The notes: generated from the sequence alone by a model not told the origin. Counted from the stretch's first letter, positions 1 to 64,000 are shown. The stretch is DNA of 64,000 bases from an uncultured virus (IMG/VR IMGVR_UViG_3300034378_000060) (IMGVR_UViG_3300034378_000060), one strand, 5' to 3'. A program made the numbers and translations.

Positions 1-420
1 CTTGAAAACCCATCTTGCCCCGTGAGCCATTCCGCCAATACTAACTCCCCAACCTTTCTTCACTTCTTGAATAAGTGTGGGAAATTTTGCCGTATTAACG
101 ATTTCAGCCCAGAACTTGATTTTCCTCTTCACTTTATCGAAGACGGTTTTCACGATTTTGCCAATTTTGTTTCGTGTAACGTTAGCATGCATGTTCTTTG
201 TCATTAGACCAGTATTAGGGTCTTTCTTTGTCATCGTTCCAGTATAGATAGGAACACCTTCAGCAGACTTGGCAATCTTAGCCATTTCTTGAATAGTGTA
301 GAGATTCTTGTTTCTACTAAGACCTTCCACAAGTAGTGTTCCAGTAATCATCGCTACGCCAGCAACAGTTTCTTCTACTGTTACTTCAACAGGTGTAAGG
401 AAATTGAATGGAAATTGCAT
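1..420 (-). CDS. Prohead (capsid maturation) protease, partial at window edge
   Basis: Not in ORF track. Hand translation: MQFPFNFLTPVEVTVEETVAGVAMITGTLLVEGLSRNKNLY...MHANVTRNKIGKIV...WGVSIGG. The SRNxNxY, His and GVSIGG motifs fit HK97/T4 gp21-type assembly proteases. Confidence 0.65.
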   Translation of the reverse strand, partial: MQFPFNFLTPVEVTVEETVAGVAMITGTLLVEGLSRNKNLYTIQEMAKIAKSAEGVPIYTGTMTKKDPNTGLMTKNMHANVTRNKIGKIVKTVFDKVKRKIKFWAEIVNTAKFPTLIQEVKKGWGVSIGGMAHGARWVFK

Positions 421-427
421 TTCTTCA

Positions 428-796
428 CTAAAGGTCATTTAAATACCACTCCAAAATTGGATTTTCCCCTGTTTCCATGGGTTCATCTTCATAGTCTTCT
501 GGAACAGTTTCCTCAACGAATTCAATGTCAGTTTTTGTGACATTAATTTCATAGACCAGTTTGGTTTCGGCAACTGAATAATCATGGCTTTTAATCCACG
601 CTTTTGCCTTAGAAACTGTCCAACCTTTTGCCCGTGAAAAAAGAATGCTCACTATCGAAGAACCACCGCCTTTCACAAAAGCAATTAACGCTCGAATACC
701 CTTAGAAGCAGAAAGAGTTTTCATCCTAAAACGAGCGACATTCTTTACAGTCTTCACACGGATTCGTATATAGTTCGCAGACTTCTCAACGGGCAT
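428..796 (-). CDS. Head-associated hypothetical protein with C-terminal W-helix motif
   Basis: Directly upstream of the protease. Contains VAET and VEET and ends NPILEWYLNDL. Confidence 0.55.
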   Translation of the reverse strand: MPVEKSANYIRIRVKTVKNVARFRMKTLSASKGIRALIAFVKGGGSSIVSILFSRAKGWTVSKAKAWIKSHDYSVAETKLVYEINVTKTDIEFVEETVPEDYEDEPMETGENPILEWYLNDL

Positions 797-819
797 CTTG
801 ACTCTCTCCGTTACTTTGA

Positions 820-1104
820 TTATTCTGACTTAAGTTGTTCGATAAGCCAGTCAAGAAGGTCTTTCTTACCAGTCTCTTCAACGGACTTGGCAACTTCTTC
901 ACCGACTATTTTCTTGTCAACGAGAATCCTAACAAGCAAACGAATTCGCTTGCTCAGTCGTTCATGGTCTTCTCGCTGTTCTCGCTGTCGCTCTGAGAGA
1001 CGTTCAATACGCCTACTGAGATAATCGTAATCATTTTGCGTCATGGGTTTTGCTTCTTCTTTCTCAGACATATCTATCACTTCTGAATGTTGTCCAGAAA
1101 CCAT
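820..1104 (-). CDS. Coiled-coil head-associated protein with C-terminal W-helix motif (likely start MSEKEE)
   Basis: Ends SVEETGKKDLLDWLIEQLKSE. Confidence 0.55.
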   Translation of the reverse strand: MVSGQHSEVIDMSEKEEAKPMTQNDYDYLSRRIERLSERQREQREDHERLSKRIRLLVRILVDKKIVGEEVAKSVEETGKKDLLDWLIEQLKSE

Positions 1105-1430
1105 TCTACGATGGCATCTGGGTCATATGCTGTTTCGGTAACGTATTTGCCCCACTTATATTTCTTTGGGTCGTGTTTAACACCGTAACGTTTAGCACGT
1201 CTCACAAGACATTTATAGATTTTCTTCCGAACTTCTGTGGGAAGTCTATGACCGAATTGTGACAATCGAGCGAAGGCATTACTAACGTGCTTTGCGTCAT
1301 GAGACGGATACGTTCTATTCGGACCACAAAACGATTTCTGTGGCATCTTCTTACGTTCAGCGTAAGTTAAGACAGCCTCTTGAATGGAAAGCCCTTCATA
1401 ATTGGCAATCACTTCAACGTCTTGTTCCAA
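1077..1430 (-). CDS. DUF6582-like head-associated protein with C-terminal W-helix motif
   Basis: SFCGPNRTYPSHDAKHVSNAFARLSQF resembles the YP-D-H-NA-AR domain seen near phage head genes. Ends VTETAYDPDAIVEWFLDNIQK. Confidence 0.55.
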   Translation of the reverse strand: MEQDVEVIANYEGLSIQEAVLTYAERKKMPQKSFCGPNRTYPSHDAKHVSNAFARLSQFGHRLPTEVRKKIYKCLVRRAKRYGVKHDPKKYKWGKYVTETAYDPDAIVEWFLDNIQK

Positions 1431-1500
1431 ATACGAACACCTTCAGCATATATGCTAACAGAAAATAGACAGTACGAGTATTTAAATGTTATGCTTGTCC

Positions 1501-1935
1501 CTAACGAAAAATGAATTTCTGTGGGGGAGTCTTCTTGAAAGTTGGAAGACCAATAACTGCAATAATACATGATGTCACCCGTTTGACGTGTAAATCCATT
1601 TTGAAGGATTCTGCATTCACTAATTTGTTGCCCTTCACATACATCAATATTTTGTTCGGGTCGGTATTCATATGAATCTTTACTGGTTCTCCTGTTAATT
1701 CAACATCAACGAATTCATCTTTCCCTACTGGGATATGACGACCAGCATGCGAATTGATTTCAATCTCTTCTACAAACCCTTCAAAAACAAGTCCCTTATG
1801 AGTAGGGAGAACGCACTTTAAAAACGTGCGGGGAAATTGAGAAAATGCGGAATTAGCCGTAGGTTTGGGTTTAGGCTTTTTGCTTTGGGATGTCAAAGTG
1901 AGAAGCCCGTCCTTGCGATACGTATTGTCCGCCAA
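1501..1935 (-). CDS. Hypothetical protein, FxFR-tailed
   Basis: Ends QKFIFR-stop. Confidence 0.65.
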   Translation of the reverse strand: MADNTYRKDGLLTLTSQSKKPKPKPTANSAFSQFPRTFLKCVLPTHKGLVFEGFVEEIEINSHAGRHIPVGKDEFVDVELTGEPVKIHMNTDPNKILMYVKGNKLVNAESFKMDLHVKRVTSCIIAVIGLPTFKKTPPQKFIFR

Positions 1936-2686
1936 GTTCGTCCTTTACGATTCTGGCTATCTGGGCAAAATTTTCTCCGCCAAGATATTCTTTGATTTCG
2001 ACAACAAACATCGTTGCAGAGGCTTCTGTGTTTATCGCCAAGTTTCCGCTATCTATCCATTTCTTCAACTTTTGCTCAATCAATTCCTGTCTCGAAACGG
2101 GTTTAGAAGGTGTAGTCGCCTTCTCCTTTTTCTCCTTCTTCTCTACTGGTTTGGATGTTCCAAGTTTACCCACAGCAATCGTAAAGTGGGAATCTCTTCC
2201 AGCACTATGATACTCTCCACCCGCTTCTCTGATTATGGAAGCAATCTTGCCAAAGTCTTTATCAAGATATTGTCTCGGACTAACTTTGATTATGTCTCCC
2301 GTCTGTTCAAACAAAAGCAAGTCTTCAAGTTCTTTGGGAAACATCATTTTCAGATTAGTTACAGCATCACTATCTGCTGATGAAGGTGTACTGGTCTCTT
2401 TCTTGGCTATCGTCTTTTGTTCTGTCTTCTTTGGAGTCTCAACTTTCTTCTCAGGCTGTGGGTTTGGATTAGCCATTAGAAGTAGAAGTTGACCAAGTTT
2501 CTCGTCTATGCTCTTAAGTTTGAAAGCAGTATAAAGACCAATCTCGGTTGCCGATGGTTTCTTTTTCTGTTTTTTTGCTTGAGGGTCGTCCTCTGGTCTT
2601 GCGAAAGATGAGTGTGGTGGTGTTTCAGCATCTTCCTTCACAAAGTTTTCCTCAACTTTCTTGGTAATCTTTTCTTCTTCTGACAT
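1871..2686 (-). CDS. Hypothetical protein with an internally duplicated domain
   Basis: Two copies: QYLDKDFGKIASIIREAGGEYHSAGRDSHF and EYLGGENFAQIARIVKDELGGQYVSQGRASHF. Confidence 0.75.
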   Translation of the reverse strand: MSEEEKITKKVEENFVKEDAETPPHSSFARPEDDPQAKKQKKKPSATEIGLYTAFKLKSIDEKLGQLLLLMANPNPQPEKKVETPKKTEQKTIAKKETSTPSSADSDAVTNLKMMFPKELEDLLLFEQTGDIIKVSPRQYLDKDFGKIASIIREAGGEYHSAGRDSHFTIAVGKLGTSKPVEKKEKKEKATTPSKPVSRQELIEQKLKKWIDSGNLAINTEASATMFVVEIKEYLGGENFAQIARIVKDELGGQYVSQGRASHFDIPKQKA

Positions 2687-2721
2687 ACTCAGTCACTAAC
2701 AGAAATTGTATAACACCGAAG

Positions 2722-2738
2722 TATTTAAACCTTGCGGT
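2722..2738 (-). promoter_or_regulatory. Archaeal BRE-TATA promoter
   Basis: ACCGCAAGGTTTAAATA about 35 nt upstream of the ORF starting at 2686. Confidence 0.65.
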
Positions 2739-2952
2739 TTAGATTCTCAGCAAGTCGAATCTGGGCACAAATAAGCCATTCTTTAGCGGTTCGCCGTTGA
2801 ATGGAATATCTACCCATCAAGTCCAGTATCACAGTTGGATTGTACGGCTCATAAGGATTCTTTACAATCTTATCCTTCGTCTCTTTATGAAGGTCTGTTT
2901 CGAGAGCATGTAGAATCACATCAATATAATGCTCTCGGTCTTCATGTTGCAT
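2725..2952 (-). CDS. Hypothetical protein
   Basis: Abuts neighbouring genes in the same orientation. Confidence 0.55.
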   Translation of the reverse strand: MQHEDREHYIDVILHALETDLHKETKDKIVKNPYEPYNPTVILDLMGRYSIQRRTAKEWLICAQIRLAENLNRKV

Positions 2953-2958
2953 TGAAGG

Positions 2959-3882
2959 TCACTCTGGCTTAACATTCAACTTGTCTGTCTTATGCTTCAC
3001 CGTCAAGAATCGTTTCGGATTGATTATGTTTGGATATGTGAAGTGCCAAGGTCTAAGTCGTATCTGGTCATCAGCAAGCAATATTGCCCCACCGATGTCT
3101 GGTTGCCATTTAGCATACCATTTTACGGCTTTGTCGTATGGAACGTAGAATTGCCAGCATGGAAGAATCATATATCGAATTGTTGATTTATGAAGTTCCA
3201 TATATTCATGTCTGTGTGCCCTAATTATCATGTCAACTTTTGGAAGTTTCCCCATAGCGTGGGCTTGAAGGAATTGACCGATGTCTCTTCCGAGAACGGT
3301 CTCTGGATACACGGTTGCCCCTGTTGCGGGATGTGCAAGCCAAATGACTTTCTTGAACTTGCCATACTTCAATGTTATGTATGAGAATTCACCCATGTAT
3401 TTAGCAGTTATTCCGTATTTGCTTCCAAGTTTCTCAGCAATTGATTCTTCAATTGAAGTGTCTCTCGATGTGTGGTATGGTGTTCCACGGAATAGTAATA
3501 CTTTCTCAATTGATGGAACTTTCTTACAAACATAGTTAATCAAGAATGCACAAGCATCCTTCTGTGTTTCCAAGTCAACCATCATCATGTAGAGTCCTTG
3601 CTCTTTATAGTTCTTACCAGCGATAAGGTCTCCGAGAATAATCAGCGTGTTTATTTTACATTTGTTCAATTGGTCAATGTAGTCATTGAAGTAAGTCCAA
3701 AGGGTTTCTTGTCCACCGTTCAAAGCGATTGGTCGCTCATAACGGTCTGAGAAGTCTTTAGGGAAAAGACCATGTTCAGCCCCAACATGCAAATCTGATA
3801 TGAAACCTATCCTGAATGGATAGTCATGAGATAGCTTAAGTAGTTTACCGTTTAATACTAATTCGTCTTTCATTGCAATCAA
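2959..3882 (-). CDS. Calcineurin-like metallophosphoesterase
   Basis: SDLHVG, LGDL, GTPYH, AH and AHRH motifs. Confidence 0.8.
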   Translation of the reverse strand: MIAMKDELVLNGKLLKLSHDYPFRIGFISDLHVGAEHGLFPKDFSDRYERPIALNGGQETLWTYFNDYIDQLNKCKINTLIILGDLIAGKNYKEQGLYMMMVDLETQKDACAFLINYVCKKVPSIEKVLLFRGTPYHTSRDTSIEESIAEKLGSKYGITAKYMGEFSYITLKYGKFKKVIWLAHPATGATVYPETVLGRDIGQFLQAHAMGKLPKVDMIIRAHRHEYMELHKSTIRYMILPCWQFYVPYDKAVKWYAKWQPDIGGAILLADDQIRLRPWHFTYPNIINPKRFLTVKHKTDKLNVKPE

Positions 3883-3923
3883 CCTATACTCTTACAAACA
3901 CCCTATTTAAAGGTTATGGTCAC

Positions 3924-3939
3924 TTAATCAAATGATTAA
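3924..3939. repeat. 16-bp palindrome family TTAAKCRNTGMTTAA-like (first of about 25 copies)
   Basis: Copies start at 3924, 5876, 8125, 11884, 23724, 27968, 31070, 31787, 32172, 32233, 35196, 37235, 38707, 39328, 39419, 40954, 43141, 44874, 45516, 47730, 49716, 52098, 52142, 56792 and 60951. Confidence 0.9.
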
Positions 3940-3967
3940 AACGCACTTATAAATCTTTTCACTTCGA

Positions 3968-4438
3968 TTACCGATATTTGTATGCAAAAATGAGTTTAGG
4001 CGTTCTTTTCACCCATTTTCTGTCGTGCCAAGACTTTCCACGGCGAGTTGTGCCAAAACCTTGGGTCATACCAATATATGTCCAGTTGTCAGCTTTGTAA
4101 ATTGCCCCTGTTCTCGGTGGTTTAACGAATGTCATCAGACCAACCAACTTTTCATCGTATTTCGCATCATAATCCCGCTTTATCTGTCTTCTGAATGATT
4201 TAAGCGTCATTGAAGCTAGATTTGGTTCTGGTCGGATAATTCTGAAAACTTCATTGTTCATTAATGTGCAAAGGGTGTCTGCTCTAGTCTCTTTTGTTAT
4301 ACCAAAGAAATTATCAATTGGTTTTACTGAGTATGGTGGACTGTTTGCCCCGATGATGCCTACCAGCCGTTGTTTGAAGATTACTAAGTAACATGAACTT
4401 CGCCCAACAATTCCAAGGCTCTCAGGATAGTGACTCAA
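3968..4438 (-). CDS. Mom-like (GNAT-fold) putative DNA modification protein
   Basis: GAIYKADNWTYIGMTQG matches the G-IY-A-NW-Y-G-T signature of Mom/DUF4338-like proteins. The frame stays open upstream to about 4558. Confidence 0.6.
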   Translation of the reverse strand: MSHYPESLGIVGRSSCYLVIFKQRLVGIIGANSPPYSVKPIDNFFGITKETRADTLCTLMNNEVFRIIRPEPNLASMTLKSFRRQIKRDYDAKYDEKLVGLMTFVKPPRTGAIYKADNWTYIGMTQGFGTTRRGKSWHDRKWVKRTPKLIFAYKYR

Positions 4439-4460
4439 GTATAGAGAGGCAAAAACCTTA

Positions 4461-4724
4461 TCACCTTTCGGAACACGAATTAAACATGGATATTTGAAGC
4501 TCTCTGGATAGAAATATGTTTGTTGAAGACGTTGTTTTAATACTGGATTCTGGGAGAGCTAACATTCCGCTGTGACCTTTCCCCCGTTCTTCTGCTACGT
4601 CCTCTGGATACTTGCCATATTTCTTGAAATAGCAATCTCGGCAATACCAAGTGCCCCAAATACGATAACGACCTTTCTCACCACAATGGTCGCAAATAGA
4701 TGTTCTTTTAGCTATGCTTGGCAT
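4461..4724 (-). CDS. Small Zn-finger protein
   Basis: CDHC...CRDC. Confidence 0.5.
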   Translation of the reverse strand: MPSIAKRTSICDHCGEKGRYRIWGTWYCRDCYFKKYGKYPEDVAEERGKGHSGMLALPESSIKTTSSTNIFLSRELQISMFNSCSER

Positions 4725-4870
4725 TAGCGAAACACAAACTCCGATAATCTTTTAGTGTTCTTCAACTCTTCGAGATATAATTCTGTGAATATCTTCCTAC
4801 AAGACTCACATGTGAACGTGCTTCTCACGAAATCTGGTTTTAATGGTTTACCGCATTCTGGACATCTCAT
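4724..4870 (-). CDS. Zn-ribbon micro-protein, FxFR-tailed (48 aa, below ORF-track cutoff)
   Basis: MRCPECGKPLKPDFVRSTFTCESCRKIFTELYLEELKNTKRLSEFVFR-stop, with ATGA and TAATG overlaps to its neighbours. Confidence 0.75.
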   Translation of the reverse strand: MRCPECGKPLKPDFVRSTFTCESCRKIFTELYLEELKNTKRLSEFVFR

Positions 4871-5055
4871 CTGAAGACGAACACCATCCTTGGTTTAAGA
4901 AAATCCTCTCCCTTCTTAACAAAAGCATAGAAAGTATCAAGCCATTCCTTGCAAAAAGTTACTGGATTCTTATGTTTTTCTGAACATGGTGTGCAATAAT
5001 ACAAGCCAGCATTCGCAGAATAATTGAGTTGATTGTGACACCATGGACATTTCAT
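4867..5055 (-). CDS. Zn-ribbon micro-protein, FxFR-tailed
   Basis: CPWC...CTPC. Ends MVFVFR. Confidence 0.75.
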   Translation of the reverse strand: MKCPWCHNQLNYSANAGLYYCTPCSEKHKNPVTFCKEWLDTFYAFVKKGEDFLKPRMVFVFR

Positions 5056-5420
5056 CGGAATACAAACTTCCCGTCAACTATAATGCAAGTCGTAATTTTG
5101 TTACATTTCACACACATAATTTTGTAGCGAGCTTTTGAGTCATACTCTCGCTTGTTTACAACCTTGGTTTGAAGTTGACCGCACTCTATACACTTAACGG
5201 TCACGAAATATTTAACGTTACTGGTCTTTTTCGACAAACTTCCCACGTCCTTTATATTTGCCACACTCACGGCGACTTTTCTTCTTCGAGAGCTTCCCTT
5301 CGATTTCTGCTTCTTCACGAAAGTCTTCATCTGGAAACATATCTGGTTCTTCGGCTTGCCAATCTTCATATTCTTTGTAGATTTTCGCTGAGAATTTTTT
5401 ATCATTCCATAGTTTATCAT
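5052..5420 (-). CDS. Zn-ribbon micro-protein, FxFR-tailed (true start probably near 5203)
   Basis: CIEC...CVKC. Ends GKFVFR. The N-terminal part overlaps ORF 5218..5514. Confidence 0.6.
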   Translation of the reverse strand: MINYGMIKNSQRKSTKNMKIGKPKNQICFQMKTFVKKQKSKGSSRRRKVAVSVANIKDVGSLSKKTSNVKYFVTVKCIECGQLQTKVVNKREYDSKARYKIMCVKCNKITTCIIVDGKFVFR

Positions 5421-5514
5421 GAAATGCCCGTTCTTCCTCTTTGGTCATGTCCTTACACTTGATTAATCTAAGCCAACCAGAATACGTATATTGCCATCGT
5501 TTGAGTTCGGGCAT
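5218..5514 (-). CDS. Hypothetical protein
   Basis: Starts just downstream of the tRNA. Confidence 0.55.
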   Translation of the reverse strand: MPELKRWQYTYSGWLRLIKCKDMTKEEERAFHDKLWNDKKFSAKIYKEYEDWQAEEPDMFPDEDFREEAEIEGKLSKKKSRRECGKYKGRGKFVEKDQ

Positions 5515-5531
5515 TTTTCTTCACATGTGAA

Positions 5532-5609
5532 TGGTGCGGACGGGGCGGATTCGAACCCCCGTTACCCGCTCGGCAAGCGGGCGTGCTAAACCACTAACAC
5601 TACGTCCGC
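5532..5609 (-). tRNA. tRNA-Gly(GCC), CCA encoded
   Basis: GCGGACG acceptor stem, CCCGC-TTGCCGA-GCGGG anticodon arm, GGTTCGAATCC T-loop and 3' ACCA. The T-stem has one extra G. Confidence 0.9.
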
Positions 5610-5632
5610 ATAATTAGTAAGGAACAGCAAAA

Positions 5633-5649
5633 TATTTAAACTTTGCGGT
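5633..5649 (-). promoter_or_regulatory. BRE-TATA promoter of tRNA-Gly
   Basis: ACCGCAAAGTTTAAATA about 24 nt upstream of the tRNA 5' end. Confidence 0.75.
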
Positions 5650-6349
5650 TGCTTACTTTATCAAAAAGAACCTTGAATCGCTTATTGCTGAAGTTGAGTT
5701 TTTTATCTGAAACTGGTTACAAACACAGATACAAAAGGCGACTTTTAACTTTAAGTGACAATCTCATTCCCATCAACGATATATACAACCAAATATATAA
5801 ATATTGCGGTTCATACTTGTGAATTCTTGCTTTCAAATGATACATTCATGTAATGGACTTTTCCATGGTCTTTATTTAATCAGTTGATTAACTGTCCAAA
5901 ATGCTTAAATAGTTGAAATCCCTAAAGTAGAGTTACCCAATGCGGTGAAAAAATGCTTTCCATGGTCAAAAACTCTCACCTAAACTGTCAATGTAACAAG
6001 TGGGTGGAGTTAGTAATTGAATGCATGCCTATGTTGAGTAGTAAAGAGAGGTTTCGTAATATGTTGTTGAACAACATTGAAACCAATGAATGGGGCACGT
6101 TGGTTAAGACCGTCCCCACGCCTATCGGGTTATTCTTTGAAAGAATGTGAAATAAGTATTCAACATAGTCAACAACCCAATCGGACCATAACGAACAAAG
6201 TCAACCATTAACAGCAGTAAGTCTATCACACACAACACACACAAAAAAGTGGATTACACATAAAACAACCCAAAAATTTTTCGGGCGGGCTTCCATTTTT
6301 CGTTAAGAATCAGCACAATTTTTAAATAGTTGACAATACTTAATTTTTC

Positions 6350-6538
6350 ATGGTATTTATATTGCTTAATGGTTTCCATCCATGCCCGCCAAGATTAGGG
6401 ATGATATTTCCTTATCCTTCTACATATGAGGATTACTATCGGTGGCTCTTTCACGCCAAGATGCTAAAACTAAGACGGCTGAGATGGAAGAAGCGTTACT
6501 TGCTCTGGAAAGCAATGAAAATTTTCGTGTTTCGCTAA
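6350..6538 (+). CDS. Hypothetical micro-protein, FxFR-tailed
   Basis: Ends KIFVFR. TTTAAATA lies upstream. Confidence 0.6.
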   Translation: MVFILLNGFHPCPPRLGMIFPYPSTYEDYYRWLFHAKMLKLRRLRWKKRYLLWKAMKIFVFR

Positions 6539-6576
6539 CCGCAACGTTTATTAGCAACTTCTGTTAAGTAACTATT

Positions 6577-6861
6577 GTGATAAATATGCCATATACTAAC
6601 GCTCAAAATCGTTTGGAATGTCTCAATGAAGGATTACCAAGACTGGTAGAACATTTGAAGAGAAAGACAAAAGGCGGTAAAGAAAACAACGGTGTCGTAA
6701 CCTACGTAATCTATAAAATCCTCAAAGAAGTCTATGGACAAGGACGCTGGGAAGCAAAAGCAAACGCCTTCAAAGTTCTGGCATCGTGCAGACAAGAATT
6801 TGAAGACAAAATTATGAGACCGCACGAAGATGATGCAATAGAACGAAATGGTGATGTCTAA
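6577..6861 (+). CDS. Phage hypothetical protein (DUF6899-like)
   Basis: G-x-x-TY-I...C-x-x-EF...P-x-ED...NGDV pattern. Confidence 0.55.
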   Translation: MINMPYTNAQNRLECLNEGLPRLVEHLKRKTKGGKENNGVVTYVIYKILKEVYGQGRWEAKANAFKVLASCRQEFEDKIMRPHEDDAIERNGDV

Positions 6862-6967
6862 TGCGTTGGGTTCATTGCTCTAAATGTAACATAGACCATC
6901 CTGATTATGACCCTTGCCCTAGATGCGGACGAATAGTGCCCCACTTCGTTGTGCGAGTGATTAAGTA

Positions 6968-7288
6968 ATGTGTTTATGCAAACTGGTCATCTTCACATTC
7001 AGTAACAAGACAGCATTCAGAAGGCTTGAACATAAACTCAAACAATTAGATGAAGAACTTAAACATAAATGTTATCCAGAAGGAACAGCGTGGATTGTGA
7101 CTAATACCACTTACTACACGCCACAAGCACGAGACGAGTTTCCATATGAAATGTTACGCACTCTTGCAGATATGTATGCCATTCACACAAATCATATTCA
7201 CTTCAAAGGTTGGGACGAATACAGAGCAATGCGTAAAACAGTCGGAGACCAAGACGTATTCGGACATGTGGAAGTAAAAGTGACTTGA
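6968..7288 (+). CDS. Hypothetical protein
   Basis: Co-oriented ORF chain. Confidence 0.5.
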   Translation: MCLCKLVIFTFSNKTAFRRLEHKLKQLDEELKHKCYPEGTAWIVTNTTYYTPQARDEFPYEMLRTLADMYAIHTNHIHFKGWDEYRAMRKTVGDQDVFGHVEVKVT

Positions 7289-7656
7289 CTCACTACACAG
7301 CCGAGATTCCCTATTATCCGAGCGGAAATCATGATTCGTATTACTTCTCAGGACAACTCTCAGATGGAACGTTAGTAGAGGAAATCCATATAGGAAGCGA
7401 ACGTCTCTCAGCAATAATTCATGAAATTAATGAATGTGAATTGACACATCTCTTAGAGGACAAGTTTGGAGAAGAGATGCAAAGTAACGTTTTCTTTGAA
7501 GTAACCAAAAAAACGCTAAAACAAATGAAGAGAAACTTCAAAGGAGAAAAGATTTTTACAAAAATTAGGGATAGGGTGTTCATCACCCATTTGATTAGCC
7601 CATACGGAGAGGGCAATTGTTTCATGCCACGAAAAAAGTATCGGGCTATATGGTGA
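7285..7656 (+). CDS. Hypothetical protein
   Basis: Overlaps the previous stop codon. Confidence 0.5.
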   Translation: MTHYTAEIPYYPSGNHDSYYFSGQLSDGTLVEEIHIGSERLSAIIHEINECELTHLLEDKFGEEMQSNVFFEVTKKTLKQMKRNFKGEKIFTKIRDRVFITHLISPYGEGNCFMPRKKYRAIW

Positions 7657-7662
7657 TTTTTA

Positions 7663-8070
7663 TCATGCCGTTGGTTCTACTGTTATAGTCCAGTCAAGTG
7701 CATATCCGCTTGCTTCTTCACCCATTATATCATCAGCCCCACCAGTTCGTGGTCGCCAACGATAGATAAGACAGTTGTTCAATTGGATTGACGTATTTGC
7801 TATTGCTACTCCCGCATTCGTTTGAAGACTTCCCTTCAACGTAAATTGAAGTTCGCCACCGAACAAGTCGAGCAATAGGTCTTCTTGAGTCGCATCGGCG
7901 TAATACCATCTTGTTATGGTGAAAGATGCAGATTTCGAACCGACTGAATGGCTTTTAAGTCGTGAACCGTATTTTGCTTCTGGACCGCCTTCATATCCAA
8001 GGCTAATGTCCAAGCCTTCGACTACACTCAACGTATAGTCAGTAGAGCCATACGTAATTACCAATACCAT
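7663..8070 (-). CDS. Putative tail tube-like structural protein
   Basis: 135 aa, beta-rich. The EAKYGSR...VGSKSASFTITRWY pattern and terminal EEASGYALD resemble tail tube proteins. It has its own promoter. Confidence 0.45.
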   Translation of the reverse strand: MVLVITYGSTDYTLSVVEGLDISLGYEGGPEAKYGSRLKSHSVGSKSASFTITRWYYADATQEDLLLDLFGGELQFTLKGSLQTNAGVAIANTSIQLNNCLIYRWRPRTGGADDIMGEEASGYALDWTITVEPTA

Positions 8071-8279
8071 GTTCGTGCATCTATATGGTCCTGCCAAACA
8101 CAAACACCTTCTTCTATTTGATACTTAATCAATTGCTTAAATGGGTATTTAAGTCTTTTCCTTCGCACTTACAATTTTTGGAACAGAAACATTTAAATAG
8201 CCAGACGTATGTCCGACAAAACTACCGAAAGCCTTATATAGTCGTTTGCCAACTCTTTTTGTTAGAGCGTGTTGCAACA

Positions 8280-8738
8280 TTGAGTGAAAAATCTACTGTG
8301 GAGATTCTTAGTTGGCGTTATGACAACGAGAAAGACCGATTAGAACTTACTGCTAACATTGATGGTGAACAGAAGGAAATTGTACTTCCATTGACAGTCT
8401 TAGAAGAGATGTCTGAACTTGTGCCATCTTTCGAAGAAGAGAAGATAATCAACGAACTACTCAAAGGCATCAAAGAAGTCATACAGAAACGACATCTGGT
8501 AATCGAAGAACTTGACAAAGCATTAGATGACTTAAGGAAGGGACACGAAGAAGCACGAAAAGAACTGAAAGCAAAAGGCATTGATAAAATCGAAGTTCTG
8601 CAATGGAATGGCGTAATTAAGAGTTTAGCAGCCGAGAAGGTTGTTATTGCTGAGAAACGACATCTAATCAAGTTACTTCTTGCAGATGAAAGTGACCTAC
8701 GAGTTAGACTTGCGAAAATCCGTGCTGGTAGAAGGTAA
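8280..8738 (+). CDS. Helical hypothetical protein upstream of terminase (possible small subunit)
   Basis: TTG start inferred after the promoter CCGAAAGCCTTATATA. Function is from position only. Confidence 0.45.
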   Translation: MSEKSTVEILSWRYDNEKDRLELTANIDGEQKEIVLPLTVLEEMSELVPSFEEEKIINELLKGIKEVIQKRHLVIEELDKALDDLRKGHEEARKELKAKGIDKIEVLQWNGVIKSLAAEKVVIAEKRHLIKLLLADESDLRVRLAKIRAGRR

Positions 8739-8896
8739 TGTCCGTAAAAGCCAACTTGAGTCTGAAACTGTTATCCAGAACGATAATCTACGATGCAAAT
8801 GGTAAAGTGGTCAGCGATACCATAACTAACCATTTGAATGGAACAACAACTAAGACTCCGAAACGCAAAAAGAAAGAGGGATTCGTGTTTAGATAA
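8738..8896 (+). CDS. Micro-protein, FxFR-tailed (52 aa)
   Basis: MSVKANLSLKLLSRTIIYDANGKVVSDTITNHLNGTTTKTPKRKKKEGFVFR-stop, with TAATG overlaps at both ends. Confidence 0.75.
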   Translation: MSVKANLSLKLLSRTIIYDANGKVVSDTITNHLNGTTTKTPKRKKKEGFVFR

Positions 8897-10629
8897 TGCC
8901 ACGTAGAAAAGGAATCTTCAGCGAAGAGGAACGGCTTTGGGAAAAGTTCCAAGGCGACCCTAAAGATAGAGACCGTAAGGCAACTCATCGAAGATTCCGA
9001 GCGTGGAGACGAGAATGGAAACGAAGGGGTCCAGTAGAGTTTGCTGTCCATGTTTTGAAGATTGACCCAGAGACGGGAAAACCACTTCTATTATCAGATG
9101 ACCAGAGAGAATTTCTTTTAGACGTTACGGTTCGGGATATTTCTCTTGCAATTATCTCGGCTGGTCGTGGCTCTGGAAAAACATTCGTTCTTGCCATATA
9201 CATCATGTGGAGAATCTTCACCCATGACAAGTATCAAATGGCATGTATGGGTGGCTCAACCGAGCAATCTGACATCATTCAACAATACATGAGAGGCTGG
9301 AAACGAAACAGTCCAGATTTGAAGTCTTTTACGTGGAAAGACATTCAAGGCGAATATCGAACCTATGCTGAAAGTTCATGTAGGTTTGTTGCGTGTTCTC
9401 CAACAAGCACAAGAGGAAAACACGTTCGAGAAGTAATAATAGACGAACAGGCTGCTGGTGAAGAGGCTGGTGGCGAGAAGTATATTCGTGCATTCACTTG
9501 GCAAGCCTCAACAAGCGAAGATATTAAAGTTATCCGTTCATCAACACCACACTACGTTCATGGTGATTTCCTTAAAATCTGGAATGACTATCAAAAACTT
9601 GGTTATAAACGCTATCGTTGGGCGGTTGCTCGACATAAGAGCAAAGAAACAGACCCGTATATAATCTACGAAGACGCAAACCCATACAACTGGTTTAGCA
9701 ATGTCCCATGGTCAACTGACAAAACCATTCAAATGCTCAGACGTAACAAGAGCAATGAAGAGTGGCTATCTGAAGCACTTGGGGCGTTCAGTCGTGCATC
9801 TGGTCTCGTATTCAACCCATTAGACGTTGATTCCTGTATCTGTTCACGTTGTTTAGATGCTGGTCAATCATGTGAGCCATACAAAGAAGAACATTGCCCA
9901 GTTATCCAATATTTCATGCAACTTGAAGGACTTCCAGAGAAACAAATACCTTCCTCAACACGTAAAGCCTTACAGAAGGTTAAAGAGCGTGTTATGGGGA
10001 TAGATTGGGGACATGTTGCCCCAGATGCTTACTGTGTGGTAGGAAAGTTCAGAAAAACAGCATTCGTACTTCATCACATGGAAACAACTGGTCAGAACGA
10101 TGAGGAAAAGATTAAAGTTGCTGTTGAGTTTGGAAAAGAATGGGGAACAGAAATCCTTCGACCAGACCCACGAGAATGGGCTTACAATAACGAACTGGCA
10201 AACATAGGATTTGCAGTTCATGAACTATTCGCTTTTGAAGGTGGAAAGGAAAAGAAGGAATATATCCATATACTGAAAAAGTTCATCGAACGACATTTGC
10301 TGGTTATACCAGTCGCATTCGAAGACCTTATCAGAAGCCTAAAGAACCTTTCATATGATGACAAGGGACGAATCAGAAAGAAAGATGACCACTCATTTGA
10401 CTCGCTACTTTACGCTTTGTCATACTATGGTGAAGTCATGGATAACCCGCTTCTTAATTTACCAAAATCCAAACGGAAGGGAGTTACACTTTGGCAAAAT
10501 AAAGATATGAAGAAGCAACCAAAACCAAATCCAGAAGCAAGACGTGACTTCTTTGGTGACAAGAAGAAGAAAAAGAAGAAGAAAACTGAAGAGGATGACA
10601 ATCCTTGGAAGGGCGTTAAACTTTGGTGA
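8896..10629 (+). CDS. terL: Terminase large subunit
   Basis: Q motif (DQREF), Walker A GRGSGKT, Walker B IIDE, SSTP motif III, and RNase H-like GIDWG...DDHSFDSLLYA. Confidence 0.9.
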   Translation: MPRRKGIFSEEERLWEKFQGDPKDRDRKATHRRFRAWRREWKRRGPVEFAVHVLKIDPETGKPLLLSDDQREFLLDVTVRDISLAIISAGRGSGKTFVLAIYIMWRIFTHDKYQMACMGGSTEQSDIIQQYMRGWKRNSPDLKSFTWKDIQGEYRTYAESSCRFVACSPTSTRGKHVREVIIDEQAAGEEAGGEKYIRAFTWQASTSEDIKVIRSSTPHYVHGDFLKIWNDYQKLGYKRYRWAVARHKSKETDPYIIYEDANPYNWFSNVPWSTDKTIQMLRRNKSNEEWLSEALGAFSRASGLVFNPLDVDSCICSRCLDAGQSCEPYKEEHCPVIQYFMQLEGLPEKQIPSSTRKALQKVKERVMGIDWGHVAPDAYCVVGKFRKTAFVLHHMETTGQNDEEKIKVAVEFGKEWGTEILRPDPREWAYNNELANIGFAVHELFAFEGGKEKKEYIHILKKFIERHLLVIPVAFEDLIRSLKNLSYDDKGRIRKKDDHSFDSLLYALSYYGEVMDNPLLNLPKSKRKGVTLWQNKDMKKQPKPNPEARRDFFGDKKKKKKKKTEEDDNPWKGVKLW

Positions 10630-10823
10630 GGAAGAAGTGGGAAACCAAATGGTCAGTTTATCCACCGTGCTTACATCCAAAAGCCAAAGAATCAATTACC
10701 AAACTTACTTGTGGTCATGCTCGTTGCACTTACAAGAAATCTATTCCCTATCATGTAGTTTGCACAAAGAAGGGCAAATGCAAATGGAAGGGAGAACCAT
10801 CAACGGAGTTTCGATTTAGATGA
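10623..10823 (+). CDS. Cys/His-rich micro-protein, FxFR-tailed
   Basis: Ends TEFRFR. Confidence 0.65.
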   Translation: MVRKKWETKWSVYPPCLHPKAKESITKLTCGHARCTYKKSIPYHVVCTKKGKCKWKGEPSTEFRFR

Positions 10824-11491
10824 AAATCACACATAGGGCTGATATGGTAAAGGCATTCGCTGAGAAAATCCTTGGACACCATTATAATGAGAAAACCCTT
10901 GGTCGAAGAGGTTGGCACAGAAGCGATGCGATTGCATGCCCACTTAAAGCCTATTGGCGTATGACTGGTGAAGTGAAAGGACAGTTCAGAAGCAAAGACG
11001 TTGGCATTCTGATGGTCGGTGAAATGGCACACATTGTTCTCGAAAGAGGATTTGAGGTTCAAGAGCAAATCATAAAAATTGGTGACATAGCCATTACCGT
11101 AGATGCCACGCACAATAAACAGCCAGTCGAAATAAAAACAACCAGAAAGAAAATTTATCGCCGAGAAGACCTTCCCCGCTCATGGATTGAACAATTGTCA
11201 ATCGCTATGGCGGTTATGGGGGCTGATACTGGTTTCTTGATGATTGTAAATATCATCAACTTCGGAGTTACTGTTTGGGAGTTTGCAATGACAGAACGAG
11301 ACCGTGAACTTGTTCTTCATACGTTTGTTTGGCAAATAATGGCAATAGCCGACTCGGTTAAGAAAAAAGACCCAACTCTTCTAACACCTAAACATAGCGA
11401 TTGTATGTGGTGTTATTATCGTCCTTCACGAAAGCAAAAAGGCTGTCCCTATTATAAACCAGTAAAGAAAACGACAAAGAAAAAGAGTTAA
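10820..11491 (+). CDS. Cas4-like PD-(D/E)XK nuclease
   Basis: N-terminal Cys (ACP), D...EIKT, Q helix and C-terminal CMWC...CP. Confidence 0.75.
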   Translation: MKITHRADMVKAFAEKILGHHYNEKTLGRRGWHRSDAIACPLKAYWRMTGEVKGQFRSKDVGILMVGEMAHIVLERGFEVQEQIIKIGDIAITVDATHNKQPVEIKTTRKKIYRREDLPRSWIEQLSIAMAVMGADTGFLMIVNIINFGVTVWEFAMTERDRELVLHTFVWQIMAIADSVKKKDPTLLTPKHSDCMWCYYRPSRKQKGCPYYKPVKKTTKKKS

Positions 11492-11868
11492 GAAGTCTCG
11501 ACCTTTTTCTGCATTTGCTCTCGTATTTTCTTCACTTCGTCTTCGATGTTAACTGGCACAAACGGTTTTGGCTGTTTTCCTTCCAATCGTTTTAGAACCA
11601 GTTCTACGTTCATCTCTGGATTGAGTTTGAGAACACATTCAAGCAATGCCTTAAATCGGCGATGACTGACAACCTTACCACTCAAGTCGTTAATCTCGAC
11701 TTCTTCATCAAGAAATATCTCTGGATAATTTTCACAAAGCCATTTGAAGTTTGCCATTTCTCGTTGTATTCGTTTCTGAATACGATTCATATAGACACAA
11801 TACTTCACATCTTTGACTGGTTCATCTGGAAGATTTTGAAGCCATTTCTTCATTTTCTCAGTTATCAT
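11488..11868 (-). CDS. Hypothetical protein
   Basis: SD sequence, upstream promoter and a palindrome at 11884. Confidence 0.6.
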   Translation of the reverse strand: MITEKMKKWLQNLPDEPVKDVKYCVYMNRIQKRIQREMANFKWLCENYPEIFLDEEVEINDLSGKVVSHRRFKALLECVLKLNPEMNVELVLKRLEGKQPKPFVPVNIEDEVKKIREQMQKKVETS

Positions 11869-12044
11869 GTCTTACACCTTTTGTTAATCAATTGATTAAT
11901 TAGGACAAACGACTATTTAAATGTTATGGTAAACCCTTATTAGGGACGAACTACATAGTTTAACGTTTGGAACGATTAAACACTTTTAGTAAACATAACG
12001 TCTTTATATATGGATGTTATTATTAATGGTAGAGGGTAACTACA

Positions 12045-12515
12045 ATGAGTGAAAAGGACAAGAAAGCATTGGACTTGATTCGCAAGCATAAAACTCTTTC
12101 GAAAGGTGACGTGAAGGAACAATTCAAAGCCCACGAAGAGAAGAAGAAGAAATACACAATGGATGCAGCCAAGTGTGAGAAAGCACTTGAAGCATTCAAT
12201 GAAATCGTTGACCCAATCGTTAACCCAACGACAGATGAACCACTTTGCTGGGTTCGAAGACCAACTCAAGAAGAACTTGAGACTTTGATTCCAGACGAGT
12301 TCATGAAGTACAGGAATGACCCAAACGGCATTCCGCCAGATGCAATGAAGGGCAACGAAGACGTACTGTTCAAAATGATGGAACATCTAATCTCTGTTCC
12401 CGAACATACAGCGAAAGAGTGGAAGAAACGAGCAAACTTAGTGTTTCAACGTCTATTCCAAATGCACATCCAGCAAGTCATGGAAGACTTGGGAATTACT
12501 GTTAGAAATTTCTAA
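12045..12515 (+). CDS. Tail assembly chaperone (gpG-like)
   Basis: Upstream of the tape measure gene. Ends at the slippery heptamer A AAT TTC. Confidence 0.6.
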   Translation: MSEKDKKALDLIRKHKTLSKGDVKEQFKAHEEKKKKYTMDAAKCEKALEAFNEIVDPIVNPTTDEPLCWVRRPTQEELETLIPDEFMKYRNDPNGIPPDAMKGNEDVLFKMMEHLISVPEHTAKEWKKRANLVFQRLFQMHIQQVMEDLGITVRNF

Positions 12516-12538
12516 CAACCGATTACGGATTCAATAAA

Positions 12539-12727
12539 ATGACAGTTTGCGAATTTCTACATTGCACGTTCACGGAGATGAAAAGTCGGATTCAGAATCC
12601 CGCCGACTACGCCCTAATCTTAGGGTATATTACTGAGAAGAACGACAGGCAAACAGAAGCACAAGAAAAAGCAAAGGCGAAGGCTGAATTCGAAGCCAAA
12701 ATGAAGAAAAAGCCCATGTCTGGTTAG
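12539..12727 (+). CDS. Tail assembly chaperone extension (gpT-like, reached by -1 frameshift)
   Basis: The -1 frame from 12506 is open into this ORF. Confidence 0.6.
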   Translation: MTVCEFLHCTFTEMKSRIQNPADYALILGYITEKNDRQTEAQEKAKAKAEFEAKMKKKPMSG

Positions 12728-12737
12728 GTGAAATAAA

Positions 12738-13205
12738 GTGAGCATTGGAATCATAGAGTCCGACAATGGAACTAAATTGGGCACTATCAAGAAACTTCAA
12801 GAACTTGATGAAAACATGAATGAAGAACTTCGGCGAAGACTTGAAGAAGTATGGGATAAAATCTTGATGGATGCAATATCAGAGTGTCCAATGGAAAGTG
12901 GGGCACTTGCCAGTACAATCAGAATCGTTGAAGGGGCTTTCGGTGGAATGATGGGTGGAATCGTTGGAAGAATGGTCTTCGAAAAGTCTATTACGGCGGG
13001 AGACGAAACTGTAATGAACCCAAAAGGAACACCAACAAGTCATTACGCAAGTTCAGTTCATGACGGCTATACCCATTGGAAAAGTGGGAGATGGATTGCG
13101 GGTTATCCGTTCCTTGATATAGCCATTGATAAGAACTTCGATGAGTTAGAACGTGCTATTGAGGAAGCCATGAAAACCCTTGGAAAAAAGTTTGGAGAGG
13201 ATTGA
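12738..13205 (+). CDS. HK97 gp10-like tail component
   Basis: CPMESGALASTI...YASSVHDG...GYPFL pattern. Confidence 0.7.
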   Translation: MSIGIIESDNGTKLGTIKKLQELDENMNEELRRRLEEVWDKILMDAISECPMESGALASTIRIVEGAFGGMMGGIVGRMVFEKSITAGDETVMNPKGTPTSHYASSVHDGYTHWKSGRWIAGYPFLDIAIDKNFDELERAIEEAMKTLGKKFGED

Positions 13206-13211
13206 TAAAAA

Positions 13212-14297
13212 ATGGCAATGATGGGTGGAATGGGCATGCGAACCATTTGGATTACGTTGAGGGCTGTCAATTATACTCAGCGTGTGTTTCAAGAGGTTAT
13301 TAAGAGCATGCAAAATCTTCGAGTTGTAGAAGAACACTTTGGTAAAGTCCAGTTAGAAAACTTGCGTATTGGAAACGCAATGATAATGACGGGCATGATG
13401 ATGACCACAATAGGTCAAACTCTTGCTCAAAACATGATGAACTTAGCCATGTCCACAGAGAAAGGGGCACATGAAATGGCTCTGCTTCAAAAAGAGATAG
13501 AACAAACAAAAATCGCATTTGCCGATTCGATGTATGAAGTTCTAAAGGCAACTGGTGTCTTAGACACTCTACATTGGATATTAAACGCCATCAGAAGCAA
13601 TAAGGCTCTACAATGGATTGTCGGAATACTACTTTTGGTTGGCTCTACCGCTTTAGTTGTGATGGGCGGAATAATGCTTCTCGGCGGTTCACTATTGAGT
13701 CTTAACGCAATAGCAACTTTGCTACCGAAAGTGCTGGGATACTTGAATTTGATGTTAAGTCACGTTGGAATAACGGCTAACATCGCGGCAATGTCATTCA
13801 TAAGAATGGGCGTTGCAATAGCGGGGGCATTCGCAGCCTTCATGCTCATAGTTAGCATAACTGAAAAGTTCGGAAAGGTTGCTGGTGTCGTAGTTGGACT
13901 TGCAGTTGCAATAATTGGATTGGCATTGGCAATAGCAGCCCTTAAAGGTGTCATAACAATGGGGGCATCATTAGCAACAGATATTGGAGTGATGCTCGCT
14001 GTGGCTGGTATCGCTGGAACTGCTTACGCATTAACGAGCATGCAAGCGGGAACAAGAAGTGCAAGATACACGGGTCCGCATATGGTTCACCAAGGCGAAG
14101 TAATCTATAATCCAGCAACACATAGACCAACACAAGTAGGCAATGATATTGAAGAAGGCGAAGATGGCGAACGAAGAGGCGTAACACATTACGAGATGCC
14201 AGTTACAATCGAAAACGTTAACACAAAAGCAGATATTGATGACTTAGACGAACGTCTCTCAGAAGCATGGCGTAGAAAGATGAGACGAAGAAGGTGA
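13212..14297 (+). CDS. Short tape-measure-like protein with hydrophobic segments
   Basis: Ala/Gly/Met-rich helical sequence with C-terminal GPHMVHQGEVI. Sits between the chaperones and the tail tip. Confidence 0.65.
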   Translation: MAMMGGMGMRTIWITLRAVNYTQRVFQEVIKSMQNLRVVEEHFGKVQLENLRIGNAMIMTGMMMTTIGQTLAQNMMNLAMSTEKGAHEMALLQKEIEQTKIAFADSMYEVLKATGVLDTLHWILNAIRSNKALQWIVGILLLVGSTALVVMGGIMLLGGSLLSLNAIATLLPKVLGYLNLMLSHVGITANIAAMSFIRMGVAIAGAFAAFMLIVSITEKFGKVAGVVVGLAVAIIGLALAIAALKGVITMGASLATDIGVMLAVAGIAGTAYALTSMQAGTRSARYTGPHMVHQGEVIYNPATHRPTQVGNDIEEGEDGERRGVTHYEMPVTIENVNTKADIDDLDERLSEAWRRKMRRRR

Positions 14298-14301
14298 TTC
14301 C

Positions 14302-17300
14302 GTGGCTAAGACGTGGACTATTAACGTTGGCGGAACAGCCAGAAACTACAAGAAGATAGAATTCAGTAGGAAACTCGAAACAAAGTCACCAGCCGAATTT
14401 TCTGCTAAGATTCAGTATAGTGCCGATGTAGATTTCTTCGACCTTGTAGAAATTAAACGAGATGGCACAACTGAGTGGAAAGGCTTTGTTGAAACCATAG
14501 ATATTGATTGGGACGACCAAGGACGTTACATAAACATTGCTGGTCGTGACACTTCTGTTGTTCTATGGAAGAAATACTGTGAAGGATTCACCGAAATGGA
14601 TAAAACATATGGTGGATTCTTTGGACAAGTTAGTGCTGTCGAACTTATCAAGTTTTTGCTTCGAAGTCCACAGTCAGACCCAGTAATTGATTATCCAAAT
14701 AACCGTCAAGGTTGGGGAATGGACACCAGTAAGATGTCTGGATTTCACGCTTATAGAACATCTGCTGGAAATCCAAACTGGACGAGACTCAGAAAGAGAG
14801 GTTATGGATGGCGAAACAGCGGAACAGACTTCAATGTAGATACATTAGAAGCCAATTCAGCCGTAAGCGATAACTGGTCTAATGCGGGTTCACCGCCATA
14901 TCTAACTGTGAAAGATGACGCTAACTATATTTACTCTGCAACTGCTGACCAGACAAGTGAATGGAATCTTGAAAACCTTGGGGCAACTGCATCAGGCTTC
15001 GATGAAGTCAAATTGAAAATGTGGTGGAAACCAGATGTTACTTGGTGGTGGTGGATTCAAAGCGACTGTGACGTTTACCTATGGATAGCCTCAGAAAGTA
15101 GATGGCAATGGCTGTTCAACATAACTGGTCGTGACTACGGTGGAGACCACGGTTGGAGATACTTAGAATTCGAAGTCGGATTTCTCTTAAGCGGAGTCAG
15201 CGATGTAAATAGTGCCAAAGTTAAATTCATCAATAGGTCTGCTGACCTATCAACAAAAATCACCTATTGTGCATTAGGAGTGAACTATTCAACTTCTGGA
15301 ACGCAACACCAAACAGACTTCTTCGACATAAACTTTGCTGAAGAAACAGATGTCGTAGGCGTTTATGTGGAATGCCGAAAAGACGATGGCACATACGCAC
15401 GAAACTATAAAATTGTCACCGTTCTTGACGACTTAGAAGATTGGTCTGCTTATTCAGAAGTTGACCCGAATTCACACATTGCTTTGGAAGACAGCGATAA
15501 AAGAATCAACCATGATAACTACCAAGACGAAACAGCATATCTATATTTAGATTATGGAGTTGATGGACTTGACAACTTCGACCATATTTTCTCATTCAAA
15601 ATCACATCTTCAGAATCACATTCATACTGCTTTATTCCATGGATGGTAAGTAACAACCTTGAAGACGTTAAAACGGCACGGGATACCGCTGGACACTACT
15701 TTGCATACTTGGGCGTAAACAATAACAATGGAGTATTCAATACTTTCGCACAAGTAAAGGATAGTGGTGGAATTGGCACAAGTGGAAGCAATCCAAGTAT
15801 CTCACTAAATACGACTTACTACTGTCGTGTCATAAAAGACCAAGGAACAGATAAAATCACATTCTATATCTACACATCTGAAGACATGGAAGTTGAAAAC
15901 CTTCTATGGAGTGAAACTTTTACATTAGACAATGGTTTAGACTTCAGATACCGCTTCCAAGGAATAACCTACAACGGTTTGGAATGGGGAGAAAGGTTTG
16001 ACGACTCATTTGATAACTCAATAGCAGCATGGACACGTAACGGGGCAACTGCAACTACGAGTTTTGATTCTGGTGTTAAAATACACGGAACACACTCATG
16101 GAAAGTTGTCGCCGATGCTGATGAAGATGCTTACGTAGAGAAAGAAATCACAGAAGCCGATTTGGTAAGAGTACAATGGTATGACTATCTACCAAGTGTG
16201 CCCAGCGAATCGTTAGGCTCAACAAAGTATTTGGCTGTTGACGGATGGACTTTCGTTAATAACGATTGGACTCACGTAAACAACTCGCCATGGATTGATG
16301 AAGAAGGTGATGGCGACTATATTACATGTGCAATCAATCCCGCAAACCTTGGAGATTATGATGAGTATTACTCATTTGCAGACATAGACTCCAAGTATAT
16401 GGCAATCTCGTTAAGTAGTATGTATGTCCGAGCAAGATGTAGATTAGAAAACCCGCCAGCCGAAGTAACAGGCGTTACAGTTGAATTCTACGTTTGGGAC
16501 GGTTCAACATGGGTTGACGCTGGAAGCGTAAGCGTTGACAATACAAGTTGGACATATTATGAAAGCACAACCGACATAAAAGCCAGCATTAACACGATTG
16601 CAAAAATTAACAATGCAAGACTCAAAGTAGTAATGAATGGAATCTCATATTCTGGCGACCCAACATGGCAAGGAGACGTTAGAATTGATATTGCCCAATT
16701 ACATCCTTCTGGAACTGCTTATTGGGGACGAGTTGCCCTTGCAAGAATCTTCGATAAAGACACGGCTGGAACTGGCAACCCAAGTGCAAGCGTTCACGGA
16801 GTTGCAGAAGCACGAGTAACAGACACAACTTCAAACCAAGACAAATGGAAATACTGCATCTACGGATGGGATGATGTAGGTCCAACTTGGTCACAAACAT
16901 CAACTAATACAATTCCAGACAGTCAATGGGTTCGCTTAAGGCTTGATGTATATAAACATGCAAGTGCTGGATATGTTAAGTTCTATGAAGTGCAAGGGGC
17001 TGTTGGCTATCTGAAAGTTGAGAAGACCAGTCTCAATAATGATGGTCTTGGAACGCCAGACTGTGTAGATGTTGAAATAAACTGTTCAAACCAAGCATCT
17101 GGCACATTCTACATTGACCGAGCAATAATCTACTCACAAAGCCAAACTCACACTCAAGGCTATATTTATAGTATTCTCCACAAAGAAACAGAGTTGGTAT
17201 CAGCCGTAAGTGGCAACACTTTCAGAGACATAATTCATAGTTGGAATCCAACAACCATTGATAATCTACGAATAAAAATCACGGCAAACAATGAGACTGT

Positions 17301-19101
17301 CGGCTGGTCTATCACACAAGTTTACGTTTACACCGCCCCAGATGAGGAATATCGAGTTTACCGAGCAACATTCACAGACGAAAACTTGACCAGTAACGCT
17401 AATTCTGGACAGAAGGATGTTGCTGTTGTGGCTGGGGCATCCTTCGCTGTTGGAGATGTTGTAACAATTGAAGATGATAATGCCAGCGAAGTGAATAAAG
17501 TTGCCTCAATAGCGGGGAATACGCTTACAATGGAAGACAACTTAGAAAACACATACACAACGGCTGCTAACGGAAAAGTAACGCTTGGATTTCCAGTAAA
17601 CCAGTATATTCGTGCCCAGTCATTTGATGCATCATATTCTACGCCAATCGGACCACTTAACATTCCGATGGCACGATTGATTGACGCTTTAAACAGCGTA
17701 GTTCAAGTATGTCACACATCATATGTGCCATTCCATTGGTGGCTTGCATATGACGCTAACAACACATTCCATATGGATGACCGTAGAGGAAGTGACAAGT
17801 CTGGAACTGTATCTTTCGTAAAAGGAACAAATCTTGGTGGCGTTAGACGAAACAAGTCAGTTGAAGATACGGTTCACCGACTCAAGATAATAGGAAGGGG
17901 AGAAGGAAAAAGACAAGAAGAAGTCTCTTCAGAATGGCGAGAAGATACCGATGCAATGAACCAAGCAAACACCTTCATTGAAGACGTACTAACCGAGAAA
18001 GCCCAAGCGGATAAAGATGTAACAAACTTAATGGCTGACATCCATCTTGAGCAAGAAGCCGACCCATCAGACCAAAGCGTTGTAACAATAACGAATGACA
18101 CATATGCAACTAACGCCTACAATGTAGGCGATGATGTTACAGTAACAGATTCTCTTACTGGTCTAACTGGGGCACAACGTATCTATAACATACGCAAGGT
18201 TGTAACTAATAGAGGCGAACTGGTAACAATAATCATTGGCAAAGCATGGAGAACACAAGAAGATGAGTGGGAAGACATTTACAGACGACTCAAAGAGGTT
18301 GGAATAGTTGGAACTATGGGAGAAGACTTGTCTGGTGAGGAAGATAAAGCCAACAAAGTTGACGCTAAGAAAATCTCATGGTTCTGGGAACAAACCTCAA
18401 AGCATGACGAACAAACAATCGGCGATGAACGTGCAGAACCGATGTGGTGGAAAGACCCAGACCCAGACGGTGGAAGCCCACCAACAGATGGAAGAACAAT
18501 TGAAGTTGAAAATGAACGGCTTGGGATGTATGGTCCCTCTTCTGGAACAAGTGGGGCACAAACCATCGAAATAGAAGCACGTTACGATAAGTTAACAAGT
18601 GGTCCTAATGACAAGTACAATATTGTTCTCAATAAAGAACCAAAGATGGTTTGCGAAGCCAAAACTTATGAGATAACGGCTGGCTCTACTAAATACTGGA
18701 ACACAGACGACTTCTGTGAATTCGGAATGTTCAACCAAGAGACTGGTATAGGCTTCAAGTTTAGAGTTAAGAAAACTGCAAGTGGCTTCATAGCATATGC
18801 TGTTTACGACCTAACTGGAAGCGATGAAGTAGAAGAACCTATACGAACAATTACAACTAACACCAAATACCGATATGAAATGTATTACAACAAGAAAACT
18901 CAAAACTTCGTCTTTAGCATCTTTGATGTGGAAAATGAGGAAACAATTCCCCCATCTTACATAATCACGGAACTAAGCCAAAACTTAACACTTCGTCCAA
19001 TCTACGCTAAAATAAGCGGAGACCCAGACGATGGAAATTACTGGGCAAGGTTCATGATATATAAACTCAGAACAGAATGGACAAGAGTTGAATTACCATG
19101 A
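14302..19101 (+). CDS. Large tail tip/hub protein with inserted beta-sandwich (carbohydrate-binding-like) domains
   Basis: N-terminal WKGFVE...IAGRD hub pattern and C-terminal YNVGDDVTV...RIYNI. The middle is rich in Trp/Tyr/Asp/Thr. Confidence 0.7.
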   Translation: MAKTWTINVGGTARNYKKIEFSRKLETKSPAEFSAKIQYSADVDFFDLVEIKRDGTTEWKGFVETIDIDWDDQGRYINIAGRDTSVVLWKKYCEGFTEMDKTYGGFFGQVSAVELIKFLLRSPQSDPVIDYPNNRQGWGMDTSKMSGFHAYRTSAGNPNWTRLRKRGYGWRNSGTDFNVDTLEANSAVSDNWSNAGSPPYLTVKDDANYIYSATADQTSEWNLENLGATASGFDEVKLKMWWKPDVTWWWWIQSDCDVYLWIASESRWQWLFNITGRDYGGDHGWRYLEFEVGFLLSGVSDVNSAKVKFINRSADLSTKITYCALGVNYSTSGTQHQTDFFDINFAEETDVVGVYVECRKDDGTYARNYKIVTVLDDLEDWSAYSEVDPNSHIALEDSDKRINHDNYQDETAYLYLDYGVDGLDNFDHIFSFKITSSESHSYCFIPWMVSNNLEDVKTARDTAGHYFAYLGVNNNNGVFNTFAQVKDSGGIGTSGSNPSISLNTTYYCRVIKDQGTDKITFYIYTSEDMEVENLLWSETFTLDNGLDFRYRFQGITYNGLEWGERFDDSFDNSIAAWTRNGATATTSFDSGVKIHGTHSWKVVADADEDAYVEKEITEADLVRVQWYDYLPSVPSESLGSTKYLAVDGWTFVNNDWTHVNNSPWIDEEGDGDYITCAINPANLGDYDEYYSFADIDSKYMAISLSSMYVRARCRLENPPAEVTGVTVEFYVWDGSTWVDAGSVSVDNTSWTYYESTTDIKASINTIAKINNARLKVVMNGISYSGDPTWQGDVRIDIAQLHPSGTAYWGRVALARIFDKDTAGTGNPSASVHGVAEARVTDTTSNQDKWKYCIYGWDDVGPTWSQTSTNTIPDSQWVRLRLDVYKHASAGYVKFYEVQGAVGYLKVEKTSLNNDGLGTPDCVDVEINCSNQASGTFYIDRAIIYSQSQTHTQGYIYSILHKETELVSAVSGNTFRDIIHSWNPTTIDNLRIKITANNETVGWSITQVYVYTAPDEEYRVYRATFTDENLTSNANSGQKDVAVVAGASFAVGDVVTIEDDNASEVNKVASIAGNTLTMEDNLENTYTTAANGKVTLGFPVNQYIRAQSFDASYSTPIGPLNIPMARLIDALNSVVQVCHTSYVPFHWWLAYDANNTFHMDDRRGSDKSGTVSFVKGTNLGGVRRNKSVEDTVHRLKIIGRGEGKRQEEVSSEWREDTDAMNQANTFIEDVLTEKAQADKDVTNLMADIHLEQEADPSDQSVVTITNDTYATNAYNVGDDVTVTDSLTGLTGAQRIYNIRKVVTNRGELVTIIIGKAWRTQEDEWEDIYRRLKEVGIVGTMGEDLSGEEDKANKVDAKKISWFWEQTSKHDEQTIGDERAEPMWWKDPDPDGGSPPTDGRTIEVENERLGMYGPSSGTSGAQTIEIEARYDKLTSGPNDKYNIVLNKEPKMVCEAKTYEITAGSTKYWNTDDFCEFGMFNQETGIGFKFRVKKTASGFIAYAVYDLTGSDEVEEPIRTITTNTKYRYEMYYNKKTQNFVFSIFDVENEETIPPSYIITELSQNLTLRPIYAKISGDPDDGNYWARFMIYKLRTEWTRVELP

Positions 19102-19673
19102 GGAAACTGACAATAGTAATACCAGTAAAGAACCCACCGAACTTATGTGAATTCATCTCGGCTAACCGAGAACTACTTACCAAGTGTAAAGTCGTTGTCA
19201 TTGACAGCGGTAGCGGAGAAGCCCTTAAAGAGTTTGCTGATGTTTACATACAAAAAATAATGCCACTTACAGAAGCCAGAAAAGTAGGCTATGCAAACGT
19301 TAAAACCGAGTTCGTAATGAATCTGGATGCTGATGTCGCTGTTCCAAAAGGATACGTCAGACGAGCAATGAAACTCCTAAGAAAAGACGCTGATGCAGTT
19401 TCAATCTTCTACGAAGATGTTAACCATTGCCAAGGGGCTTTGGAGTATGGTTGCTCAATATGGAAAACAGAGGTCTTGAAGAGGCTATACGATTTCACGT
19501 TCGAACTTGTCAACGATGGACGGCTCTACCAGATTGGAGAGCAAAAGTTCTCCACACTAAACAACGGTTGGTGTGAATGCACATACATGTGGAGAAAATT
19601 AAAAGCAAACGGTTTAACGCTTAAAACGTTACCGTTAAGAGCAACACACTTGAGGTTTTGCGAATGCCGATAA
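19098..19673 (+). CDS. GT-A fold (family 2-like) glycosyltransferase
   Basis: TIVIPVKN, VVVIDSGS and MNLDAD. Confidence 0.8.
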   Translation: MRKLTIVIPVKNPPNLCEFISANRELLTKCKVVVIDSGSGEALKEFADVYIQKIMPLTEARKVGYANVKTEFVMNLDADVAVPKGYVRRAMKLLRKDADAVSIFYEDVNHCQGALEYGCSIWKTEVLKRLYDFTFELVNDGRLYQIGEQKFSTLNNGWCECTYMWRKLKANGLTLKTLPLRATHLRFCECR

Positions 19674-20515
19674 CTAATGGTGATTTTGAAACTGGCGACT
19701 TTACTGGCTGGTCAACTTCTGGCGATGTAGAGATAACATCAACAAAAAAACACGCTGGGACATACTCAGCACAGATAAATACCCAAAACAGTTACATTGA
19801 ACAGGACATATCGCCAAATGTTGCTGTTGACGACTTGATAGCGTTCACCTTATGGTATTATCTCTCATTCGAATTCTCACCGCCAATAGGCGTAGAAATC
19901 ACAGTTAGAGTTACCTATACTGATGAATCTTACACGGACATCGTTCATGAGGGAACAAATCCAGAACACGATACGTGGACTCAACTAAACATATTAGCAA
20001 GCCTCACCGCTGGAAAGACGGTGGACAAAATCAGAATAACTCGGTCAAACAGCATGAGTGGTTGGTGTTGTATTGACGATGTGGCTTTTACGGCTTCCTC
20101 TGCCTCTGGAAGTGGTGACATTACGATAACAAACGATGGTGGAACGTTACTATGTCAAGCAATAAACTGGACTGAAGTTCAAATTAGCGAAGTGGCAATT
20201 CGAGATGTGCCAACGAGAACCGCTGGGGCTTTAGTAGATACTGGCACGTATGTCTTAAAGAATAGAAAGTTGAAGATGACGGTTAGATTAACCGATGCAC
20301 AGAAAACCATGCTTCAAGCCATCTTCGATGCAAATGCTAACTGCACAATTACGGCTAAGTGTGAAACTGGTGTTGCATATCCAAGATGGACTTACACGGC
20401 TTGGTTCAAAAATAAGAAACTTGAATGGAGATATAGAAAAGAAGGAAGTAACATAGTTGAATGGCTCACAGATTTGGAGTTCATTTGCACTACTTTCGCA
20501 TATGAAACATTGTAG
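19658..20515 (+). CDS. Tail protein: N-terminal CBM-like domain plus distal-tail-like domain
   Basis: NGDFETGDFTGW...IDDV carbohydrate-binding motif. The C-half shares LTDAQK with the next ORF. Confidence 0.6.
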   Translation: MRMPITNGDFETGDFTGWSTSGDVEITSTKKHAGTYSAQINTQNSYIEQDISPNVAVDDLIAFTLWYYLSFEFSPPIGVEITVRVTYTDESYTDIVHEGTNPEHDTWTQLNILASLTAGKTVDKIRITRSNSMSGWCCIDDVAFTASSASGSGDITITNDGGTLLCQAINWTEVQISEVAIRDVPTRTAGALVDTGTYVLKNRKLKMTVRLTDAQKTMLQAIFDANANCTITAKCETGVAYPRWTYTAWFKNKKLEWRYRKEGSNIVEWLTDLEFICTTFAYETL

Positions 20516-20524
20516 GTGATATGA

Positions 20525-20869
20525 ATGGCTATAACTTTAGACGGACAATCTTATTCGAACGTAATCGGGACAGAGTTTGCAGAAACAAAGCAAGTGCATA
20601 CGCCAGAATGGATAAATGATGCTTCCCCAGATGTTGACACAAACGTTTGGACTGAAGGTGTATTTCGAGTTACTTACGTGTTACGAGTAACAGACGCTCA
20701 GAAGTGGGCATTAGACCAAGACCTAACCAGTCACGCAACCGTTACGCTTGTTGATAGTGACTATGACATTAACCATGCTGTCTGGGTTCGGAAGATAGAA
20801 GCAATCTACGAAAGAGGACGCAATGACACAAGTCGCTGGCGTATAATAATCGAGTTGATATACGCATAG
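20525..20869 (+). CDS. Distal-tail-like protein, paralogous to the C-half of 19658..20515
   Basis: VDT...RVTDAQK versus VDT...RLTDAQK. Confidence 0.5.
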   Translation: MAITLDGQSYSNVIGTEFAETKQVHTPEWINDASPDVDTNVWTEGVFRVTYVLRVTDAQKWALDQDLTSHATVTLVDSDYDINHAVWVRKIEAIYERGRNDTSRWRIIIELIYA

Positions 20870-20983
20870 CGTTAAGTGTAAGCAAAACCTTTATATACTA
20901 TTCATCACCATCTTTTACGTTAGGAGACGGGCGTTCCTCTCATGGAAGGCGGGTCTCGTTAAACAAAGGAAGTGATATGAAAT

Positions 20984-22072
20984 ATGGCATATTCTACTGA
21001 AGATAACGTTTATGAAGCGACAGGCATGAGTAATGAAGTTATTCGTAATCTCAGCGGAAAAACTGAGGCTCAAGTAACAACGCTTGTCCAAGATTTCATA
21101 GCCAAAGCAGATGACCGTATAAAGCGGTTGATGAAAATCCCGATAACTATCCGAAAGGAAAGACATATCTTCGACAAGAACTACACAGAAGAATTGGGTC
21201 CAGACCAAGACGACTTTGAAGTGTTCGATTATGACCCAGCGAATTGTGTGGAAGCAATCTACGCTCTATATACCAACAAAAAGAGACGAATCAAACTTCC
21301 ATATCCAAGAGATTGCGACTCAAAGACTGAAGCACACACAGACTATACATCCTCAAATTGCGTATTAACCACAGAAAGTTCAGATAAGAAGTGTGGAGAT
21401 GCATCAATTAAAGGAGTCTTCTCAGATGCTGGTTATTTCGGATTTCCAGCAAATGCAGACTTGAACAAGAACATCTATCCATGGGACTACATGGGATTCT
21501 GGTTTAAAACCAGCGACTCAACAGCAACCTTTACGGTTCGAATCTATGACATAGATGGAAACTATGATGAAAAGACATTCACTCTTGAAAAGAACGGCAT
21601 CTGGTATGTTGTCGGTCTCGATATGAGCGATTTCACAAGTAATGTGGCGTGGTCTGAGAAAAAATGTTATGAAGTGAGAATCTACTCAGACATAGCATGC
21701 ACAGTTTACTTCGACAATTGGAGTCTTAATCAAGGGTTCTTCTGGACTTACCCAGAAGGGTTGCTTGTCTGGTCAAAAGACCAATCTGACGAATACCCAA
21801 ATGAAACAGTTTACATCACTTACTCTTATGACCCATATCTGAACACCGCCCCAGAAGTCGTAAAACAAGCATCTGCAAAACTGGCGGGCGTTTACTTGCT
21901 CGACTACCTTATAGGCATTCGAATCCGAACAGTTGGCTTCGAAGCGATGAGTGAAAGTCTTGAGTTTGATGCCGAACGTGAAGTGTTGGTTTCTCATAGG
22001 ACTAAACTTCAAAAAGAAGCAGAAGAACTAATCGCAACAATCGGATACGGAACACATCAAGGAATAGGTTAG
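20984..22072 (+). CDS. Head-tail adaptor-like protein with inserted CBM-like domain
   Basis: MAYSTEDNV...IAKADDRI and PEVVKQASAKLA adaptor-like ends flank a beta insert. Confidence 0.55.
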   Translation: MAYSTEDNVYEATGMSNEVIRNLSGKTEAQVTTLVQDFIAKADDRIKRLMKIPITIRKERHIFDKNYTEELGPDQDDFEVFDYDPANCVEAIYALYTNKKRRIKLPYPRDCDSKTEAHTDYTSSNCVLTTESSDKKCGDASIKGVFSDAGYFGFPANADLNKNIYPWDYMGFWFKTSDSTATFTVRIYDIDGNYDEKTFTLEKNGIWYVVGLDMSDFTSNVAWSEKKCYEVRIYSDIACTVYFDNWSLNQGFFWTYPEGLLVWSKDQSDEYPNETVYITYSYDPYLNTAPEVVKQASAKLAGVYLLDYLIGIRIRTVGFEAMSESLEFDAEREVLVSHRTKLQKEAEELIATIGYGTHQGIG

Positions 22073-22082
22073 GTGACTATCA

Positions 22083-22553
22083 ATGTCTGCTAATGAAGGC
22101 TATATGAATGACGTGAAAGTTAAACTCATTGAGAAGATAGTGGCTTCACATGTTGACTTAACTGCAAGTAAGGTTCATGCAGACTGGAAACTGAACGTAT
22201 GGAAACTTGCTCAATCAGCAATGCCAGCCGTAACCGTTCGAATCATGCCCTCAGTAAGCAAAGATATTGCTTATGGTCGCCAAGTTAGCAAAACACAAAA
22301 AGGTCTCTATGTTATATACAGTTTCTCCGCTCACATATGGGCTGTTCGAGCGAGTGGAAGCGTAAAAGCAGAATCGGCACAAGACTTGGCTGATGCAATA
22401 GAAACGTACTTGCTACAAAACGCTCAAGATACCACAACTGGTATTGTATATGTCTTTGACATTACAAAGCGAGAGTCACAACCAGAACGTGGGGCAAAAC
22501 GTTATCAACGAATCATCATGAACGGAAAGATTCTTGCTCGAAAACCGTTCTAA
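22083..22553 (+). CDS. Tail terminator/completion-like protein
   Basis: MPAVTV...AQDLADAIETYL pattern and position. Confidence 0.5.
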   Translation: MSANEGYMNDVKVKLIEKIVASHVDLTASKVHADWKLNVWKLAQSAMPAVTVRIMPSVSKDIAYGRQVSKTQKGLYVIYSFSAHIWAVRASGSVKAESAQDLADAIETYLLQNAQDTTTGIVYVFDITKRESQPERGAKRYQRIIMNGKILARKPF

Positions 22554-22737
22554 ACAAAAGGTGGTGATTAACTTTGAAATACGTTGAAGAAACTCCACGT
22601 AGTAATCTAATGCAAACAAGACAATGCTTAGATTGTGGTAAAAACCTTTCTCCCAATCAAATATCATGCTATTGTGGTAAATGCATTAGAAAACGCACAG
22701 AAGAGAATACCATAAAGATTTACAAAGACCACGAACG

Positions 22738-23217
22738 TTAAACAAATACCTTCAATTTTTTTTCTGTTTTCTCGTAGTCCGCTTCAACTTCTTGAGGATT
22801 ACCAGTTATAACTTCAATCATCAGATTGTGAAAACGGCGATGTAATTCTTCATCTGAAATTATAGAAGTTGAATCTGGAACGATGTTGCTTCCCTTCAGG
22901 CGATACCATGTTTCATTATTTGTTGACCACTCAAAGATAGTGATGAAAATTGCATGTTTGATTGAGGGAGAAAATAGTTCTTCTTTACTCACCAGTTTAG
23001 ATTTGCCTATGAGCAAGTTTAAGCAGTTCGAGCAACTGAAGTTAATGCCAGACAATACCGTGGCTGGTTTGTTACAGAACTTACACGATGGGTCTTTCAC
23101 GAATTCTGGGATAGGAGAAATTCTAACAGAGCCACCGACTTCTGATTTAAAAGATAGAGTCTCTATCATCCGTTCTTTATGCCGACTTTTCGTGGCAACA
23201 CGGATGACTATCTTCAT
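22738..23217 (-). CDS. Hypothetical protein with CxxC pairs
   Basis: CKFC...CSNC, with a TAATG overlap. Confidence 0.55.
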   Translation of the reverse strand: MKIVIRVATKSRHKERMIETLSFKSEVGGSVRISPIPEFVKDPSCKFCNKPATVLSGINFSCSNCLNLLIGKSKLVSKEELFSPSIKHAIFITIFEWSTNNETWYRLKGSNIVPDSTSIISDEELHRRFHNLMIEVITGNPQEVEADYEKTEKKLKVFV

Positions 23218-23669
23218 TACGCATACACCCGTAATCTACGTTTCCTTCGCAAACATTGTGGAATCCAAACAAAGTCTGTGTCAGACCACTCGTGAGGACA
23301 TTCTGGATTCTCGTTGATAATAACGAATCGTCTCTTCATCTTTGGAGTGTTAAGATGTTCCATTCCAAGTTTCTCGTAGAAACCAACGGAACTATCAACG
23401 CTATAAAGGAATATTGGCATTTGAGTCATCTCAGCAACAAACATCATGTACTCCATCATCAATCTTCCATATCCACAACGTTTATGGCGTGAGGCTGTAT
23501 CAACATCCGATATATAGATGTGAGTCGTATCAACCCAAAACTTGATTTTGCATACAGGAGAACGTCCCTTTACTAACATGATTTCTCCGCTAAATGTTCG
23601 TATGTCACCTTTGGATGGATTTCTATGGTAGGCGGAATACACCAGTTTGAAACCAGTCTTCCGAGTCAT
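23217..23669 (-). CDS. GNAT family acetyltransferase
   Basis: HKRCGYGRLMM and GFYEKLG. Confidence 0.8.
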   Translation of the reverse strand: MTRKTGFKLVYSAYHRNPSKGDIRTFSGEIMLVKGRSPVCKIKFWVDTTHIYISDVDTASRHKRCGYGRLMMEYMMFVAEMTQMPIFLYSVDSSVGFYEKLGMEHLNTPKMKRRFVIINENPECPHEWSDTDFVWIPQCLRRKRRLRVYA

Positions 23670-23764
23670 TATAACTCACTTGCTATTACATTTGCCAGCC
23701 CTTTATATAAACCTTGCGGGTTGTTAATCAATTGCTTAAGTGACCGTAAGCCTTAAATAAGGCG

Positions 23765-24079
23765 ATGAGCAATCAATTGGTAGTGAAACAAATGGACTTA
23801 GTATTGGCAAAGATATTCTTCAATATTGCTAACCTTCTATTCATTGCTGGTTCTGTATCGTTACTCAATGATTTCCGCAAGAATCCAATCAAATACAAAC
23901 TTTGGAGTGCGGGACTGACGTTTCTTGCTATGGCAAACATCCAAGTCGGATATGTCTTCTTAGAAGACTGGTTAAGCATTGCTCTTGCAGTTCCAACAGT
24001 AGTTTACTGGGCGGTAGCATCATTCTACTCACTCATCAAAGGTTTGCAAGAACGGAAGAATAAAAATGCATCAGCATAA
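23765..24079 (+). CDS. Small membrane protein (PQ-loop-like, about 3 TM)
   Basis: Three hydrophobic segments. Confidence 0.55.
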   Translation: MSNQLVVKQMDLVLAKIFFNIANLLFIAGSVSLLNDFRKNPIKYKLWSAGLTFLAMANIQVGYVFLEDWLSIALAVPTVVYWAVASFYSLIKGLQERKNKNASA

Positions 24080-24326
24080 ACATGCAATCAATGAAACCAA
24101 AGCACGGTCTTTTCTCAAGTCCGTGACTGGACGATTAATTGAGATTACCGTAGGGACTGTTGTCCAAGGAATTGTACTTACATTGCTCGGATTTCCTTCC
24201 GCATTCGAATTAGGATTTATGATGACGCTTATTGAGGAAATTACTTGTTTCTCGATTTGTTTCGTAAACGAACGAATCTGGAGCAAAATAGATTGGGGAC
24301 GAAAAATAGAGGACGTTGAAGAGTAA
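24066..24326 (+). CDS. DUF2061-like membrane protein
   Basis: ETKARSFLKSVTGR...ERIWSKIDWGR. Confidence 0.65.
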   Translation: MHQHKHAINETKARSFLKSVTGRLIEITVGTVVQGIVLTLLGFPSAFELGFMMTLIEEITCFSICFVNERIWSKIDWGRKIEDVEE

Positions 24327-26758
24327 TGTGGTTTCTAATCTCAGCCAGTTACAGCAGTAAACTAAATGCGGTGTGTCTTACATTCTATAACACCGAAACT
24401 GGTGAGATGAGAAACTGGTTTGATGCTGACTTTAAGGCTAATTGTTTAGCCGACCCGAAAACAGACCTTGACTTCCTTAAAGATGTCGTAAACATTGAAC
24501 AAGTACGGAAATACGATGCACTCCATGATAGTAATGTTACTCTGAACAAAGTTTCTTTTACGACACCAGACAAAGTTAAGCAAACTCACAAGGCTGAAGG
24601 ATTCTGGGAGAATCATATACGCTTCTACCAGAACTACATCTACGAAAACGACATCCAAATGGGGATGCCTTACGAATTCGAGAATGGACACTTAACTATC
24701 CAAAAAATACCCGAAATAGATAGTCGAGTATCGAAAATTCTTGAGTTATTCCCAGAAGAGTCACGAGACCAGATTAAGCGGTTCGTTCAGATGTTCGAAT
24801 ATCCAGTTCCAGACTTCAAACGGGTGGCTCTGGACGCTGAGATTCTGAATAAAGACCACAAAACGATTCCAAATCCAGATTCGGCTAATCTTCCAGTTGT
24901 TTGTATAACATTCTTAGGAAGTGACGGAAGACGAATTGCATATCTTCTCAACCAAGGAAAAGACTTTGTAAAGATGCCAAACGTTGATGAACTGGTAATT
25001 TTCAACGATGAAAAAGAGTTGCTTGAAGCAACATTCAAACTCATGTTAGAGTATCCATTCATAATTACTTTCAACGGGGACGAATTCGACCTTCCATACT
25101 TCAAGAATCGAGCCATTAGACTTGGAATCCCAGAAGAGACTATTCCAATTAAAAAAGTGAAAGACGCTTGCATAGTAAAACATGCAACTCATATTGACCT
25201 ATACAAATTCTTCAATATTAAAGCCATCAGAATCTACGCCTTCAAAGGCAAGTATAAACGTGTAACGCTGGATGCTGTCGGGAAGGCTCTTTTGAAGAAA
25301 GGCAAGTCGTTAGAGCCGTGGGAGAAAGACATGCGAGAAATGTCATACGAGCAAATGACCAACTACTGTATGACCGATACCGAGATAACATACAATCTAA
25401 CTGCTTTCGACAACAATCTGGTCATGAACCTTATCCTTGCTCTTACAAGAATGTCACAGATGCCAATTGATGTAGTATGCCGAAAATCTGTGTCTCTCTG
25501 GATTAAAAGCATTCTCTACTACGAACATAAGAAGAATGGGTATCTAATTCCAACCCAAGAGGAAATCCGTGAGATAAAAGGTGAAACGGCAAGCAAAGCC
25601 ATAATCAAAGGAAAGAAGTATAAAGGGGCTATCGTATTCCCACCAAAAGGTGGTTCTCATTGGAACGCCAAAGTAGGAGACTTCGCAAGTCTATATCCAA
25701 GCATTCTTAAAGTCTATAACATTGGTTATGCTACAATCAATTGCCCACATGAGGAATGCAAACATAACAAGGTAGGGGAGTTGCCACATTGGATTTGCAC
25801 TAAACATAAGGCTCTTGAAAGTATCCTCATTGGCGGAATCAGAGATATGCGAGTGATGTATTACAAGAAGAAGGCGAAAGACAAAACGATTGGAAAAGAC
25901 CTTCAAAACTGGTATAGCGTTGTTGAACAATCCATCAAGGTTATTATGAATGCTTCATATGGCGTTCTCGGCTCAGAATCATTCGTGCTTTATTGTCCAC
26001 CTTCAGCAGAAGAAGTTACTGGTATTGCCAGACATATTATCAGCCATACAGCCCAACACGCAGAGGAAATCGGCTTAGAAGTCCTCTATGGAGATACAGA
26101 TAGCATCTTCATTAAGAATCCACCAGAAGATAAACTTGCCGAACTGGTAAAGTGGACTGAAGAAAAGTATCACATTGACTTTGAAATCGAGAAGACCTAT
26201 CGTTACGTCTGTTTATCCGAGCGAAAGAAGAATTATCTCGGCGTAAAGGAAGATGGGGACGTTGATGTTAAAGGCATGACTGGTAAGAAACGCCACACAC
26301 CCAAAATATTCAAGGACGCTTTCACCAAGACCAAAACAGTTCTTGCGGGAGTCCAAAACCCAGAAGAACTTCAACAAGCCAAAGAAGAGATTAAACAACT
26401 GGTCAAAACAGTCTATGCTACTTTGAAGAATCGAAAATGGAAAGACATGGAAGACCTTGCGTTCAACATGGGTCTAAACCGAGAGATAGAAAAGTACACG
26501 AAAACTACTCCACAACATGTGAGAGTTGCAAGGTTGATGATTGAGGCTGGCTATACTGTTGAAGTTGGGGCAATAATCAGTTTCGTCAAGACCACAACCA
26601 AAGACGGCGTAAAACCTACCAACCTAACAAAGAAGAATGAAGTCAACGTTAGTAAATACATAGAGTTTCTACGTTCAACGTTTGAACAAGTTCTCGACCC
26701 GCTGGAAATAGAGTTTGATGAACTGGTAGGCGTGGTCAAACTTGAACAATGGTTCTGA
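24326..26758 (+). CDS. polB: Family B DNA polymerase (PolB1-like)
   Basis: Exonuclease motifs DAE and FNGDEFD, polymerase motifs DFASLYPS, KVIMNASYG and YGDTDS, and a PIP-like C-terminus KLEQWF. Confidence 0.95.
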   Translation: MWFLISASYSSKLNAVCLTFYNTETGEMRNWFDADFKANCLADPKTDLDFLKDVVNIEQVRKYDALHDSNVTLNKVSFTTPDKVKQTHKAEGFWENHIRFYQNYIYENDIQMGMPYEFENGHLTIQKIPEIDSRVSKILELFPEESRDQIKRFVQMFEYPVPDFKRVALDAEILNKDHKTIPNPDSANLPVVCITFLGSDGRRIAYLLNQGKDFVKMPNVDELVIFNDEKELLEATFKLMLEYPFIITFNGDEFDLPYFKNRAIRLGIPEETIPIKKVKDACIVKHATHIDLYKFFNIKAIRIYAFKGKYKRVTLDAVGKALLKKGKSLEPWEKDMREMSYEQMTNYCMTDTEITYNLTAFDNNLVMNLILALTRMSQMPIDVVCRKSVSLWIKSILYYEHKKNGYLIPTQEEIREIKGETASKAIIKGKKYKGAIVFPPKGGSHWNAKVGDFASLYPSILKVYNIGYATINCPHEECKHNKVGELPHWICTKHKALESILIGGIRDMRVMYYKKKAKDKTIGKDLQNWYSVVEQSIKVIMNASYGVLGSESFVLYCPPSAEEVTGIARHIISHTAQHAEEIGLEVLYGDTDSIFIKNPPEDKLAELVKWTEEKYHIDFEIEKTYRYVCLSERKKNYLGVKEDGDVDVKGMTGKKRHTPKIFKDAFTKTKTVLAGVQNPEELQQAKEEIKQLVKTVYATLKNRKWKDMEDLAFNMGLNREIEKYTKTTPQHVRVARLMIEAGYTVEVGAIISFVKTTTKDGVKPTNLTKKNEVNVSKYIEFLRSTFEQVLDPLEIEFDELVGVVKLEQWF

Positions 26759-26832
26759 TTGTCTTACTTGTCTGTATCGGCGAGCATGCTTCAAACATTT
26801 TGCTCTAAGACTAACTAAACAATGTCCAAAGG

Positions 26833-27180
26833 ATGTTATTCACAAACGTAAAGTTTAAATATAGGAATCTAATAATCTTCATAGTATTTGTGGTGTCCCA
26901 TATGGACGACAAAGAGAAACGATTTAATGGGATAAGCCCAGATTTCAGGAAAGCAATCGAAGAGTTAGGAGACTGTCCAGAGGACATCTTTAAGATGGCA
27001 AAGACAGACTTTGAGAAAGCAGTTGCCGTAGAATTTTTCAAGAACCAAGAAGACCGAAACATTATCAAAGCCAAGTTCGACCACTTGGAAACCCTCATTA
27101 AAGGACTTATCGGTGGGACTGGTCTGATTGGCGTGTGCTTCGTAATCAAACTTGCTCTCGAATATCTGGCTGGCATCTAA
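26833..27180 (+). CDS. Small protein with C-terminal TM helix (likely start MDDKEK)
   Basis: Hydrophobic C-terminus. Confidence 0.55.
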   Translation: MLFTNVKFKYRNLIIFIVFVVSHMDDKEKRFNGISPDFRKAIEELGDCPEDIFKMAKTDFEKAVAVEFFKNQEDRNIIKAKFDHLETLIKGLIGGTGLIGVCFVIKLALEYLAGI

Positions 27181-27220
27181 AACTACTTTTGTAAACTCGT
27201 GTGAAACGATGTAAATCGTT

Positions 27221-27237
27221 ACCGAAAGGTTTAAATA
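27221..27237 (+). promoter_or_regulatory. BRE-TATA promoter with no downstream ORF
   Basis: ACCGAAAGGTTTAAATA, identical to the minus-strand 17-mer at 60003-60019. Confidence 0.6.
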
Positions 27238-27290
27238 CTCGTTTTCGGCATGTTTTCACATAGAGGACGGAAAATAAGAATAAACCAATC

Positions 27291-27354
27291 TGGATGTTGG
27301 AGAGATGGATTCCATCCCTCATGCACGGGGGCAAACTCTCCCCGTTCTCAACCC
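27291..27354 (+). ncRNA. Candidate small structured RNA
   Basis: Hairpins GATGGA/TCCATC and CGGGGG/CTCCCG, closing stem GTTG/CAAC, ending in CCA followed by a T-run. Confidence 0.35.
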
Positions 27355-27419
27355 ATTTTTACATTATTTAACATAATATCCCAAAAAGTGGCATATTGTG
27401 TGATAAATCAGAAAAACAG

Positions 27420-27638
27420 TTAATTCTCGTCCAATATAAGACGTAACATCTCGACAAACTCTTTCGGAGACATGTTTTCGATGTCATCTCGATACTTTTT
27501 GAAGACTTTACGCATCTTTTCCAATCTACGTCTGGCTTCAAGGTTCTCTTTCTCTATCCAAGCCCTATACAACGTAGCAATTAGCATGCTCAACATGACG
27601 ATGAAGTTCATCACGTAGATGGCAAGAAGCCCGTCCAA
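27420..27638 (-). CDS. Small membrane-anchored protein
   Basis: N-terminal TM helix followed by a coiled coil. Confidence 0.6.
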   Translation of the reverse strand: MDGLLAIYVMNFIVMLSMLIATLYRAWIEKENLEARRRLEKMRKVFKKYRDDIENMSPKEFVEMLRLILDEN

Positions 27639-27911
27639 CTAAGCCACCTTAGTTAACTTGAAACTGTCTCCGTTGTTAGTTATCAACTCAACCGTGTAAG
27701 TGTTACCAGCAGACCAGACGTAATCAAATGTGAACGTGTAGGAGTTACCGTCTTTAATAGTCTTTGGCGGGTGAGAAACATCTACACCGTTTATCTTAAA
27801 GTCTGAGAATCGAACATCAGTAGTTCCAAGATTGGTAACAGTCACATCTACTTCGTCACCAGTCTTAAACTCAACTGAGGTCAATATGGCAATAAACTCA
27901 TCCTCTGGCAT
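27639..27911 (-). CDS. Ig-like domain resembling the globular part of archaeal pilin-like proteins, without signal peptide
   Basis: VTVTNLGTTDV...KING...WSAGNTYTVELIT. Confidence 0.5.
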   Translation of the reverse strand: MPEDEFIAILTSVEFKTGDEVDVTVTNLGTTDVRFSDFKINGVDVSHPPKTIKDGNSYTFTFDYVWSAGNTYTVELITNNGDSFKLTKVA

Positions 27912-28842
27912 TACTTCAATACACCACGTTATACAGGGAATTACTGGTATTTAAGTCTTGCGGGCATTTAATCAATTGCTTAACTACGAAACAAAAACAA
28001 AAGAGGGCTTTGCCCGCAATCCGCACCCCAACGCATGCCGAGTATCTTCAAGAATTGCAGATGTTTCGAATGCGTCTCAGCCAGCCCGCTGTGCGTGGCA
28101 CAATGGGAGAAATTATACACCGCCGTATAATACGCAAGTGTATAACTAACCTTCTCCAAAACAATCCTTTTTTTGGGGAACGTTACCATTATGTTTTTTT
28201 CCGAGAATCTTAGTGTTCTGCTGGCACATTACTAAGAAACTCAGAAATTTCAATAATGGGCGGTGTATCAACATGGTTACTATAATCAAGGGCATGCTCA
28301 TCCGAGACCAGTAACAAACCAACCACATTGAACATCTCTCCGAAATTCTTGTTAGTAGGGTTCACGTAGATAATAGACCAATTTTTGACTAACAATAAGC
28401 ACCCACGGGGTATGCTGTTTTGGGGCTTGTTCTGGGTTTGTTTGGGTGGGGGAGTCTCTGTTCTGGCTTGTTTTGCCAAGTTGATGAATAGAAAAGGGTG
28501 TGTTGGTTCTACGGGTGTTTCTAAGGGCACGGCTTGTCTATTAGTCTCTTCTCCATCCAGTAAACAACCAACCAACCACAATACGGGCTTATTTTCTTTA
28601 CGTAATAAACTTCCCTAAACAAACAACACTTTAAACCATTAGCACCCCCAGTTTATAGGGTGTGTTATTGTTGGGTGTGTGTCTTCTTATTGTCTTGCTG
28701 TTGTGGTTGTGGTGTGTCTTGGTGTGTTGTGGTTAACCTTTTTGAATCTTGCGAAAAAATTCTGGGTGCATGCTGTTGTCTATTTGGTTAACTGTTCCAT
28801 AAGGGTTTAATGTTTCCTTATGGCTGAGAATCTAAAAAGGGT

Positions 28843-29208
28843 TTAAATGTAGTAGTTTAAGCATTCGGGCGAGATTTGGGCTTGTTTCAGGATTCTAATC
28901 GCTTTTCGGGTGTCTTCTTGGTTAAGGCTTGGTTGCCAGCGTCCTTTCACCATTCTACCCTTAACTCTGACTGGAATCGTCTGAATATTGCGTCTTGTTG
29001 CCAGTAATTCAGTTCTAACCTTATCTCGGTCAATAACTGGCTGATACTGTTCGTGCCATGCTGGATTTATCTCCACGGCGATTCTAAGAGTTGGAAAGAA
29101 GAAATCCAGCCAGAAATGACGGTATTTTCCGTTTTGCTTGAAGTTAACGAACTGTTCATGAGTAAAGGGCAAATCTGGGAACAGTTTTTCGATTATGTCC
29201 TTAAACAA
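28843..29208 (-). CDS. DUF559/Vsr-like endonuclease
   Basis: LDFFFP..RIAVEIN..WH...DRDKVR. Confidence 0.7.
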   Translation of the reverse strand: MFKDIIEKLFPDLPFTHEQFVNFKQNGKYRHFWLDFFFPTLRIAVEINPAWHEQYQPVIDRDKVRTELLATRRNIQTIPVRVKGRMVKGRWQPSLNQEDTRKAIRILKQAQISPECLNYYI

Positions 29209-29307
29209 TTGCTCAGATTTGGTAAAGACGCTTGAATCGTGCCCGTGGTTGTAAAAGCAGTTATGAAAACCCTTTCCATTGCCTTTCGACAGTTTTTTCA
29301 GCCTCTT

Positions 29308-29682
29308 TTACTTAATCTCCACGAAATAGGGCTTGTTGTTGACAACGTAGAGAAAACAGGCTTGCTTTAGCAGTTTACCGACTCGTTTGGCTTCCGAATC
29401 GAGAATGCTTAATGTTTCGTCCTTGTCTCGCTTAGAGAAGATTAGAATATACTGGATTTCGTCAGATTCGATTTCTCCACGCTCGTTTATCCAAAAGCCG
29501 ACTATTCTGGGCTTGCTTTCCCTTTTCTTGCCAGCATAGAACAGTTCTTCACGAGAGAAGCCTTCAAAAGCGGTGAATCCGCCAAATTCCCGTGCTAAAG
29601 TCTCGTAGAACGATTTCAGACATGGCTGTGGCTCGATTCTCGGAACGAAGATTTCTATTCGAAGGTTTTCCAGTTTAATCAC
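29308..29682 (-). CDS. Hypothetical protein (PII/DUF3574-like)
   Basis: FGGFT...GFW...E pattern. Confidence 0.45.
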   Translation of the reverse strand: MIKLENLRIEIFVPRIEPQPCLKSFYETLAREFGGFTAFEGFSREELFYAGKKRESKPRIVGFWINERGEIESDEIQYILIFSKRDKDETLSILDSEAKRVGKLLKQACFLYVVNNKPYFVEIK

Positions 29683-29940
29683 CTATTTGGTCTTCTTTGG
29701 GAGATTGCGGTAATATCTGAGTTTTAAACTATCCCAGCGTTTGTAGAATCGAATGATTTCGCCGACTATCTTCAATCTGGTCACTATTCCGCATTTCTCG
29801 CACTTTCCTTTGATGGTTTTCTGTTTGCGTCTCAAATCGGTGAAGATTTTGTGTTTGCACTTGCGACATTGAAGGATATAGGTTTTAAAGCCTTTCTTGG
29901 GCTTGACTACGCCTTTTATATCCATTTTAGCACTCACCAC
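29683..29940 (-). CDS. Basic Zn-ribbon protein
   Basis: CRKC...CEKC. Confidence 0.55.
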   Translation of the reverse strand: MVSAKMDIKGVVKPKKGFKTYILQCRKCKHKIFTDLRRKQKTIKGKCEKCGIVTRLKIVGEIIRFYKRWDSLKLRYYRNLPKKTK

Positions 29941-30513
29941 CCTTTTCGATGTCTAATCGAAGCGTTTTTGCACATTGCGTGCATATTTGTTCCCGAATCT
30001 CAAATCCGTCCACGAACTGAGACGATACGCTTGAAACCGTCTCAAATACTCGTCCGTTTGGGCATTGCGTGGTGTGAGAGCATTGTTTTGGCAAAAGGGC
30101 TTGTAGATTACACGCTAATCCAGAACGAATCCATGCTTCGTGGTGTTTTGCGAAAATATTGCCAGATTTAGCCAGTTCTTCGATTCGCTGGATTTCTCGA
30201 ACCTTAAAGGCTATTTCAGCATCGCTTTGGTCTTGGTTTCGCTTAAGCCGTCTTGGATAGTCTCGTTTTTCCCAAAGACGCTTCGGATGGTCTCTTTCCC
30301 TCAGTTAAGCCACTCTCCTTGTCTCAATTACGGAAACTTCGCCATTTTGCTGTCTATTCCAGAAAGCAATCTGTTCCGCTGTTCCGTTCAGCAAAACAGT
30401 CTTTTTCTTGCCAGATTCGAGATAAATAACCTCAATTCTGGCTTGTTTTGGGTTTTTATCTCTTATTCTCAAATTGTTTTCACTCCTTATATTTTCTTGG
30501 TGTGTCTTGGTTG

Positions 30514-30562
30514 TTCCGACTTGGTGATTTTTCCGACTTGGTGAATTTTTCCGACTTGGTGA
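30514..30562. repeat. Three direct repeats TTCCGACTTGGTGA (17-18 bp period)
   Basis: Copies at 30514, 30531 and 30549, plus a partial TTCCGAC near 30585. Confidence 0.85.
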
Positions 30563-31868
30563 AAAAAAGTTTAAGTCTTCCAAATTCCGACAACAACCTT
30601 TTTTTATGGTTGTTGGTGTATTTCGAAATACGCTTTTTTTCTGTTGTGTTGTTTGTTCCATTGCGACACACAACCAATTAAGAAGCATGCAACCTATATA
30701 AGCATATTAACGATATTGGAGACTTAAGGAAAAATAACCATTAATGGAAAAAGCCAAATAAGCCCGATTTGGGCTTCTCTGGTGAATATAGCCTCAGATT
30801 GACCTTCTCTTGCTGAGTTGATGAGAGAGAAATGCTTCTTTCTGGAATACGGTCAAGCGTTAGGCTGGAAAGGCTGGGTTTATCATGCTGGAATTGCCTA
30901 TATACAGTTCGTTTATGGAAAAACAGCAAGTTCGAAGACTCGAAGCAAAAAAAGGGTATTTTGTAGAAGTGTATTTTTCAGCGACTCTTCGATTTTTGGG
31001 CTTGTTTTTGACCGATAGGCTCGAAATGGGCTTCTTTTCAAGATTCAGGCTTCTGGCTGGCTGTTTAATTTAATCAGTTGATTAAATAGAGTCGTAGTTT
31101 TCGAACTGTGTAGTTATGTAGTTCTTGACTACACATAATATGCTACAATATATCTACATAACATGACACTCTATGGAAGAAAAACAGCCTTATTGTATCT
31201 GTGTATCTCAGAAATACACGACTTATAAACCTTCTGGTTTTAGGTCAACTTCGGTCTTCGAAATTTTAGTGTTTATGTGTCATTACAAGTGAACAGCAAT
31301 ACAGTTTAATTTAATGGGAATTTTTGAGACACGTTTAAAAGGCTGTTCCATGTCTCTTAAGGTATATATCAACCATGGAAGACACACCACAAGACACAAG
31401 CCTTTAAGCATGCATGCTTAAGGGAACATGTAAGACGTAATACGAAATAGTATTACAAATTACAGAAGGGAATATGTCCAGAATAAGACATATAGCCAGC
31501 CCGTCACATACCACATATGCACATAGGTTGAATTTTTTCGCTCTGGCTTGCAGACTTTGGCTTTTATCCACTTCACCAGAAACCGACCATGAAACTTCGA
31601 TGGAATGGATAATGCTTCGGTCAAACGAATACTCAGAAAAGGCTTCTTTTCGGGTTTAGAACTCGGATTGCACTTGGTATCTGATGCGGAGTGCATTCGA
31701 ACCTTCGATTTCAAAAAGGACTCTAAAAAATCCTTTATTCCAGAAGGGGGGGGAGTTCTGGGCGTTTCGGTATTCGGTCTCGTTCTTTAATCAATTGATT
31801 AATTTGATGGAGAAATTCGAGATACGTTTATAAGTCTCTCCATGATTCCTTAAGGGTTAGGTGATACC

Positions 31869-32183
31869 GTGAGAATCGAACACTTAGACGTAAGAACAGG
31901 AGACAAAGCGAGAACATTCTTTTCGCCAAGTCGAGAAGCGATTCTCATAGGTAAAAGATGCACAGAAGAGAACGTTTTTTCTCACCTTAATCATGAATAT
32001 GTCCATCTTGGGATATATAACGTCTTGGGAAAATGGGAATCATCACTTTATGATAATATTTTCAATGTTCTTGGTTGTGGCTTTGGTGAATCTGGCGAAC
32101 CAACTGGCACAGAAAAATTTTCTAAGTCTGCCCACGCTGGTTGGAAGACCATAGCGAAAACACACCGAATTTTAAGCAAGTGA
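31869..32183 (+). CDS. Mini HExxH protein (paralogue family)
   Basis: HLNHEYVH...YDNI. Confidence 0.6.
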   Translation: MRIEHLDVRTGDKARTFFSPSREAILIGKRCTEENVFSHLNHEYVHLGIYNVLGKWESSLYDNIFNVLGCGFGESGEPTGTEKFSKSAHAGWKTIAKTHRILSK

Positions 32184-32250
32184 TTAATTTCATGGTGTTT
32201 TTCAAGATACCTTTATATGTGTCGAGAACGCTTTAATCAAGTGATTAAGT

Positions 32251-32673
32251 ATGAACGAAGGAAAGAATCTGGTTGCCGTGGCTCGCTGGCTAATCCGTTG
32301 GAGTGAGTCCAAACCCGTGCCAAAGGGTTACAGGAAAGGCTTTGAACCAAACAAACTTGTTTTCATTAATGGACGAGTCTTGGAATTTCCAAGACAGAAC
32401 GTTGATAAACAAATCAACATAGAAGCCTTCTGGCGGGACATCGACATCATCATGGTGGGAAAACCAAAGAGCATGCAAGACAAGCTAAGGGTAATTCTCA
32501 GCGAAATAGTAGAGCTGTCAAAGGACACAGGTATGGTGGAGAAAAAACTTCTAGTTAAATTTGGAATTTACGCTTGCACAAATCGCCAAGAAATATGGCA
32601 AAGTCTCCAACGTGAAAGTCGTGGAGTCACCCGAACAGATAAGGAGAAAAACATCTTATATTTGTTGAGTTGA
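32251..32673 (+). CDS. Chimeric ORF containing an MCM C-terminal-like segment
   Basis: DIDIIMVGKPKSMQDKLRVILSEIVELSKDTGMVEK. Confidence 0.5.
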   Translation: MNEGKNLVAVARWLIRWSESKPVPKGYRKGFEPNKLVFINGRVLEFPRQNVDKQINIEAFWRDIDIIMVGKPKSMQDKLRVILSEIVELSKDTGMVEKKLLVKFGIYACTNRQEIWQSLQRESRGVTRTDKEKNILYLLS

Positions 32674-33176
32674 AAAACATGATAGAACACATAAATCCAC
32701 AACCAACCGAAGAGTCTCCCGTCATAGTCGAAGATTATCCCTATGGATGGAGACAGAGAACAACCGCTCGTTATTGGATTGAGACCACAAAGAACGGTCA
32801 ACGAGTAGTCTTTCAGACCAAAAACCCGAAGACAGACCGATGGAACAAGCCAAAGAAAAGCACATATTCAGACATCAGAATTTTGTATCGAAACACGGAG
32901 AACGACCACATAGAGAACGATGGTTTATCGTTCACATATGCCGATGCGGAAGACTTAGCGAAATTTTTGGCTAACTTCCCCGAAGAGACTTTGACAGACT
33001 ACCAAAAAGAGCAATTGAAATTCTTCCGTGCCGTCTTGAAGACACGAAAGCATGTCCACGTTTCAATCGTTGAGAATCCAACACCAGAGAAGCAAGCGGA
33101 GATAGAAGCCAACAACAAGAAGACGAGCGGAGAACTACATCAAATTCTTCAACATTATTTAAATGAAGGAGAGTGA
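32670..33176 (+). CDS. Phage hypothetical protein
   Basis: YPYG..RT..RYWIET...NPKT..WNKPKKSTY. Confidence 0.6.
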   Translation: MKNMIEHINPQPTEESPVIVEDYPYGWRQRTTARYWIETTKNGQRVVFQTKNPKTDRWNKPKKSTYSDIRILYRNTENDHIENDGLSFTYADAEDLAKFLANFPEETLTDYQKEQLKFFRAVLKTRKHVHVSIVENPTPEKQAEIEANNKKTSGELHQILQHYLNEGE

Positions 33177-34039
33177 AAAGAAAAATGGAAGCAACCTTTA
33201 ACAAAGTCGGTGGAAAACTTGTCACGGGAATCGAATTCATTGACGAACACCGCTATATTCCAAAGGCTCTGGCTATCTTCAACCAAGTCGGAAACCTAAG
33301 ACTCACGGGCGAGACTGGCACAGGAAAGACATATCTCACATATGCACTTGCACAAATCAAAGAGATGCCATTATTCGAAGACGTTCTGACAAGAGACGTT
33401 TCTCGATGGGATTTGCTGGGGCAAGACATCTTGGAGTCTGGTAGTTCAGCCGTCCGCAAAGGAATCGTTACGCAATGGCTCGAAGCAGAGAAAGGAATCT
33501 TATATCTCGATGGGGCAAACTATTGTGAACCATCAATCTTTAGCCTTATCGAATCGCTTGCAGACTTCAGAGGGAACGTTTTCGTGCCAGAGTTGAACAG
33601 AGTTTACGAACGAACGCCAGAACACCTATTGGTTATCTCGTTCAATCCAGCGGAGAAAATCGGTTACTCTGGAACGTATCAGATGAACATAGCGACCATG
33701 AGACGATTCGAAGGCTTTACCGTAGAATACTTGAGTCCGAACAAAGAGACCGATTTAATCAAAGAAGTGGCTGGCAATTACAACTTTGCGAGAAAATGGG
33801 TTGAAATCGCCAACAAGACACGAAGCCTTTACAAGAAAGGCAAACTCAGAACACCACTAACCACGGGAAATCTCAAGAACTACGCTAAACTCTGGAAGCA
33901 TGAACACATGGCTGAAGATGAAATAATTGACATTGCGAAGAGTCTCTTCCCAGAAGAAGAACGTGACACAGTTGTAAGACTCTGGGAGTCTTCGAAGACC
34001 GCTCAACAGATGTTTAACGCAACACAACAAACACCTTAA
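33173..34039 (+). CDS. MoxR/CbbQ-type AAA+ ATPase
   Basis: GETGTGKT, LYLDGAN (atypical Walker B), SFNP sensor and ATMRRF arginine finger. Confidence 0.85.
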   Translation: MKRKMEATFNKVGGKLVTGIEFIDEHRYIPKALAIFNQVGNLRLTGETGTGKTYLTYALAQIKEMPLFEDVLTRDVSRWDLLGQDILESGSSAVRKGIVTQWLEAEKGILYLDGANYCEPSIFSLIESLADFRGNVFVPELNRVYERTPEHLLVISFNPAEKIGYSGTYQMNIATMRRFEGFTVEYLSPNKETDLIKEVAGNYNFARKWVEIANKTRSLYKKGKLRTPLTTGNLKNYAKLWKHEHMAEDEIIDIAKSLFPEEERDTVVRLWESSKTAQQMFNATQQTP

Positions 34040-34055
34040 GGAGAGTGAGAAAAGA

Positions 34056-34721
34056 ATGAGTGAAGAAGAAACCGAACTAATCTTAGACCGTGAACAACTG
34101 CAAAACATGGGAATCCACGCTGAAGAAATCTACACAATCGAATACGACATGTCCAGCGAACGGAAAATACCAAAGAACGCCACACCATACGAGAGAAAGG
34201 AAATAAAGACCAAAAACAAACTGGCTCGTGAATTCAGGAACAAACTAATCCACGCTCTGAAGTTCAAAATCATGGCAAGCAAGCACTTGGAGTCTTCTTG
34301 GATAATCAGCAAAGACAAACTTGAGACCGCTGTCGAAGAACTTGAGAATCTGAAGGCTGACATGGAGAGCAAAGGCTTCAAGAACGTTGACAAAAGGCTT
34401 CGAATAATACCAATACTCACGACAGACGAAGGCTTTGAACACTACGAAGAACTAAAGGCTCAGTTCTTGCTGAAATTTGCAACCGAACATATCCGATACA
34501 TTGACAACGGGATAGATGACCAACGCATGAGTCCAGCAATCTTATGGCGATGCAAGAAAGCCTTCAGCATAATCGAAAGCCTCAAAGAAGAAGTCAAACA
34601 CAGACCAGACTTGTATGATGAAATCGTTGACACCGTGGCACTACTCAGCGACAAAATCAGCATAATCGAAGAACACATGCGAAAGTGGAAAGAAGAGAGA
34701 GAAGCACAAAAAGCGAAGTAA
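34056..34721 (+). CDS. Hypothetical protein
   Basis: In the AAA operon with a GGAG SD sequence. Confidence 0.65.
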   Translation: MSEEETELILDREQLQNMGIHAEEIYTIEYDMSSERKIPKNATPYERKEIKTKNKLAREFRNKLIHALKFKIMASKHLESSWIISKDKLETAVEELENLKADMESKGFKNVDKRLRIIPILTTDEGFEHYEELKAQFLLKFATEHIRYIDNGIDDQRMSPAILWRCKKAFSIIESLKEEVKHRPDLYDEIVDTVALLSDKISIIEEHMRKWKEEREAQKAK

Positions 34722-34731
34722 GAGGGAGTCC

Positions 34732-34962
34732 ATGAAGCCAGCACTAAAAGCTGAAGCAGAACAAGACCTTAGAGTTTTGCTTCAGTCTAAGGAGTGGCAA
34801 AGACGATTCCTCTCGATAACCATGGAATCAAGCGATAGCGAGTGGCATTGGATTTGTATCAACTACCATGGAGACCAAGACGAACTAGACCATTTAATAA
34901 ACGAATACCTAGACCAAGAGAATCAAATAACCGTATCAACGCCAATGTTTGTCTTTAGGTGA
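34732..34962 (+). CDS. Micro-protein, FxFR-tailed
   Basis: Ends PMFVFR. Confidence 0.7.
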   Translation: MKPALKAEAEQDLRVLLQSKEWQRRFLSITMESSDSEWHWICINYHGDQDELDHLINEYLDQENQITVSTPMFVFR

Positions 34963-35174
34963 TAGAGTTGGAGTTAAAGTTCAAATTTGTTTTTCCCCCG
35001 TTATATGGAGTCTTCGATACAGGTGATGGCACAATCTACATTTTTGGAGACCAAGATGGTAAACTCATAGATGTGATAAACCATGAAACACTTCACTACG
35101 TTGTCATGGAAGTGGCTGGCAAAGAAGCATGCTTACAACTTGACAACATAGATGCTGACTGGACGAGAGTTTAA
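34959..35174 (+). CDS. Mini HExxH protein (paralogue family)
   Basis: VINHETLH...LDNI. Confidence 0.65.
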   Translation: MIELELKFKFVFPPLYGVFDTGDGTIYIFGDQDGKLIDVINHETLHYVVMEVAGKEACLQLDNIDADWTRV

Positions 35175-35377
35175 TTTTTTTGGCTCTCCATTCAGTTAAT
35201 CAATTGATTAAAAAAAGTGCTACTTTCAATCCATCAGCACCCCAAGATGGGTTACAGATGCCCACGGCGACCAAAAAGTGCCCAAAATTTTAAGCGATTG
35301 AAAGTTGATAATTCCATGGGAAAAACCGAGATACCTTTATATGTCATGGTGATGGTATTAAGGGTAGATAGAGTGAA

Positions 35378-37075
35378 GTGAGCATGAGCAAGAAGAAGAA
35401 GAACGGCAAGCCTAAGAACGAAAACTTCTCAAAGGAGTTGGACGAACTTAGGTCTTTGGCTATCTCTCTCACTAACGACACAAAACTCAAAGTCATTTAT
35501 GATGAGAAGTCACCGACATCATGGTATCACTACGGTAAGAATACCATATGTCTGAGTCTCAACATATATCCAGACTTTGTGACTAAAAACATCCGTATCG
35601 CTCGTAAAGTCTTAGATGGAGACTTAGGTCACGAAGTCGGACATTACAAACTTGGCAAGCACATAATCAAGTATGTTGAGAAGTGGATTGAATTCTTGAA
35701 GATGCGAAAGCGTGACTTCCCGAAGTTGGCTTTCGAAATCGTCAACGTTATGGAAGACAGACGAGACAACTATTGGGTTGAAAACCGTTGGCGATTCGAC
35801 ATAGGCAAGCGTCTCACATTCACAAACTTGATTCTCAAAGACCAGATAGAGAACAACTTAGAGAAAGCGGTCAATGATGCAATCACAAAGTTTGGCTTAG
35901 AAAAGATTCCGAAAACTGGATTAATGTGGACAATTTTCACGAACGAAGGCTTATATGATGCAGACTGTTCATTTCTCTGGGAGAAACTGACGAAGGAAGA
36001 GACGGAAGACCTTAAAGAATGTATTCGTCTCATGGAAGAATCGAAGTATTCACGACTCAGGATTGACGTTGTGAACAACTTCAAGAAAGTTTACAAAATC
36101 TTCAAGAAGCATGCGAGACAAGACTTCAAGAGTCGAAGATTCTCGATTCCAAAGATGGTTCAGTTCGTGCCAGCACAACAGGGGGGAGAACTGAAAGGTG
36201 ACATATCCGATGCACTTAAGGCTAAACTCAAAGAGATGATAGATAAGGAAATCAAAGCAGAAGAACAAAAGTTACAGGAAGATTTAAAGAAAGGGCACAT
36301 GGCTGGCGAAGGAACAGGCGATGAGATTCCAGCCCCAGAACCAGACTTTGATAATTATGCAAGACTTGTGGTTGAAAACAATCCAGAAATTGACAAACTT
36401 CTGAAGAAACTGAAGACTTTCATGCGTCCGAACATGCGGAGAAGTATCTACCAGAAGAGAGGCAAAATTATGCCTTCGTTGACAGCCAGAAGTTATGTGA
36501 CAAGCAAGCGAAGGAGAGTCACAAACGTTTACATAAAGAACGCCGTGAAATACGAGAAGGAGAAAATCAACATAGCCTTCTTGATTGACTTCAGCGGAAG
36601 CGTGGATAGAACAACCGCTCAGAACATTCTAACAATCTTAACGGAAGTCTTCGGACGATTCGTAGAAGACTTTGGCTTCGAAATCGGAGTCTTTGGAGAC
36701 AACTTCCAGAGAATCAAAACATTCTTCGAGATGTTTGACAACACCAAAGCAAGAATCGGAAACGTGACGGTCAACAGTTGGGGCACACGGATTCATGACA
36801 TACTGGAAGCATTCTTGAAAACGTTTAATTCGATAAAGCAAGACCGAAGGAAAATCTTGGTGATAGCCTCAGACTTTGCCTTCTGTGATGAAGAAGAAGC
36901 CAGAAAGTGTATCCAACAATACATAAAGGCTGGGATAGAAGTCAAGTTCATAGGATTCAGCGGAGTTGATGACTTCTTTAACGAGTTTGGCAATAACGTG
37001 CAACGTGCCACAATCACCGATGCGACAGAGTTGCCAGACAAATTCTTAGAAGTTTACTTGGAGAGTCAACGATGA
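35378..37075 (+). CDS. vWA domain protein with N-terminal HExxH domain (MoxR partner)
   Basis: GHEVGH...NVMEDRR, then MIDAS DFSGS, GT and ASD. Confidence 0.85.
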   Translation: MSMSKKKKNGKPKNENFSKELDELRSLAISLTNDTKLKVIYDEKSPTSWYHYGKNTICLSLNIYPDFVTKNIRIARKVLDGDLGHEVGHYKLGKHIIKYVEKWIEFLKMRKRDFPKLAFEIVNVMEDRRDNYWVENRWRFDIGKRLTFTNLILKDQIENNLEKAVNDAITKFGLEKIPKTGLMWTIFTNEGLYDADCSFLWEKLTKEETEDLKECIRLMEESKYSRLRIDVVNNFKKVYKIFKKHARQDFKSRRFSIPKMVQFVPAQQGGELKGDISDALKAKLKEMIDKEIKAEEQKLQEDLKKGHMAGEGTGDEIPAPEPDFDNYARLVVENNPEIDKLLKKLKTFMRPNMRRSIYQKRGKIMPSLTARSYVTSKRRRVTNVYIKNAVKYEKEKINIAFLIDFSGSVDRTTAQNILTILTEVFGRFVEDFGFEIGVFGDNFQRIKTFFEMFDNTKARIGNVTVNSWGTRIHDILEAFLKTFNSIKQDRRKILVIASDFAFCDEEEARKCIQQYIKAGIEVKFIGFSGVDDFFNEFGNNVQRATITDATELPDKFLEVYLESQR

Positions 37076-37224
37076 GATGTTCAACGTGCGGTGAAAACCG
37101 ACAAAGTGGCAAGATACATGAGCATGGAGACTTTGGTAAACATCTCCATTGTGCGTCTTGCTTGATAATTGAGAAAACACTTAAAAAGGAAATGGAAGAG
37201 GAAAACGCTTTCATGTTTCGTTGA
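37072..37224 (+). CDS. Zn-finger micro-protein, FxFR-tailed (50 aa)
   Basis: MRCSTCGENRQSGKIHEHGDFGKHLHCASCLIIEKTLKKEMEEENAFMFR-stop. Confidence 0.75.
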   Translation: MRCSTCGENRQSGKIHEHGDFGKHLHCASCLIIEKTLKKEMEEENAFMFR

Positions 37225-37242
37225 GGGAGTTGAGTTAAGCAG

Positions 37243-37431
37243 TTGATTAAATGTGGAAAATGCAAAGAGAGACAAGCCAGATACTTCGTTCAAGACAAGT
37301 TTGACGAGAACGAGAACGGTCACATGTGCGAAGAATGCTTTGTGAAATTCTTCGTCTGGGCGAAACGAACTTACGATATTGATTTTGAAGACCGCTTTGA
37401 AGTGAAGCCAGCCCCGTTCGTGTTTAGGTGA
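37243..37431 (+). CDS. Zn-finger micro-protein, FxFR-tailed
   Basis: CGKC...CEEC. Ends APFVFR. Confidence 0.75.
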   Translation: MIKCGKCKERQARYFVQDKFDENENGHMCEECFVKFFVWAKRTYDIDFEDRFEVKPAPFVFR

Positions 37432-37438
37432 TACACAT

Positions 37439-37630
37439 ATGCCGAAGAATTGTCCACTTTGCCACGAAGATGCACTTAGAGAAGACCACGTTAAGAAAGA
37501 CTTTACTCTCTATTGGTGTAAATCATGCAGATATGACGTTGCGATGCATAGTGATGGAAGAATCACGTTCTTACAGAAAACAAGACCGATAGGTTGGGTT
37601 GAACTAAAGAATCCATTCATATTTAGGTGA
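37439..37630 (+). CDS. Zn-ribbon micro-protein, FxFR-tailed
   Basis: CPLC...CKSC. Ends NPFIFR. Confidence 0.75.
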   Translation: MPKNCPLCHEDALREDHVKKDFTLYWCKSCRYDVAMHSDGRITFLQKTRPIGWVELKNPFIFR

Positions 37631-37875
37631 AGACTTTGGTTTGTGCATGTGAGCAATGCGGAAGGAATAAAGCGGAGTATGCATTCGGATATGACGGGTT
37701 CGACCATGCCAGAGGGGAAACCGTCCGCTTTGAATCGCTCATATGCGGTAACTGCTTAACTGAGAATGAGACAAAGTTCAAACAGGAGAAAAGGGCGTTC
37801 TATCTCATGTGGATAGAAACACCAGAACCGAAACCAGAACCGAAACCAGAACCGAAACCATTTATCTTTAGGTGA
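37627..37875 (+). CDS. Zn-finger micro-protein with (PEPK)3 linker, FxFR-tailed
   Basis: Ends PEPKPEPKPEPKPFIFR. Confidence 0.75.
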   Translation: MKTLVCACEQCGRNKAEYAFGYDGFDHARGETVRFESLICGNCLTENETKFKQEKRAFYLMWIETPEPKPEPKPEPKPFIFR

Positions 37876-37882
37876 TTCACAT

Positions 37883-38092
37883 ATGACAAAACTTGAGGCT
37901 GGAACGCTCATAACGTTGAAGAAATCAACGAATCCGTATTGTCCATTGGATAGACGATACAAAGTCTTAAGCATTGATGAAGAGAAAGCCATAGTTCATA
38001 TCTGCTATGGTGGCTCTGGTTACACCACGGGAATAGATAACGTTAACAAAGTCTTCCAAGCAAGACCAAAAGTGGAGTTTGTCTTTCGATGA
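37883..38092 (+). CDS. SH3-like micro-protein, FxFR-tailed
   Basis: Ends VEFVFR. Confidence 0.7.
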   Translation: MTKLEAGTLITLKKSTNPYCPLDRRYKVLSIDEEKAIVHICYGGSGYTTGIDNVNKVFQARPKVEFVFR

Positions 38093-38265
38093 CAGCGATA
38101 ATAAGCAATGGAGAGAAAGGTTGTTGCGAGTGTTGCATGCATAGAGATTATTGCGACATGACAAAAGACAGTCTAATAAAAGAAACAAAAATCGTGAATG
38201 GTGTCATCTATGTTCCACATAACTGCTATATCTTGAAAGGTAAACAGGAGTTTGTCTTCAGATGA
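38089..38265 (+). CDS. Cys-rich micro-protein, FxFR-tailed (58 aa)
   Basis: MTAIISNGEKGCCECCMHRDYC...KGKQEFVFR-stop, with ATGA overlaps. Confidence 0.75.
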   Translation: MTAIISNGEKGCCECCMHRDYCDMTKDSLIKETKIVNGVIYVPHNCYILKGKQEFVFR

Positions 38266-38474
38266 AAATAGACAAAACGATTGAAGTCGGAGACTACGTT
38301 CAAATCATAGCCAGTAAGAGGAACGTGTTCAGCCCGAAGATTCGAGATGGTATTCTTAAAGTTCTTGCTGTGAAAGACCAGAAGATGACTCTTCTGGTTA
38401 AGACAGAGTTTTTCACGTTCGAAGCCCCAACTCACGTATTTGAAAAGGTAGATGATAAATTTGTCTTCCGTTAA
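38262..38474 (+). CDS. SH3/KOW-like micro-protein, FxFR-tailed
   Basis: IEVGDYV. Ends DKFVFR. Confidence 0.75.
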   Translation: MKIDKTIEVGDYVQIIASKRNVFSPKIRDGILKVLAVKDQKMTLLVKTEFFTFEAPTHVFEKVDDKFVFR

Positions 38475-38700
38475 AGGTTGCTATTGGTGTTCTTACCGCA
38501 ATGGTTTGAAGTGCAGACTCTCAGACCAAACAGACTTAGGGAATCTTCTTTCGAACATTAAGCGTCAGCCAATTGCAGAAAGCCTTAAGAATCCTCTCAC
38601 CATGGATGAAGTTGAGGGAAATCTTGAGAATGTTGACATGCATATAGGTGAAGAATGCATTCATAGAATCAACCATAAGGAGACGTTTGTGTTTCGATGA
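38452..38700 (+). CDS. Cys-rich micro-protein, FxFR-tailed
   Basis: Ends ETFVFR. Confidence 0.7.
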   Translation: MINLSSVKGCYWCSYRNGLKCRLSDQTDLGNLLSNIKRQPIAESLKNPLTMDEVEGNLENVDMHIGEECIHRINHKETFVFR

Positions 38701-38981
38701 GTCGAGTTAATCAACTGCTTAACACGGCAACAGACTTGGACGTTCCAATTTGTGACCGATGTTTATGCAAGAGAAACAGAAAAGTGAAGGCTTACAAACG
38801 TCTCAAATATGCAGAGCCAGCGAGTAAGCATAGGATAATGGCTCATATTTGTTATCCATGTTTTAGAGAATGGGAAGACGTATTCAAAGAGAAGTTTGGA
38901 ACTTACACCAAGAGTCATGATGCTGTTGCATTGGCTTTCTTAGAGTTTATCTTCGGCAAAGACCACTTCGTATTTAGGTGA
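38697..38981 (+). CDS. Zn-finger micro-protein, FxFR-tailed
   Basis: CDRC...CYPC. Ends DHFVFR. Confidence 0.75.
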   Translation: MSRVNQLLNTATDLDVPICDRCLCKRNRKVKAYKRLKYAEPASKHRIMAHICYPCFREWEDVFKEKFGTYTKSHDAVALAFLEFIFGKDHFVFR

Positions 38982-39027
38982 TTGAATTGAGTCAGATGGT
39001 TATTGGAAGCACGGAGAATCTATCGAA

Positions 39028-39306
39028 TTGAAATGCACAGACCAACACAACAAGCCATACGTTCAATTCAATCATGACTACTGGAAACGCAAGATGAAGA
39101 GTAGAAAACTTGCTAAGTATATCTTGTTCGCTGTTTACGATGGTTGGTTCAAGACAGCCAAGAACTTAGTCATCATTGGATTCTTACCTTCAGCAGACTT
39201 AGAGAGATTTCCAGTCAATCCAGACGGACGAGACCGTTCGCCAGCATTCAGAATTCCCAAGCATGCTTTACGAACAGACTTCAACGTAATTCTCAAACGT
39301 CTCTAA
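39028..39306 (+). CDS. Hypothetical protein, possibly the C-terminal remnant of a PD-(D/E)XK protein
   Basis: In-frame upstream SDGYWKHGESIELK lacks a start codon. Confidence 0.35.
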   Translation: MKCTDQHNKPYVQFNHDYWKRKMKSRKLAKYILFAVYDGWFKTAKNLVIIGFLPSADLERFPVNPDGRDRSPAFRIPKHALRTDFNVILKRL

Positions 39307-39513
39307 TTTTTTTGGATTCCCTTCGATTTAATCAATTGATTAAATAATTTGATGGACAGGGAAAATCGGGGACACCATTCCGCCCAGTCCATCCCCTTAC
39401 AGAAAAGTGGCTGTTTTTTTAATCAACTGATTAAATCGCTGGTAAATCGTTGGGCTTTTCTCCGCTAAGTTTATAAGACTCGCTGGTATCACTTTAGTTA
39501 AAGAGGAATCGAA

Positions 39514-39774
39514 ATGACAGAAGAACGAATGTGCTTTGGATGTGGCAAGAAGTATGAGGCTGAAGAGTCTCAGCAAGAACACTTGTGCAAGCCATGTCAA
39601 GGTAACGTTCGAATCAGCAAAATGTATAAAAGTGAGAAACGACTACTTCCTTTCCAAGAAGAGGAAGTGAGAACATTCAAACCACAAGCACAACTGAATC
39701 CGATTTTCTTCAAAGTCGGAGTAGGTCTAATGTTCCTGTTCTTCGGTTTACCAATGTTATTGTCATTCATATAG
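39514..39774 (+). CDS. Zn-finger protein with C-terminal TM helix
   Basis: CFGC...CKPC and a hydrophobic end. Confidence 0.65.
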   Translation: MTEERMCFGCGKKYEAEESQQEHLCKPCQGNVRISKMYKSEKRLLPFQEEEVRTFKPQAQLNPIFFKVGVGLMFLFFGLPMLLSFI

Positions 39775-39784
39775 AGGGAAACGA

Positions 39785-40600
39785 ATGAGTGAAGAACCAC
39801 AAGAATTAAATGCTGAGTTTCTGAAGAAACTCGATGAGATAATAGCGATGACTCTCGATGTAGGTCAGTTGATAGTCGTTGCATGCAAAGGTCACGGTAA
39901 GACAGTAGCAACCATGTGGCTTACCCGTAGAATGCTAGAGAACAAAGGCAACAGCAAGACAATAATCTTTGATACTTGTCTCAATTGGAGATACACCTTT
40001 GACAAAGTTCCTTACGTGGAACACGGTAGCATGCCTTATCTCCCAACTGTTCCAGAGATAATCTGTGACTTGAAATACGTTGACTCTGCTTTGACTCGAA
40101 TGGCTATCTCCGAGATTGTGATGAACGACTTTGTAAAAATGCAAAGTCTGAAGGAACAGTTCGAAGGTAAACTTCCATTCTTGAATATCTACGTGATAGA
40201 AGAGATGCAGAACGTTCTAGGAAGTTACTCTATGAATGGACAGCAAGGAAGATTCTGGCTGAAGGAAATCAGCGAAGGAAGAAACTTCGGACAAGTCTTT
40301 ATCGGTATCGGTCAACGTCTTGCAGACATTTCAACCAAAGTCGTAGAGAGAACCAGATACTACTTGTTTGGGGCAATGACGGGAGACAACGATATTCGCA
40401 AAGTCAGACGCATTGCTGGCAAAGAAGTGGCTGAGAAGTTGAAGACTCTGAACAAAGGTGAATTCCTTCTCTACGATAAGAAGAAGAGAAACATAGTCAC
40501 CATAATCGGATTCCCGATGTTCAAACAGAAGGACAAGCCTTACCCGTATCAGAATGAAGAAGCCAAAGGATTCGTGAAACAAGTCTTCGTGAGCGATTAG
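39785..40600 (+). CDS. P-loop ATPase (HerA/FtsK-like clade)
   Basis: ACKGHGKT, YVIEE and GRNFG...IGQR. Confidence 0.7.
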   Translation: MSEEPQELNAEFLKKLDEIIAMTLDVGQLIVVACKGHGKTVATMWLTRRMLENKGNSKTIIFDTCLNWRYTFDKVPYVEHGSMPYLPTVPEIICDLKYVDSALTRMAISEIVMNDFVKMQSLKEQFEGKLPFLNIYVIEEMQNVLGSYSMNGQQGRFWLKEISEGRNFGQVFIGIGQRLADISTKVVERTRYYLFGAMTGDNDIRKVRRIAGKEVAEKLKTLNKGEFLLYDKKKRNIVTIIGFPMFKQKDKPYPYQNEEAKGFVKQVFVSD

Positions 40601-40602
40601 AC

Positions 40603-40873
40603 TTGGCGAAAAAACCTTTCCCCTTAATTCCAGAGAAGATATTCGAAGCAGTATTCGAAGGGGCAAAAGGCTGGACTTCACCAATATCAACGTGAGTATC
40701 TTGCTGAGTTTGTCAAACCATCTGACTTAGAGAAGAAACCGAAGAAGAAACCATTTAAAGGGGCAATCATTTACGGGGGAAGGGGAGTAGGCAAAACCTT
40801 TCTTGCCAATGCTCTACGTCAAGCACTTGAGAATTATGGTAAAGAAGAGGATAAATGCTTTGTATTCCGATAG
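40603..40873 (+). pseudogene. Frameshifted ORF with an isolated Walker A, FxFR-tailed
   Basis: TTG start MAKKPFPLIPEKIFEAVFEGAK, then the +1 frame reads AGLHQYQREYLAEF...IYGGRGVGKTFL...DKCFVFR-stop. Confidence 0.5.
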
Positions 40874-41281
40874 TTGCGATGCTTGTGGCGAAAAAGTTAC
40901 GGTGTTCCGAATATAACTTTGTCAACAAATTGAGTTTGTTGCCAAAAGTATATTTAATCAATTGATTAATTAAATGTGCAACTTGGGCATGGTGATTCAA
41001 CAGGATGGGTGAACAGACACCCACTTTTCTGTGATGCCCTACATAGAAGCCTTCTCTCAGATGCGTTAATCTGTTAACACTTCTAACTGTTAACGGTGTT
41101 AACGAGTTAACAGTATAATGCAGTTGAGTGCGTGAAACTATTCACTAAGTCTGCATGGGAATCTTCACCCATTGATGAAACTCATCCGATACAAAAATAT
41201 ATCGGATTGCTGTGAAAAGTGGTCTATCCGATACAAAATAGTATCGGTTTCAAAAAACGAAGTTTTAAAAGAGGGGGGGGG

Positions 41282-41548
41282 CTATTTGCCACTACCGAAG
41301 TAGCGAGCAATAGTTACGATGTCAAAGATGTTTATGCGTTTGTCATGATTGAAGTCGAGCCGTGGATGGTATCTTGGATGTCCTTTGTAAGAGCCGTAAG
41401 CCCTTGCAACGATAATAATGTCTCTAATGTCAACCTTACCATCGTGGTTCAAGTCATACCTTCGCCATCTTGAACAGGCAAAGGCTGGGAAGACTACCAT
41501 CGCTATTGCAATGATAGCCATCAATGCAATAAGAACTATTCTCTTCAT
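41282..41548 (-). CDS. Secreted stand-alone dockerin-like protein
   Basis: Signal peptide, then DLNHDGKVDIRD...DFNHDKRINIFD duplicated Ca-loop. Confidence 0.8.
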   Translation of the reverse strand: MKRIVLIALMAIIAIAMVVFPAFACSRWRRYDLNHDGKVDIRDIIIVARAYGSYKGHPRYHPRLDFNHDKRINIFDIVTIARYFGSGK

Positions 41549-41708
41549 TAACCCACTCTCACGACTTCATGACTATGACCGAAGAACAACGAGTCAACGG
41601 CTGAAACTGCAAGACCGCCGAGTGCCGACAACCAGAAATCACTTGTAAGTATGTAGAGCAATGTTGAAGAGGCGAACCATTTGAATAGGAAACCCATCGA
41701 ATCACCAC

Positions 41709-41915
41709 CTATGCTTTCTCTAAGTGAGACGCATTGAATAGCATTGGAGACCAGTAATCATCAAACGTTACGGTGTACGGGAAGCAATACGTTGGGTCAA
41801 TCTCGGTGATAGTTCCAACCTTGCCTCTGCATTCGTTGGCTTCTTTAGCGTCTTCGCCAGTAAACTCAACGTCCTTGACTTTAACCCTATCTCCGACTTT
41901 GAACTTATTTGGCAT
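41709..41915 (-). CDS. KOW/SH3-like small protein
   Basis: FKVGDRVKV...GKVGTI. Confidence 0.6.
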   Translation of the reverse strand: MPNKFKVGDRVKVKDVEFTGEDAKEANECRGKVGTITEIDPTYCFPYTVTFDDYWSPMLFNASHLEKA

Positions 41916-42280
41916 CTTTCTTCACTATCTTGATAGGCGGTCTCCTATTTAAGCCTTGCTTCTTTTTCTTCGTGACTTTGGTTTCTTTCTCCACTTGTTT
42001 ACGTTGAAACTCTGCTATGCTTCTGTCTTTGTTTTCACAGTTCTTCGTACACTTGCGACATTTCTCTTCGTCTTTGCCGAAGCAACTTAGTTCTCGTTGT
42101 GGTTTCATTCGGATGATTTCACTACCGTCTCTATATCTCCTACCGCACTTAGGACATTCCCAGACTCTTTGCATGCCGTAAACGGGTTTGCCAGCCTTAT
42201 TTGTTTTTCCAGTTGCTACTTGTCGCATCTTCTTATACATTAGACAGTTGCACTTAGGACAGAATGGGTTCATTCTCTCA

Positions 42281-42808
42281 TCAACTCCTTTTCTGTTTCT
42301 CCTTATTTCTACGATGTTGAATCCAGCGAACAAAACTACTTCCATGAGATTTTTCTTGCTCGCTGTGTAACAGGAATCCATCAATAATATCCCGACTCAT
42401 AACGGGTAATCGTTGCTCTTTCATAGTGACAAGCATGCCAATCTGAAAGTTGGCTTCGCTATAAATATTCTCTCTTATTTTCCGTGGGAGAATATCGAAA
42501 CTGTGTTGGCAAACGTAGTGTAATCTGCATTCGACAACTGCAACCACGTTCTGCTTCGGGTAGATATAGATGGTCTTACCATTGAATGAATGGTCAAACT
42601 TAGGCGTTGGACGTTTCCAAGTCTTCATCTTTGCTATCTGTTTGGCTATCCAATCCCAAGACCAGTCTTGAACTTTATTCTCATCGTCACACCACTTCAG
42701 AAATTCCATTATACCATCAGCGTAAAATCGTGTCTCGATATAGGGCTGAGTGAGATTCTTGCTTTTCTTCTCGTGAAATTCGACCTTCATTATCGGAGTC
42801 TTGGTCAT
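42281..42808 (-). CDS. Hypothetical protein
   Basis: Co-oriented operon. Confidence 0.55.
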   Translation of the reverse strand: MTKTPIMKVEFHEKKSKNLTQPYIETRFYADGIMEFLKWCDDENKVQDWSWDWIAKQIAKMKTWKRPTPKFDHSFNGKTIYIYPKQNVVAVVECRLHYVCQHSFDILPRKIRENIYSEANFQIGMLVTMKEQRLPVMSRDIIDGFLLHSEQEKSHGSSFVRWIQHRRNKEKQKRS

Positions 42809-43162
42809 TTCACTTCGCCCTCAAAGCCACACTTCGAACACTTTGCTTTGAAGTTTGTACGTGGTGTCGTGCTTCCTTTTGCGGTCTTCGTTTTCTTCCA
42901 ATATTTCTTTCTGCTTTCCACGTAACGACATCGTGGACTTCCACATTTCGGACAGTTCATTCTAATGACACCTTTTGATAAACACGGATGATTCTATCTT
43001 CCGCAAACTCCTTAATAACCTTTTCTACTTTTTCTCCAATAATTTTCTTGAGGCTATTGTGTTGCGGAATAAGACCGCTTTTGAAGAGTGATTCGGCTAT
43101 CTGTTCAGCCAATGCTTTCCAAAGGTCAACGTCTTCGGATTTAATCGGTTGATTAATTTCAC

Positions 43163-43591
43163 TCATTTCGAGACCAACTTCGTAACTCGGATTTCGTGTC
43201 TGATATGGTTTCTACACGAAGGACACATGTTGCGAAGTCCTTTTCCCTCTTCATCTTTCCACTTGAGAACTTGAACAATCTTGCATCCTTTCTCCATACC
43301 GAGACACCATTCACATCTTGTCGGAAAACGTCTCTTCTGGATTCTCGCCCATTGATTCTCAACTGCTTTGGTAACGTTAGTTACCAGAAAGGTTTTGCCT
43401 TTACGGTCTTTCCAAACGAGAAGCCATGGCACACCAAGACGAATCGAAGCCCATTGAGCCAGTCTTGGAAGCAATTGGTCTAACGCTTGCTCATACGTTC
43501 TGGCATGAGTGTAGTGCATACGATACCATTGAATTTCGCCTTCGTCATTTGTATCTTCGTAGAATAGACCGACATAATTCTGTGTTCCCAT
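43163..43591 (-). CDS. Hypothetical protein with C-terminal Zn finger
   Basis: CEWC...CPSC. Confidence 0.55.
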   Translation of the reverse strand: MGTQNYVGLFYEDTNDEGEIQWYRMHYTHARTYEQALDQLLPRLAQWASIRLGVPWLLVWKDRKGKTFLVTNVTKAVENQWARIQKRRFPTRCEWCLGMEKGCKIVQVLKWKDEEGKGLRNMCPSCRNHIRHEIRVTKLVSK

Positions 43592-43592
43592 T

Positions 43593-43958
43593 TTACTCCA
43601 CTACCTTCATCACTTTGGCTATGAATTCATCCTTTGTTAGTTTTCCTTTTTGCATCTCTTCATGGAATATCTTTATCATGACCAACTTGGTTAACCAGAC
43701 TTTATGTGTCTCATTAGCCTTGTTTGAAATGATGTGGAAGTTAAGTTTGTTCGCTATTCGATTCAGAACCACGAACTTACAAAAACTAAAGTGATGCCAT
43801 TCCTTTGCTTTCTTTTCCAGATATTCTTCGTAACTCTGACAGTTCGATGCATAAGCACAACGCTTGCAAATCTTCTTAGGTTTTACCGTGCCACCAATCG
43901 GACATTCTATCTGTCCTTTCGGAGTCTCACGGGCTGTGATTCTAATATGAGCCGTCAT
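43593..43958 (-). CDS. Hypothetical Cys-rich protein
   Basis: CP...CKRC...C. Confidence 0.5.
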   Translation of the reverse strand: MTAHIRITARETPKGQIECPIGGTVKPKKICKRCAYASNCQSYEEYLEKKAKEWHHFSFCKFVVLNRIANKLNFHIISNKANETHKVWLTKLVMIKIFHEEMQKGKLTKDEFIAKVMKVVE

Positions 43959-44941
43959 TGTTTAGGTCTCACAAATCCTTGTTTGGTAATTTCGATTTCG
44001 AAGTGGAGACGCTGGAAGTTACACAACCGACAGCCCATGACACGGATGAAGTTCACCCATGCCCCTTGCTTCAGTTGATGGTCTTTGTCTCTATGTAAGT
44101 TCAAATCCAGTTTCATCTGGCTTCCCCAGACTTTGCCGTGGTCTAAACAGATTGTAATGTCGAGATTGTGAGCCAATCCGATACCGCCAGCCATTGCATA
44201 CTTGTTCACATCTTCGATGGCTCGCTGGCACACGTAGAAAGCAGTTATACCGTGAAGTTGGTTGTATCGAGCAAGTTCCATAAGCCTAAACTTCAAAGCC
44301 CCACGGTAACTTTCCATGAGTGTAATCGAGTCAACTATGAGAAGGTCTATTCCTTTCTCAGCCTCTACCAGATAGCGGTAAGCATCAACAAACGTGTTCC
44401 AATCTCTGAATTCTGCATGTGTGATTGTGTCGAACACGAAAAGGTTTTGCTTGATTGTCTCCCAATTCAAACCCATAATGTCAGCCTTTTCCTTCATTCT
44501 TGATTGAAGGTCAAAACGTGGAGTTGGAGACTCCCAGATGTCTTCGCTTGTGACGAATAGAACTTTCTGTCCACCAGATGCCACACGCAAAGCAATTTCT
44601 TGCACGAGAACGCTTTTACCAGAGTCGGGCAATCCTACGATACCGATTTGACCGACCATTGGAACGCCATTAAGCACTTCATCGTCTTGCTTCAAGAATA
44701 ACCTGTCCAGAAGTGTGCCAGTAACAAAGACTTCGGTTTCCAGTTTCTTCACCGAGTCTGATGGTTTGCTGACTAATTCGCTAAGTCGTTCATCGTCTTT
44801 CTGCTTCTCAGTTTTGAATGGTTTGTTAGCAAGTTGCCAAGCGTCTGTGTTTTGAGCATCATTGAGAATCGAGTTAAGCGATTGCTTAAGTATTTTTGCA
44901 ACGGCTTGAATGTTAACGTCCTTCTCTTCCTTTTCGTCCAT
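43955..44941 (-). CDS. KaiC-like RecA-superfamily ATPase (single domain)
   Basis: TG..LD...GVP, GLPDSGKS, FVTSE, IVDSIT and AGG...H..D. Confidence 0.8.
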   Translation of the reverse strand: MDEKEEKDVNIQAVAKILKQSLNSILNDAQNTDAWQLANKPFKTEKQKDDERLSELVSKPSDSVKKLETEVFVTGTLLDRLFLKQDDEVLNGVPMVGQIGIVGLPDSGKSVLVQEIALRVASGGQKVLFVTSEDIWESPTPRFDLQSRMKEKADIMGLNWETIKQNLFVFDTITHAEFRDWNTFVDAYRYLVEAEKGIDLLIVDSITLMESYRGALKFRLMELARYNQLHGITAFYVCQRAIEDVNKYAMAGGIGLAHNLDITICLDHGKVWGSQMKLDLNLHRDKDHQLKQGAWVNFIRVMGCRLCNFQRLHFEIEITKQGFVRPKQ

Positions 44942-45385
44942 TAATAACCCTCATCAACAACAGTTTCTTGAACGTAGAGAGAGCCATCTTTCTTTCGAGC
45001 AATCGGACGAACCTTGCCGTCACGACCAATCTGATAAGTGACAATCTCATCCTGTTCTTCGGACATTTCAATCACAAGAAAGATTAGTGTGGAGACTTAT
45101 AAAGGTTGCGTAAAAAAAGATGGAAAGATTTAGTCGGTGTCAAACACCCAAGTCTTACCAAGTTCACGAATATCACGTTGTTGCCAGTGCGATGTAATCA
45201 GTTATCCACGTTATCATTTCTCAATCAGTCCTAGTGCTGGTGGGGCTTCCAGTTTACCCAATACGTAATCTATGGTGTTCAATGTATAAGCTAATGCTAT
45301 CCATCGAGATGTAGTTGTTCGATGTTCCTTTATCGCTTTCTCCCAACTCTTATGTAGTCGGGTTTGCATCTCGACAAGTTCTTTT

Positions 45386-45943
45386 TTAGTTCTCAGTTTT
45401 GGTTTCGGCATTTTTGTTTTCCTTCTTTTCGAATGGATTTACCCATGGTTTGAATTCACCGAGCCACTTCGCTGTTGGCTTGTCAATATAGTCAGGCTGT
45501 GGTATCCTTCCAGATTTAAGCAGTTGCTTAATTTCTTCCAGAATGTCAGGGTAGGCTTTGCGTAATGTCCAATGAAAGTCTCTGATGCTGAAGTCGCATG
45601 ACTTCCTATCCTTGGCAAGAATCAGCCTTTTCACTTTATAGATAAGACCTTCAAAGTTGCCCTTGAAGATTCTATTGTGGAACTTTTCGGTGTGGTCAAT
45701 TGAAAGATGAACATTTTCGATGAATCCAGTCTTCAACTTGAGCTTGCCGTTAAACTCTCCGTAGAGCTTGTAATACATTGGCTTGGCTTTGGTCTCGTAT
45801 CTCTCTAAGTTGAGAATGTCTTGGTCTAATGCTAGGATTTGCTTGATAGCTTCGTCAAACATGGCATGAGCTAGAGGATGAAGAGTCATTTGGTGTTCGG
45901 CTCTCAAGCCTATGACGGCTAACGCATCGAAGATGCTGGTCAT
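45386..45943 (-). CDS. Hypothetical protein
   Basis: Co-oriented operon. Confidence 0.55.
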   Translation of the reverse strand: MTSIFDALAVIGLRAEHQMTLHPLAHAMFDEAIKQILALDQDILNLERYETKAKPMYYKLYGEFNGKLKLKTGFIENVHLSIDHTEKFHNRIFKGNFEGLIYKVKRLILAKDRKSCDFSIRDFHWTLRKAYPDILEEIKQLLKSGRIPQPDYIDKPTAKWLGEFKPWVNPFEKKENKNAETKTEN

Positions 45944-46213
45944 TGCTTTCTTGCCTTCACGTATTGATAGATTTGAGCTTTAACGTTGTTCTCGATAATC
46001 ATGACTTTCTTCTTTATCCGCACGGCTTGTAGAATTGTCACAAGAACCATGACGGGAAGAAACACAAAACCAACTACACCAGCGAGTGCTTTCGGTGGCT
46101 GTTTTGGTTGAGGTTTTTGGCATCTTCGTTGACGTTGTTCACAGTCTTTACATGACATTATATTCACGACAGTAAAACTCTCTACGTCACTTATAAAGGT
46201 TACGGCGAAAACA

Positions 46214-46438
46214 TCATCGAAATACGAACCTTTCTTGGTAAATAAGCCAGCCTCTTGTTATATCCCACATAAAAATCACCTCATCTAAGAACATGAAGAA
46301 CTTCTGACAAACGTCACACTTGAAATATATCTTGTTGGCAAACTTTTCGTCTCCCCTCTTCTTAGGCTTAAAGTTAGTCTCATAAGGCATCATTTCTTTG
46401 TCACATATCGGACACTTTTCCTTCCTATACCAAGTCAT
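46214..46438 (-). CDS. Zn-ribbon micro-protein, FxFR-tailed
   Basis: CPIC...CDVC. Ends ERFVFR. Confidence 0.75.
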   Translation of the reverse strand: MTWYRKEKCPICDKEMMPYETNFKPKKRGDEKFANKIYFKCDVCQKFFMFLDEVIFMWDITRGWLIYQERFVFR

Positions 46439-46442
46439 TCAA

Positions 46443-46595
46443 TCACCTGAATACGAATTGTTTTTGTTCTGCTTCCGCTTGTTCATGAATTCGTTTCCAG
46501 CCAAAGTATATATGACAACTTGGGCATAGATAGGTTGCACTTTTTGGTTCTGGCGTTAACGGTTTTCCACAATCTGGACAGATATAACCACTCAT
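46443..46595 (-). CDS. Zn-ribbon micro-protein, FxFR-tailed (50 aa)
   Basis: MSGYICPDCGKPLTPEPKSATYLCPSCHIYFGWKRIHEQAEAEQKQFVFR-stop. Confidence 0.75.
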   Translation of the reverse strand: MSGYICPDCGKPLTPEPKSATYLCPSCHIYFGWKRIHEQAEAEQKQFVFR

Positions 46596-46599
46596 GGAA

Positions 46600-46860
46600 T
46601 CACCTGAAAATAAAGGTCATTTCGCATCGGTAAGCATCCCACCGTTCGCCAGAGTTTCTATACCAGAGTCGTTCTTTGTGATAGAAATATCGTTTTCCAC
46701 ACGCTTCACATTTATGGAAGGTCGTATCAACAACATCATTGATTTGAGGAAGGTCTTCCAGTTTGATTTTAATATTGCCTAAGATTACCCGTTGTTTTCC
46801 ACAGAATGCACAGACATGAAACAGAGAATACGGGTCAGGCGAAGGATATATTTGTTTCAT
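46600..46860 (-). CDS. Zn-ribbon micro-protein, FxFR-tailed
   Basis: CAFC...CEAC. Ends MTFIFR. Confidence 0.75.
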   Translation of the reverse strand: MKQIYPSPDPYSLFHVCAFCGKQRVILGNIKIKLEDLPQINDVVDTTFHKCEACGKRYFYHKERLWYRNSGERWDAYRCEMTFIFR

Positions 46861-47060
46861 CTAAACACAAACTTCTTGTCTTTGAGTAGGTCGGTTATGG
46901 GATATTCGTCTTTGTGATGGCATTGTGGACAGCGAGTTAATACCTTCGCTTGATTAACCCATGCTGGCAAATTTAGCTCATGCAGTCGTGGCTTTATGAC
47001 AACGATGAATTTCGTTCCGCACTTCTTACAGGTCACTTCACAGTCAGTCAATACTATCAC
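46857..47060 (-). CDS. Zn-ribbon micro-protein, FxFR-tailed
   Basis: CKKC...CPQC. Ends KKFVFR. Confidence 0.75.
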   Translation of the reverse strand: MIVLTDCEVTCKKCGTKFIVVIKPRLHELNLPAWVNQAKVLTRCPQCHHKDEYPITDLLKDKKFVFR

Positions 47061-47272
47061 CTAAACAGAAATGTGTTATCTTTCTCTCTTCCTTCTTCGC
47101 TGGGTTGTTTTAGTGCCCCTTTAAACAGGTTTTTCCACAGTTCAGCAAGTATATCTTTGGCTTCTTCAGCAACCCTTGGGTCTTCAGACTTTGTTCTTTC
47201 TCTCAAGTCTCTTATCATGTCACTATAACTATTATATTCCTTCTCTTCTGCTTTGGTTGCCATCATTATCAC
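47057..47272 (-). CDS. Helical micro-protein, FxFR-tailed
   Basis: Ends NTFLFR. Confidence 0.7.
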   Translation of the reverse strand: MIMMATKAEEKEYNSYSDMIRDLRERTKSEDPRVAEEAKDILAELWKNLFKGALKQPSEEGREKDNTFLFR

Positions 47273-47682
47273 CTAAAAACGAACGTCTCCTTTGCTGGTG
47301 GTTCTACGGCTTTGTCACCTATAATGAAGTCTGTTGCCTTCAGGATTATCTCTTCAAGTTTTCCATCGTTAACTACATCTACGACTTGGGCGTTTTTTAC
47401 AGCCATTGGCACTATCGGTGGGGCGTTGTTGAGTTTCACTTGGAAATACAGGTTAACGAAGACTCCTTGAGGAATTGGAGATTGAGCCACCTTTAGGTCT
47501 CGATACAACGTTGCCGTTACTGCTATTATTGGTTTGCCTTGATGTCCTCTCATTATTGAATGTCCTTGAGTTTCTACATTTACTTCATAAAGTCCTATCC
47601 CATGTCTCAACCCTTTGATAACCTTGCCAGTAGGAAGAACAATCTCTAATGAATCATTATCGAACGTGTAGCGTTGAGACAT
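47269..47682 (-). CDS. Hypothetical protein, FxFR-tailed
   Basis: Ends ETFVFR. Promoter and palindrome (47730) lie upstream. Confidence 0.7.
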   Translation of the reverse strand: MSQRYTFDNDSLEIVLPTGKVIKGLRHGIGLYEVNVETQGHSIMRGHQGKPIIAVTATLYRDLKVAQSPIPQGVFVNLYFQVKLNNAPPIVPMAVKNAQVVDVVNDGKLEEIILKATDFIIGDKAVEPPAKETFVFR

Positions 47683-48011
47683 AGGTTATCTGTCTATACT
47701 TAGCACACCACGCCATATAAGGATTTCGTTTAATCAATTGATTAAGAAAACAGCTATTTTTGCACCGCACCATTGGGAGATAGCTTACACGTAAGGACAT
47801 AGGTAAAAAATTTACATTTCTGGGAGACGACTTTTTCCGCTATTTCATATTTGGAAACTACTTATATACTATTTCACTTTTGTGAAACAACGTTTGCCTC
47901 TGGTTGTTATCTTGAAGAGTCTAGTGTTGTCAGAGAAGTTCTCAAAAACACGTTTGAAATTGCGGGCTTCATCTACGGTTCGAAAGTGCAAAATGATGGG
48001 TTTCATTCCCA

Positions 48012-48278
48012 TCAGAACGTGATAGTGATTACAATAGTGCTTACTACAACATTGCGTCCTTTGCGGTTTACGGCTTCGAAAGAGCCAATCTCTACCTTGT
48101 ATGTCGAGTCAGGGAATTTACGCCGTAGAATCTCAGCCACATCAACGGCTTTACTTGTCAATTTTCCACGAGCATGTATCTCGACTTTATCAGACTTCCT
48201 TTGAACAGTAAGTCCAGCATACACGTAATCCATTACTCTTTTCTTGCCGACAAAAACTTTAGGTATCTTGCTGGTCAT
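48012..48278 (-). CDS. albA: DNA/RNA-binding protein Alba
   Basis: VFVGKK.VMDYV...ARGK.TSKAVDVAEILRRKF. Confidence 0.9.
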   Translation of the reverse strand: MTSKIPKVFVGKKRVMDYVYAGLTVQRKSDKVEIHARGKLTSKAVDVAEILRRKFPDSTYKVEIGSFEAVNRKGRNVVVSTIVITITF

Positions 48279-48316
48279 AGTTACACCTTCCGAGTGAGAG
48301 ATATAATCCAGAACGA

Positions 48317-48757
48317 CTATTTAAACTTTTCGGTTCTCTCCCATACCCAGAACATTATATAGGCAATCTCTTGGTGTGGTTTATCTACATACGCCCATAT
48401 AGTGAACATTCCATCTTGAATAGTGTCGAGAGCGGACGAAGCCTTATCGTCTATCGTGTCACCTAAAACTTGATGTAATACTTCGTGAACAATCAGGTCT
48501 ATTGTGGTCGTAGCGGGATTGGCACATACTGGAATTGGTGGTATGTAAAGCGTGATTCGTGCTTCATTCTTAAGACCGCCAGCAAGTTTGTTAAACGGAA
48601 ACAGAAATTCCTCAACGACTGTGCATGGATGAACGTAGCGTCCAACATAGTCCTTATCAAGTCGTTTCTGAACAACGCCCTCAAGAAAATAATATACGTA
48701 GATTACATTGTAAACTATGAGTTTCAGAAAAAAGATGAACCACTTACCAATCTTCAT
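48317..48757 (-). CDS. Membrane-anchored HExxH protein (paralogue family)
   Basis: N-terminal TM helix and LIVHEVLH...LDTI. Confidence 0.6.
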   Translation of the reverse strand: MKIGKWFIFFLKLIVYNVIYVYYFLEGVVQKRLDKDYVGRYVHPCTVVEEFLFPFNKLAGGLKNEARITLYIPPIPVCANPATTTIDLIVHEVLHQVLGDTIDDKASSALDTIQDGMFTIWAYVDKPHQEIAYIMFWVWERTEKFK

Positions 48758-49377
48758 CTGGCTCGCCCAATAACCCTAACTCTTCTTCCATCCTTTCATC
48801 TAAGTCATTTTCGTCTTCCCATCGGTTGTGACAATCGAGACAACGAAAATAACCATCTGGGTCTTTTGTTACTTGGTTACTTCGGCATTCTGGACAAGTT
48901 ATCATGGCGATAACAACTCAACATGTGTTACCCAATCATCTTCGGCTTGTAATCTTCGTTTTATAACTGATGATTTGGGAAGTTTCTGTATTTTTTTAAT
49001 AGCCTCATGTATAGCTTCCTCATCGTAGAGAGCGTAAACGACAAACGTAGCAAACGGAGTCTGCTTTTTGCCATTAATGACTTTGTAGTAAGTAACTTTC
49101 CATTGTGGAAGTTTGCTAGGTATATCTCCGTCAATTGGATTTGCTTCTGGTCGGCTCACTTTCCGTTCCCCACAATCTCGTTTAGAATCCATCGCCACGG
49201 GCATTCCCAACATGGGTCAGCATAACCAGCCATCATATTCTTGTCGCATTTTGCACATTTATCTCTGATAACTTTCTTGCCTCTTTGAAGGCGTTCAACG
49301 GCTGAAAGTGGAATATAGATGACAGGCTTCATTATGATACACCTGTCTAAAGTAGAACACGGCGACCTATTTAAATC

Positions 49378-49986
49378 TTATGGCTTATTTAACATAAAAA
49401 ATGCGAATGACACAGCCTCTTTCACGTTTATTGTGGCTGGTAACGAGCGATACTCGAAGCCATATGGTTTGATTTCGTATTCGCCACACACCCTTTCCGA
49501 GCCAGCAATCTCACGATTGAATCTAGCGTCCATACCCAACACGATAGTTCGAATTGGAAGTTGCACTCTTCGTCCATGTATGTCACGTTTGCTGAAGTGA
49601 ATGTGGATACCAGCAGTTCCAAACTCGGAATCTATGCCAGTTGCATGTGTCTTTGAAACCGTGCTGTAAATATTAGCCGTTAGGTCTGGTAGCGTATCCC
49701 AATGATATTTCTTGCTTAAGCAGTTGATTAAGTTTTTCCCCAAAAATCGGCGGTGTTGTAGTGTGAGTCTTAGTCCGAGAGACTTCGCTTGGGCTTTATG
49801 AGCTAACGTTAAACGGTTTAGTTCATTAAGTAAACCTTTTGCGGTTGGGTGAGCATGCGTTCGAATCTCCACGAGAAAGCCAAACTCATCAATTGGAAAG
49901 CCGTAGTCATCTGGCATAACAATCTGGTTCTTCTTATCTAATAACCAGAATTCTCTCTCCAACCCTATTCTATTCAATACTATCAC
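49378..49986 (-). CDS. COOH-NH2 ligase-like protein (glutamate-cysteine ligase fold)
   Basis: GLEREF, LVEIRT, AGIHIHFS and KPYGFEYRSLP. Confidence 0.7.
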   Translation of the reverse strand: MIVLNRIGLEREFWLLDKKNQIVMPDDYGFPIDEFGFLVEIRTHAHPTAKGLLNELNRLTLAHKAQAKSLGLRLTLQHRRFLGKNLINCLSKKYHWDTLPDLTANIYSTVSKTHATGIDSEFGTAGIHIHFSKRDIHGRRVQLPIRTIVLGMDARFNREIAGSERVCGEYEIKPYGFEYRSLPATINVKEAVSFAFFMLNKP

Positions 49987-50072
49987 CTGAACACAAAGAC
50001 ATAAGGTTCATAATCACGCTCATATATAAATGTTTCGGTCTCTAATTCGAAACAATTAGGACAATGATGCAT
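49983..50072 (-). CDS. FxFR-tailed micro-ORF, or the frameshifted tail of 50042..50461
   Basis: MHHCPNCFELETETFIYERDYEPYVFVFR-stop. Confidence 0.5.
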   Translation of the reverse strand: MHHCPNCFELETETFIYERDYEPYVFVFR

Positions 50073-50408
50073 GACAACGAGAATGTCAACGCATGTCTCG
50101 GTGATTTCTTAAAGTATCGCCTATACGCATCGTCTCCTTGCTCAACCCACCAACGATTAACCGTATGTTCTTTGCCAACTTCTATTAATGGTTTCGTGAA
50201 ACAATTCATGAGAATTTCAAGAGTCTTCACCCGATAAAGAGGAAACTTCAATGGTGGTTTCTCATAGATAGATTCGCCTATTTCATAACCCACGACTTCG
50301 GCTCTCTCAATATGAGCAAAACACCATAAAGGAAGGTCTCGTGCTGGAACGCCTATAAATTGGTCTCCAAGCGTTATGAATGAATAAACAATATCGCCTA
50401 TCTGAAAC

Positions 50409-50987
50409 TCAGGCGGACTTTCGTTTATTGTCTCCCACGGATTGTTCTTCACTTGCGACAATCTTAACCTTTCCCTGTTCTACATCTTCAAGTTGTTCCG
50501 TAGCAGACTTAGCATTCTTCTCTTGAGCCTCACGTTTCTTCTTCAATTCAGCCAGCTTTTTCTTACGAGCTTCGGCTTGCACTTTCGCCCTGAAATCTGT
50601 GGCAACTTTCCTATTAATAGTTGCTCGTAACAATCGTGCTGAGTCCTCTTTAGAAATCTGCTTTATCTTCTTGGTTGTTTGTTTGATTCTCTGCTGGCTT
50701 TTTTGTCTATCCATCAATTGCTTGACTAAGTTTCGACAACGCTGGCACATAGTCATCTTGATAGTCAACTGCTTCTCAACAACAATGTCGGTATATTCTT
50801 TGGTCTTTCTGTTTTTAGCTTTTAACTCGTCTCGCATCTTCCAAGCCTTCACTTTGTCGTTAGAAGCCCCTTTGACGATTCGTGAAATACCATCCTTTGT
50901 CTTGAGAATGGCTATGATAATATGACTCTTACGAACGGATGACCAGAATACTTTCTTACAATACTCACATTTAGTTTGTTTCTTCAT
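50409..50987 (-). CDS. Basic Zn-finger/coiled-coil protein
   Basis: CEYC...CQRC. Confidence 0.6.
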   Translation of the reverse strand: MKKQTKCEYCKKVFWSSVRKSHIIIAILKTKDGISRIVKGASNDKVKAWKMRDELKAKNRKTKEYTDIVVEKQLTIKMTMCQRCRNLVKQLMDRQKSQQRIKQTTKKIKQISKEDSARLLRATINRKVATDFRAKVQAEARKKKLAELKKKREAQEKNAKSATEQLEDVEQGKVKIVASEEQSVGDNKRKSA

Positions 50988-50997
50988 GGTCGAACAT

Positions 50998-51381
50998 CTA
51001 CTCTTTTAGTCTCAGCCCGATATTTAAGTCTTGCGGAATAAACTCCATAAAGTTCGGGGCTTGATAGTATTTGAAGCCTTGCTTCTCCCAGAATTCACCA
51101 GCCCCCGTATCCCAGAGAGCCAGTAAGATAATTCGTTTACAACCGTGACCAGTAGCAAGAATTTTCAGCAAGTTTGACAGAAGTGTGCCGATGCCTCTTC
51201 GTTGCCATTCTTCATCTACATCTACTGCAATCACCTTCATCGTGTTGTCTTTCTTCTTGATGAGATACTTTGCGAAGGCGATACGAGTCCTCTTCACATA
51301 TGCGAAGATTGTGCCACGAGTAGCTTTCTTCTGCTCAATATGTGAAACAGTTAGTCGTATGTTAGGTGGTAGATTCGCCAT
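50998..51381 (-). CDS. GNAT family acetyltransferase
   Basis: VDEEWQRRGIGT and FWEKQGF. Confidence 0.85.
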   Translation of the reverse strand: MANLPPNIRLTVSHIEQKKATRGTIFAYVKRTRIAFAKYLIKKKDNTMKVIAVDVDEEWQRRGIGTLLSNLLKILATGHGCKRIILLALWDTGAGEFWEKQGFKYYQAPNFMEFIPQDLNIGLRLKE

Positions 51382-52051
51382 TTTCTCTCCACTCAGCCAT
51401 ATATGCTCGGTTCGAAGGGAAAACGAATAAGAGTGGTCCATGTGTGTGAGACAAGTGTTTAAGGTTGTCTCGAAGACTTTTAGCAAAATTGATTGAGTCT
51501 TCTGCTTTCCACTCCTTCTTATCTTTCATTTTCTGGGAAAGTCGAAGGTTAATGTTATGTCTTGCAATCACTTCAGGTCGAACGATTTCTCCATTTTCAA
51601 AAAGTGTTTTTATGCTACTCTTGAAGATGTGTTCTCTTTCCTTCTGGTTTAGTTTGTTGTTCCAGATAGAGCGTCCTTTATTGCCTTCTTTCTCAGTTTT
51701 CAGCATGCGTTTTTTCTTTGGTTCAAGATTAAGTTTGACTCGTTGCTGAAACTTTTTCCACCATAAGCCAATCCACATGTTCATCCATTCATTAACTTCA
51801 GCATCGTATTCTTGTGCCATAATTTGAATGTTGAAGAGACCTTGCAAGCCGACAAGAATCTTGCCAAAGTAATAGACTTCCATGTATCTGATGTGACCAG
51901 CAAACTCTTCTCGATATTCCTTCAAGTATTGAAGGTAGAGAAACATGTCCTCTCTACACCAGCCCCAAACAAGTCTGTCAAAGCCGTCAAGTCGTAAATG
52001 TGGACATAGTTCCATCAACCGTTTTCTAATCACTACATCAACATTCTGCAT
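51362..52051 (-). CDS. Hypothetical protein
   Basis: Promoter and palindrome (52098) lie upstream. Confidence 0.6.
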   Translation of the reverse strand: MQNVDVVIRKRLMELCPHLRLDGFDRLVWGWCREDMFLYLQYLKEYREEFAGHIRYMEVYYFGKILVGLQGLFNIQIMAQEYDAEVNEWMNMWIGLWWKKFQQRVKLNLEPKKKRMLKTEKEGNKGRSIWNNKLNQKEREHIFKSSIKTLFENGEIVRPEVIARHNINLRLSQKMKDKKEWKAEDSINFAKSLRDNLKHLSHTHGPLLFVFPSNRAYMAEWRENGESTT

Positions 52052-52178
52052 GCTTGCTCACCTTAATATACCACACGGCGAAATATAAGGCTTACGCTTA
52101 AGCAATTGATTAAAAAAACAGAGTGATTGACCTTCCCCTATTTAAACAGTTGATTAAATAAAAGGGGAAAAACAGGGT

Positions 52179-52553
52179 CTAAGTGAAGATTTCTAATGCC
52201 TGTGTTTTCAGCCAGTTCCACGCTTTTGAAATCGGAGTCCTTCGCACTATGAATTTCACTAATGCGTCAACACCATAGACAATCAGCGTCATTATACCAA
52301 CTTCCTCAACGGTTGAAGGTATCCAGCCGAATGTATAGGCAACGCCGTAGGTTATCATAGATACCAAGACAGTTTTCAGGGCTTTCGTTGGCTCGAATCT
52401 CTCCCAGAATTTTCTGGTGAAGATGACTTTCCAACTTGTGCCAAGTTCTTCTTGCTTCATGTAACCCATTAGTCCAGCGAGACCGCCAGATGCTAGTGCT
52501 TGTAGGAAAGGTAGAACGATGGCTTTAATAGCTTCTATTTCCAATTCATTCAC
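52179..52553 (-). CDS. Small membrane protein (possible holin)
   Basis: About three hydrophobic segments. The holin role is speculative. Confidence 0.45.
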   Translation of the reverse strand: MNELEIEAIKAIVLPFLQALASGGLAGLMGYMKQEELGTSWKVIFTRKFWERFEPTKALKTVLVSMITYGVAYTFGWIPSTVEEVGIMTLIVYGVDALVKFIVRRTPISKAWNWLKTQALEIFT

Positions 52554-52627
52554 CTACTCTTAAAGACAGCATACTCACTTATAAAGGTTATGGTGTTATT
52601 GGAAAAAGAAAAAAGAGGGTGTTAGAC

Positions 52628-53935
52628 TTAGATGTTTACGCTATTGTCAACTTTGTCCTTGACTTCTTGCTCGGTTGGAATCGTTGGTTGCAGTTTCACT
52701 AGAGCTTCTTTCAGTTTGGCTGTAAGATACGTTCTTGAGTAGCGTTGCTCGTATGCTTTGGCTTTCACCAAGTCTTTGATGAAGTTTGCCGTCTCATCTG
52801 GTCTATCATCAAAGTTAACATCATCCACTATTGTTTCGACTTCAGGTTCAAGTTGGTCGCTAACCATCTGACGCATAGTTGCAATCAACTCTTCAATTTC
52901 GCTGATTGTTCCAAGCCAGTTGCGATATGTTGGGTCGTTCTCTATTAGTTCGTCTATGGCATCGCTTAGTGCTGAGTCTTCCCTTGCACTCCGAGCGTTT
53001 CTTGCCCATTCGTCAAAGTCTGCAATTGTGAATCCAAGTGAGATTAGAGCGTCAAGAATCTTCTTGAAGTAGAACTTCCACTCCTTAACGTCCATTTCGA
53101 TACCATATTCCTTCGGGTCGCCAGCGAGTCTTATCGAGTTTTCCCAACTGTTAGGCAATTCGTAGAGGCTTGCCTGTGGCGTTGCTTCGGCTGGTGACAA
53201 GTCTGAGAAGTCTATGCCTACACGCTTGTATAGGAAATTCTTGCCATAAGTCTCTAAGTGGTGTCTGAACGTATGAGAGATGTAGAAGCCATATTTGTCA
53301 TAGTCTGTCACGACTACCAATACTGGTTGTTCAACATCGCTACGTTGTACGACATCCCAAACCATCTCATTTGAGTTTCGGCTTGGTTCACCGCTTCCAG
53401 AAGTTGCGACCAATATTCCAAGAGCGCCACAGAAATCTTGAAGTTCTTGCGTCCACATAGCGTTCTTCTCGATACCAAGAATGATTCCAGACCAGCCTTT
53501 CATTCTGGCTTGGAAACGATTTCTCGTGTTATCTTGAAGATACAAGTCTTTATAGTCCACAACTCTTTGCTCAACAAGTTGAGAGAGAGCCGTTGACATT
53601 TTGACGGAATCCTTTCGTGAGTCGAACTTGGGTCCGACTATTGCCTGTGCGTATTTCTTGAAGGCGGTATTTTGTGGGTCTGATGCCACACCATACCAGT
53701 CCGCTCTCAACCAACGGGTTTTATGGCGAACAATCCGTCTTACTCTGGCTGACTCAACAAACCAAAGTCTGTATATCATGGACACATTGCTATTCTGAAT
53801 GTCGGCTCTGTGGTTGATTGCTAAGAAGTGCATTGCATTCATTGTGTTGCTATAACCAGCGTGGCTTTGTGCTTTCGCTCTGTATTCGGCTAAGTGGTTT
53901 CGGTCAAAGTTTGACAGTCTTGTTTCGTCCAACAT
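52628..53935 (-). CDS. Topo VIA/Spo11-type TOPRIM domain protein
   Basis: IEK, G.PS, TDYDKYG..I, RVGI and IEMD motifs. Confidence 0.6.
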   Translation of the reverse strand: MLDETRLSNFDRNHLAEYRAKAQSHAGYSNTMNAMHFLAINHRADIQNSNVSMIYRLWFVESARVRRIVRHKTRWLRADWYGVASDPQNTAFKKYAQAIVGPKFDSRKDSVKMSTALSQLVEQRVVDYKDLYLQDNTRNRFQARMKGWSGIILGIEKNAMWTQELQDFCGALGILVATSGSGEPSRNSNEMVWDVVQRSDVEQPVLVVVTDYDKYGFYISHTFRHHLETYGKNFLYKRVGIDFSDLSPAEATPQASLYELPNSWENSIRLAGDPKEYGIEMDVKEWKFYFKKILDALISLGFTIADFDEWARNARSAREDSALSDAIDELIENDPTYRNWLGTISEIEELIATMRQMVSDQLEPEVETIVDDVNFDDRPDETANFIKDLVKAKAYEQRYSRTYLTAKLKEALVKLQPTIPTEQEVKDKVDNSVNI

Positions 53936-53990
53936 TTTAATCGGACTCTAACTCTCAGCACGGCTTATAAGGCTTTCGCTGATTTTGCCA

Positions 53991-54209
53991 TTATTTTCTT
54001 CGCCGTCTCTTCCGCTCGACTCGAATTAGCCTTCCGATGTTTGCACATTTCTTCTCGTAGTTTCGGCGGTTGCGAACCCTTGGCACTTTGCTTTTTCTGA
54101 AGTTATTCTGTGGCAAGCCCTTCTTGGATTTACGAGTCTGGTTAGACCACTTTTTCGGTTGAAGACTTCGGGTTTTACCCGCTTTACTTAAACTTCCATG
54201 TGTTGGCAT
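53991..54209 (-). CDS. rps30e: Ribosomal protein eS30 (S30e)
   Basis: MPTHGSLSKAGK.RS..PK...KVPRVRNRRNYEKK. Confidence 0.85.
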   Translation of the reverse strand: MPTHGSLSKAGKTRSLQPKKWSNQTRKSKKGLPQNNFRKSKVPRVRNRRNYEKKCANIGRLIRVERKRRRRK

Positions 54210-54659
54210 TTAGGACACCTTCTTGAATACGTCTCGGATTTCTCCACCAATATCTGGTATGAATTTGAAGTTGTCTATCTGTTCTTCAGTTATCCACTTA
54301 TAGTCTTGGCTCTCAGTCAACTCTATCGCTATCTCATCAGCATTCTTGTCAAGAACAACGTAGTAACTCAACACTAAACGGTTGATTGCCCCAGCATATA
54401 TCGAACAGAGATACTTCAACTCGCTAACATATGTGTGGATTCCAGTTTCTTCCTTTAGTTCTCGAACAGCACATACTTCAGCGGAGAAGTAACGAAAGTC
54501 TTCTGAGACAAGTATGCCATCGGTATCGCTGATTTTTCCACCAGCCACAGTCCACAAGTTAGGAAATGTTCCATCGCTTGCTCTCTGAACTATAAGAGCC
54601 TTCTTGTCTTTGGATATGACAATTATGGTTGAACTGACCTTCAAAGATTCTAAGTCCAT
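54210..54659 (-). CDS. Nudix hydrolase
   Basis: AGGK...AVRELKEETGI Nudix box. Confidence 0.9.
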   Translation of the reverse strand: MDLESLKVSSTIIVISKDKKALIVQRASDGTFPNLWTVAGGKISDTDGILVSEDFRYFSAEVCAVRELKEETGIHTYVSELKYLCSIYAGAINRLVLSYYVVLDKNADEIAIELTESQDYKWITEEQIDNFKFIPDIGGEIRDVFKKVS

Positions 54660-55052
54660 TTAATCTCTCTCCATTTTCTGTTTTGCGAATTCATTCGCTT
54701 GACGAAAAGCCTCATCCCAACCCAACTCGTAAACGCTAAAGGTTTTAAGTTGAACTGGCTCATTGTTATTTTCGTAATCCCTTCTACGTGAAACTTCAAT
54801 GTAGTGAAACTTTGGATAGCCACCACACCAGCACGGTCTTCCCCAATGAGGTTGAACTATGATGTCAATTTCCTCTTCGTAATTGGAATACATGAAATAG
54901 CCTTCTTTTACTCCACCATCTTCCAACTCCCAGCCTTCAGGCAACGGCTTGATTTCTACTGGTATATAAGTCTTTTGTTTCTCTTCGAATTCTTTGCCTT
55001 CGTCCGTCTTCTTCCATTCGTTGTAACCTTTAAGCATTGCTTCAAAGCTCAT
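54660..55052 (-). CDS. Hypothetical protein
   Basis: Co-oriented operon. Confidence 0.55.
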   Translation of the reverse strand: MSFEAMLKGYNEWKKTDEGKEFEEKQKTYIPVEIKPLPEGWELEDGGVKEGYFMYSNYEEEIDIIVQPHWGRPCWCGGYPKFHYIEVSRRRDYENNNEPVQLKTFSVYELGWDEAFRQANEFAKQKMERD

Positions 55053-55058
55053 TCATTA

Positions 55059-55331
55059 TCACCTAAATTGGAAGTCCTCTTTTTTAGGTGGAAACTTGTG
55101 AGGCTTTAATTCTCGGATTATGAGAAACTGTATCTGTTTACACCAGACGGCTTGAAGGATTTCTATCTCGTATTTCCAAGTCTTGTCTGAGCCAATCTTG
55201 AAATTAGCAACCATCTTCCATTCTTCGCCACCAATCAACGTAGTGAGCTTGAGGAAGTAGGTCTTCAATCGGCTTTTAAGGTTCGGATAACGATACTCGT
55301 GCCAAATACATTCACGCATCAACATCATCAC
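55059..55331 (-). CDS. Hypothetical protein, FxFR-tailed
   Basis: Ends PPKKEDFQFR. Confidence 0.7.
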   Translation of the reverse strand: MMMLMRECIWHEYRYPNLKSRLKTYFLKLTTLIGGEEWKMVANFKIGSDKTWKYEIEILQAVWCKQIQFLIIRELKPHKFPPKKEDFQFR

Positions 55332-55666
55332 CTGAATTGAAACTCTTCTGGTTTTGGTTTGCCTACCAGCATCTTCTCTAATGCTTCAGCCAACTTGATT
55401 ACCTTTGGGTCTAAGTTGTGAATCTCAATCTCGTCTGAACCTAATGTCTCATCGTCCAATACGAATTCTATTACGTCAGAAGAAAAGAATCGGCGATTTT
55501 TCACTCGATATTTCATATCGCAAGAACCATACTGATATGTTTCTACATGAAATCCGTGACTTTTAATGATGTCGGTGACTTGCTTTCGGCGTTTCAGTAA
55601 TGCACGTTTCTTCTGAAGTTGCTCTTTTACCTTGAGTTTCTGGTCGGCAACGGTAGTCATTATCAC
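55328..55666 (-). CDS. Hypothetical protein, FxFR-tailed
   Basis: Ends PKPEEFQFR. Confidence 0.7.
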   Translation of the reverse strand: MIMTTVADQKLKVKEQLQKKRALLKRRKQVTDIIKSHGFHVETYQYGSCDMKYRVKNRRFFSSDVIEFVLDDETLGSDEIEIHNLDPKVIKLAEALEKMLVGKPKPEEFQFR

Positions 55667-56250
55667 TCATCTCGAAACTTGATTGCTAGATGTGTTGGTG
55701 TTCGTTCCAGCGGAAAGGCTTTCTTTCGGTCTATTAGCCAACTTAAAGTGAGAGTAAACATCTGCTCTTTTGCTACGTCATATTCGGACGGGTCTTCAAA
55801 TCCAAACTCTACTTGTTGAAGACTACACAGAAGATAGAATGCTTCTCGGTCAACAAAATAGACTTTATCCTTCACATGCACGATGCACATAAAGTCGTTC
55901 AAGTTCATTATTGACCCTCTCGATTTGCTTTGGTGTGAATCTTTGTCACACAGAACAGACAGACTTCTTTCAGTTTTTTCTTGCCGTCAACCCGTTCCAT
56001 CCATTGTAACCGTCTGTAATGTCCACAAGTTAAGCATGGGTCTTCTGCTAGAACAACTCTGTGAGTGCCAAGACGAAGTTCCTCTTTCTTCTTCTTTGTC
56101 TCAAATGGCACTTTGAATGTGGAAGCGGTCATTCTTCGATAACTCCTTTCCCTCTACACCGATAGCAGATGATTATATGTCTGTGTATCATCCATAAGCA
56201 TGGTAACGGAAACGAGACGAATCCCAATCCACGACATATAGGACAAGTTT

Positions 56251-56736
56251 TCAAGCAAATTCCCTCAGTAATTCTTCATTTCGTTTACCTATCATGCGGT
56301 CTGAACGTTCTCGCCTAAGTTCATGAGCAATCTTCCAAGCCGAATCCGAGAATCGAATGTAGTGAGTATATACTTTCTTTGGTATTCCCGATAATCTTTC
56401 TATGGCTTCATCACTAAGGCTTCCAAAGGAGATGAATTCGCTCATCGTCCACCGTCCAAGAATGTCAATCTCAGGCGAGTTGATTCTTCGCCCTTCGACA
56501 CGACCATACTGGTCGGTAAGGCAAGTCTCCAAGTATAACAGTAGTGATGCTTCCATCTTAGGAAGTTCTTCACTTTCCGAGATTGAGACGAACCCATAGA
56601 CTTCAATGTTCTTCATTCGTCTGACTTTTGTGCATACTGGACATGACAGTTGTCCGCCAACGCCAGCAAACATCGTATTGACTTCATATGGATGACTTTT
56701 CCAACCGCATTTGCAAACTAAGTATTTTACGTTCAA
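56251..56736 (-). CDS. Hypothetical protein with N-terminal Zn ribbon
   Basis: CKCG...CPVC. Confidence 0.55.
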   Translation of the reverse strand: MNVKYLVCKCGWKSHPYEVNTMFAGVGGQLSCPVCTKVRRMKNIEVYGFVSISESEELPKMEASLLLYLETCLTDQYGRVEGRRINSPEIDILGRWTMSEFISFGSLSDEAIERLSGIPKKVYTHYIRFSDSAWKIAHELRRERSDRMIGKRNEELLREFA

Positions 56737-57065
56737 GGCTTACACCTATTAGTAAATAGTAATATAGCACGGCAACATATAAGCATTATGCTTAATCAAT
56801 TGATTAAATAGTTCACGGACAAAAAAGAGATGTCAGCCACAAGTGAGACACATACCGCAACGTGGACATTTGTTAAGATTCCATTTTAGCAAGTACAGAA
56901 ACCCACATTGAGAACATGAATCCCAATCTTCTTCTCGTGGTTGGGATTGACAATTAGCAACGCTTTCCAATTTGCCCCACCGTTAATCTATATTAAAGAT
57001 AGTAACGACTATAAAAGAGTTTTGTTTGAGACTATCACTATCAGTTTCGCTGTGCGACAAATGAC

Positions 57066-57461
57066 TTACTTGTTTTTAATTATGAGCCATTTTGCTTGAT
57101 TTCCAAACTTTATAGCTTGCTTACCAGTCCAGCATGCCCCAGATTTTACATGAGAATCTGTATGACAATGGTAACACTTATTGAATCTTTTTCCATCGTA
57201 ATCTTCTGGGTAATCATCAGCAACAACTACAAAAACTATGTCAGATTTTGCGATGTCTGTGTTCCGAGCTTTGTAACCGTATTCGCCATCCCATGCTTCT
57301 GTGGTCGGGGCTTTAATATCTAAGTCTGCTTCACGACCACACATCTTCGCAATTTCCTCAGTCCATATATCTACTCCGCCCATTCTTGAGTGACCAGATA
57401 CAATTTGTGCATTTGGATGAGACAGGATAATTTCAAATATAGCTAACTTTGTTCTGCACAT
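57066..57461 (-). CDS. SLOG/YspA-like nucleotide-binding protein
   Basis: IVSG...GGVD..., RN..IA and SG..WT. Confidence 0.6.
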   Translation of the reverse strand: MCRTKLAIFEIILSHPNAQIVSGHSRMGGVDIWTEEIAKMCGREADLDIKAPTTEAWDGEYGYKARNTDIAKSDIVFVVVADDYPEDYDGKRFNKCYHCHTDSHVKSGACWTGKQAIKFGNQAKWLIIKNK

Positions 57462-58397
57462 GCCTAACTCAGTAAACTTCTCTTCCCCTGTTCTGAATAC
57501 TTCTCTCTTGTGTAAAAGTTTTATATAAAATTGTCTGTCTTTTCATGTCGTCTGATTCAAGAATGCAATCCCTATGATTGTTATCAATAAATAATCCCAA
57601 GACACATGAATCGTGTAGCTTTCCCAAAATCCTCTTCTAATAAAAATTCTATCTAAAAAGGTCGTCATACTCATTTCTGTTCCTTCTTCAACATTCTTGA
57701 GGTAACAAGTTTAGGAGGAGGAATAAAACCGCAAATTCCACAACGCCTATGAACGATGTAAATTTTACTTGAAAGTTTTCCTTCCTTTAACTCTCGCAAA
57801 AATCGTTTACGATACTTTGGTGAAACTAAAGTTCGTATTCTCTCTTCAACTCCATCATCAATTTCTATTTCTGTTACTTGCCATTCACCTCTTCCACAAT
57901 AGCAAAGTCGAAATTCAGAAATTGGAATCATTTCTGTTCCTCCTCTTTTGATTTTAGCATCATTCTTCTTCGAGAGATAATGGGATGCTTCTCAATCTCT
58001 TCGCCACCCAAAATACCAATGGATTGTTCCAAGGTAACTCTCATCATGCCCTCGCACTTCGTAGGTTTCAGTTTTTCTGCCTTTGGGGTGTTTCAACTTG
58101 CGGAAATTCACATACCTCATTTGTCTTGCTCCAACAACTTCTTTTTACTATAATGTCGTGGCAACCATTGTTTAGGGTAAAGCCCAGAATTATTGAGTTC
58201 TTTTAATTTGCCTTCTAATCTTTTGAGGTTTTCCTCAGCATTAGGAATTTCGTCTTTTGAGTAAACTGTTCCTCTATCCAAAAAAGTCTTTATCATTTTA
58301 ATCGCTTCATAAGTTTTACATCTTTCGCAAATCCAAAACATACTACGGCTCATATATGGAGAAATATTATTTCGTGTACCACATTTACAACATGAAC

Positions 58398-58761
58398 TCA
58401 TTTTTCTGACTCCAACAACTTCTCTTCATATGGACACTCGTGAAGTAGCTTGAGTAGCTTTGGATACTCTTCACACCGCTTAACTAATGCTCGAAGGTCT
58501 GAAGATGCGTCATTGCTGTTTCCGACTACTAATTTGAACGGAATAAACTTTACCGTCTATCATCCAGTTTTCATCATCGGGTTTAAACTTTTCAATGTTG
58601 AGCTTGGTGTATTTATACTTCATTTCCTCAAGCCAGATAGCCATGTTTGAGCCGTCTTTCTTCTCCGTCCAGTAGAGCTTCTGACCTAAAAGAACCCGTA
58701 TCGTAGGCTTCATGCTGAGTAAAAGCGGAATATGAGGATACTTGTGAATCCAGTCGGTCAT
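58398..58761 (-). pseudogene. RNA ligase-like fragment, frameshifted and truncated
   Basis: Motif I WTEKKDGSN. After ISSR the +1 frame continues NSNDASSDLRALVKRCEEYPKLLKLL and stops at 58398. Confidence 0.55.
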
Positions 58762-58901
58762 AATGACACCTGAGAAATAGAATGTGAACCAACCTTATAA
58801 ACCTTTCGTCTTAAACAATGATAGATAAAGTGTATTTGTGTTGTCCAGTAATATAAAGTTTAAATATCGGTTTAACCTATAAGATGTATTAAGGTGAAAT
58901 T

Positions 58902-59822
58902 ATGAGGAAGAAAACAAACGTTCTACTGGCGTTCACTATGATTCTGGCATTTACGTTGACTATATTATCTGTTCAAGCCTATGATTCGAGATATTACAGC
59001 TTTGTATCAGACCACTATGGTAGTAACATTGGTGGAAACTGGAATAACTTCTACTCAACAACTGGACATACATTTACTCATTATGCATTATTTAGAAATA
59101 AATTTGCATTAGTAATGGATGAATGGTCTGGTTTTGAACATGGCTGGTTACGTGTTGGCTTAAATACTGACATGCATGCTGGTGGAGAAAAGTGGGTAAA
59201 AATGTCTGTCTATGCTGACCCCGCATCATCGTGGTGTGGTGGGGCAATGCTTATCGAAGTTGGCTCTTTAGACTGGTTAGCTGATGTCTATTGTATGTAT
59301 GCAGACGGTTCATCTCCTGAACACTTTGCGGTAGGTAACTGGCAAGACTATTACTTTGCAATCGAAACACGATTTTCACTCAGCAATGAACAAGTTAGTG
59401 GCAAACGAGAATTCATCTTTGCAGTAAAATACTGGCGAATAACAAAAAGCTCTGGCTATATGTATCTCTTAACTGAAAAAGGTGGCTATTCAAATAAACC
59501 ATTTACTACTGAAAACGACTTCTGTCACAAAGTAGAAGCTCACTATGGATGGACTACGCCAAGCACAGGAACTTGGAATGCATTATTTAACATATATGAC
59601 ATTGGGGCACGACCCGACCTTGCTGGTAAAGACTGTATCGTTGATATTAGTGATGTGGTAGTCGTAGGTGGTTGCTATGGAAGCTCTCTCGGCGGTAGTG
59701 GACTTACATGGGACGAATGGATGTGGCAAACAAACTGTTGGAAAGCAGACGTTGATAGAAGTCTTGATATAGACATCTTCGACATTGGATATATCTCAGG
59801 TCAATACGGACGAAGTTGGTAG
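58902..59822 (+). CDS. Secreted protein with C-terminal dockerin-like domain
   Basis: Signal peptide, then DCIVDISDV...ADVDRSLDIDIFDI. Confidence 0.7.
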   Translation: MRKKTNVLLAFTMILAFTLTILSVQAYDSRYYSFVSDHYGSNIGGNWNNFYSTTGHTFTHYALFRNKFALVMDEWSGFEHGWLRVGLNTDMHAGGEKWVKMSVYADPASSWCGGAMLIEVGSLDWLADVYCMYADGSSPEHFAVGNWQDYYFAIETRFSLSNEQVSGKREFIFAVKYWRITKSSGYMYLLTEKGGYSNKPFTTENDFCHKVEAHYGWTTPSTGTWNALFNIYDIGARPDLAGKDCIVDISDVVVVGGCYGSSLGGSGLTWDEWMWQTNCWKADVDRSLDIDIFDIGYISGQYGRSW

Positions 59823-59862
59823 AACAATTCAAAAATAATTTCTCCCCTTTTTTTATTTAATT

Positions 59863-59958
59863 GGTGTCATTAGGGTCACACACCTTGGCGTTGCATCTAA
59901 CCGCTCGTGAGCAGTTGCTTCTAACGCTCGATGGGCGTGTTTCATCCCCGATGACGGC
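59863..59958 (-). ncRNA. Candidate rod-shaped ncRNA with a kink-turn-like motif
   Basis: Nested stems GTCAT/ATGAC, GGG/CCC, ACACGCC/GGTGTGT, GCGTT/AACGC and AACTGCT/AGCGGTT. Promoter at 60003-60019. Confidence 0.45.
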
Positions 59959-60083
59959 GAAAGATAACCTGACTTAGCAAGAGTAGTAGATAGAGAAAAG
60001 ACTATTTAAACCTTTCGGTGTTTTTAACGGAGAATTCTGTATCAACGAAATAGGAGAAAGATTACCTACAACTACGGCAATCT

Positions 60084-60944
60084 TTATTGTTTTTTTTCAG
60101 TTTGCGGAATTAATAGTTTTGCCTCTTCTTGTTTCTCTCTAGCTTCTTTCATTTCCGCACATTGAGTGCTAGTAAAGGCTGAGTCATAGATGAATTGTAG
60201 GAATTCTTCATCAAAGAATTCATAGATGCTTGATATTGGCACGAAAAATCCCATCCACGTAATTACATCAATGCCGAATCCAAGTTGTAAAGCTGTTATT
60301 CTAGCTGTGATGCCAACATATTCGTAGGTATCACCCAAGAATATCGCCCCGCCAGAGTTTCCAAAGATTGTATTAGCCGTATTCATCCAGTATTCCTTGT
60401 TCTCTATCTTGTCGTGTTTAGAGACCAAGTTTCCAATGGTGAATAGAGGCTCATGACCCAAAGAGCAACCACATGCCACGGTTTCCCGTCCAAGTTTAAT
60501 GTCATCACCTTTTCCTTTCGGAAAGAGTTTTGCAATATGTTCAAACTTGTTCACAGTCTTCGCTCTCAGCATGGCAATATCTAACTCCTTATTCCATGCA
60601 ACAATCTCGGCATCATACGCTGTTCTACCAATGCAACGAGACAGTTTCTCATAGTTGAAGACTTCAATTTGAACGTCTTGACGGTCTTCCTTGACAATCT
60701 TACGTTTTGCTATGCTAGACCATTTCTCAATGAACTTGATAGCATCAGCAACAACGTGATGGCAAGTTACGATATAGGTTTCATATTCCTTATCGTATTC
60801 CTCTTTGTCTTTCGTCTCTGGTGTAGGTTGCGAGTAAATAATTAAGCCAGTTCCGCCCGCTTTCTCTGTCCTCACTCGAACGACTGGATACAGAATATGC
60901 TCGTGAATCTCTTCGATTTTCTTTTTGTTGATTAGCATACTCAC
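60084..60944 (-). CDS. Trypsin-like serine protease
   Basis: TCHHV, DIAML and GNSGG catalytic triad. No signal peptide. Confidence 0.85.
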   Translation of the reverse strand: MSMLINKKKIEEIHEHILYPVVRVRTEKAGGTGLIIYSQPTPETKDKEEYDKEYETYIVTCHHVVADAIKFIEKWSSIAKRKIVKEDRQDVQIEVFNYEKLSRCIGRTAYDAEIVAWNKELDIAMLRAKTVNKFEHIAKLFPKGKGDDIKLGRETVACGCSLGHEPLFTIGNLVSKHDKIENKEYWMNTANTIFGNSGGAIFLGDTYEYVGITARITALQLGFGIDVITWMGFFVPISSIYEFFDEEFLQFIYDSAFTSTQCAEMKEAREKQEEAKLLIPQTEKKQ

Positions 60945-61165
60945 ACCTAATTAATCAACTGATTAAATGCTATATAAATATTTTCCTGCGGATTAACAAT
61001 GTATGGAGAAATTACTCTATCTTAGGAAGCCCGCCAGATTCCCAAAGTCTGCTGTAACATTCTATACACAGATTCATTTTTTTGAAGAATTGTTTTAGAT
61101 TATCCCTTACGTAAGCCTGAAATAGAACTAGAGATTCTTCTTCTCCACAATGGTCGCACTTCATA

Positions 61166-61690
61166 TCATTTTCCATAGTTAAACACCCAACCTATTTCTA
61201 CTGCTGGATTGCCAACTACAATTGCGTAGTTCGCCACATCTTTTGTGACAACCGCCCCACAGCCAACCATTGCTTCTTTGCCAATCGTTACGCCACATCT
61301 GATTGTGGCATTTGCCCCGATGCTTGCCCCTTTACGCACATATGTCGGAGTTACAGACCAGTCACCGATAGCTCTTGGGAAACGGTCATTAGTAAAGCAA
61401 ACCTTAGGTCCAATAAATACTTTACTCTCAACCTTAACACCTTTTGGTATGAAAACACCGTGACCTATCTTGCACATATCGCCAACTTCTCCGCCGATTT
61501 CTGAGTGCGAGCCAACAATGCAGTTCTTACCAATTATGGCTTTATAGAGAACAACATAGTGCCAGACCTTTGTTCCTTTGCCTACTTTCGAACTTGTATT
61601 GACTATACCTTCTCCCTTCATCCATGAGTGGAGTAGTCGTCTGAGCCAGTAGAACATATCAATCACCATAAACCATATCGTAGAGTCCAT
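61166..61690 (-). CDS. Hexapeptide-repeat (sugar) N-acetyltransferase
   Basis: FTNDRFPRA and GASIGANATI...GNPA. Confidence 0.85.
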   Translation of the reverse strand: MDSTIWFMVIDMFYWLRRLLHSWMKGEGIVNTSSKVGKGTKVWHYVVLYKAIIGKNCIVGSHSEIGGEVGDMCKIGHGVFIPKGVKVESKVFIGPKVCFTNDRFPRAIGDWSVTPTYVRKGASIGANATIRCGVTIGKEAMVGCGAVVTKDVANYAIVVGNPAVEIGWVFNYGK

Positions 61691-62525
61691 CGGTTAGATT
61701 CCATTGTGGTGTGAAATCAAGTAACTTCTTTGCTTTCGTCATATCATAGAGGAAAACCGTAGAGTCACAATCACGTAATGGCACAATCTTCGGTTCAACC
61801 TTCACGTTTAAGATAGTGCAACAACGATTGAAGACTTCTCGGATACTCCATGCTGTTCCACTTCCTACGTTAAAGATTTCACGAGTATGTTCAGTTTCAA
61901 GAGCTAACATTGTCATCTCAACTACATCTCGGATATAGATAAAGTCTCCGAGTTGCTTGCCATTAAAGATTGTTGGTGGCTTACCTTGTTTTAGCAATGA
62001 GACGAAACTACCGATAGCCCCCCAATCTTTTCCTTTGCCAAAGATGTAACCGTAACGTAAAATGATGTATGGAAGTTGTCCGCCATAGAACATAATTAGG
62101 TCTTCGGCTATCTTTTTACTCCAACCATACAAGCTAGTTGGATTACATGGTGATTCTTCATTGATTGGAATCATGAAGTTAGGGCGATATACCGCCCCAC
62201 TTGATGTGAATATTAATCGGTTAGCCTTTTTCTTGATACAAGTCTGGATAATGTTCAGCGTTCCTTCTACATTGACTCGTATTCCAAGTGTTGGATTTCC
62301 GTGGACACGTTCGAATTTAGCAACGGCTGCTAAGTGTAGAACTTTGTCTCCTTTACCAATATGTTTCTCGATGTCTTTGGATGTAATGTCGCAAGCAATT
62401 ACGCCTTTTGATGGAATAATATCGAGACCAACAACTTCATAGTTCCGTTTCTTCAGTTCTCTCATTATGTGTTGTCCGATGAAACCACTTGCCCCTGTTA
62501 CAACTATTTTGGACATTATTTCCAC
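61659..62525 (-). CDS. NAD-dependent epimerase/dehydratase
   Basis: TGASGFIG, HLAA and YGWSK. Confidence 0.9.
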   Translation of the reverse strand: MEIMSKIVVTGASGFIGQHIMRELKKRNYEVVGLDIIPSKGVIACDITSKDIEKHIGKGDKVLHLAAVAKFERVHGNPTLGIRVNVEGTLNIIQTCIKKKANRLIFTSSGAVYRPNFMIPINEESPCNPTSLYGWSKKIAEDLIMFYGGQLPYIILRYGYIFGKGKDWGAIGSFVSLLKQGKPPTIFNGKQLGDFIYIRDVVEMTMLALETEHTREIFNVGSGTAWSIREVFNRCCTILNVKVEPKIVPLRDCDSTVFLYDMTKAKKLLDFTPQWNLTDGLYDMVYGD

Positions 62526-63289
62526 CCCATATCTCTATCAAGTAGATTGTAAAGTCTTTGGTTATGAGGTTCAAAATAGTCAACCAATTGTTTTCTAGTA
62601 TCCACATTCATTGGTGGCACGTTACTAGCTTTGCTTTTGAAAGTCGTAGTATTTGCAAATGTTGGCGGTGTCCAAGATGGAAGACCTAAGAATTCGATAA
62701 CATCTTTGTAAACCTGTGCTGGTTGTGTGAACAAGTCTTCACTCTTTATTACGAAGAGTCGGTCTTTCGGAAACACCTGATAATATCTTTCCAACTGTTC
62801 AGCGTAATGCCCTCTCAGCTTATAGCTGTATCTGTAATAGCAAGCTAGTCCTTTAATAGTAAGTATATCGAAAGAACAAGCATTAACCATTAATGCTAGT
62901 CCACGTAATCGTTCCTCTTCTTTTTCGATTGCCTCTTCAAAAGTTAAGTTCTCTACTGGATGCTGATGATACTTTGATTGGAGTGCCCAATGTGAATATG
63001 CTCTTTGAACTGGATTTCGTAATAGAACTATCAACTTAACGTTCGGAATTGTTTGAAGAATCCTCTTTGGAATACACGGATTAAGTATGTATTGAGTTGT
63101 TGATTCGCCTGTGAAGCCCTCTGGAAAATAGGTCTTATACCAGTCAACACCAAACCAGTAATACCAGTCGAAGAAATGAACTTCTTTCGTGATTGCTGAC
63201 TTGATTGATGGATGCTGGTTTAGGCTTCCCCAAAGGCTTGTCGTTCCACCACGTTGAACGCCGAGAATCAGGTAGCTTGGTAGATTCAT
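62516..63289 (-). CDS. PAPS-dependent sulfotransferase
   Basis: GVQRGGTT, KEVHFFD and LRNPVQRAYS. Confidence 0.9.
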   Translation of the reverse strand: MNLPSYLILGVQRGGTTSLWGSLNQHPSIKSAITKEVHFFDWYYWFGVDWYKTYFPEGFTGESTTQYILNPCIPKRILQTIPNVKLIVLLRNPVQRAYSHWALQSKYHQHPVENLTFEEAIEKEEERLRGLALMVNACSFDILTIKGLACYYRYSYKLRGHYAEQLERYYQVFPKDRLFVIKSEDLFTQPAQVYKDVIEFLGLPSWTPPTFANTTTFKSKASNVPPMNVDTRKQLVDYFEPHNQRLYNLLDRDMGWK

Positions 63290-63295
63290 TTTTAC

Positions 63296-63844
63296 TCACC
63301 GTCTTCCGAAAACTCGATTCCAGTAGTTTCGTAGAACTTTGTTTGGGGCAAGATAGATTTGCTCGAACTTTCCATCCTTCGCATATTGTAAGCAAAGTGC
63401 CATCATTGCTTTATAAAGTCCTTTCCTTCTATGTTCTGGTAAGACCATAGCATGATGAAACTCAACAGCATCAACCAGCGTTGCAATAGCACAAACACAA
63501 CCTACGATTTCACCATTGAATTCTGCAAAAACCACGCCTTCAGCAGTTGGTGGAGTTTTAAACCATTGAGTAGTTATCCATTCCCGACTTTGTGGTTTCA
63601 GTTTTGTCAGAGCTTGTTCTAGTGCTTCTTGAGAATAACCTCTCACTTCTTGTAAGTGTATCCAACCCTGTCTATCTTTCTCGCATAATCCATTACCAAT
63701 TTTGGCAAATCGAACAGCATATCCTTTAGGTAATTCGACCTTCGGAACTTGTTTGATGTCTGCTGTCCGAAACCAATTGCTCACTTGAATCCCAACTTGT
63801 AGCAACGTTTCAGAGCTTTCTTCAATCCTACTTTGGGAGTCCAA
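63296..63844 (-). CDS. GNAT family acetyltransferase (true start probably near 63787)
   Basis: VLPEHRRKGL. Confidence 0.7.
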   Translation of the reverse strand: MDSQSRIEESSETLLQVGIQVSNWFRTADIKQVPKVELPKGYAVRFAKIGNGLCEKDRQGWIHLQEVRGYSQEALEQALTKLKPQSREWITTQWFKTPPTAEGVVFAEFNGEIVGCVCAIATLVDAVEFHHAMVLPEHRRKGLYKAMMALCLQYAKDGKFEQIYLAPNKVLRNYWNRVFGRR

Positions 63845-64000
63845 CCTAAGAGCTTCTTGGCTTTCTCAATCGAGATGTCTTCTTTGAAAACATCGCCTTC
63901 TCTAGCTGGAATAAACTTTACTTCATACTTGTGGTTTCTTCCATTGACAACTTCATTCGCCATGTCAGCCATCATGTTGACAGTATATGTTTTGCTTCCG
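63781..64000 (-). CDS. NAD-dependent epimerase C-terminus, partial
   Basis: PAREGDV...SIEKAKKLLGWTPKV. Confidence 0.75.
   Translation of the reverse strand, partial: GSKTYTVNMMADMANEVVNGRNHKYEVKFIPAREGDVFKEDISIEKAKKLLGWTPKVGLKKALKRCYKLGFK

Follow-up and report, generated by a model that had tools for sequence, protein, structure and literature searches.

Pairs formed by a MoxR AAA+ ATPase and a vWA protein include CbbQ-CbbO, NorQ-NorD, RavA-ViaA, CobS-CobT, and BchI-BchD. The vWA partner in such pairs is presumed to bind its client via the metal site, and each pair serves one dedicated client, e.g., Rubisco, NOR, or chelatase. To our knowledge, a library of dozens of tagged clients has not been described for MoxR/vWA pairs. 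Another kind of C-terminal docking is that of the HbYX motif of PAN, Cdc48, and Rpt subunits, in which three residues (hydrophobic, aromatic, and any residue) plug into ring pockets. Poxviral ankyrin proteins have variable bodies, and a C-terminal PRANC/F-box links all of them to the host SCF.

Small proteins with a conserved tail encoded next to a MoxR ATPase were described by Kaur, Burroughs, Iyer, and Aravind (2020, eLife, PMC7159879). In the parts of that paper drawn on here, the vWA-MoxR-linked peptide-processing systems comprise small, fast-diverging proteins with a conserved extreme C-terminal peptide (FxSxx-COOH, RxD, or acidic), and their genes adjoin those for a MoxR ATPase, for a vWA protein, and for an HExxH metallopeptidase of the zincin-like kind. 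The same parts place them in immune-type loci of actinobacteria, which contain a single precursor or a few, a separate peptidase gene, and AP-ATPase/TPR effectors, with a radical-SAM/SPASM enzyme alongside in the FxSxx type.

The DNA considered here, called the window, is a 64-kb stretch of a 94.5-kb contig from an uncultured archaeal tailed virus in which many small proteins end in F-x-F-R. As far as these parts of PMC7159879 allow a comparison, the viral carriers are similar in being small and fast-diverging, in having a conserved C-terminal peptide, and in the presence of MoxR, vWA, and HExxH in the genome. They differ in that a virus genome has 27–37 carriers, the tail is FxFR and not FxSxx, RxD, or acidic, and the vWA protein itself contains the HExxH. 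No radical SAM family was detected in Pfam scans of the window or of 92 proteins of the related virus G003. As in the MoxR/vWA pairs, an AAA_5 ATPase and a MIDAS-bearing vWA protein are encoded together in the window. In contrast to HbYX, the viral tag is found on small proteins and not on hexameric ATPases, Phe or Leu replaces the penultimate Tyr, and there is an extra anchor at the fourth residue from the end. The poxviral docking element is a folded domain of ~40 residues, whereas the viral tag has 4–7 residues. No published account of an F-x-F-R tag or of its link to MoxR-vWA was found in the literature.

The F-x-F-R Ending and Its Carriers

A six-frame scan of the window found 27 F-x-F-R endings among 4846 stop-to-stop frames, with stops at exactly the 27 coordinates reported in an earlier note on this DNA. 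FVFR is the most frequent form (18), followed by FIFR (4), FQFR (2), and FMFR, FLFR, and FRFR (1 each). Among ATG/GTG/TTG ORFs of at least 30 aa, the tail is present on 25 of 678; the other two tails belong to a 29-aa ORF and to a frame without a usable start. The earlier note had proposed a comparison with shuffled sequence, and the enrichment is clear, with 27 endings against about 0.3 expected: 200 mononucleotide shuffles of the window gave a mean of 0.27 and a maximum of 2, a further 50 shuffles gave a mean of 0.28 and a maximum of 2, and the composition-based expectation is 0.4–0.9. The motif is also concentrated at the terminus, where 27 of the 44 F.FR matches in 1456 six-frame segments are located. 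In 24 of the 27 tails, the last Phe follows V/I/L/M, and in the other 3 it follows R or Q. The tail is short and strand-like, with hydrophobic anchors at the fourth-to-last and second-to-last positions ahead of the free C-terminus. It is very probably a real peptide tag with one common reader. By a rough call (gene calls in the window are heuristic, with a greedy choice of the longest ORFs), 26 of 108 small predicted ORFs (≤150 aa) are tagged, i.e., up to about a quarter, and one four-residue ending at this frequency is a very strong constraint for which no reader has been described.

On the reverse strand, the tagged genes begin with a 144-aa FIFR protein (1501–1935), a paralogue of the one at 47269–47682, followed by three FVFR proteins, namely Zn ribbons of 48 aa (4724–4870) and 62 aa (4867–5055) and a protein of 122 aa (5052–5420). 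On the forward strand, a 62-aa FVFR ORF (6350–6538) has no downstream coupling, the stop of a 52-aa FVFR protein (8738–8896) overlaps the terminase start, and a 66-aa FRFR protein (10623–10823) lies directly 3′ of the terminase. A 76-aa FVFR protein (34732–34962, forward) is encoded within the MoxR-vWA operon. A 50-aa Zn-ribbon protein with FMFR (37072–37224) is encoded first in an unbroken run of ten tagged genes that follows the vWA gene. Also on the forward strand are Zn-ribbon proteins of 62 aa (37243–37431, FVFR) and 63 aa (37439–37630, FIFR), an 82-aa protein in which a (PEPK)n linker precedes FIFR (37627–37875), and FVFR proteins of 69 aa (37883–38092), 58 aa (38089–38265), 70 aa (38262–38474), 82 aa (38452–38700), and 94 aa (38697–38981). 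The stop-to-stop frame at 40628–40873 (forward, 81 codons) contains a Walker A motif (GGRGVGKT) and ends in FVFR; it has no ATG/GTG/TTG start giving at least 30 aa and lies in +1 relative to a 30-aa ORF at 40603–40695. The remaining genes are on the reverse strand and encode Zn-ribbon proteins of 74 aa (46214–46438, without downstream coupling), 50 aa (46443–46595), and 67 aa (46857–47060), all ending in FVFR, an 86-aa FIFR protein (46600–46860), a 71-aa helical FLFR protein (47057–47272), a 137-aa FVFR protein (47269–47682), the 29-aa mini-ORF with FVFR (49983–50072), and FQFR proteins of 90 aa (55059–55331) and 112 aa (55328–55666).

The bodies had been described as unrelated, which is largely correct. 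Only one related pair, 46443/4724, was found by BLAST (E < 1e-3) among 26 tagged window proteins; the exceptions are this pair and the proteins 1501 and 47269, which are joined via a shared homologue, P0106. At least two CxxC pairs are present in 12 of the 26. The Pro/Lys/Glu linker noticed earlier is confirmed by composition, since P+K+E account for 40% of the residues in the ten positions preceding the tail vs. 22% in the bodies. In an AF2 model of the 38697–38981 protein, the body has a pLDDT of 62–90, and the last five residues are below 50 and have no secondary structure. In agreement with the earlier reading, Pfam scans and phrog matches of the window showed no recognized structural or replication protein with an F-x-F-R tail. 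None of the 25 tagged proteins scanned against NCBIfam reached the cut-off of any model. Zn ribbons account for about half of the tag carriers, which together form a fast-evolving library of small accessory proteins in this clade of uncultured archaeal tailed viruses.

Tails in Related Viruses

Five genomes were compared: the window, G002, G003, and G005, which are tagged, and G004, which is untagged. G003 and G004 are complete, and G005 is 71% complete. A search for the tag in related viral genomes had been suggested, and in this search G003 has 16 FxFR tails against a shuffle mean of 0.48, and G002 and G004 have none. G002 has 37 tails of the K-V-x-L-I type ([KR]VxL[IVLY]) against a shuffle mean of 0.52. 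Five [KT]-[VI]-x-F-T tails are present in G005; the pattern [VI]xFT, with a shuffle mean of 0.52, was defined post hoc from the data and rests on these five genes. No tail tag was found in the complete genome of G004. The second-to-last residue is Leu in 37/37 G002 tails and Phe in 16/16 G003 and 27/27 window tails. The position before it tolerates R and Q in the window and K, E, and P in G002.

The tails are invariant over the 64 BLAST clusters into which the 79 tagged proteins fall, and FxFR and KVxLI members occur together in four of these clusters. In alignments A4 and A6, a single body family bears different tails in different viruses. Homologues of the 38452–38700 protein end in TVIFT in G005 and VEVLLV in G002, and the family of the 38697–38981 protein has three FVFR members in G003 and five KVKVxLI members in G002. 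P0106, which is 32% identical to the 47269–47682 protein, retains FVFR. The tag type is specific to the virus lineage (FxFR, K-V-x-L-I, or [VI]-x-F-T) and is swapped on homologous bodies. It does not follow the core genes: the PolB of the window is at 52% to G002 vs. 44% to G003, and the tag is common with G003. Such swaps between related viruses provide natural specificity pairs (FVFR, KVKVILI, and KVIFT). The earlier proposal of a variable body with a common docking tail, selected at the level of the peptide and its free C-terminus, is supported by the synonymous codons, the FVFR of P0106, the tail swaps, the terminal anchoring, and the P/K/E linkers.

The MoxR-vWA Module as a Candidate Reader

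Candidates for the reader were sought in the 64-kb window, and others may lie elsewhere on the contig. The candidate module is encoded on the forward strand. It consists of a MoxR-type AAA+ ATPase (33173–34039; AAA_5 with a weak CobS likeness; PF07728, E 6.5e-10; phrog_249, E 1.3e-24), a conserved 221-aa protein without a known family (34056–34721), and a 565-aa protein with an HExxH N-terminal region and a C-terminal vWA domain (35378–37075), which is encoded in the same orientation as MoxR, 1.3 kb downstream of it. PF00092 (vWA) matches 4/4 homologues of the 565-aa protein. A complete MIDAS (DxSxS, T, D), formed by D404, S406, S408, T470, and D499, is invariant in all four, as is HExxH in the N-terminal region. 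The HExxH region has no peptidase family match, and its AF2 model is unreliable (pLDDT 50.6); in the atlas, one cluster for the protein is named ‘Peptidase (Fragment)’ (0.93). Among phages, MoxR-vWA pairs resembling CobS/CobT seem to be widespread.

All four tagged genomes encode the MoxR, 221-aa, and vWA proteins, and the untagged, complete G004 encodes none of them, a co-occurrence that has little statistical power with five genomes (four tagged and one untagged). No module other than MoxR/vWA, a pair that the earlier note had listed for modelling, follows the tags through these genomes. In the window, ten tagged genes follow the module and one lies inside it; in G003, two follow and two lie inside; and in G005, four follow. 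The nearest tagged gene in G002 is ~3.5 kb away. Because the tags are limited to module-bearing genomes and adjoin the module in three of the four, the tail is read as a terminus-anchored docking tag, quite possibly for this module. Among the candidates listed in the earlier note besides the proteasome, a viral hub protein fits best, while the trypsin-like protease does not track the tags. The virus’s own MoxR-vWA module can be tentatively named as the best candidate for the reader, an assignment that is plausible but short of probable.

TerL is 69% identical between G005 and G004, and these two are at 33–37% to the window, G002, and G003. For MoxR and vWA, G005 is at 61–70% and 45–58% to the window, G002, and G003, as close as those three are mutually. 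Since the module of G005 is close despite a distant TerL, it has moved between virus clades. The vWA identity is 48% between the window and G003, which have the same tag, and 47% between the window and G002, which have different tags; at this depth, no tag-reader covariation is visible in the vWA identities of these three viruses.

In the mechanism proposed here, the tail would plug the mini-proteins into a single shared reader. The MIDAS metal of the vWA domain would be coordinated by the free carboxylate of the tail, whose two hydrophobic side chains would sit in neighboring pockets. After docking, the machine would remodel or cleave either the tagged protein or what is bound to it. A C-terminal carboxylate on a vWA MIDAS is documented for C3b with factor B in the part of PMC11130238 drawn on here. 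As described there, the carboxylate sits on the MIDAS magnesium, which is the chemistry proposed for the viral tail; unlike the viral case, that complex belongs to vertebrate complement and has one ligand and no tag common to many proteins. If the reader is MoxR-vWA, a widespread and poorly understood phage/virus gene pair acquires a role, and it becomes possible to test dozens of orphan mini-proteins, half of which are Zn ribbons, for being adaptors or clients of a single machine. A broader and more doubtful idea is that a clade of archaeal tailed viruses has a plug-in system, in which one viral machine, made up of the MoxR ATPase and the 221-aa and vWA/HExxH proteins, would take 30–40 interchangeable mini-adaptors via a strand-like, carboxylate-anchored tag of 4–7 residues, and the tag and the machine would diverge together and move together between lineages. 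Such a system would be a programmable hub for host takeover or counter-defence, the viral equivalent of the vWA-MoxR peptide systems found in cells.

Alternative Explanations

Docking on a host machine is an unlikely alternative, in which the tail would mimic HbYX at the 20S proteasome alpha ring, compete with PAN/Cdc48, or bind any host hub, with tags differing as hosts differ. The form of the tail invites this idea: it is terminal and runs from a mostly hydrophobic residue (V/I/L/M in 24/27) through an aromatic one to any residue. The virus is archaeal, and its relative G003 encodes MCM, Rad51/RadA, and archaeal-type LonB. Related virus contigs fall in the same bin as an archaeal genome, G001, in which proteasome subunits and Cdc48 are encoded, and host switching could explain why the tag type does not follow core-gene similarity. 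However, the penultimate Tyr, which is required for proteasome gate opening by HbYX, is never present in the tails, as Phe or Leu is fixed there. The strictly conserved fourth-from-last anchor plays no HbYX role, and the residues tolerated before the penultimate position include charged and polar ones and P. The HbYX/proteasome reading, one of the candidates named earlier, is not supported by these features. The Cdc48 of G001 ends in KYVG, unlike any tag, although G001 may not be the host of the window virus. Hydrophobic tails at the C-terminus also serve as classic signals for proteases (ssrA for ClpXP, FtsH, and Tsp), and the genes that carry the tag are small accessory ones rather than structural or replication genes. 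The tail could thus be a degron for the timed destruction of early accessory proteins by a host protease or by the LonB-like AAA+ protease found in G002, G003 (where inteins interrupt it), G004, and G005. This is improbable: LonB is present in the untagged G004 too, it was not found in the 64-kb window of a contig that extends 30 kb further, and three different tags in close relatives are hard to square with one core protease. By analogy with encapsulin cargo-loading peptides and T4 internal proteins, a short, terminal tag behind a flexible linker might direct the mini-proteins into the capsid or into some other viral assembly, and the tagged genes 8738–8896 and 10623–10823 do flank the terminase. 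This possibility seems very unlikely, as the tags do not track the capsid/terminase lineage (G005 and G004 core genes are 47–74% identical, and only G005 is tagged) and 27 to 37 would be a very large number of cargo species.

It can also be asked whether the tail has a peptide function at all or is a translated by-product of a conserved cassette at gene junctions (U-rich tract, Shine-Dalgarno, and overlapping start) spread by recombination among closely packed genes. Tagged genes abut the next gene in 23/27 cases in the window, in 12 tails ‘AGG TGA’ reads as the Shine-Dalgarno AGGTGA, and 8 have NGATGA overlapping a start. AGG accounts for 44% of Arg codons in the tails vs. 7% genome-wide. In G002, the tail DNA AAG GTG ATN YTN ATA TGA spells a Shine-Dalgarno, a 6-nt spacer, and ATG, and GTG is used for 32/37 tail Val codons vs. 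15% genome-wide. Nevertheless, an origin of the tail in such a cassette is extremely improbable. Both Phe positions are Phe in all 27 window and 16 G003 tails, with no Leu, Ser, or Pro codon in place of these pyrimidine-rich ones, and all six Leu codons are in use in the G002 tails. In the window (n = 27), TTT/TTC are used 15/12 times for the first Phe and 18/9 times for the second; the Arg codons are AGG (12), AGA (5), CGA (5), CGT (3), and CGC (2), and the stops are TGA (21), TAA (4), and TAG (2). The use of both Phe codons, five Arg codons, and all three stops is as the earlier note had reported, and because third codon positions vary, it is the peptide and not the DNA that is conserved. 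The four genes without a coupled downstream gene keep the tail, many G003 tails end in AGA TAA with the Shine-Dalgarno placed after the stop, and even the distant homologue P0106 has kept FVFR. Moreover, 48 untagged window genes are coupled equally tightly to the next gene and have diverse endings, so the tag is not needed for coupling. With the tail understood as a peptide tag, the synonymous choices in its codons are bent toward building the ribosome-binding site of the next gene. Tail codons that double as the Shine-Dalgarno of the following gene are a clean example of overlapping protein and translation signals.

Selection on the Tail Peptide

The earlier note had reported a C-terminal F-x-F-R tail on 27 reading frames of the window. 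A script covering all six frames found it at the end of 27 of 4846 stop-to-stop frames, and every one of the stop codons lies exactly where it had been placed. The tails read FVFR (18), FIFR (4), FQFR (2), FMFR (1), FLFR (1), and FRFR (1). Twenty-five belong to the 678 ORFs that open with a common start codon and reach 30 aa or more; a 29-aa ORF at 49983–50072 and a frame at 40628–40873 without a usable start are also tagged. The enrichment is far above chance, which would yield about 0.3 such ends (200 shuffles: mean 0.27, maximum 2; a second set of 50 shuffles: mean 0.28, maximum 2). Furthermore, F.FR matches 44 times across 1456 six-frame segments, and 27 of these matches are located at the very end.

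The tail could be a simple by-product of the gene junction, as 23 of the 27 tagged genes adjoin a downstream gene and the codon pattern TTY/NTN/TTY/MGN is not used evenly. AGG makes up 44% of the tail Arg codons (AGG 12, AGA 5, CGA 5, CGT 3, CGC 2) vs 7% genome-wide; this excess arises because AGG TGA spells AGGTGA, the Shine–Dalgarno sequence of the next gene, and NGA TGA yields an overlapping ATG. The remaining codons are mixed, with TTT:TTC at 15:12 for the first Phe and 18:9 for the second, Val encoded by GTG (7), GTC (5), GTA (5), and GTT (1), and stops of TGA (21), TAA (4), and TAG (2). No DNA conservation was found upstream of the tail codons. The four uncoupled tagged genes (1501, 6538, 40873, and 46214) retain the tail with CGN codons for Arg, and 48 untagged genes that are coupled equally tightly, according to a heuristic gene call, have diverse endings. 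The synonymous variation, the retained uncoupled tails, and the untagged coupled junctions argue against the by-product explanation and indicate, at the level of the sequence, that the tail amino acids are selected, while their synonymous codons are not neutral and also serve translation of the next gene.

The Tag in Related Viruses

Seventy-three loci from related viruses (L001–L073), each spanning about 10 kb on either side of the terminase gene TerL, contain no F-x-F-R tails, and a tblastn search of these loci with 26 tagged proteins gave only one weak match. The apparent absence of the tag from relatives was overturned by the full record of one of them (G003, the source of locus L002), which holds 16 tails elsewhere; the negative result was misleading because the loci extend only about 10 kb from TerL. 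G003 is 93.7 kb in length, has terminal repeats, and encodes a terminase with 53% identity to that of the window. Its shuffles gave a mean of 0.48, and 15 of its 16 tails are located at 69.7–83 kb, around its vWA gene.

Other relatives carry tags of their own. G002 (112 kb, terminal repeats, terminase 53% identical to the window's) has no F-x-F-R end and instead shows 37 copies of K-[VI]-[KR]-V-x-L-[IVLY] vs a shuffle mean of 0.52. G005 (58.9 kb, 71% complete, terminase 34%) has five [KT]-[VI]-x-F-T ends vs 0.52, and four of these five genes are consecutive, directly after its vWA gene. The complete genome G004 (79 kb, terminase 34%) has no tag. Still closer relatives, outside the genomes compared, are represented by terminases with 90%, 66%, and 62% identity. 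On a contig of an archaeal bin (G001), one small gene near the MoxR and vWA genes of that contig ends in KIIFT. All versions of the tag have a hydrophobic residue at positions 4 and 2 from the end. The G002 tail DNA, AAG GTG ATN YTN ATA TGA, combines a Shine–Dalgarno sequence, a spacer, and an overlapping start; its Val codon is GTG in 32 of 37 cases vs 15% genome-wide, all six Leu codons are used, and the last residue is always hydrophobic. The codons of the G002 tail therefore have a dual use as well, so dual coding is general in this virus group.

A DruA/Mom-like protein at 3968–4438 (−) (PF14236, E 2e-14), adjoining the tagged genes at 4724–5420, ends in YKYR, possibly an aromatic-x-aromatic-Arg variant of the tag; in G002, a single 273-aa ORF matches both this gene and its neighbor at 4461–4724. 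In the 69-aa ORF at 27980–28189 (−), a single Ser comes after FLFR, which places the motif just short of the terminus. A small family with the pattern KIEIFV...FGG.T...G.W.N..G.IE.D is encoded at 29308–29682 (−) in the window, at 7299–7736 (−) in locus L078, and at 8604–8996 (−) in locus L097. It matches no known family and is never more than a few kb away from the MoxR–vWA/tag region. The three genomes that encode it (the window, G003, and G005) are those with Phe at the penultimate position of the tag; G002 and G004 lack it.

Modularity of the Carrier Proteins

Stripped of their tails, the 26 window, 16 G003, and 37 G002 tagged proteins (79 in total) fell into 64 BLAST clusters, four of which combine FxFR and KVxLI members. 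In a Zn-binding family with the pattern CDRC...C..C..W...F..F, one window and three G003 members end in FVFR and five G002 members in KVKV-x-LI. Similarly, the family GCYWCS... has the endings ETFVFR (window), ETVIFT (G005), and KVEVLLV (G002). The tagged protein 47269–47682 has a sole distant homologue among 1.84 billion representatives; it is 32% identical and ends in PFVFR. A profile search (A2) returned only this homologue and two proteins apparently from the window's own contig, and a homologue search with the tagged protein 10623–10823 gave no candidate. Carriers with at least two CxxC pairs number 12 of 26 in the window, 12 of 16 in G003, and 19 of 37 in G002. Pro, Lys, and Glu account for 40% of the ten residues preceding the tail vs 22% in the bodies, and in the AF2 model of 38697–38981 the last five residues are unstructured (pLDDT <50; body 62–90). 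Genome comparison shows a lineage-specific peptide tag that requires the terminus and is borne by a library of small proteins. The earlier interpretation is supported in part: for a modular docking tail, and not for a mimic of HbYX, the tail motif of proteasome activators.

One tagged frame has an unusual structure. The stretch 40603–40873 (+) opens with a 30-aa ORF (40603–40695). Behind it, in the +1 frame, comes a frame of 81 codons that contains the Walker A motif GGRGVGKT and stops on FVFR 25 residues after it. Walker A regions of terminases match this frame best, though weakly (E 0.03–0.3), and the gene directly upstream, 39785–40600, weakly resembles a terminase C-terminal region in PHROG. 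A second terminase-like gene, decayed or frameshifted, may have gained the tag here.

A Mobile MoxR/vWA Module

Window genes were compared in an orthologue table with those of the tagged genomes G003, G002, and G005 and the untagged G004. The MoxR AAA+ ATPase (33173–34039; 64, 59, and 61% identity, respectively), a 221-aa protein (34056–34721; 57, 57, and 47%), and the vWA/HExxH protein (35378–37075; 48, 47, and 47%) are encoded by every tagged genome and absent from G004. A metallophosphatase (2959–3882), an 86-aa protein (24066–24326), and a 121-aa ORF (26811–27176) have the same pattern. In the window, ten tagged genes form an unbroken run after the vWA gene, and one lies inside the operon. 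Gene content and position show that the tag co-occurs and co-locates with the module.

The core genes of G005 and G004 are close (TerL 69%, protease 74%, others 47–68%), and their TerL proteins are only 33–37% identical to those of the window, G002, and G003. Nevertheless, G005 MoxR (61–70%) and vWA (45–58%) are as close to their counterparts in these three as those are among themselves. Similarity that crosses the core-gene divide indicates that the module has moved between virus clades. Its G005 copy is followed directly by tagged genes.

The vWA protein has a full MIDAS (D404-x-S406-x-S408, T470, and D499) and H85-E86-x-x-H89, both kept in four of four homologues. Its C-terminal domain matches integrin I-domains, and its HExxH region matched no peptidase family. 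Its AF2 model has a pLDDT of 50.6. The 221-aa protein had no match when its sequence was searched against the PDB.

Candidate Readers and Rival Explanations

The tag is very probably real and served by one common reader. The MoxR/221-aa/vWA-HExxH module is a candidate for this role, to which we give somewhat less than an even chance. The free carboxylate of the tail would bind the MIDAS metal of the vWA domain, as the C3b C-terminus binds that of factor B (PMC11130238), and the two hydrophobic anchors would occupy neighboring pockets; once a protein has docked, the ATPase or the HExxH region would act on it or on its cargo. Complex prediction of the vWA protein with Mg and the tagged 46443–46595 scored 0.41, 0.42, and 0.40, vs 0.38 for a control in which chain 1 was unrelated. 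Several points speak against the module: the comparison spans five genomes only, the G002 tagged genes are not adjacent to it, vWA identity does not track the tag class, and the HExxH region lacks a peptidase family match.

The tail might instead dock on a host hub, of which the HbYX-type contact already set aside is one form, or be a label for virion loading. It might also act as a degron, recognized by LonB or by a protease of the host. LonB is encoded by G002, G003, and G005, and also by the untagged G004, and it was not found in the 64-kb window. Two other window proteins were considered as readers. The 202-aa protein at 49378–49986 (−), which follows a tagged mini-gene, resembles a phiEco32-type COOH–NH2 ligase (atlas 0.97; weak phrog_3815) and has homologues in G002 and G004. 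In the case of the trypsin-like protease (60084–60944), the tail would mimic a product with a terminal Arg. Both were rejected because they are present in untagged G004 and missing from the tagged, complete G003.

The nearest published system is a peptide-processing module adjoining vWA–MoxR ternary systems (Kaur et al. 2020; PMC7159879). It combines a zincin-like peptidase with small, fast-diverging proteins in which the C-terminal peptide is conserved, the types including FxSxx-COOH. The viral motif is unlike FxSxx-COOH, and the viral carriers, unlike those of that module, number dozens per genome. Moreover, no NCBIfam model was reached at its cut-off by the tagged proteins, and no radical SAM partner is present among the window and G003 proteins. 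By these comparisons, the viral tags fall outside that family. A full-text literature search found no publication describing such viral tags.

Virus Identity and Possible Host Group

The window comes from a tailed virus and covers part of a metagenomic contig of 94,493 bp. It encodes a terminase (8896–10629), a family B DNA polymerase (24326–26758), and a KaiC/RadA-like ATPase (43955–44941), in addition to the MoxR-type ATPase, vWA protein, and trypsin-like protease. The capsid candidate and TerL had no tblastn match in GenBank phages, and the polymerase had distant matches only. The window and its relatives are treated as archaeal viruses because G003, a complete relative, has genes for MCM, Rad51/RadA, and an archaeal LonB split by inteins, and because one relative was placed in the same bin as a 1.3-Mb "uncultured archaeon" (G001). 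The G003 LonB-type protease gene (1701 aa; locus L075, 11060–16165 (−)) adjoins the MCM helicase gene, and its inteins have LAGLIDADG domains; further G003 genes also carry LAGLIDADG inserts.

The 1.3 Mb size of G001 and the 0.3–2 Mb of the 21 genomes listed from its phylum hint at a small-genome, DPANN-like host group, a reading that depends on a binning that could be wrong. A vWA profile search over 371 genomes of this phylum matched G001 only. The pattern TTYNNNTTYMGNTRA has 75 matches in G001 vs 45 for a control pattern, an excess that carries no information because TTYNNNTTYMGNTRA also covers Ser codons and G001 is not an established host. A sigma-70 promoter scan found 15 promoters vs 15.0 expected, with no enrichment. 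The tRNA-Gly(GCC) gene at 5532–5609 (−) (ARAGORN and Rfam) is without a match in G001. An 88-aa protein at 41282–41548 (−) has a dockerin/EF-hand-like calcium-binding motif (PF00404, E 7e-8). A sugar-modifying cluster at 61166–63844 (−) encodes a hexapeptide acyltransferase, an NAD-dependent epimerase, a sulfotransferase, and a GNAT protein, and glycosyltransferase and CBM genes lie at 19098–20515, beside a 1599-aa protein of the tail region; such genes might serve to decorate the particle or the host with glycans.
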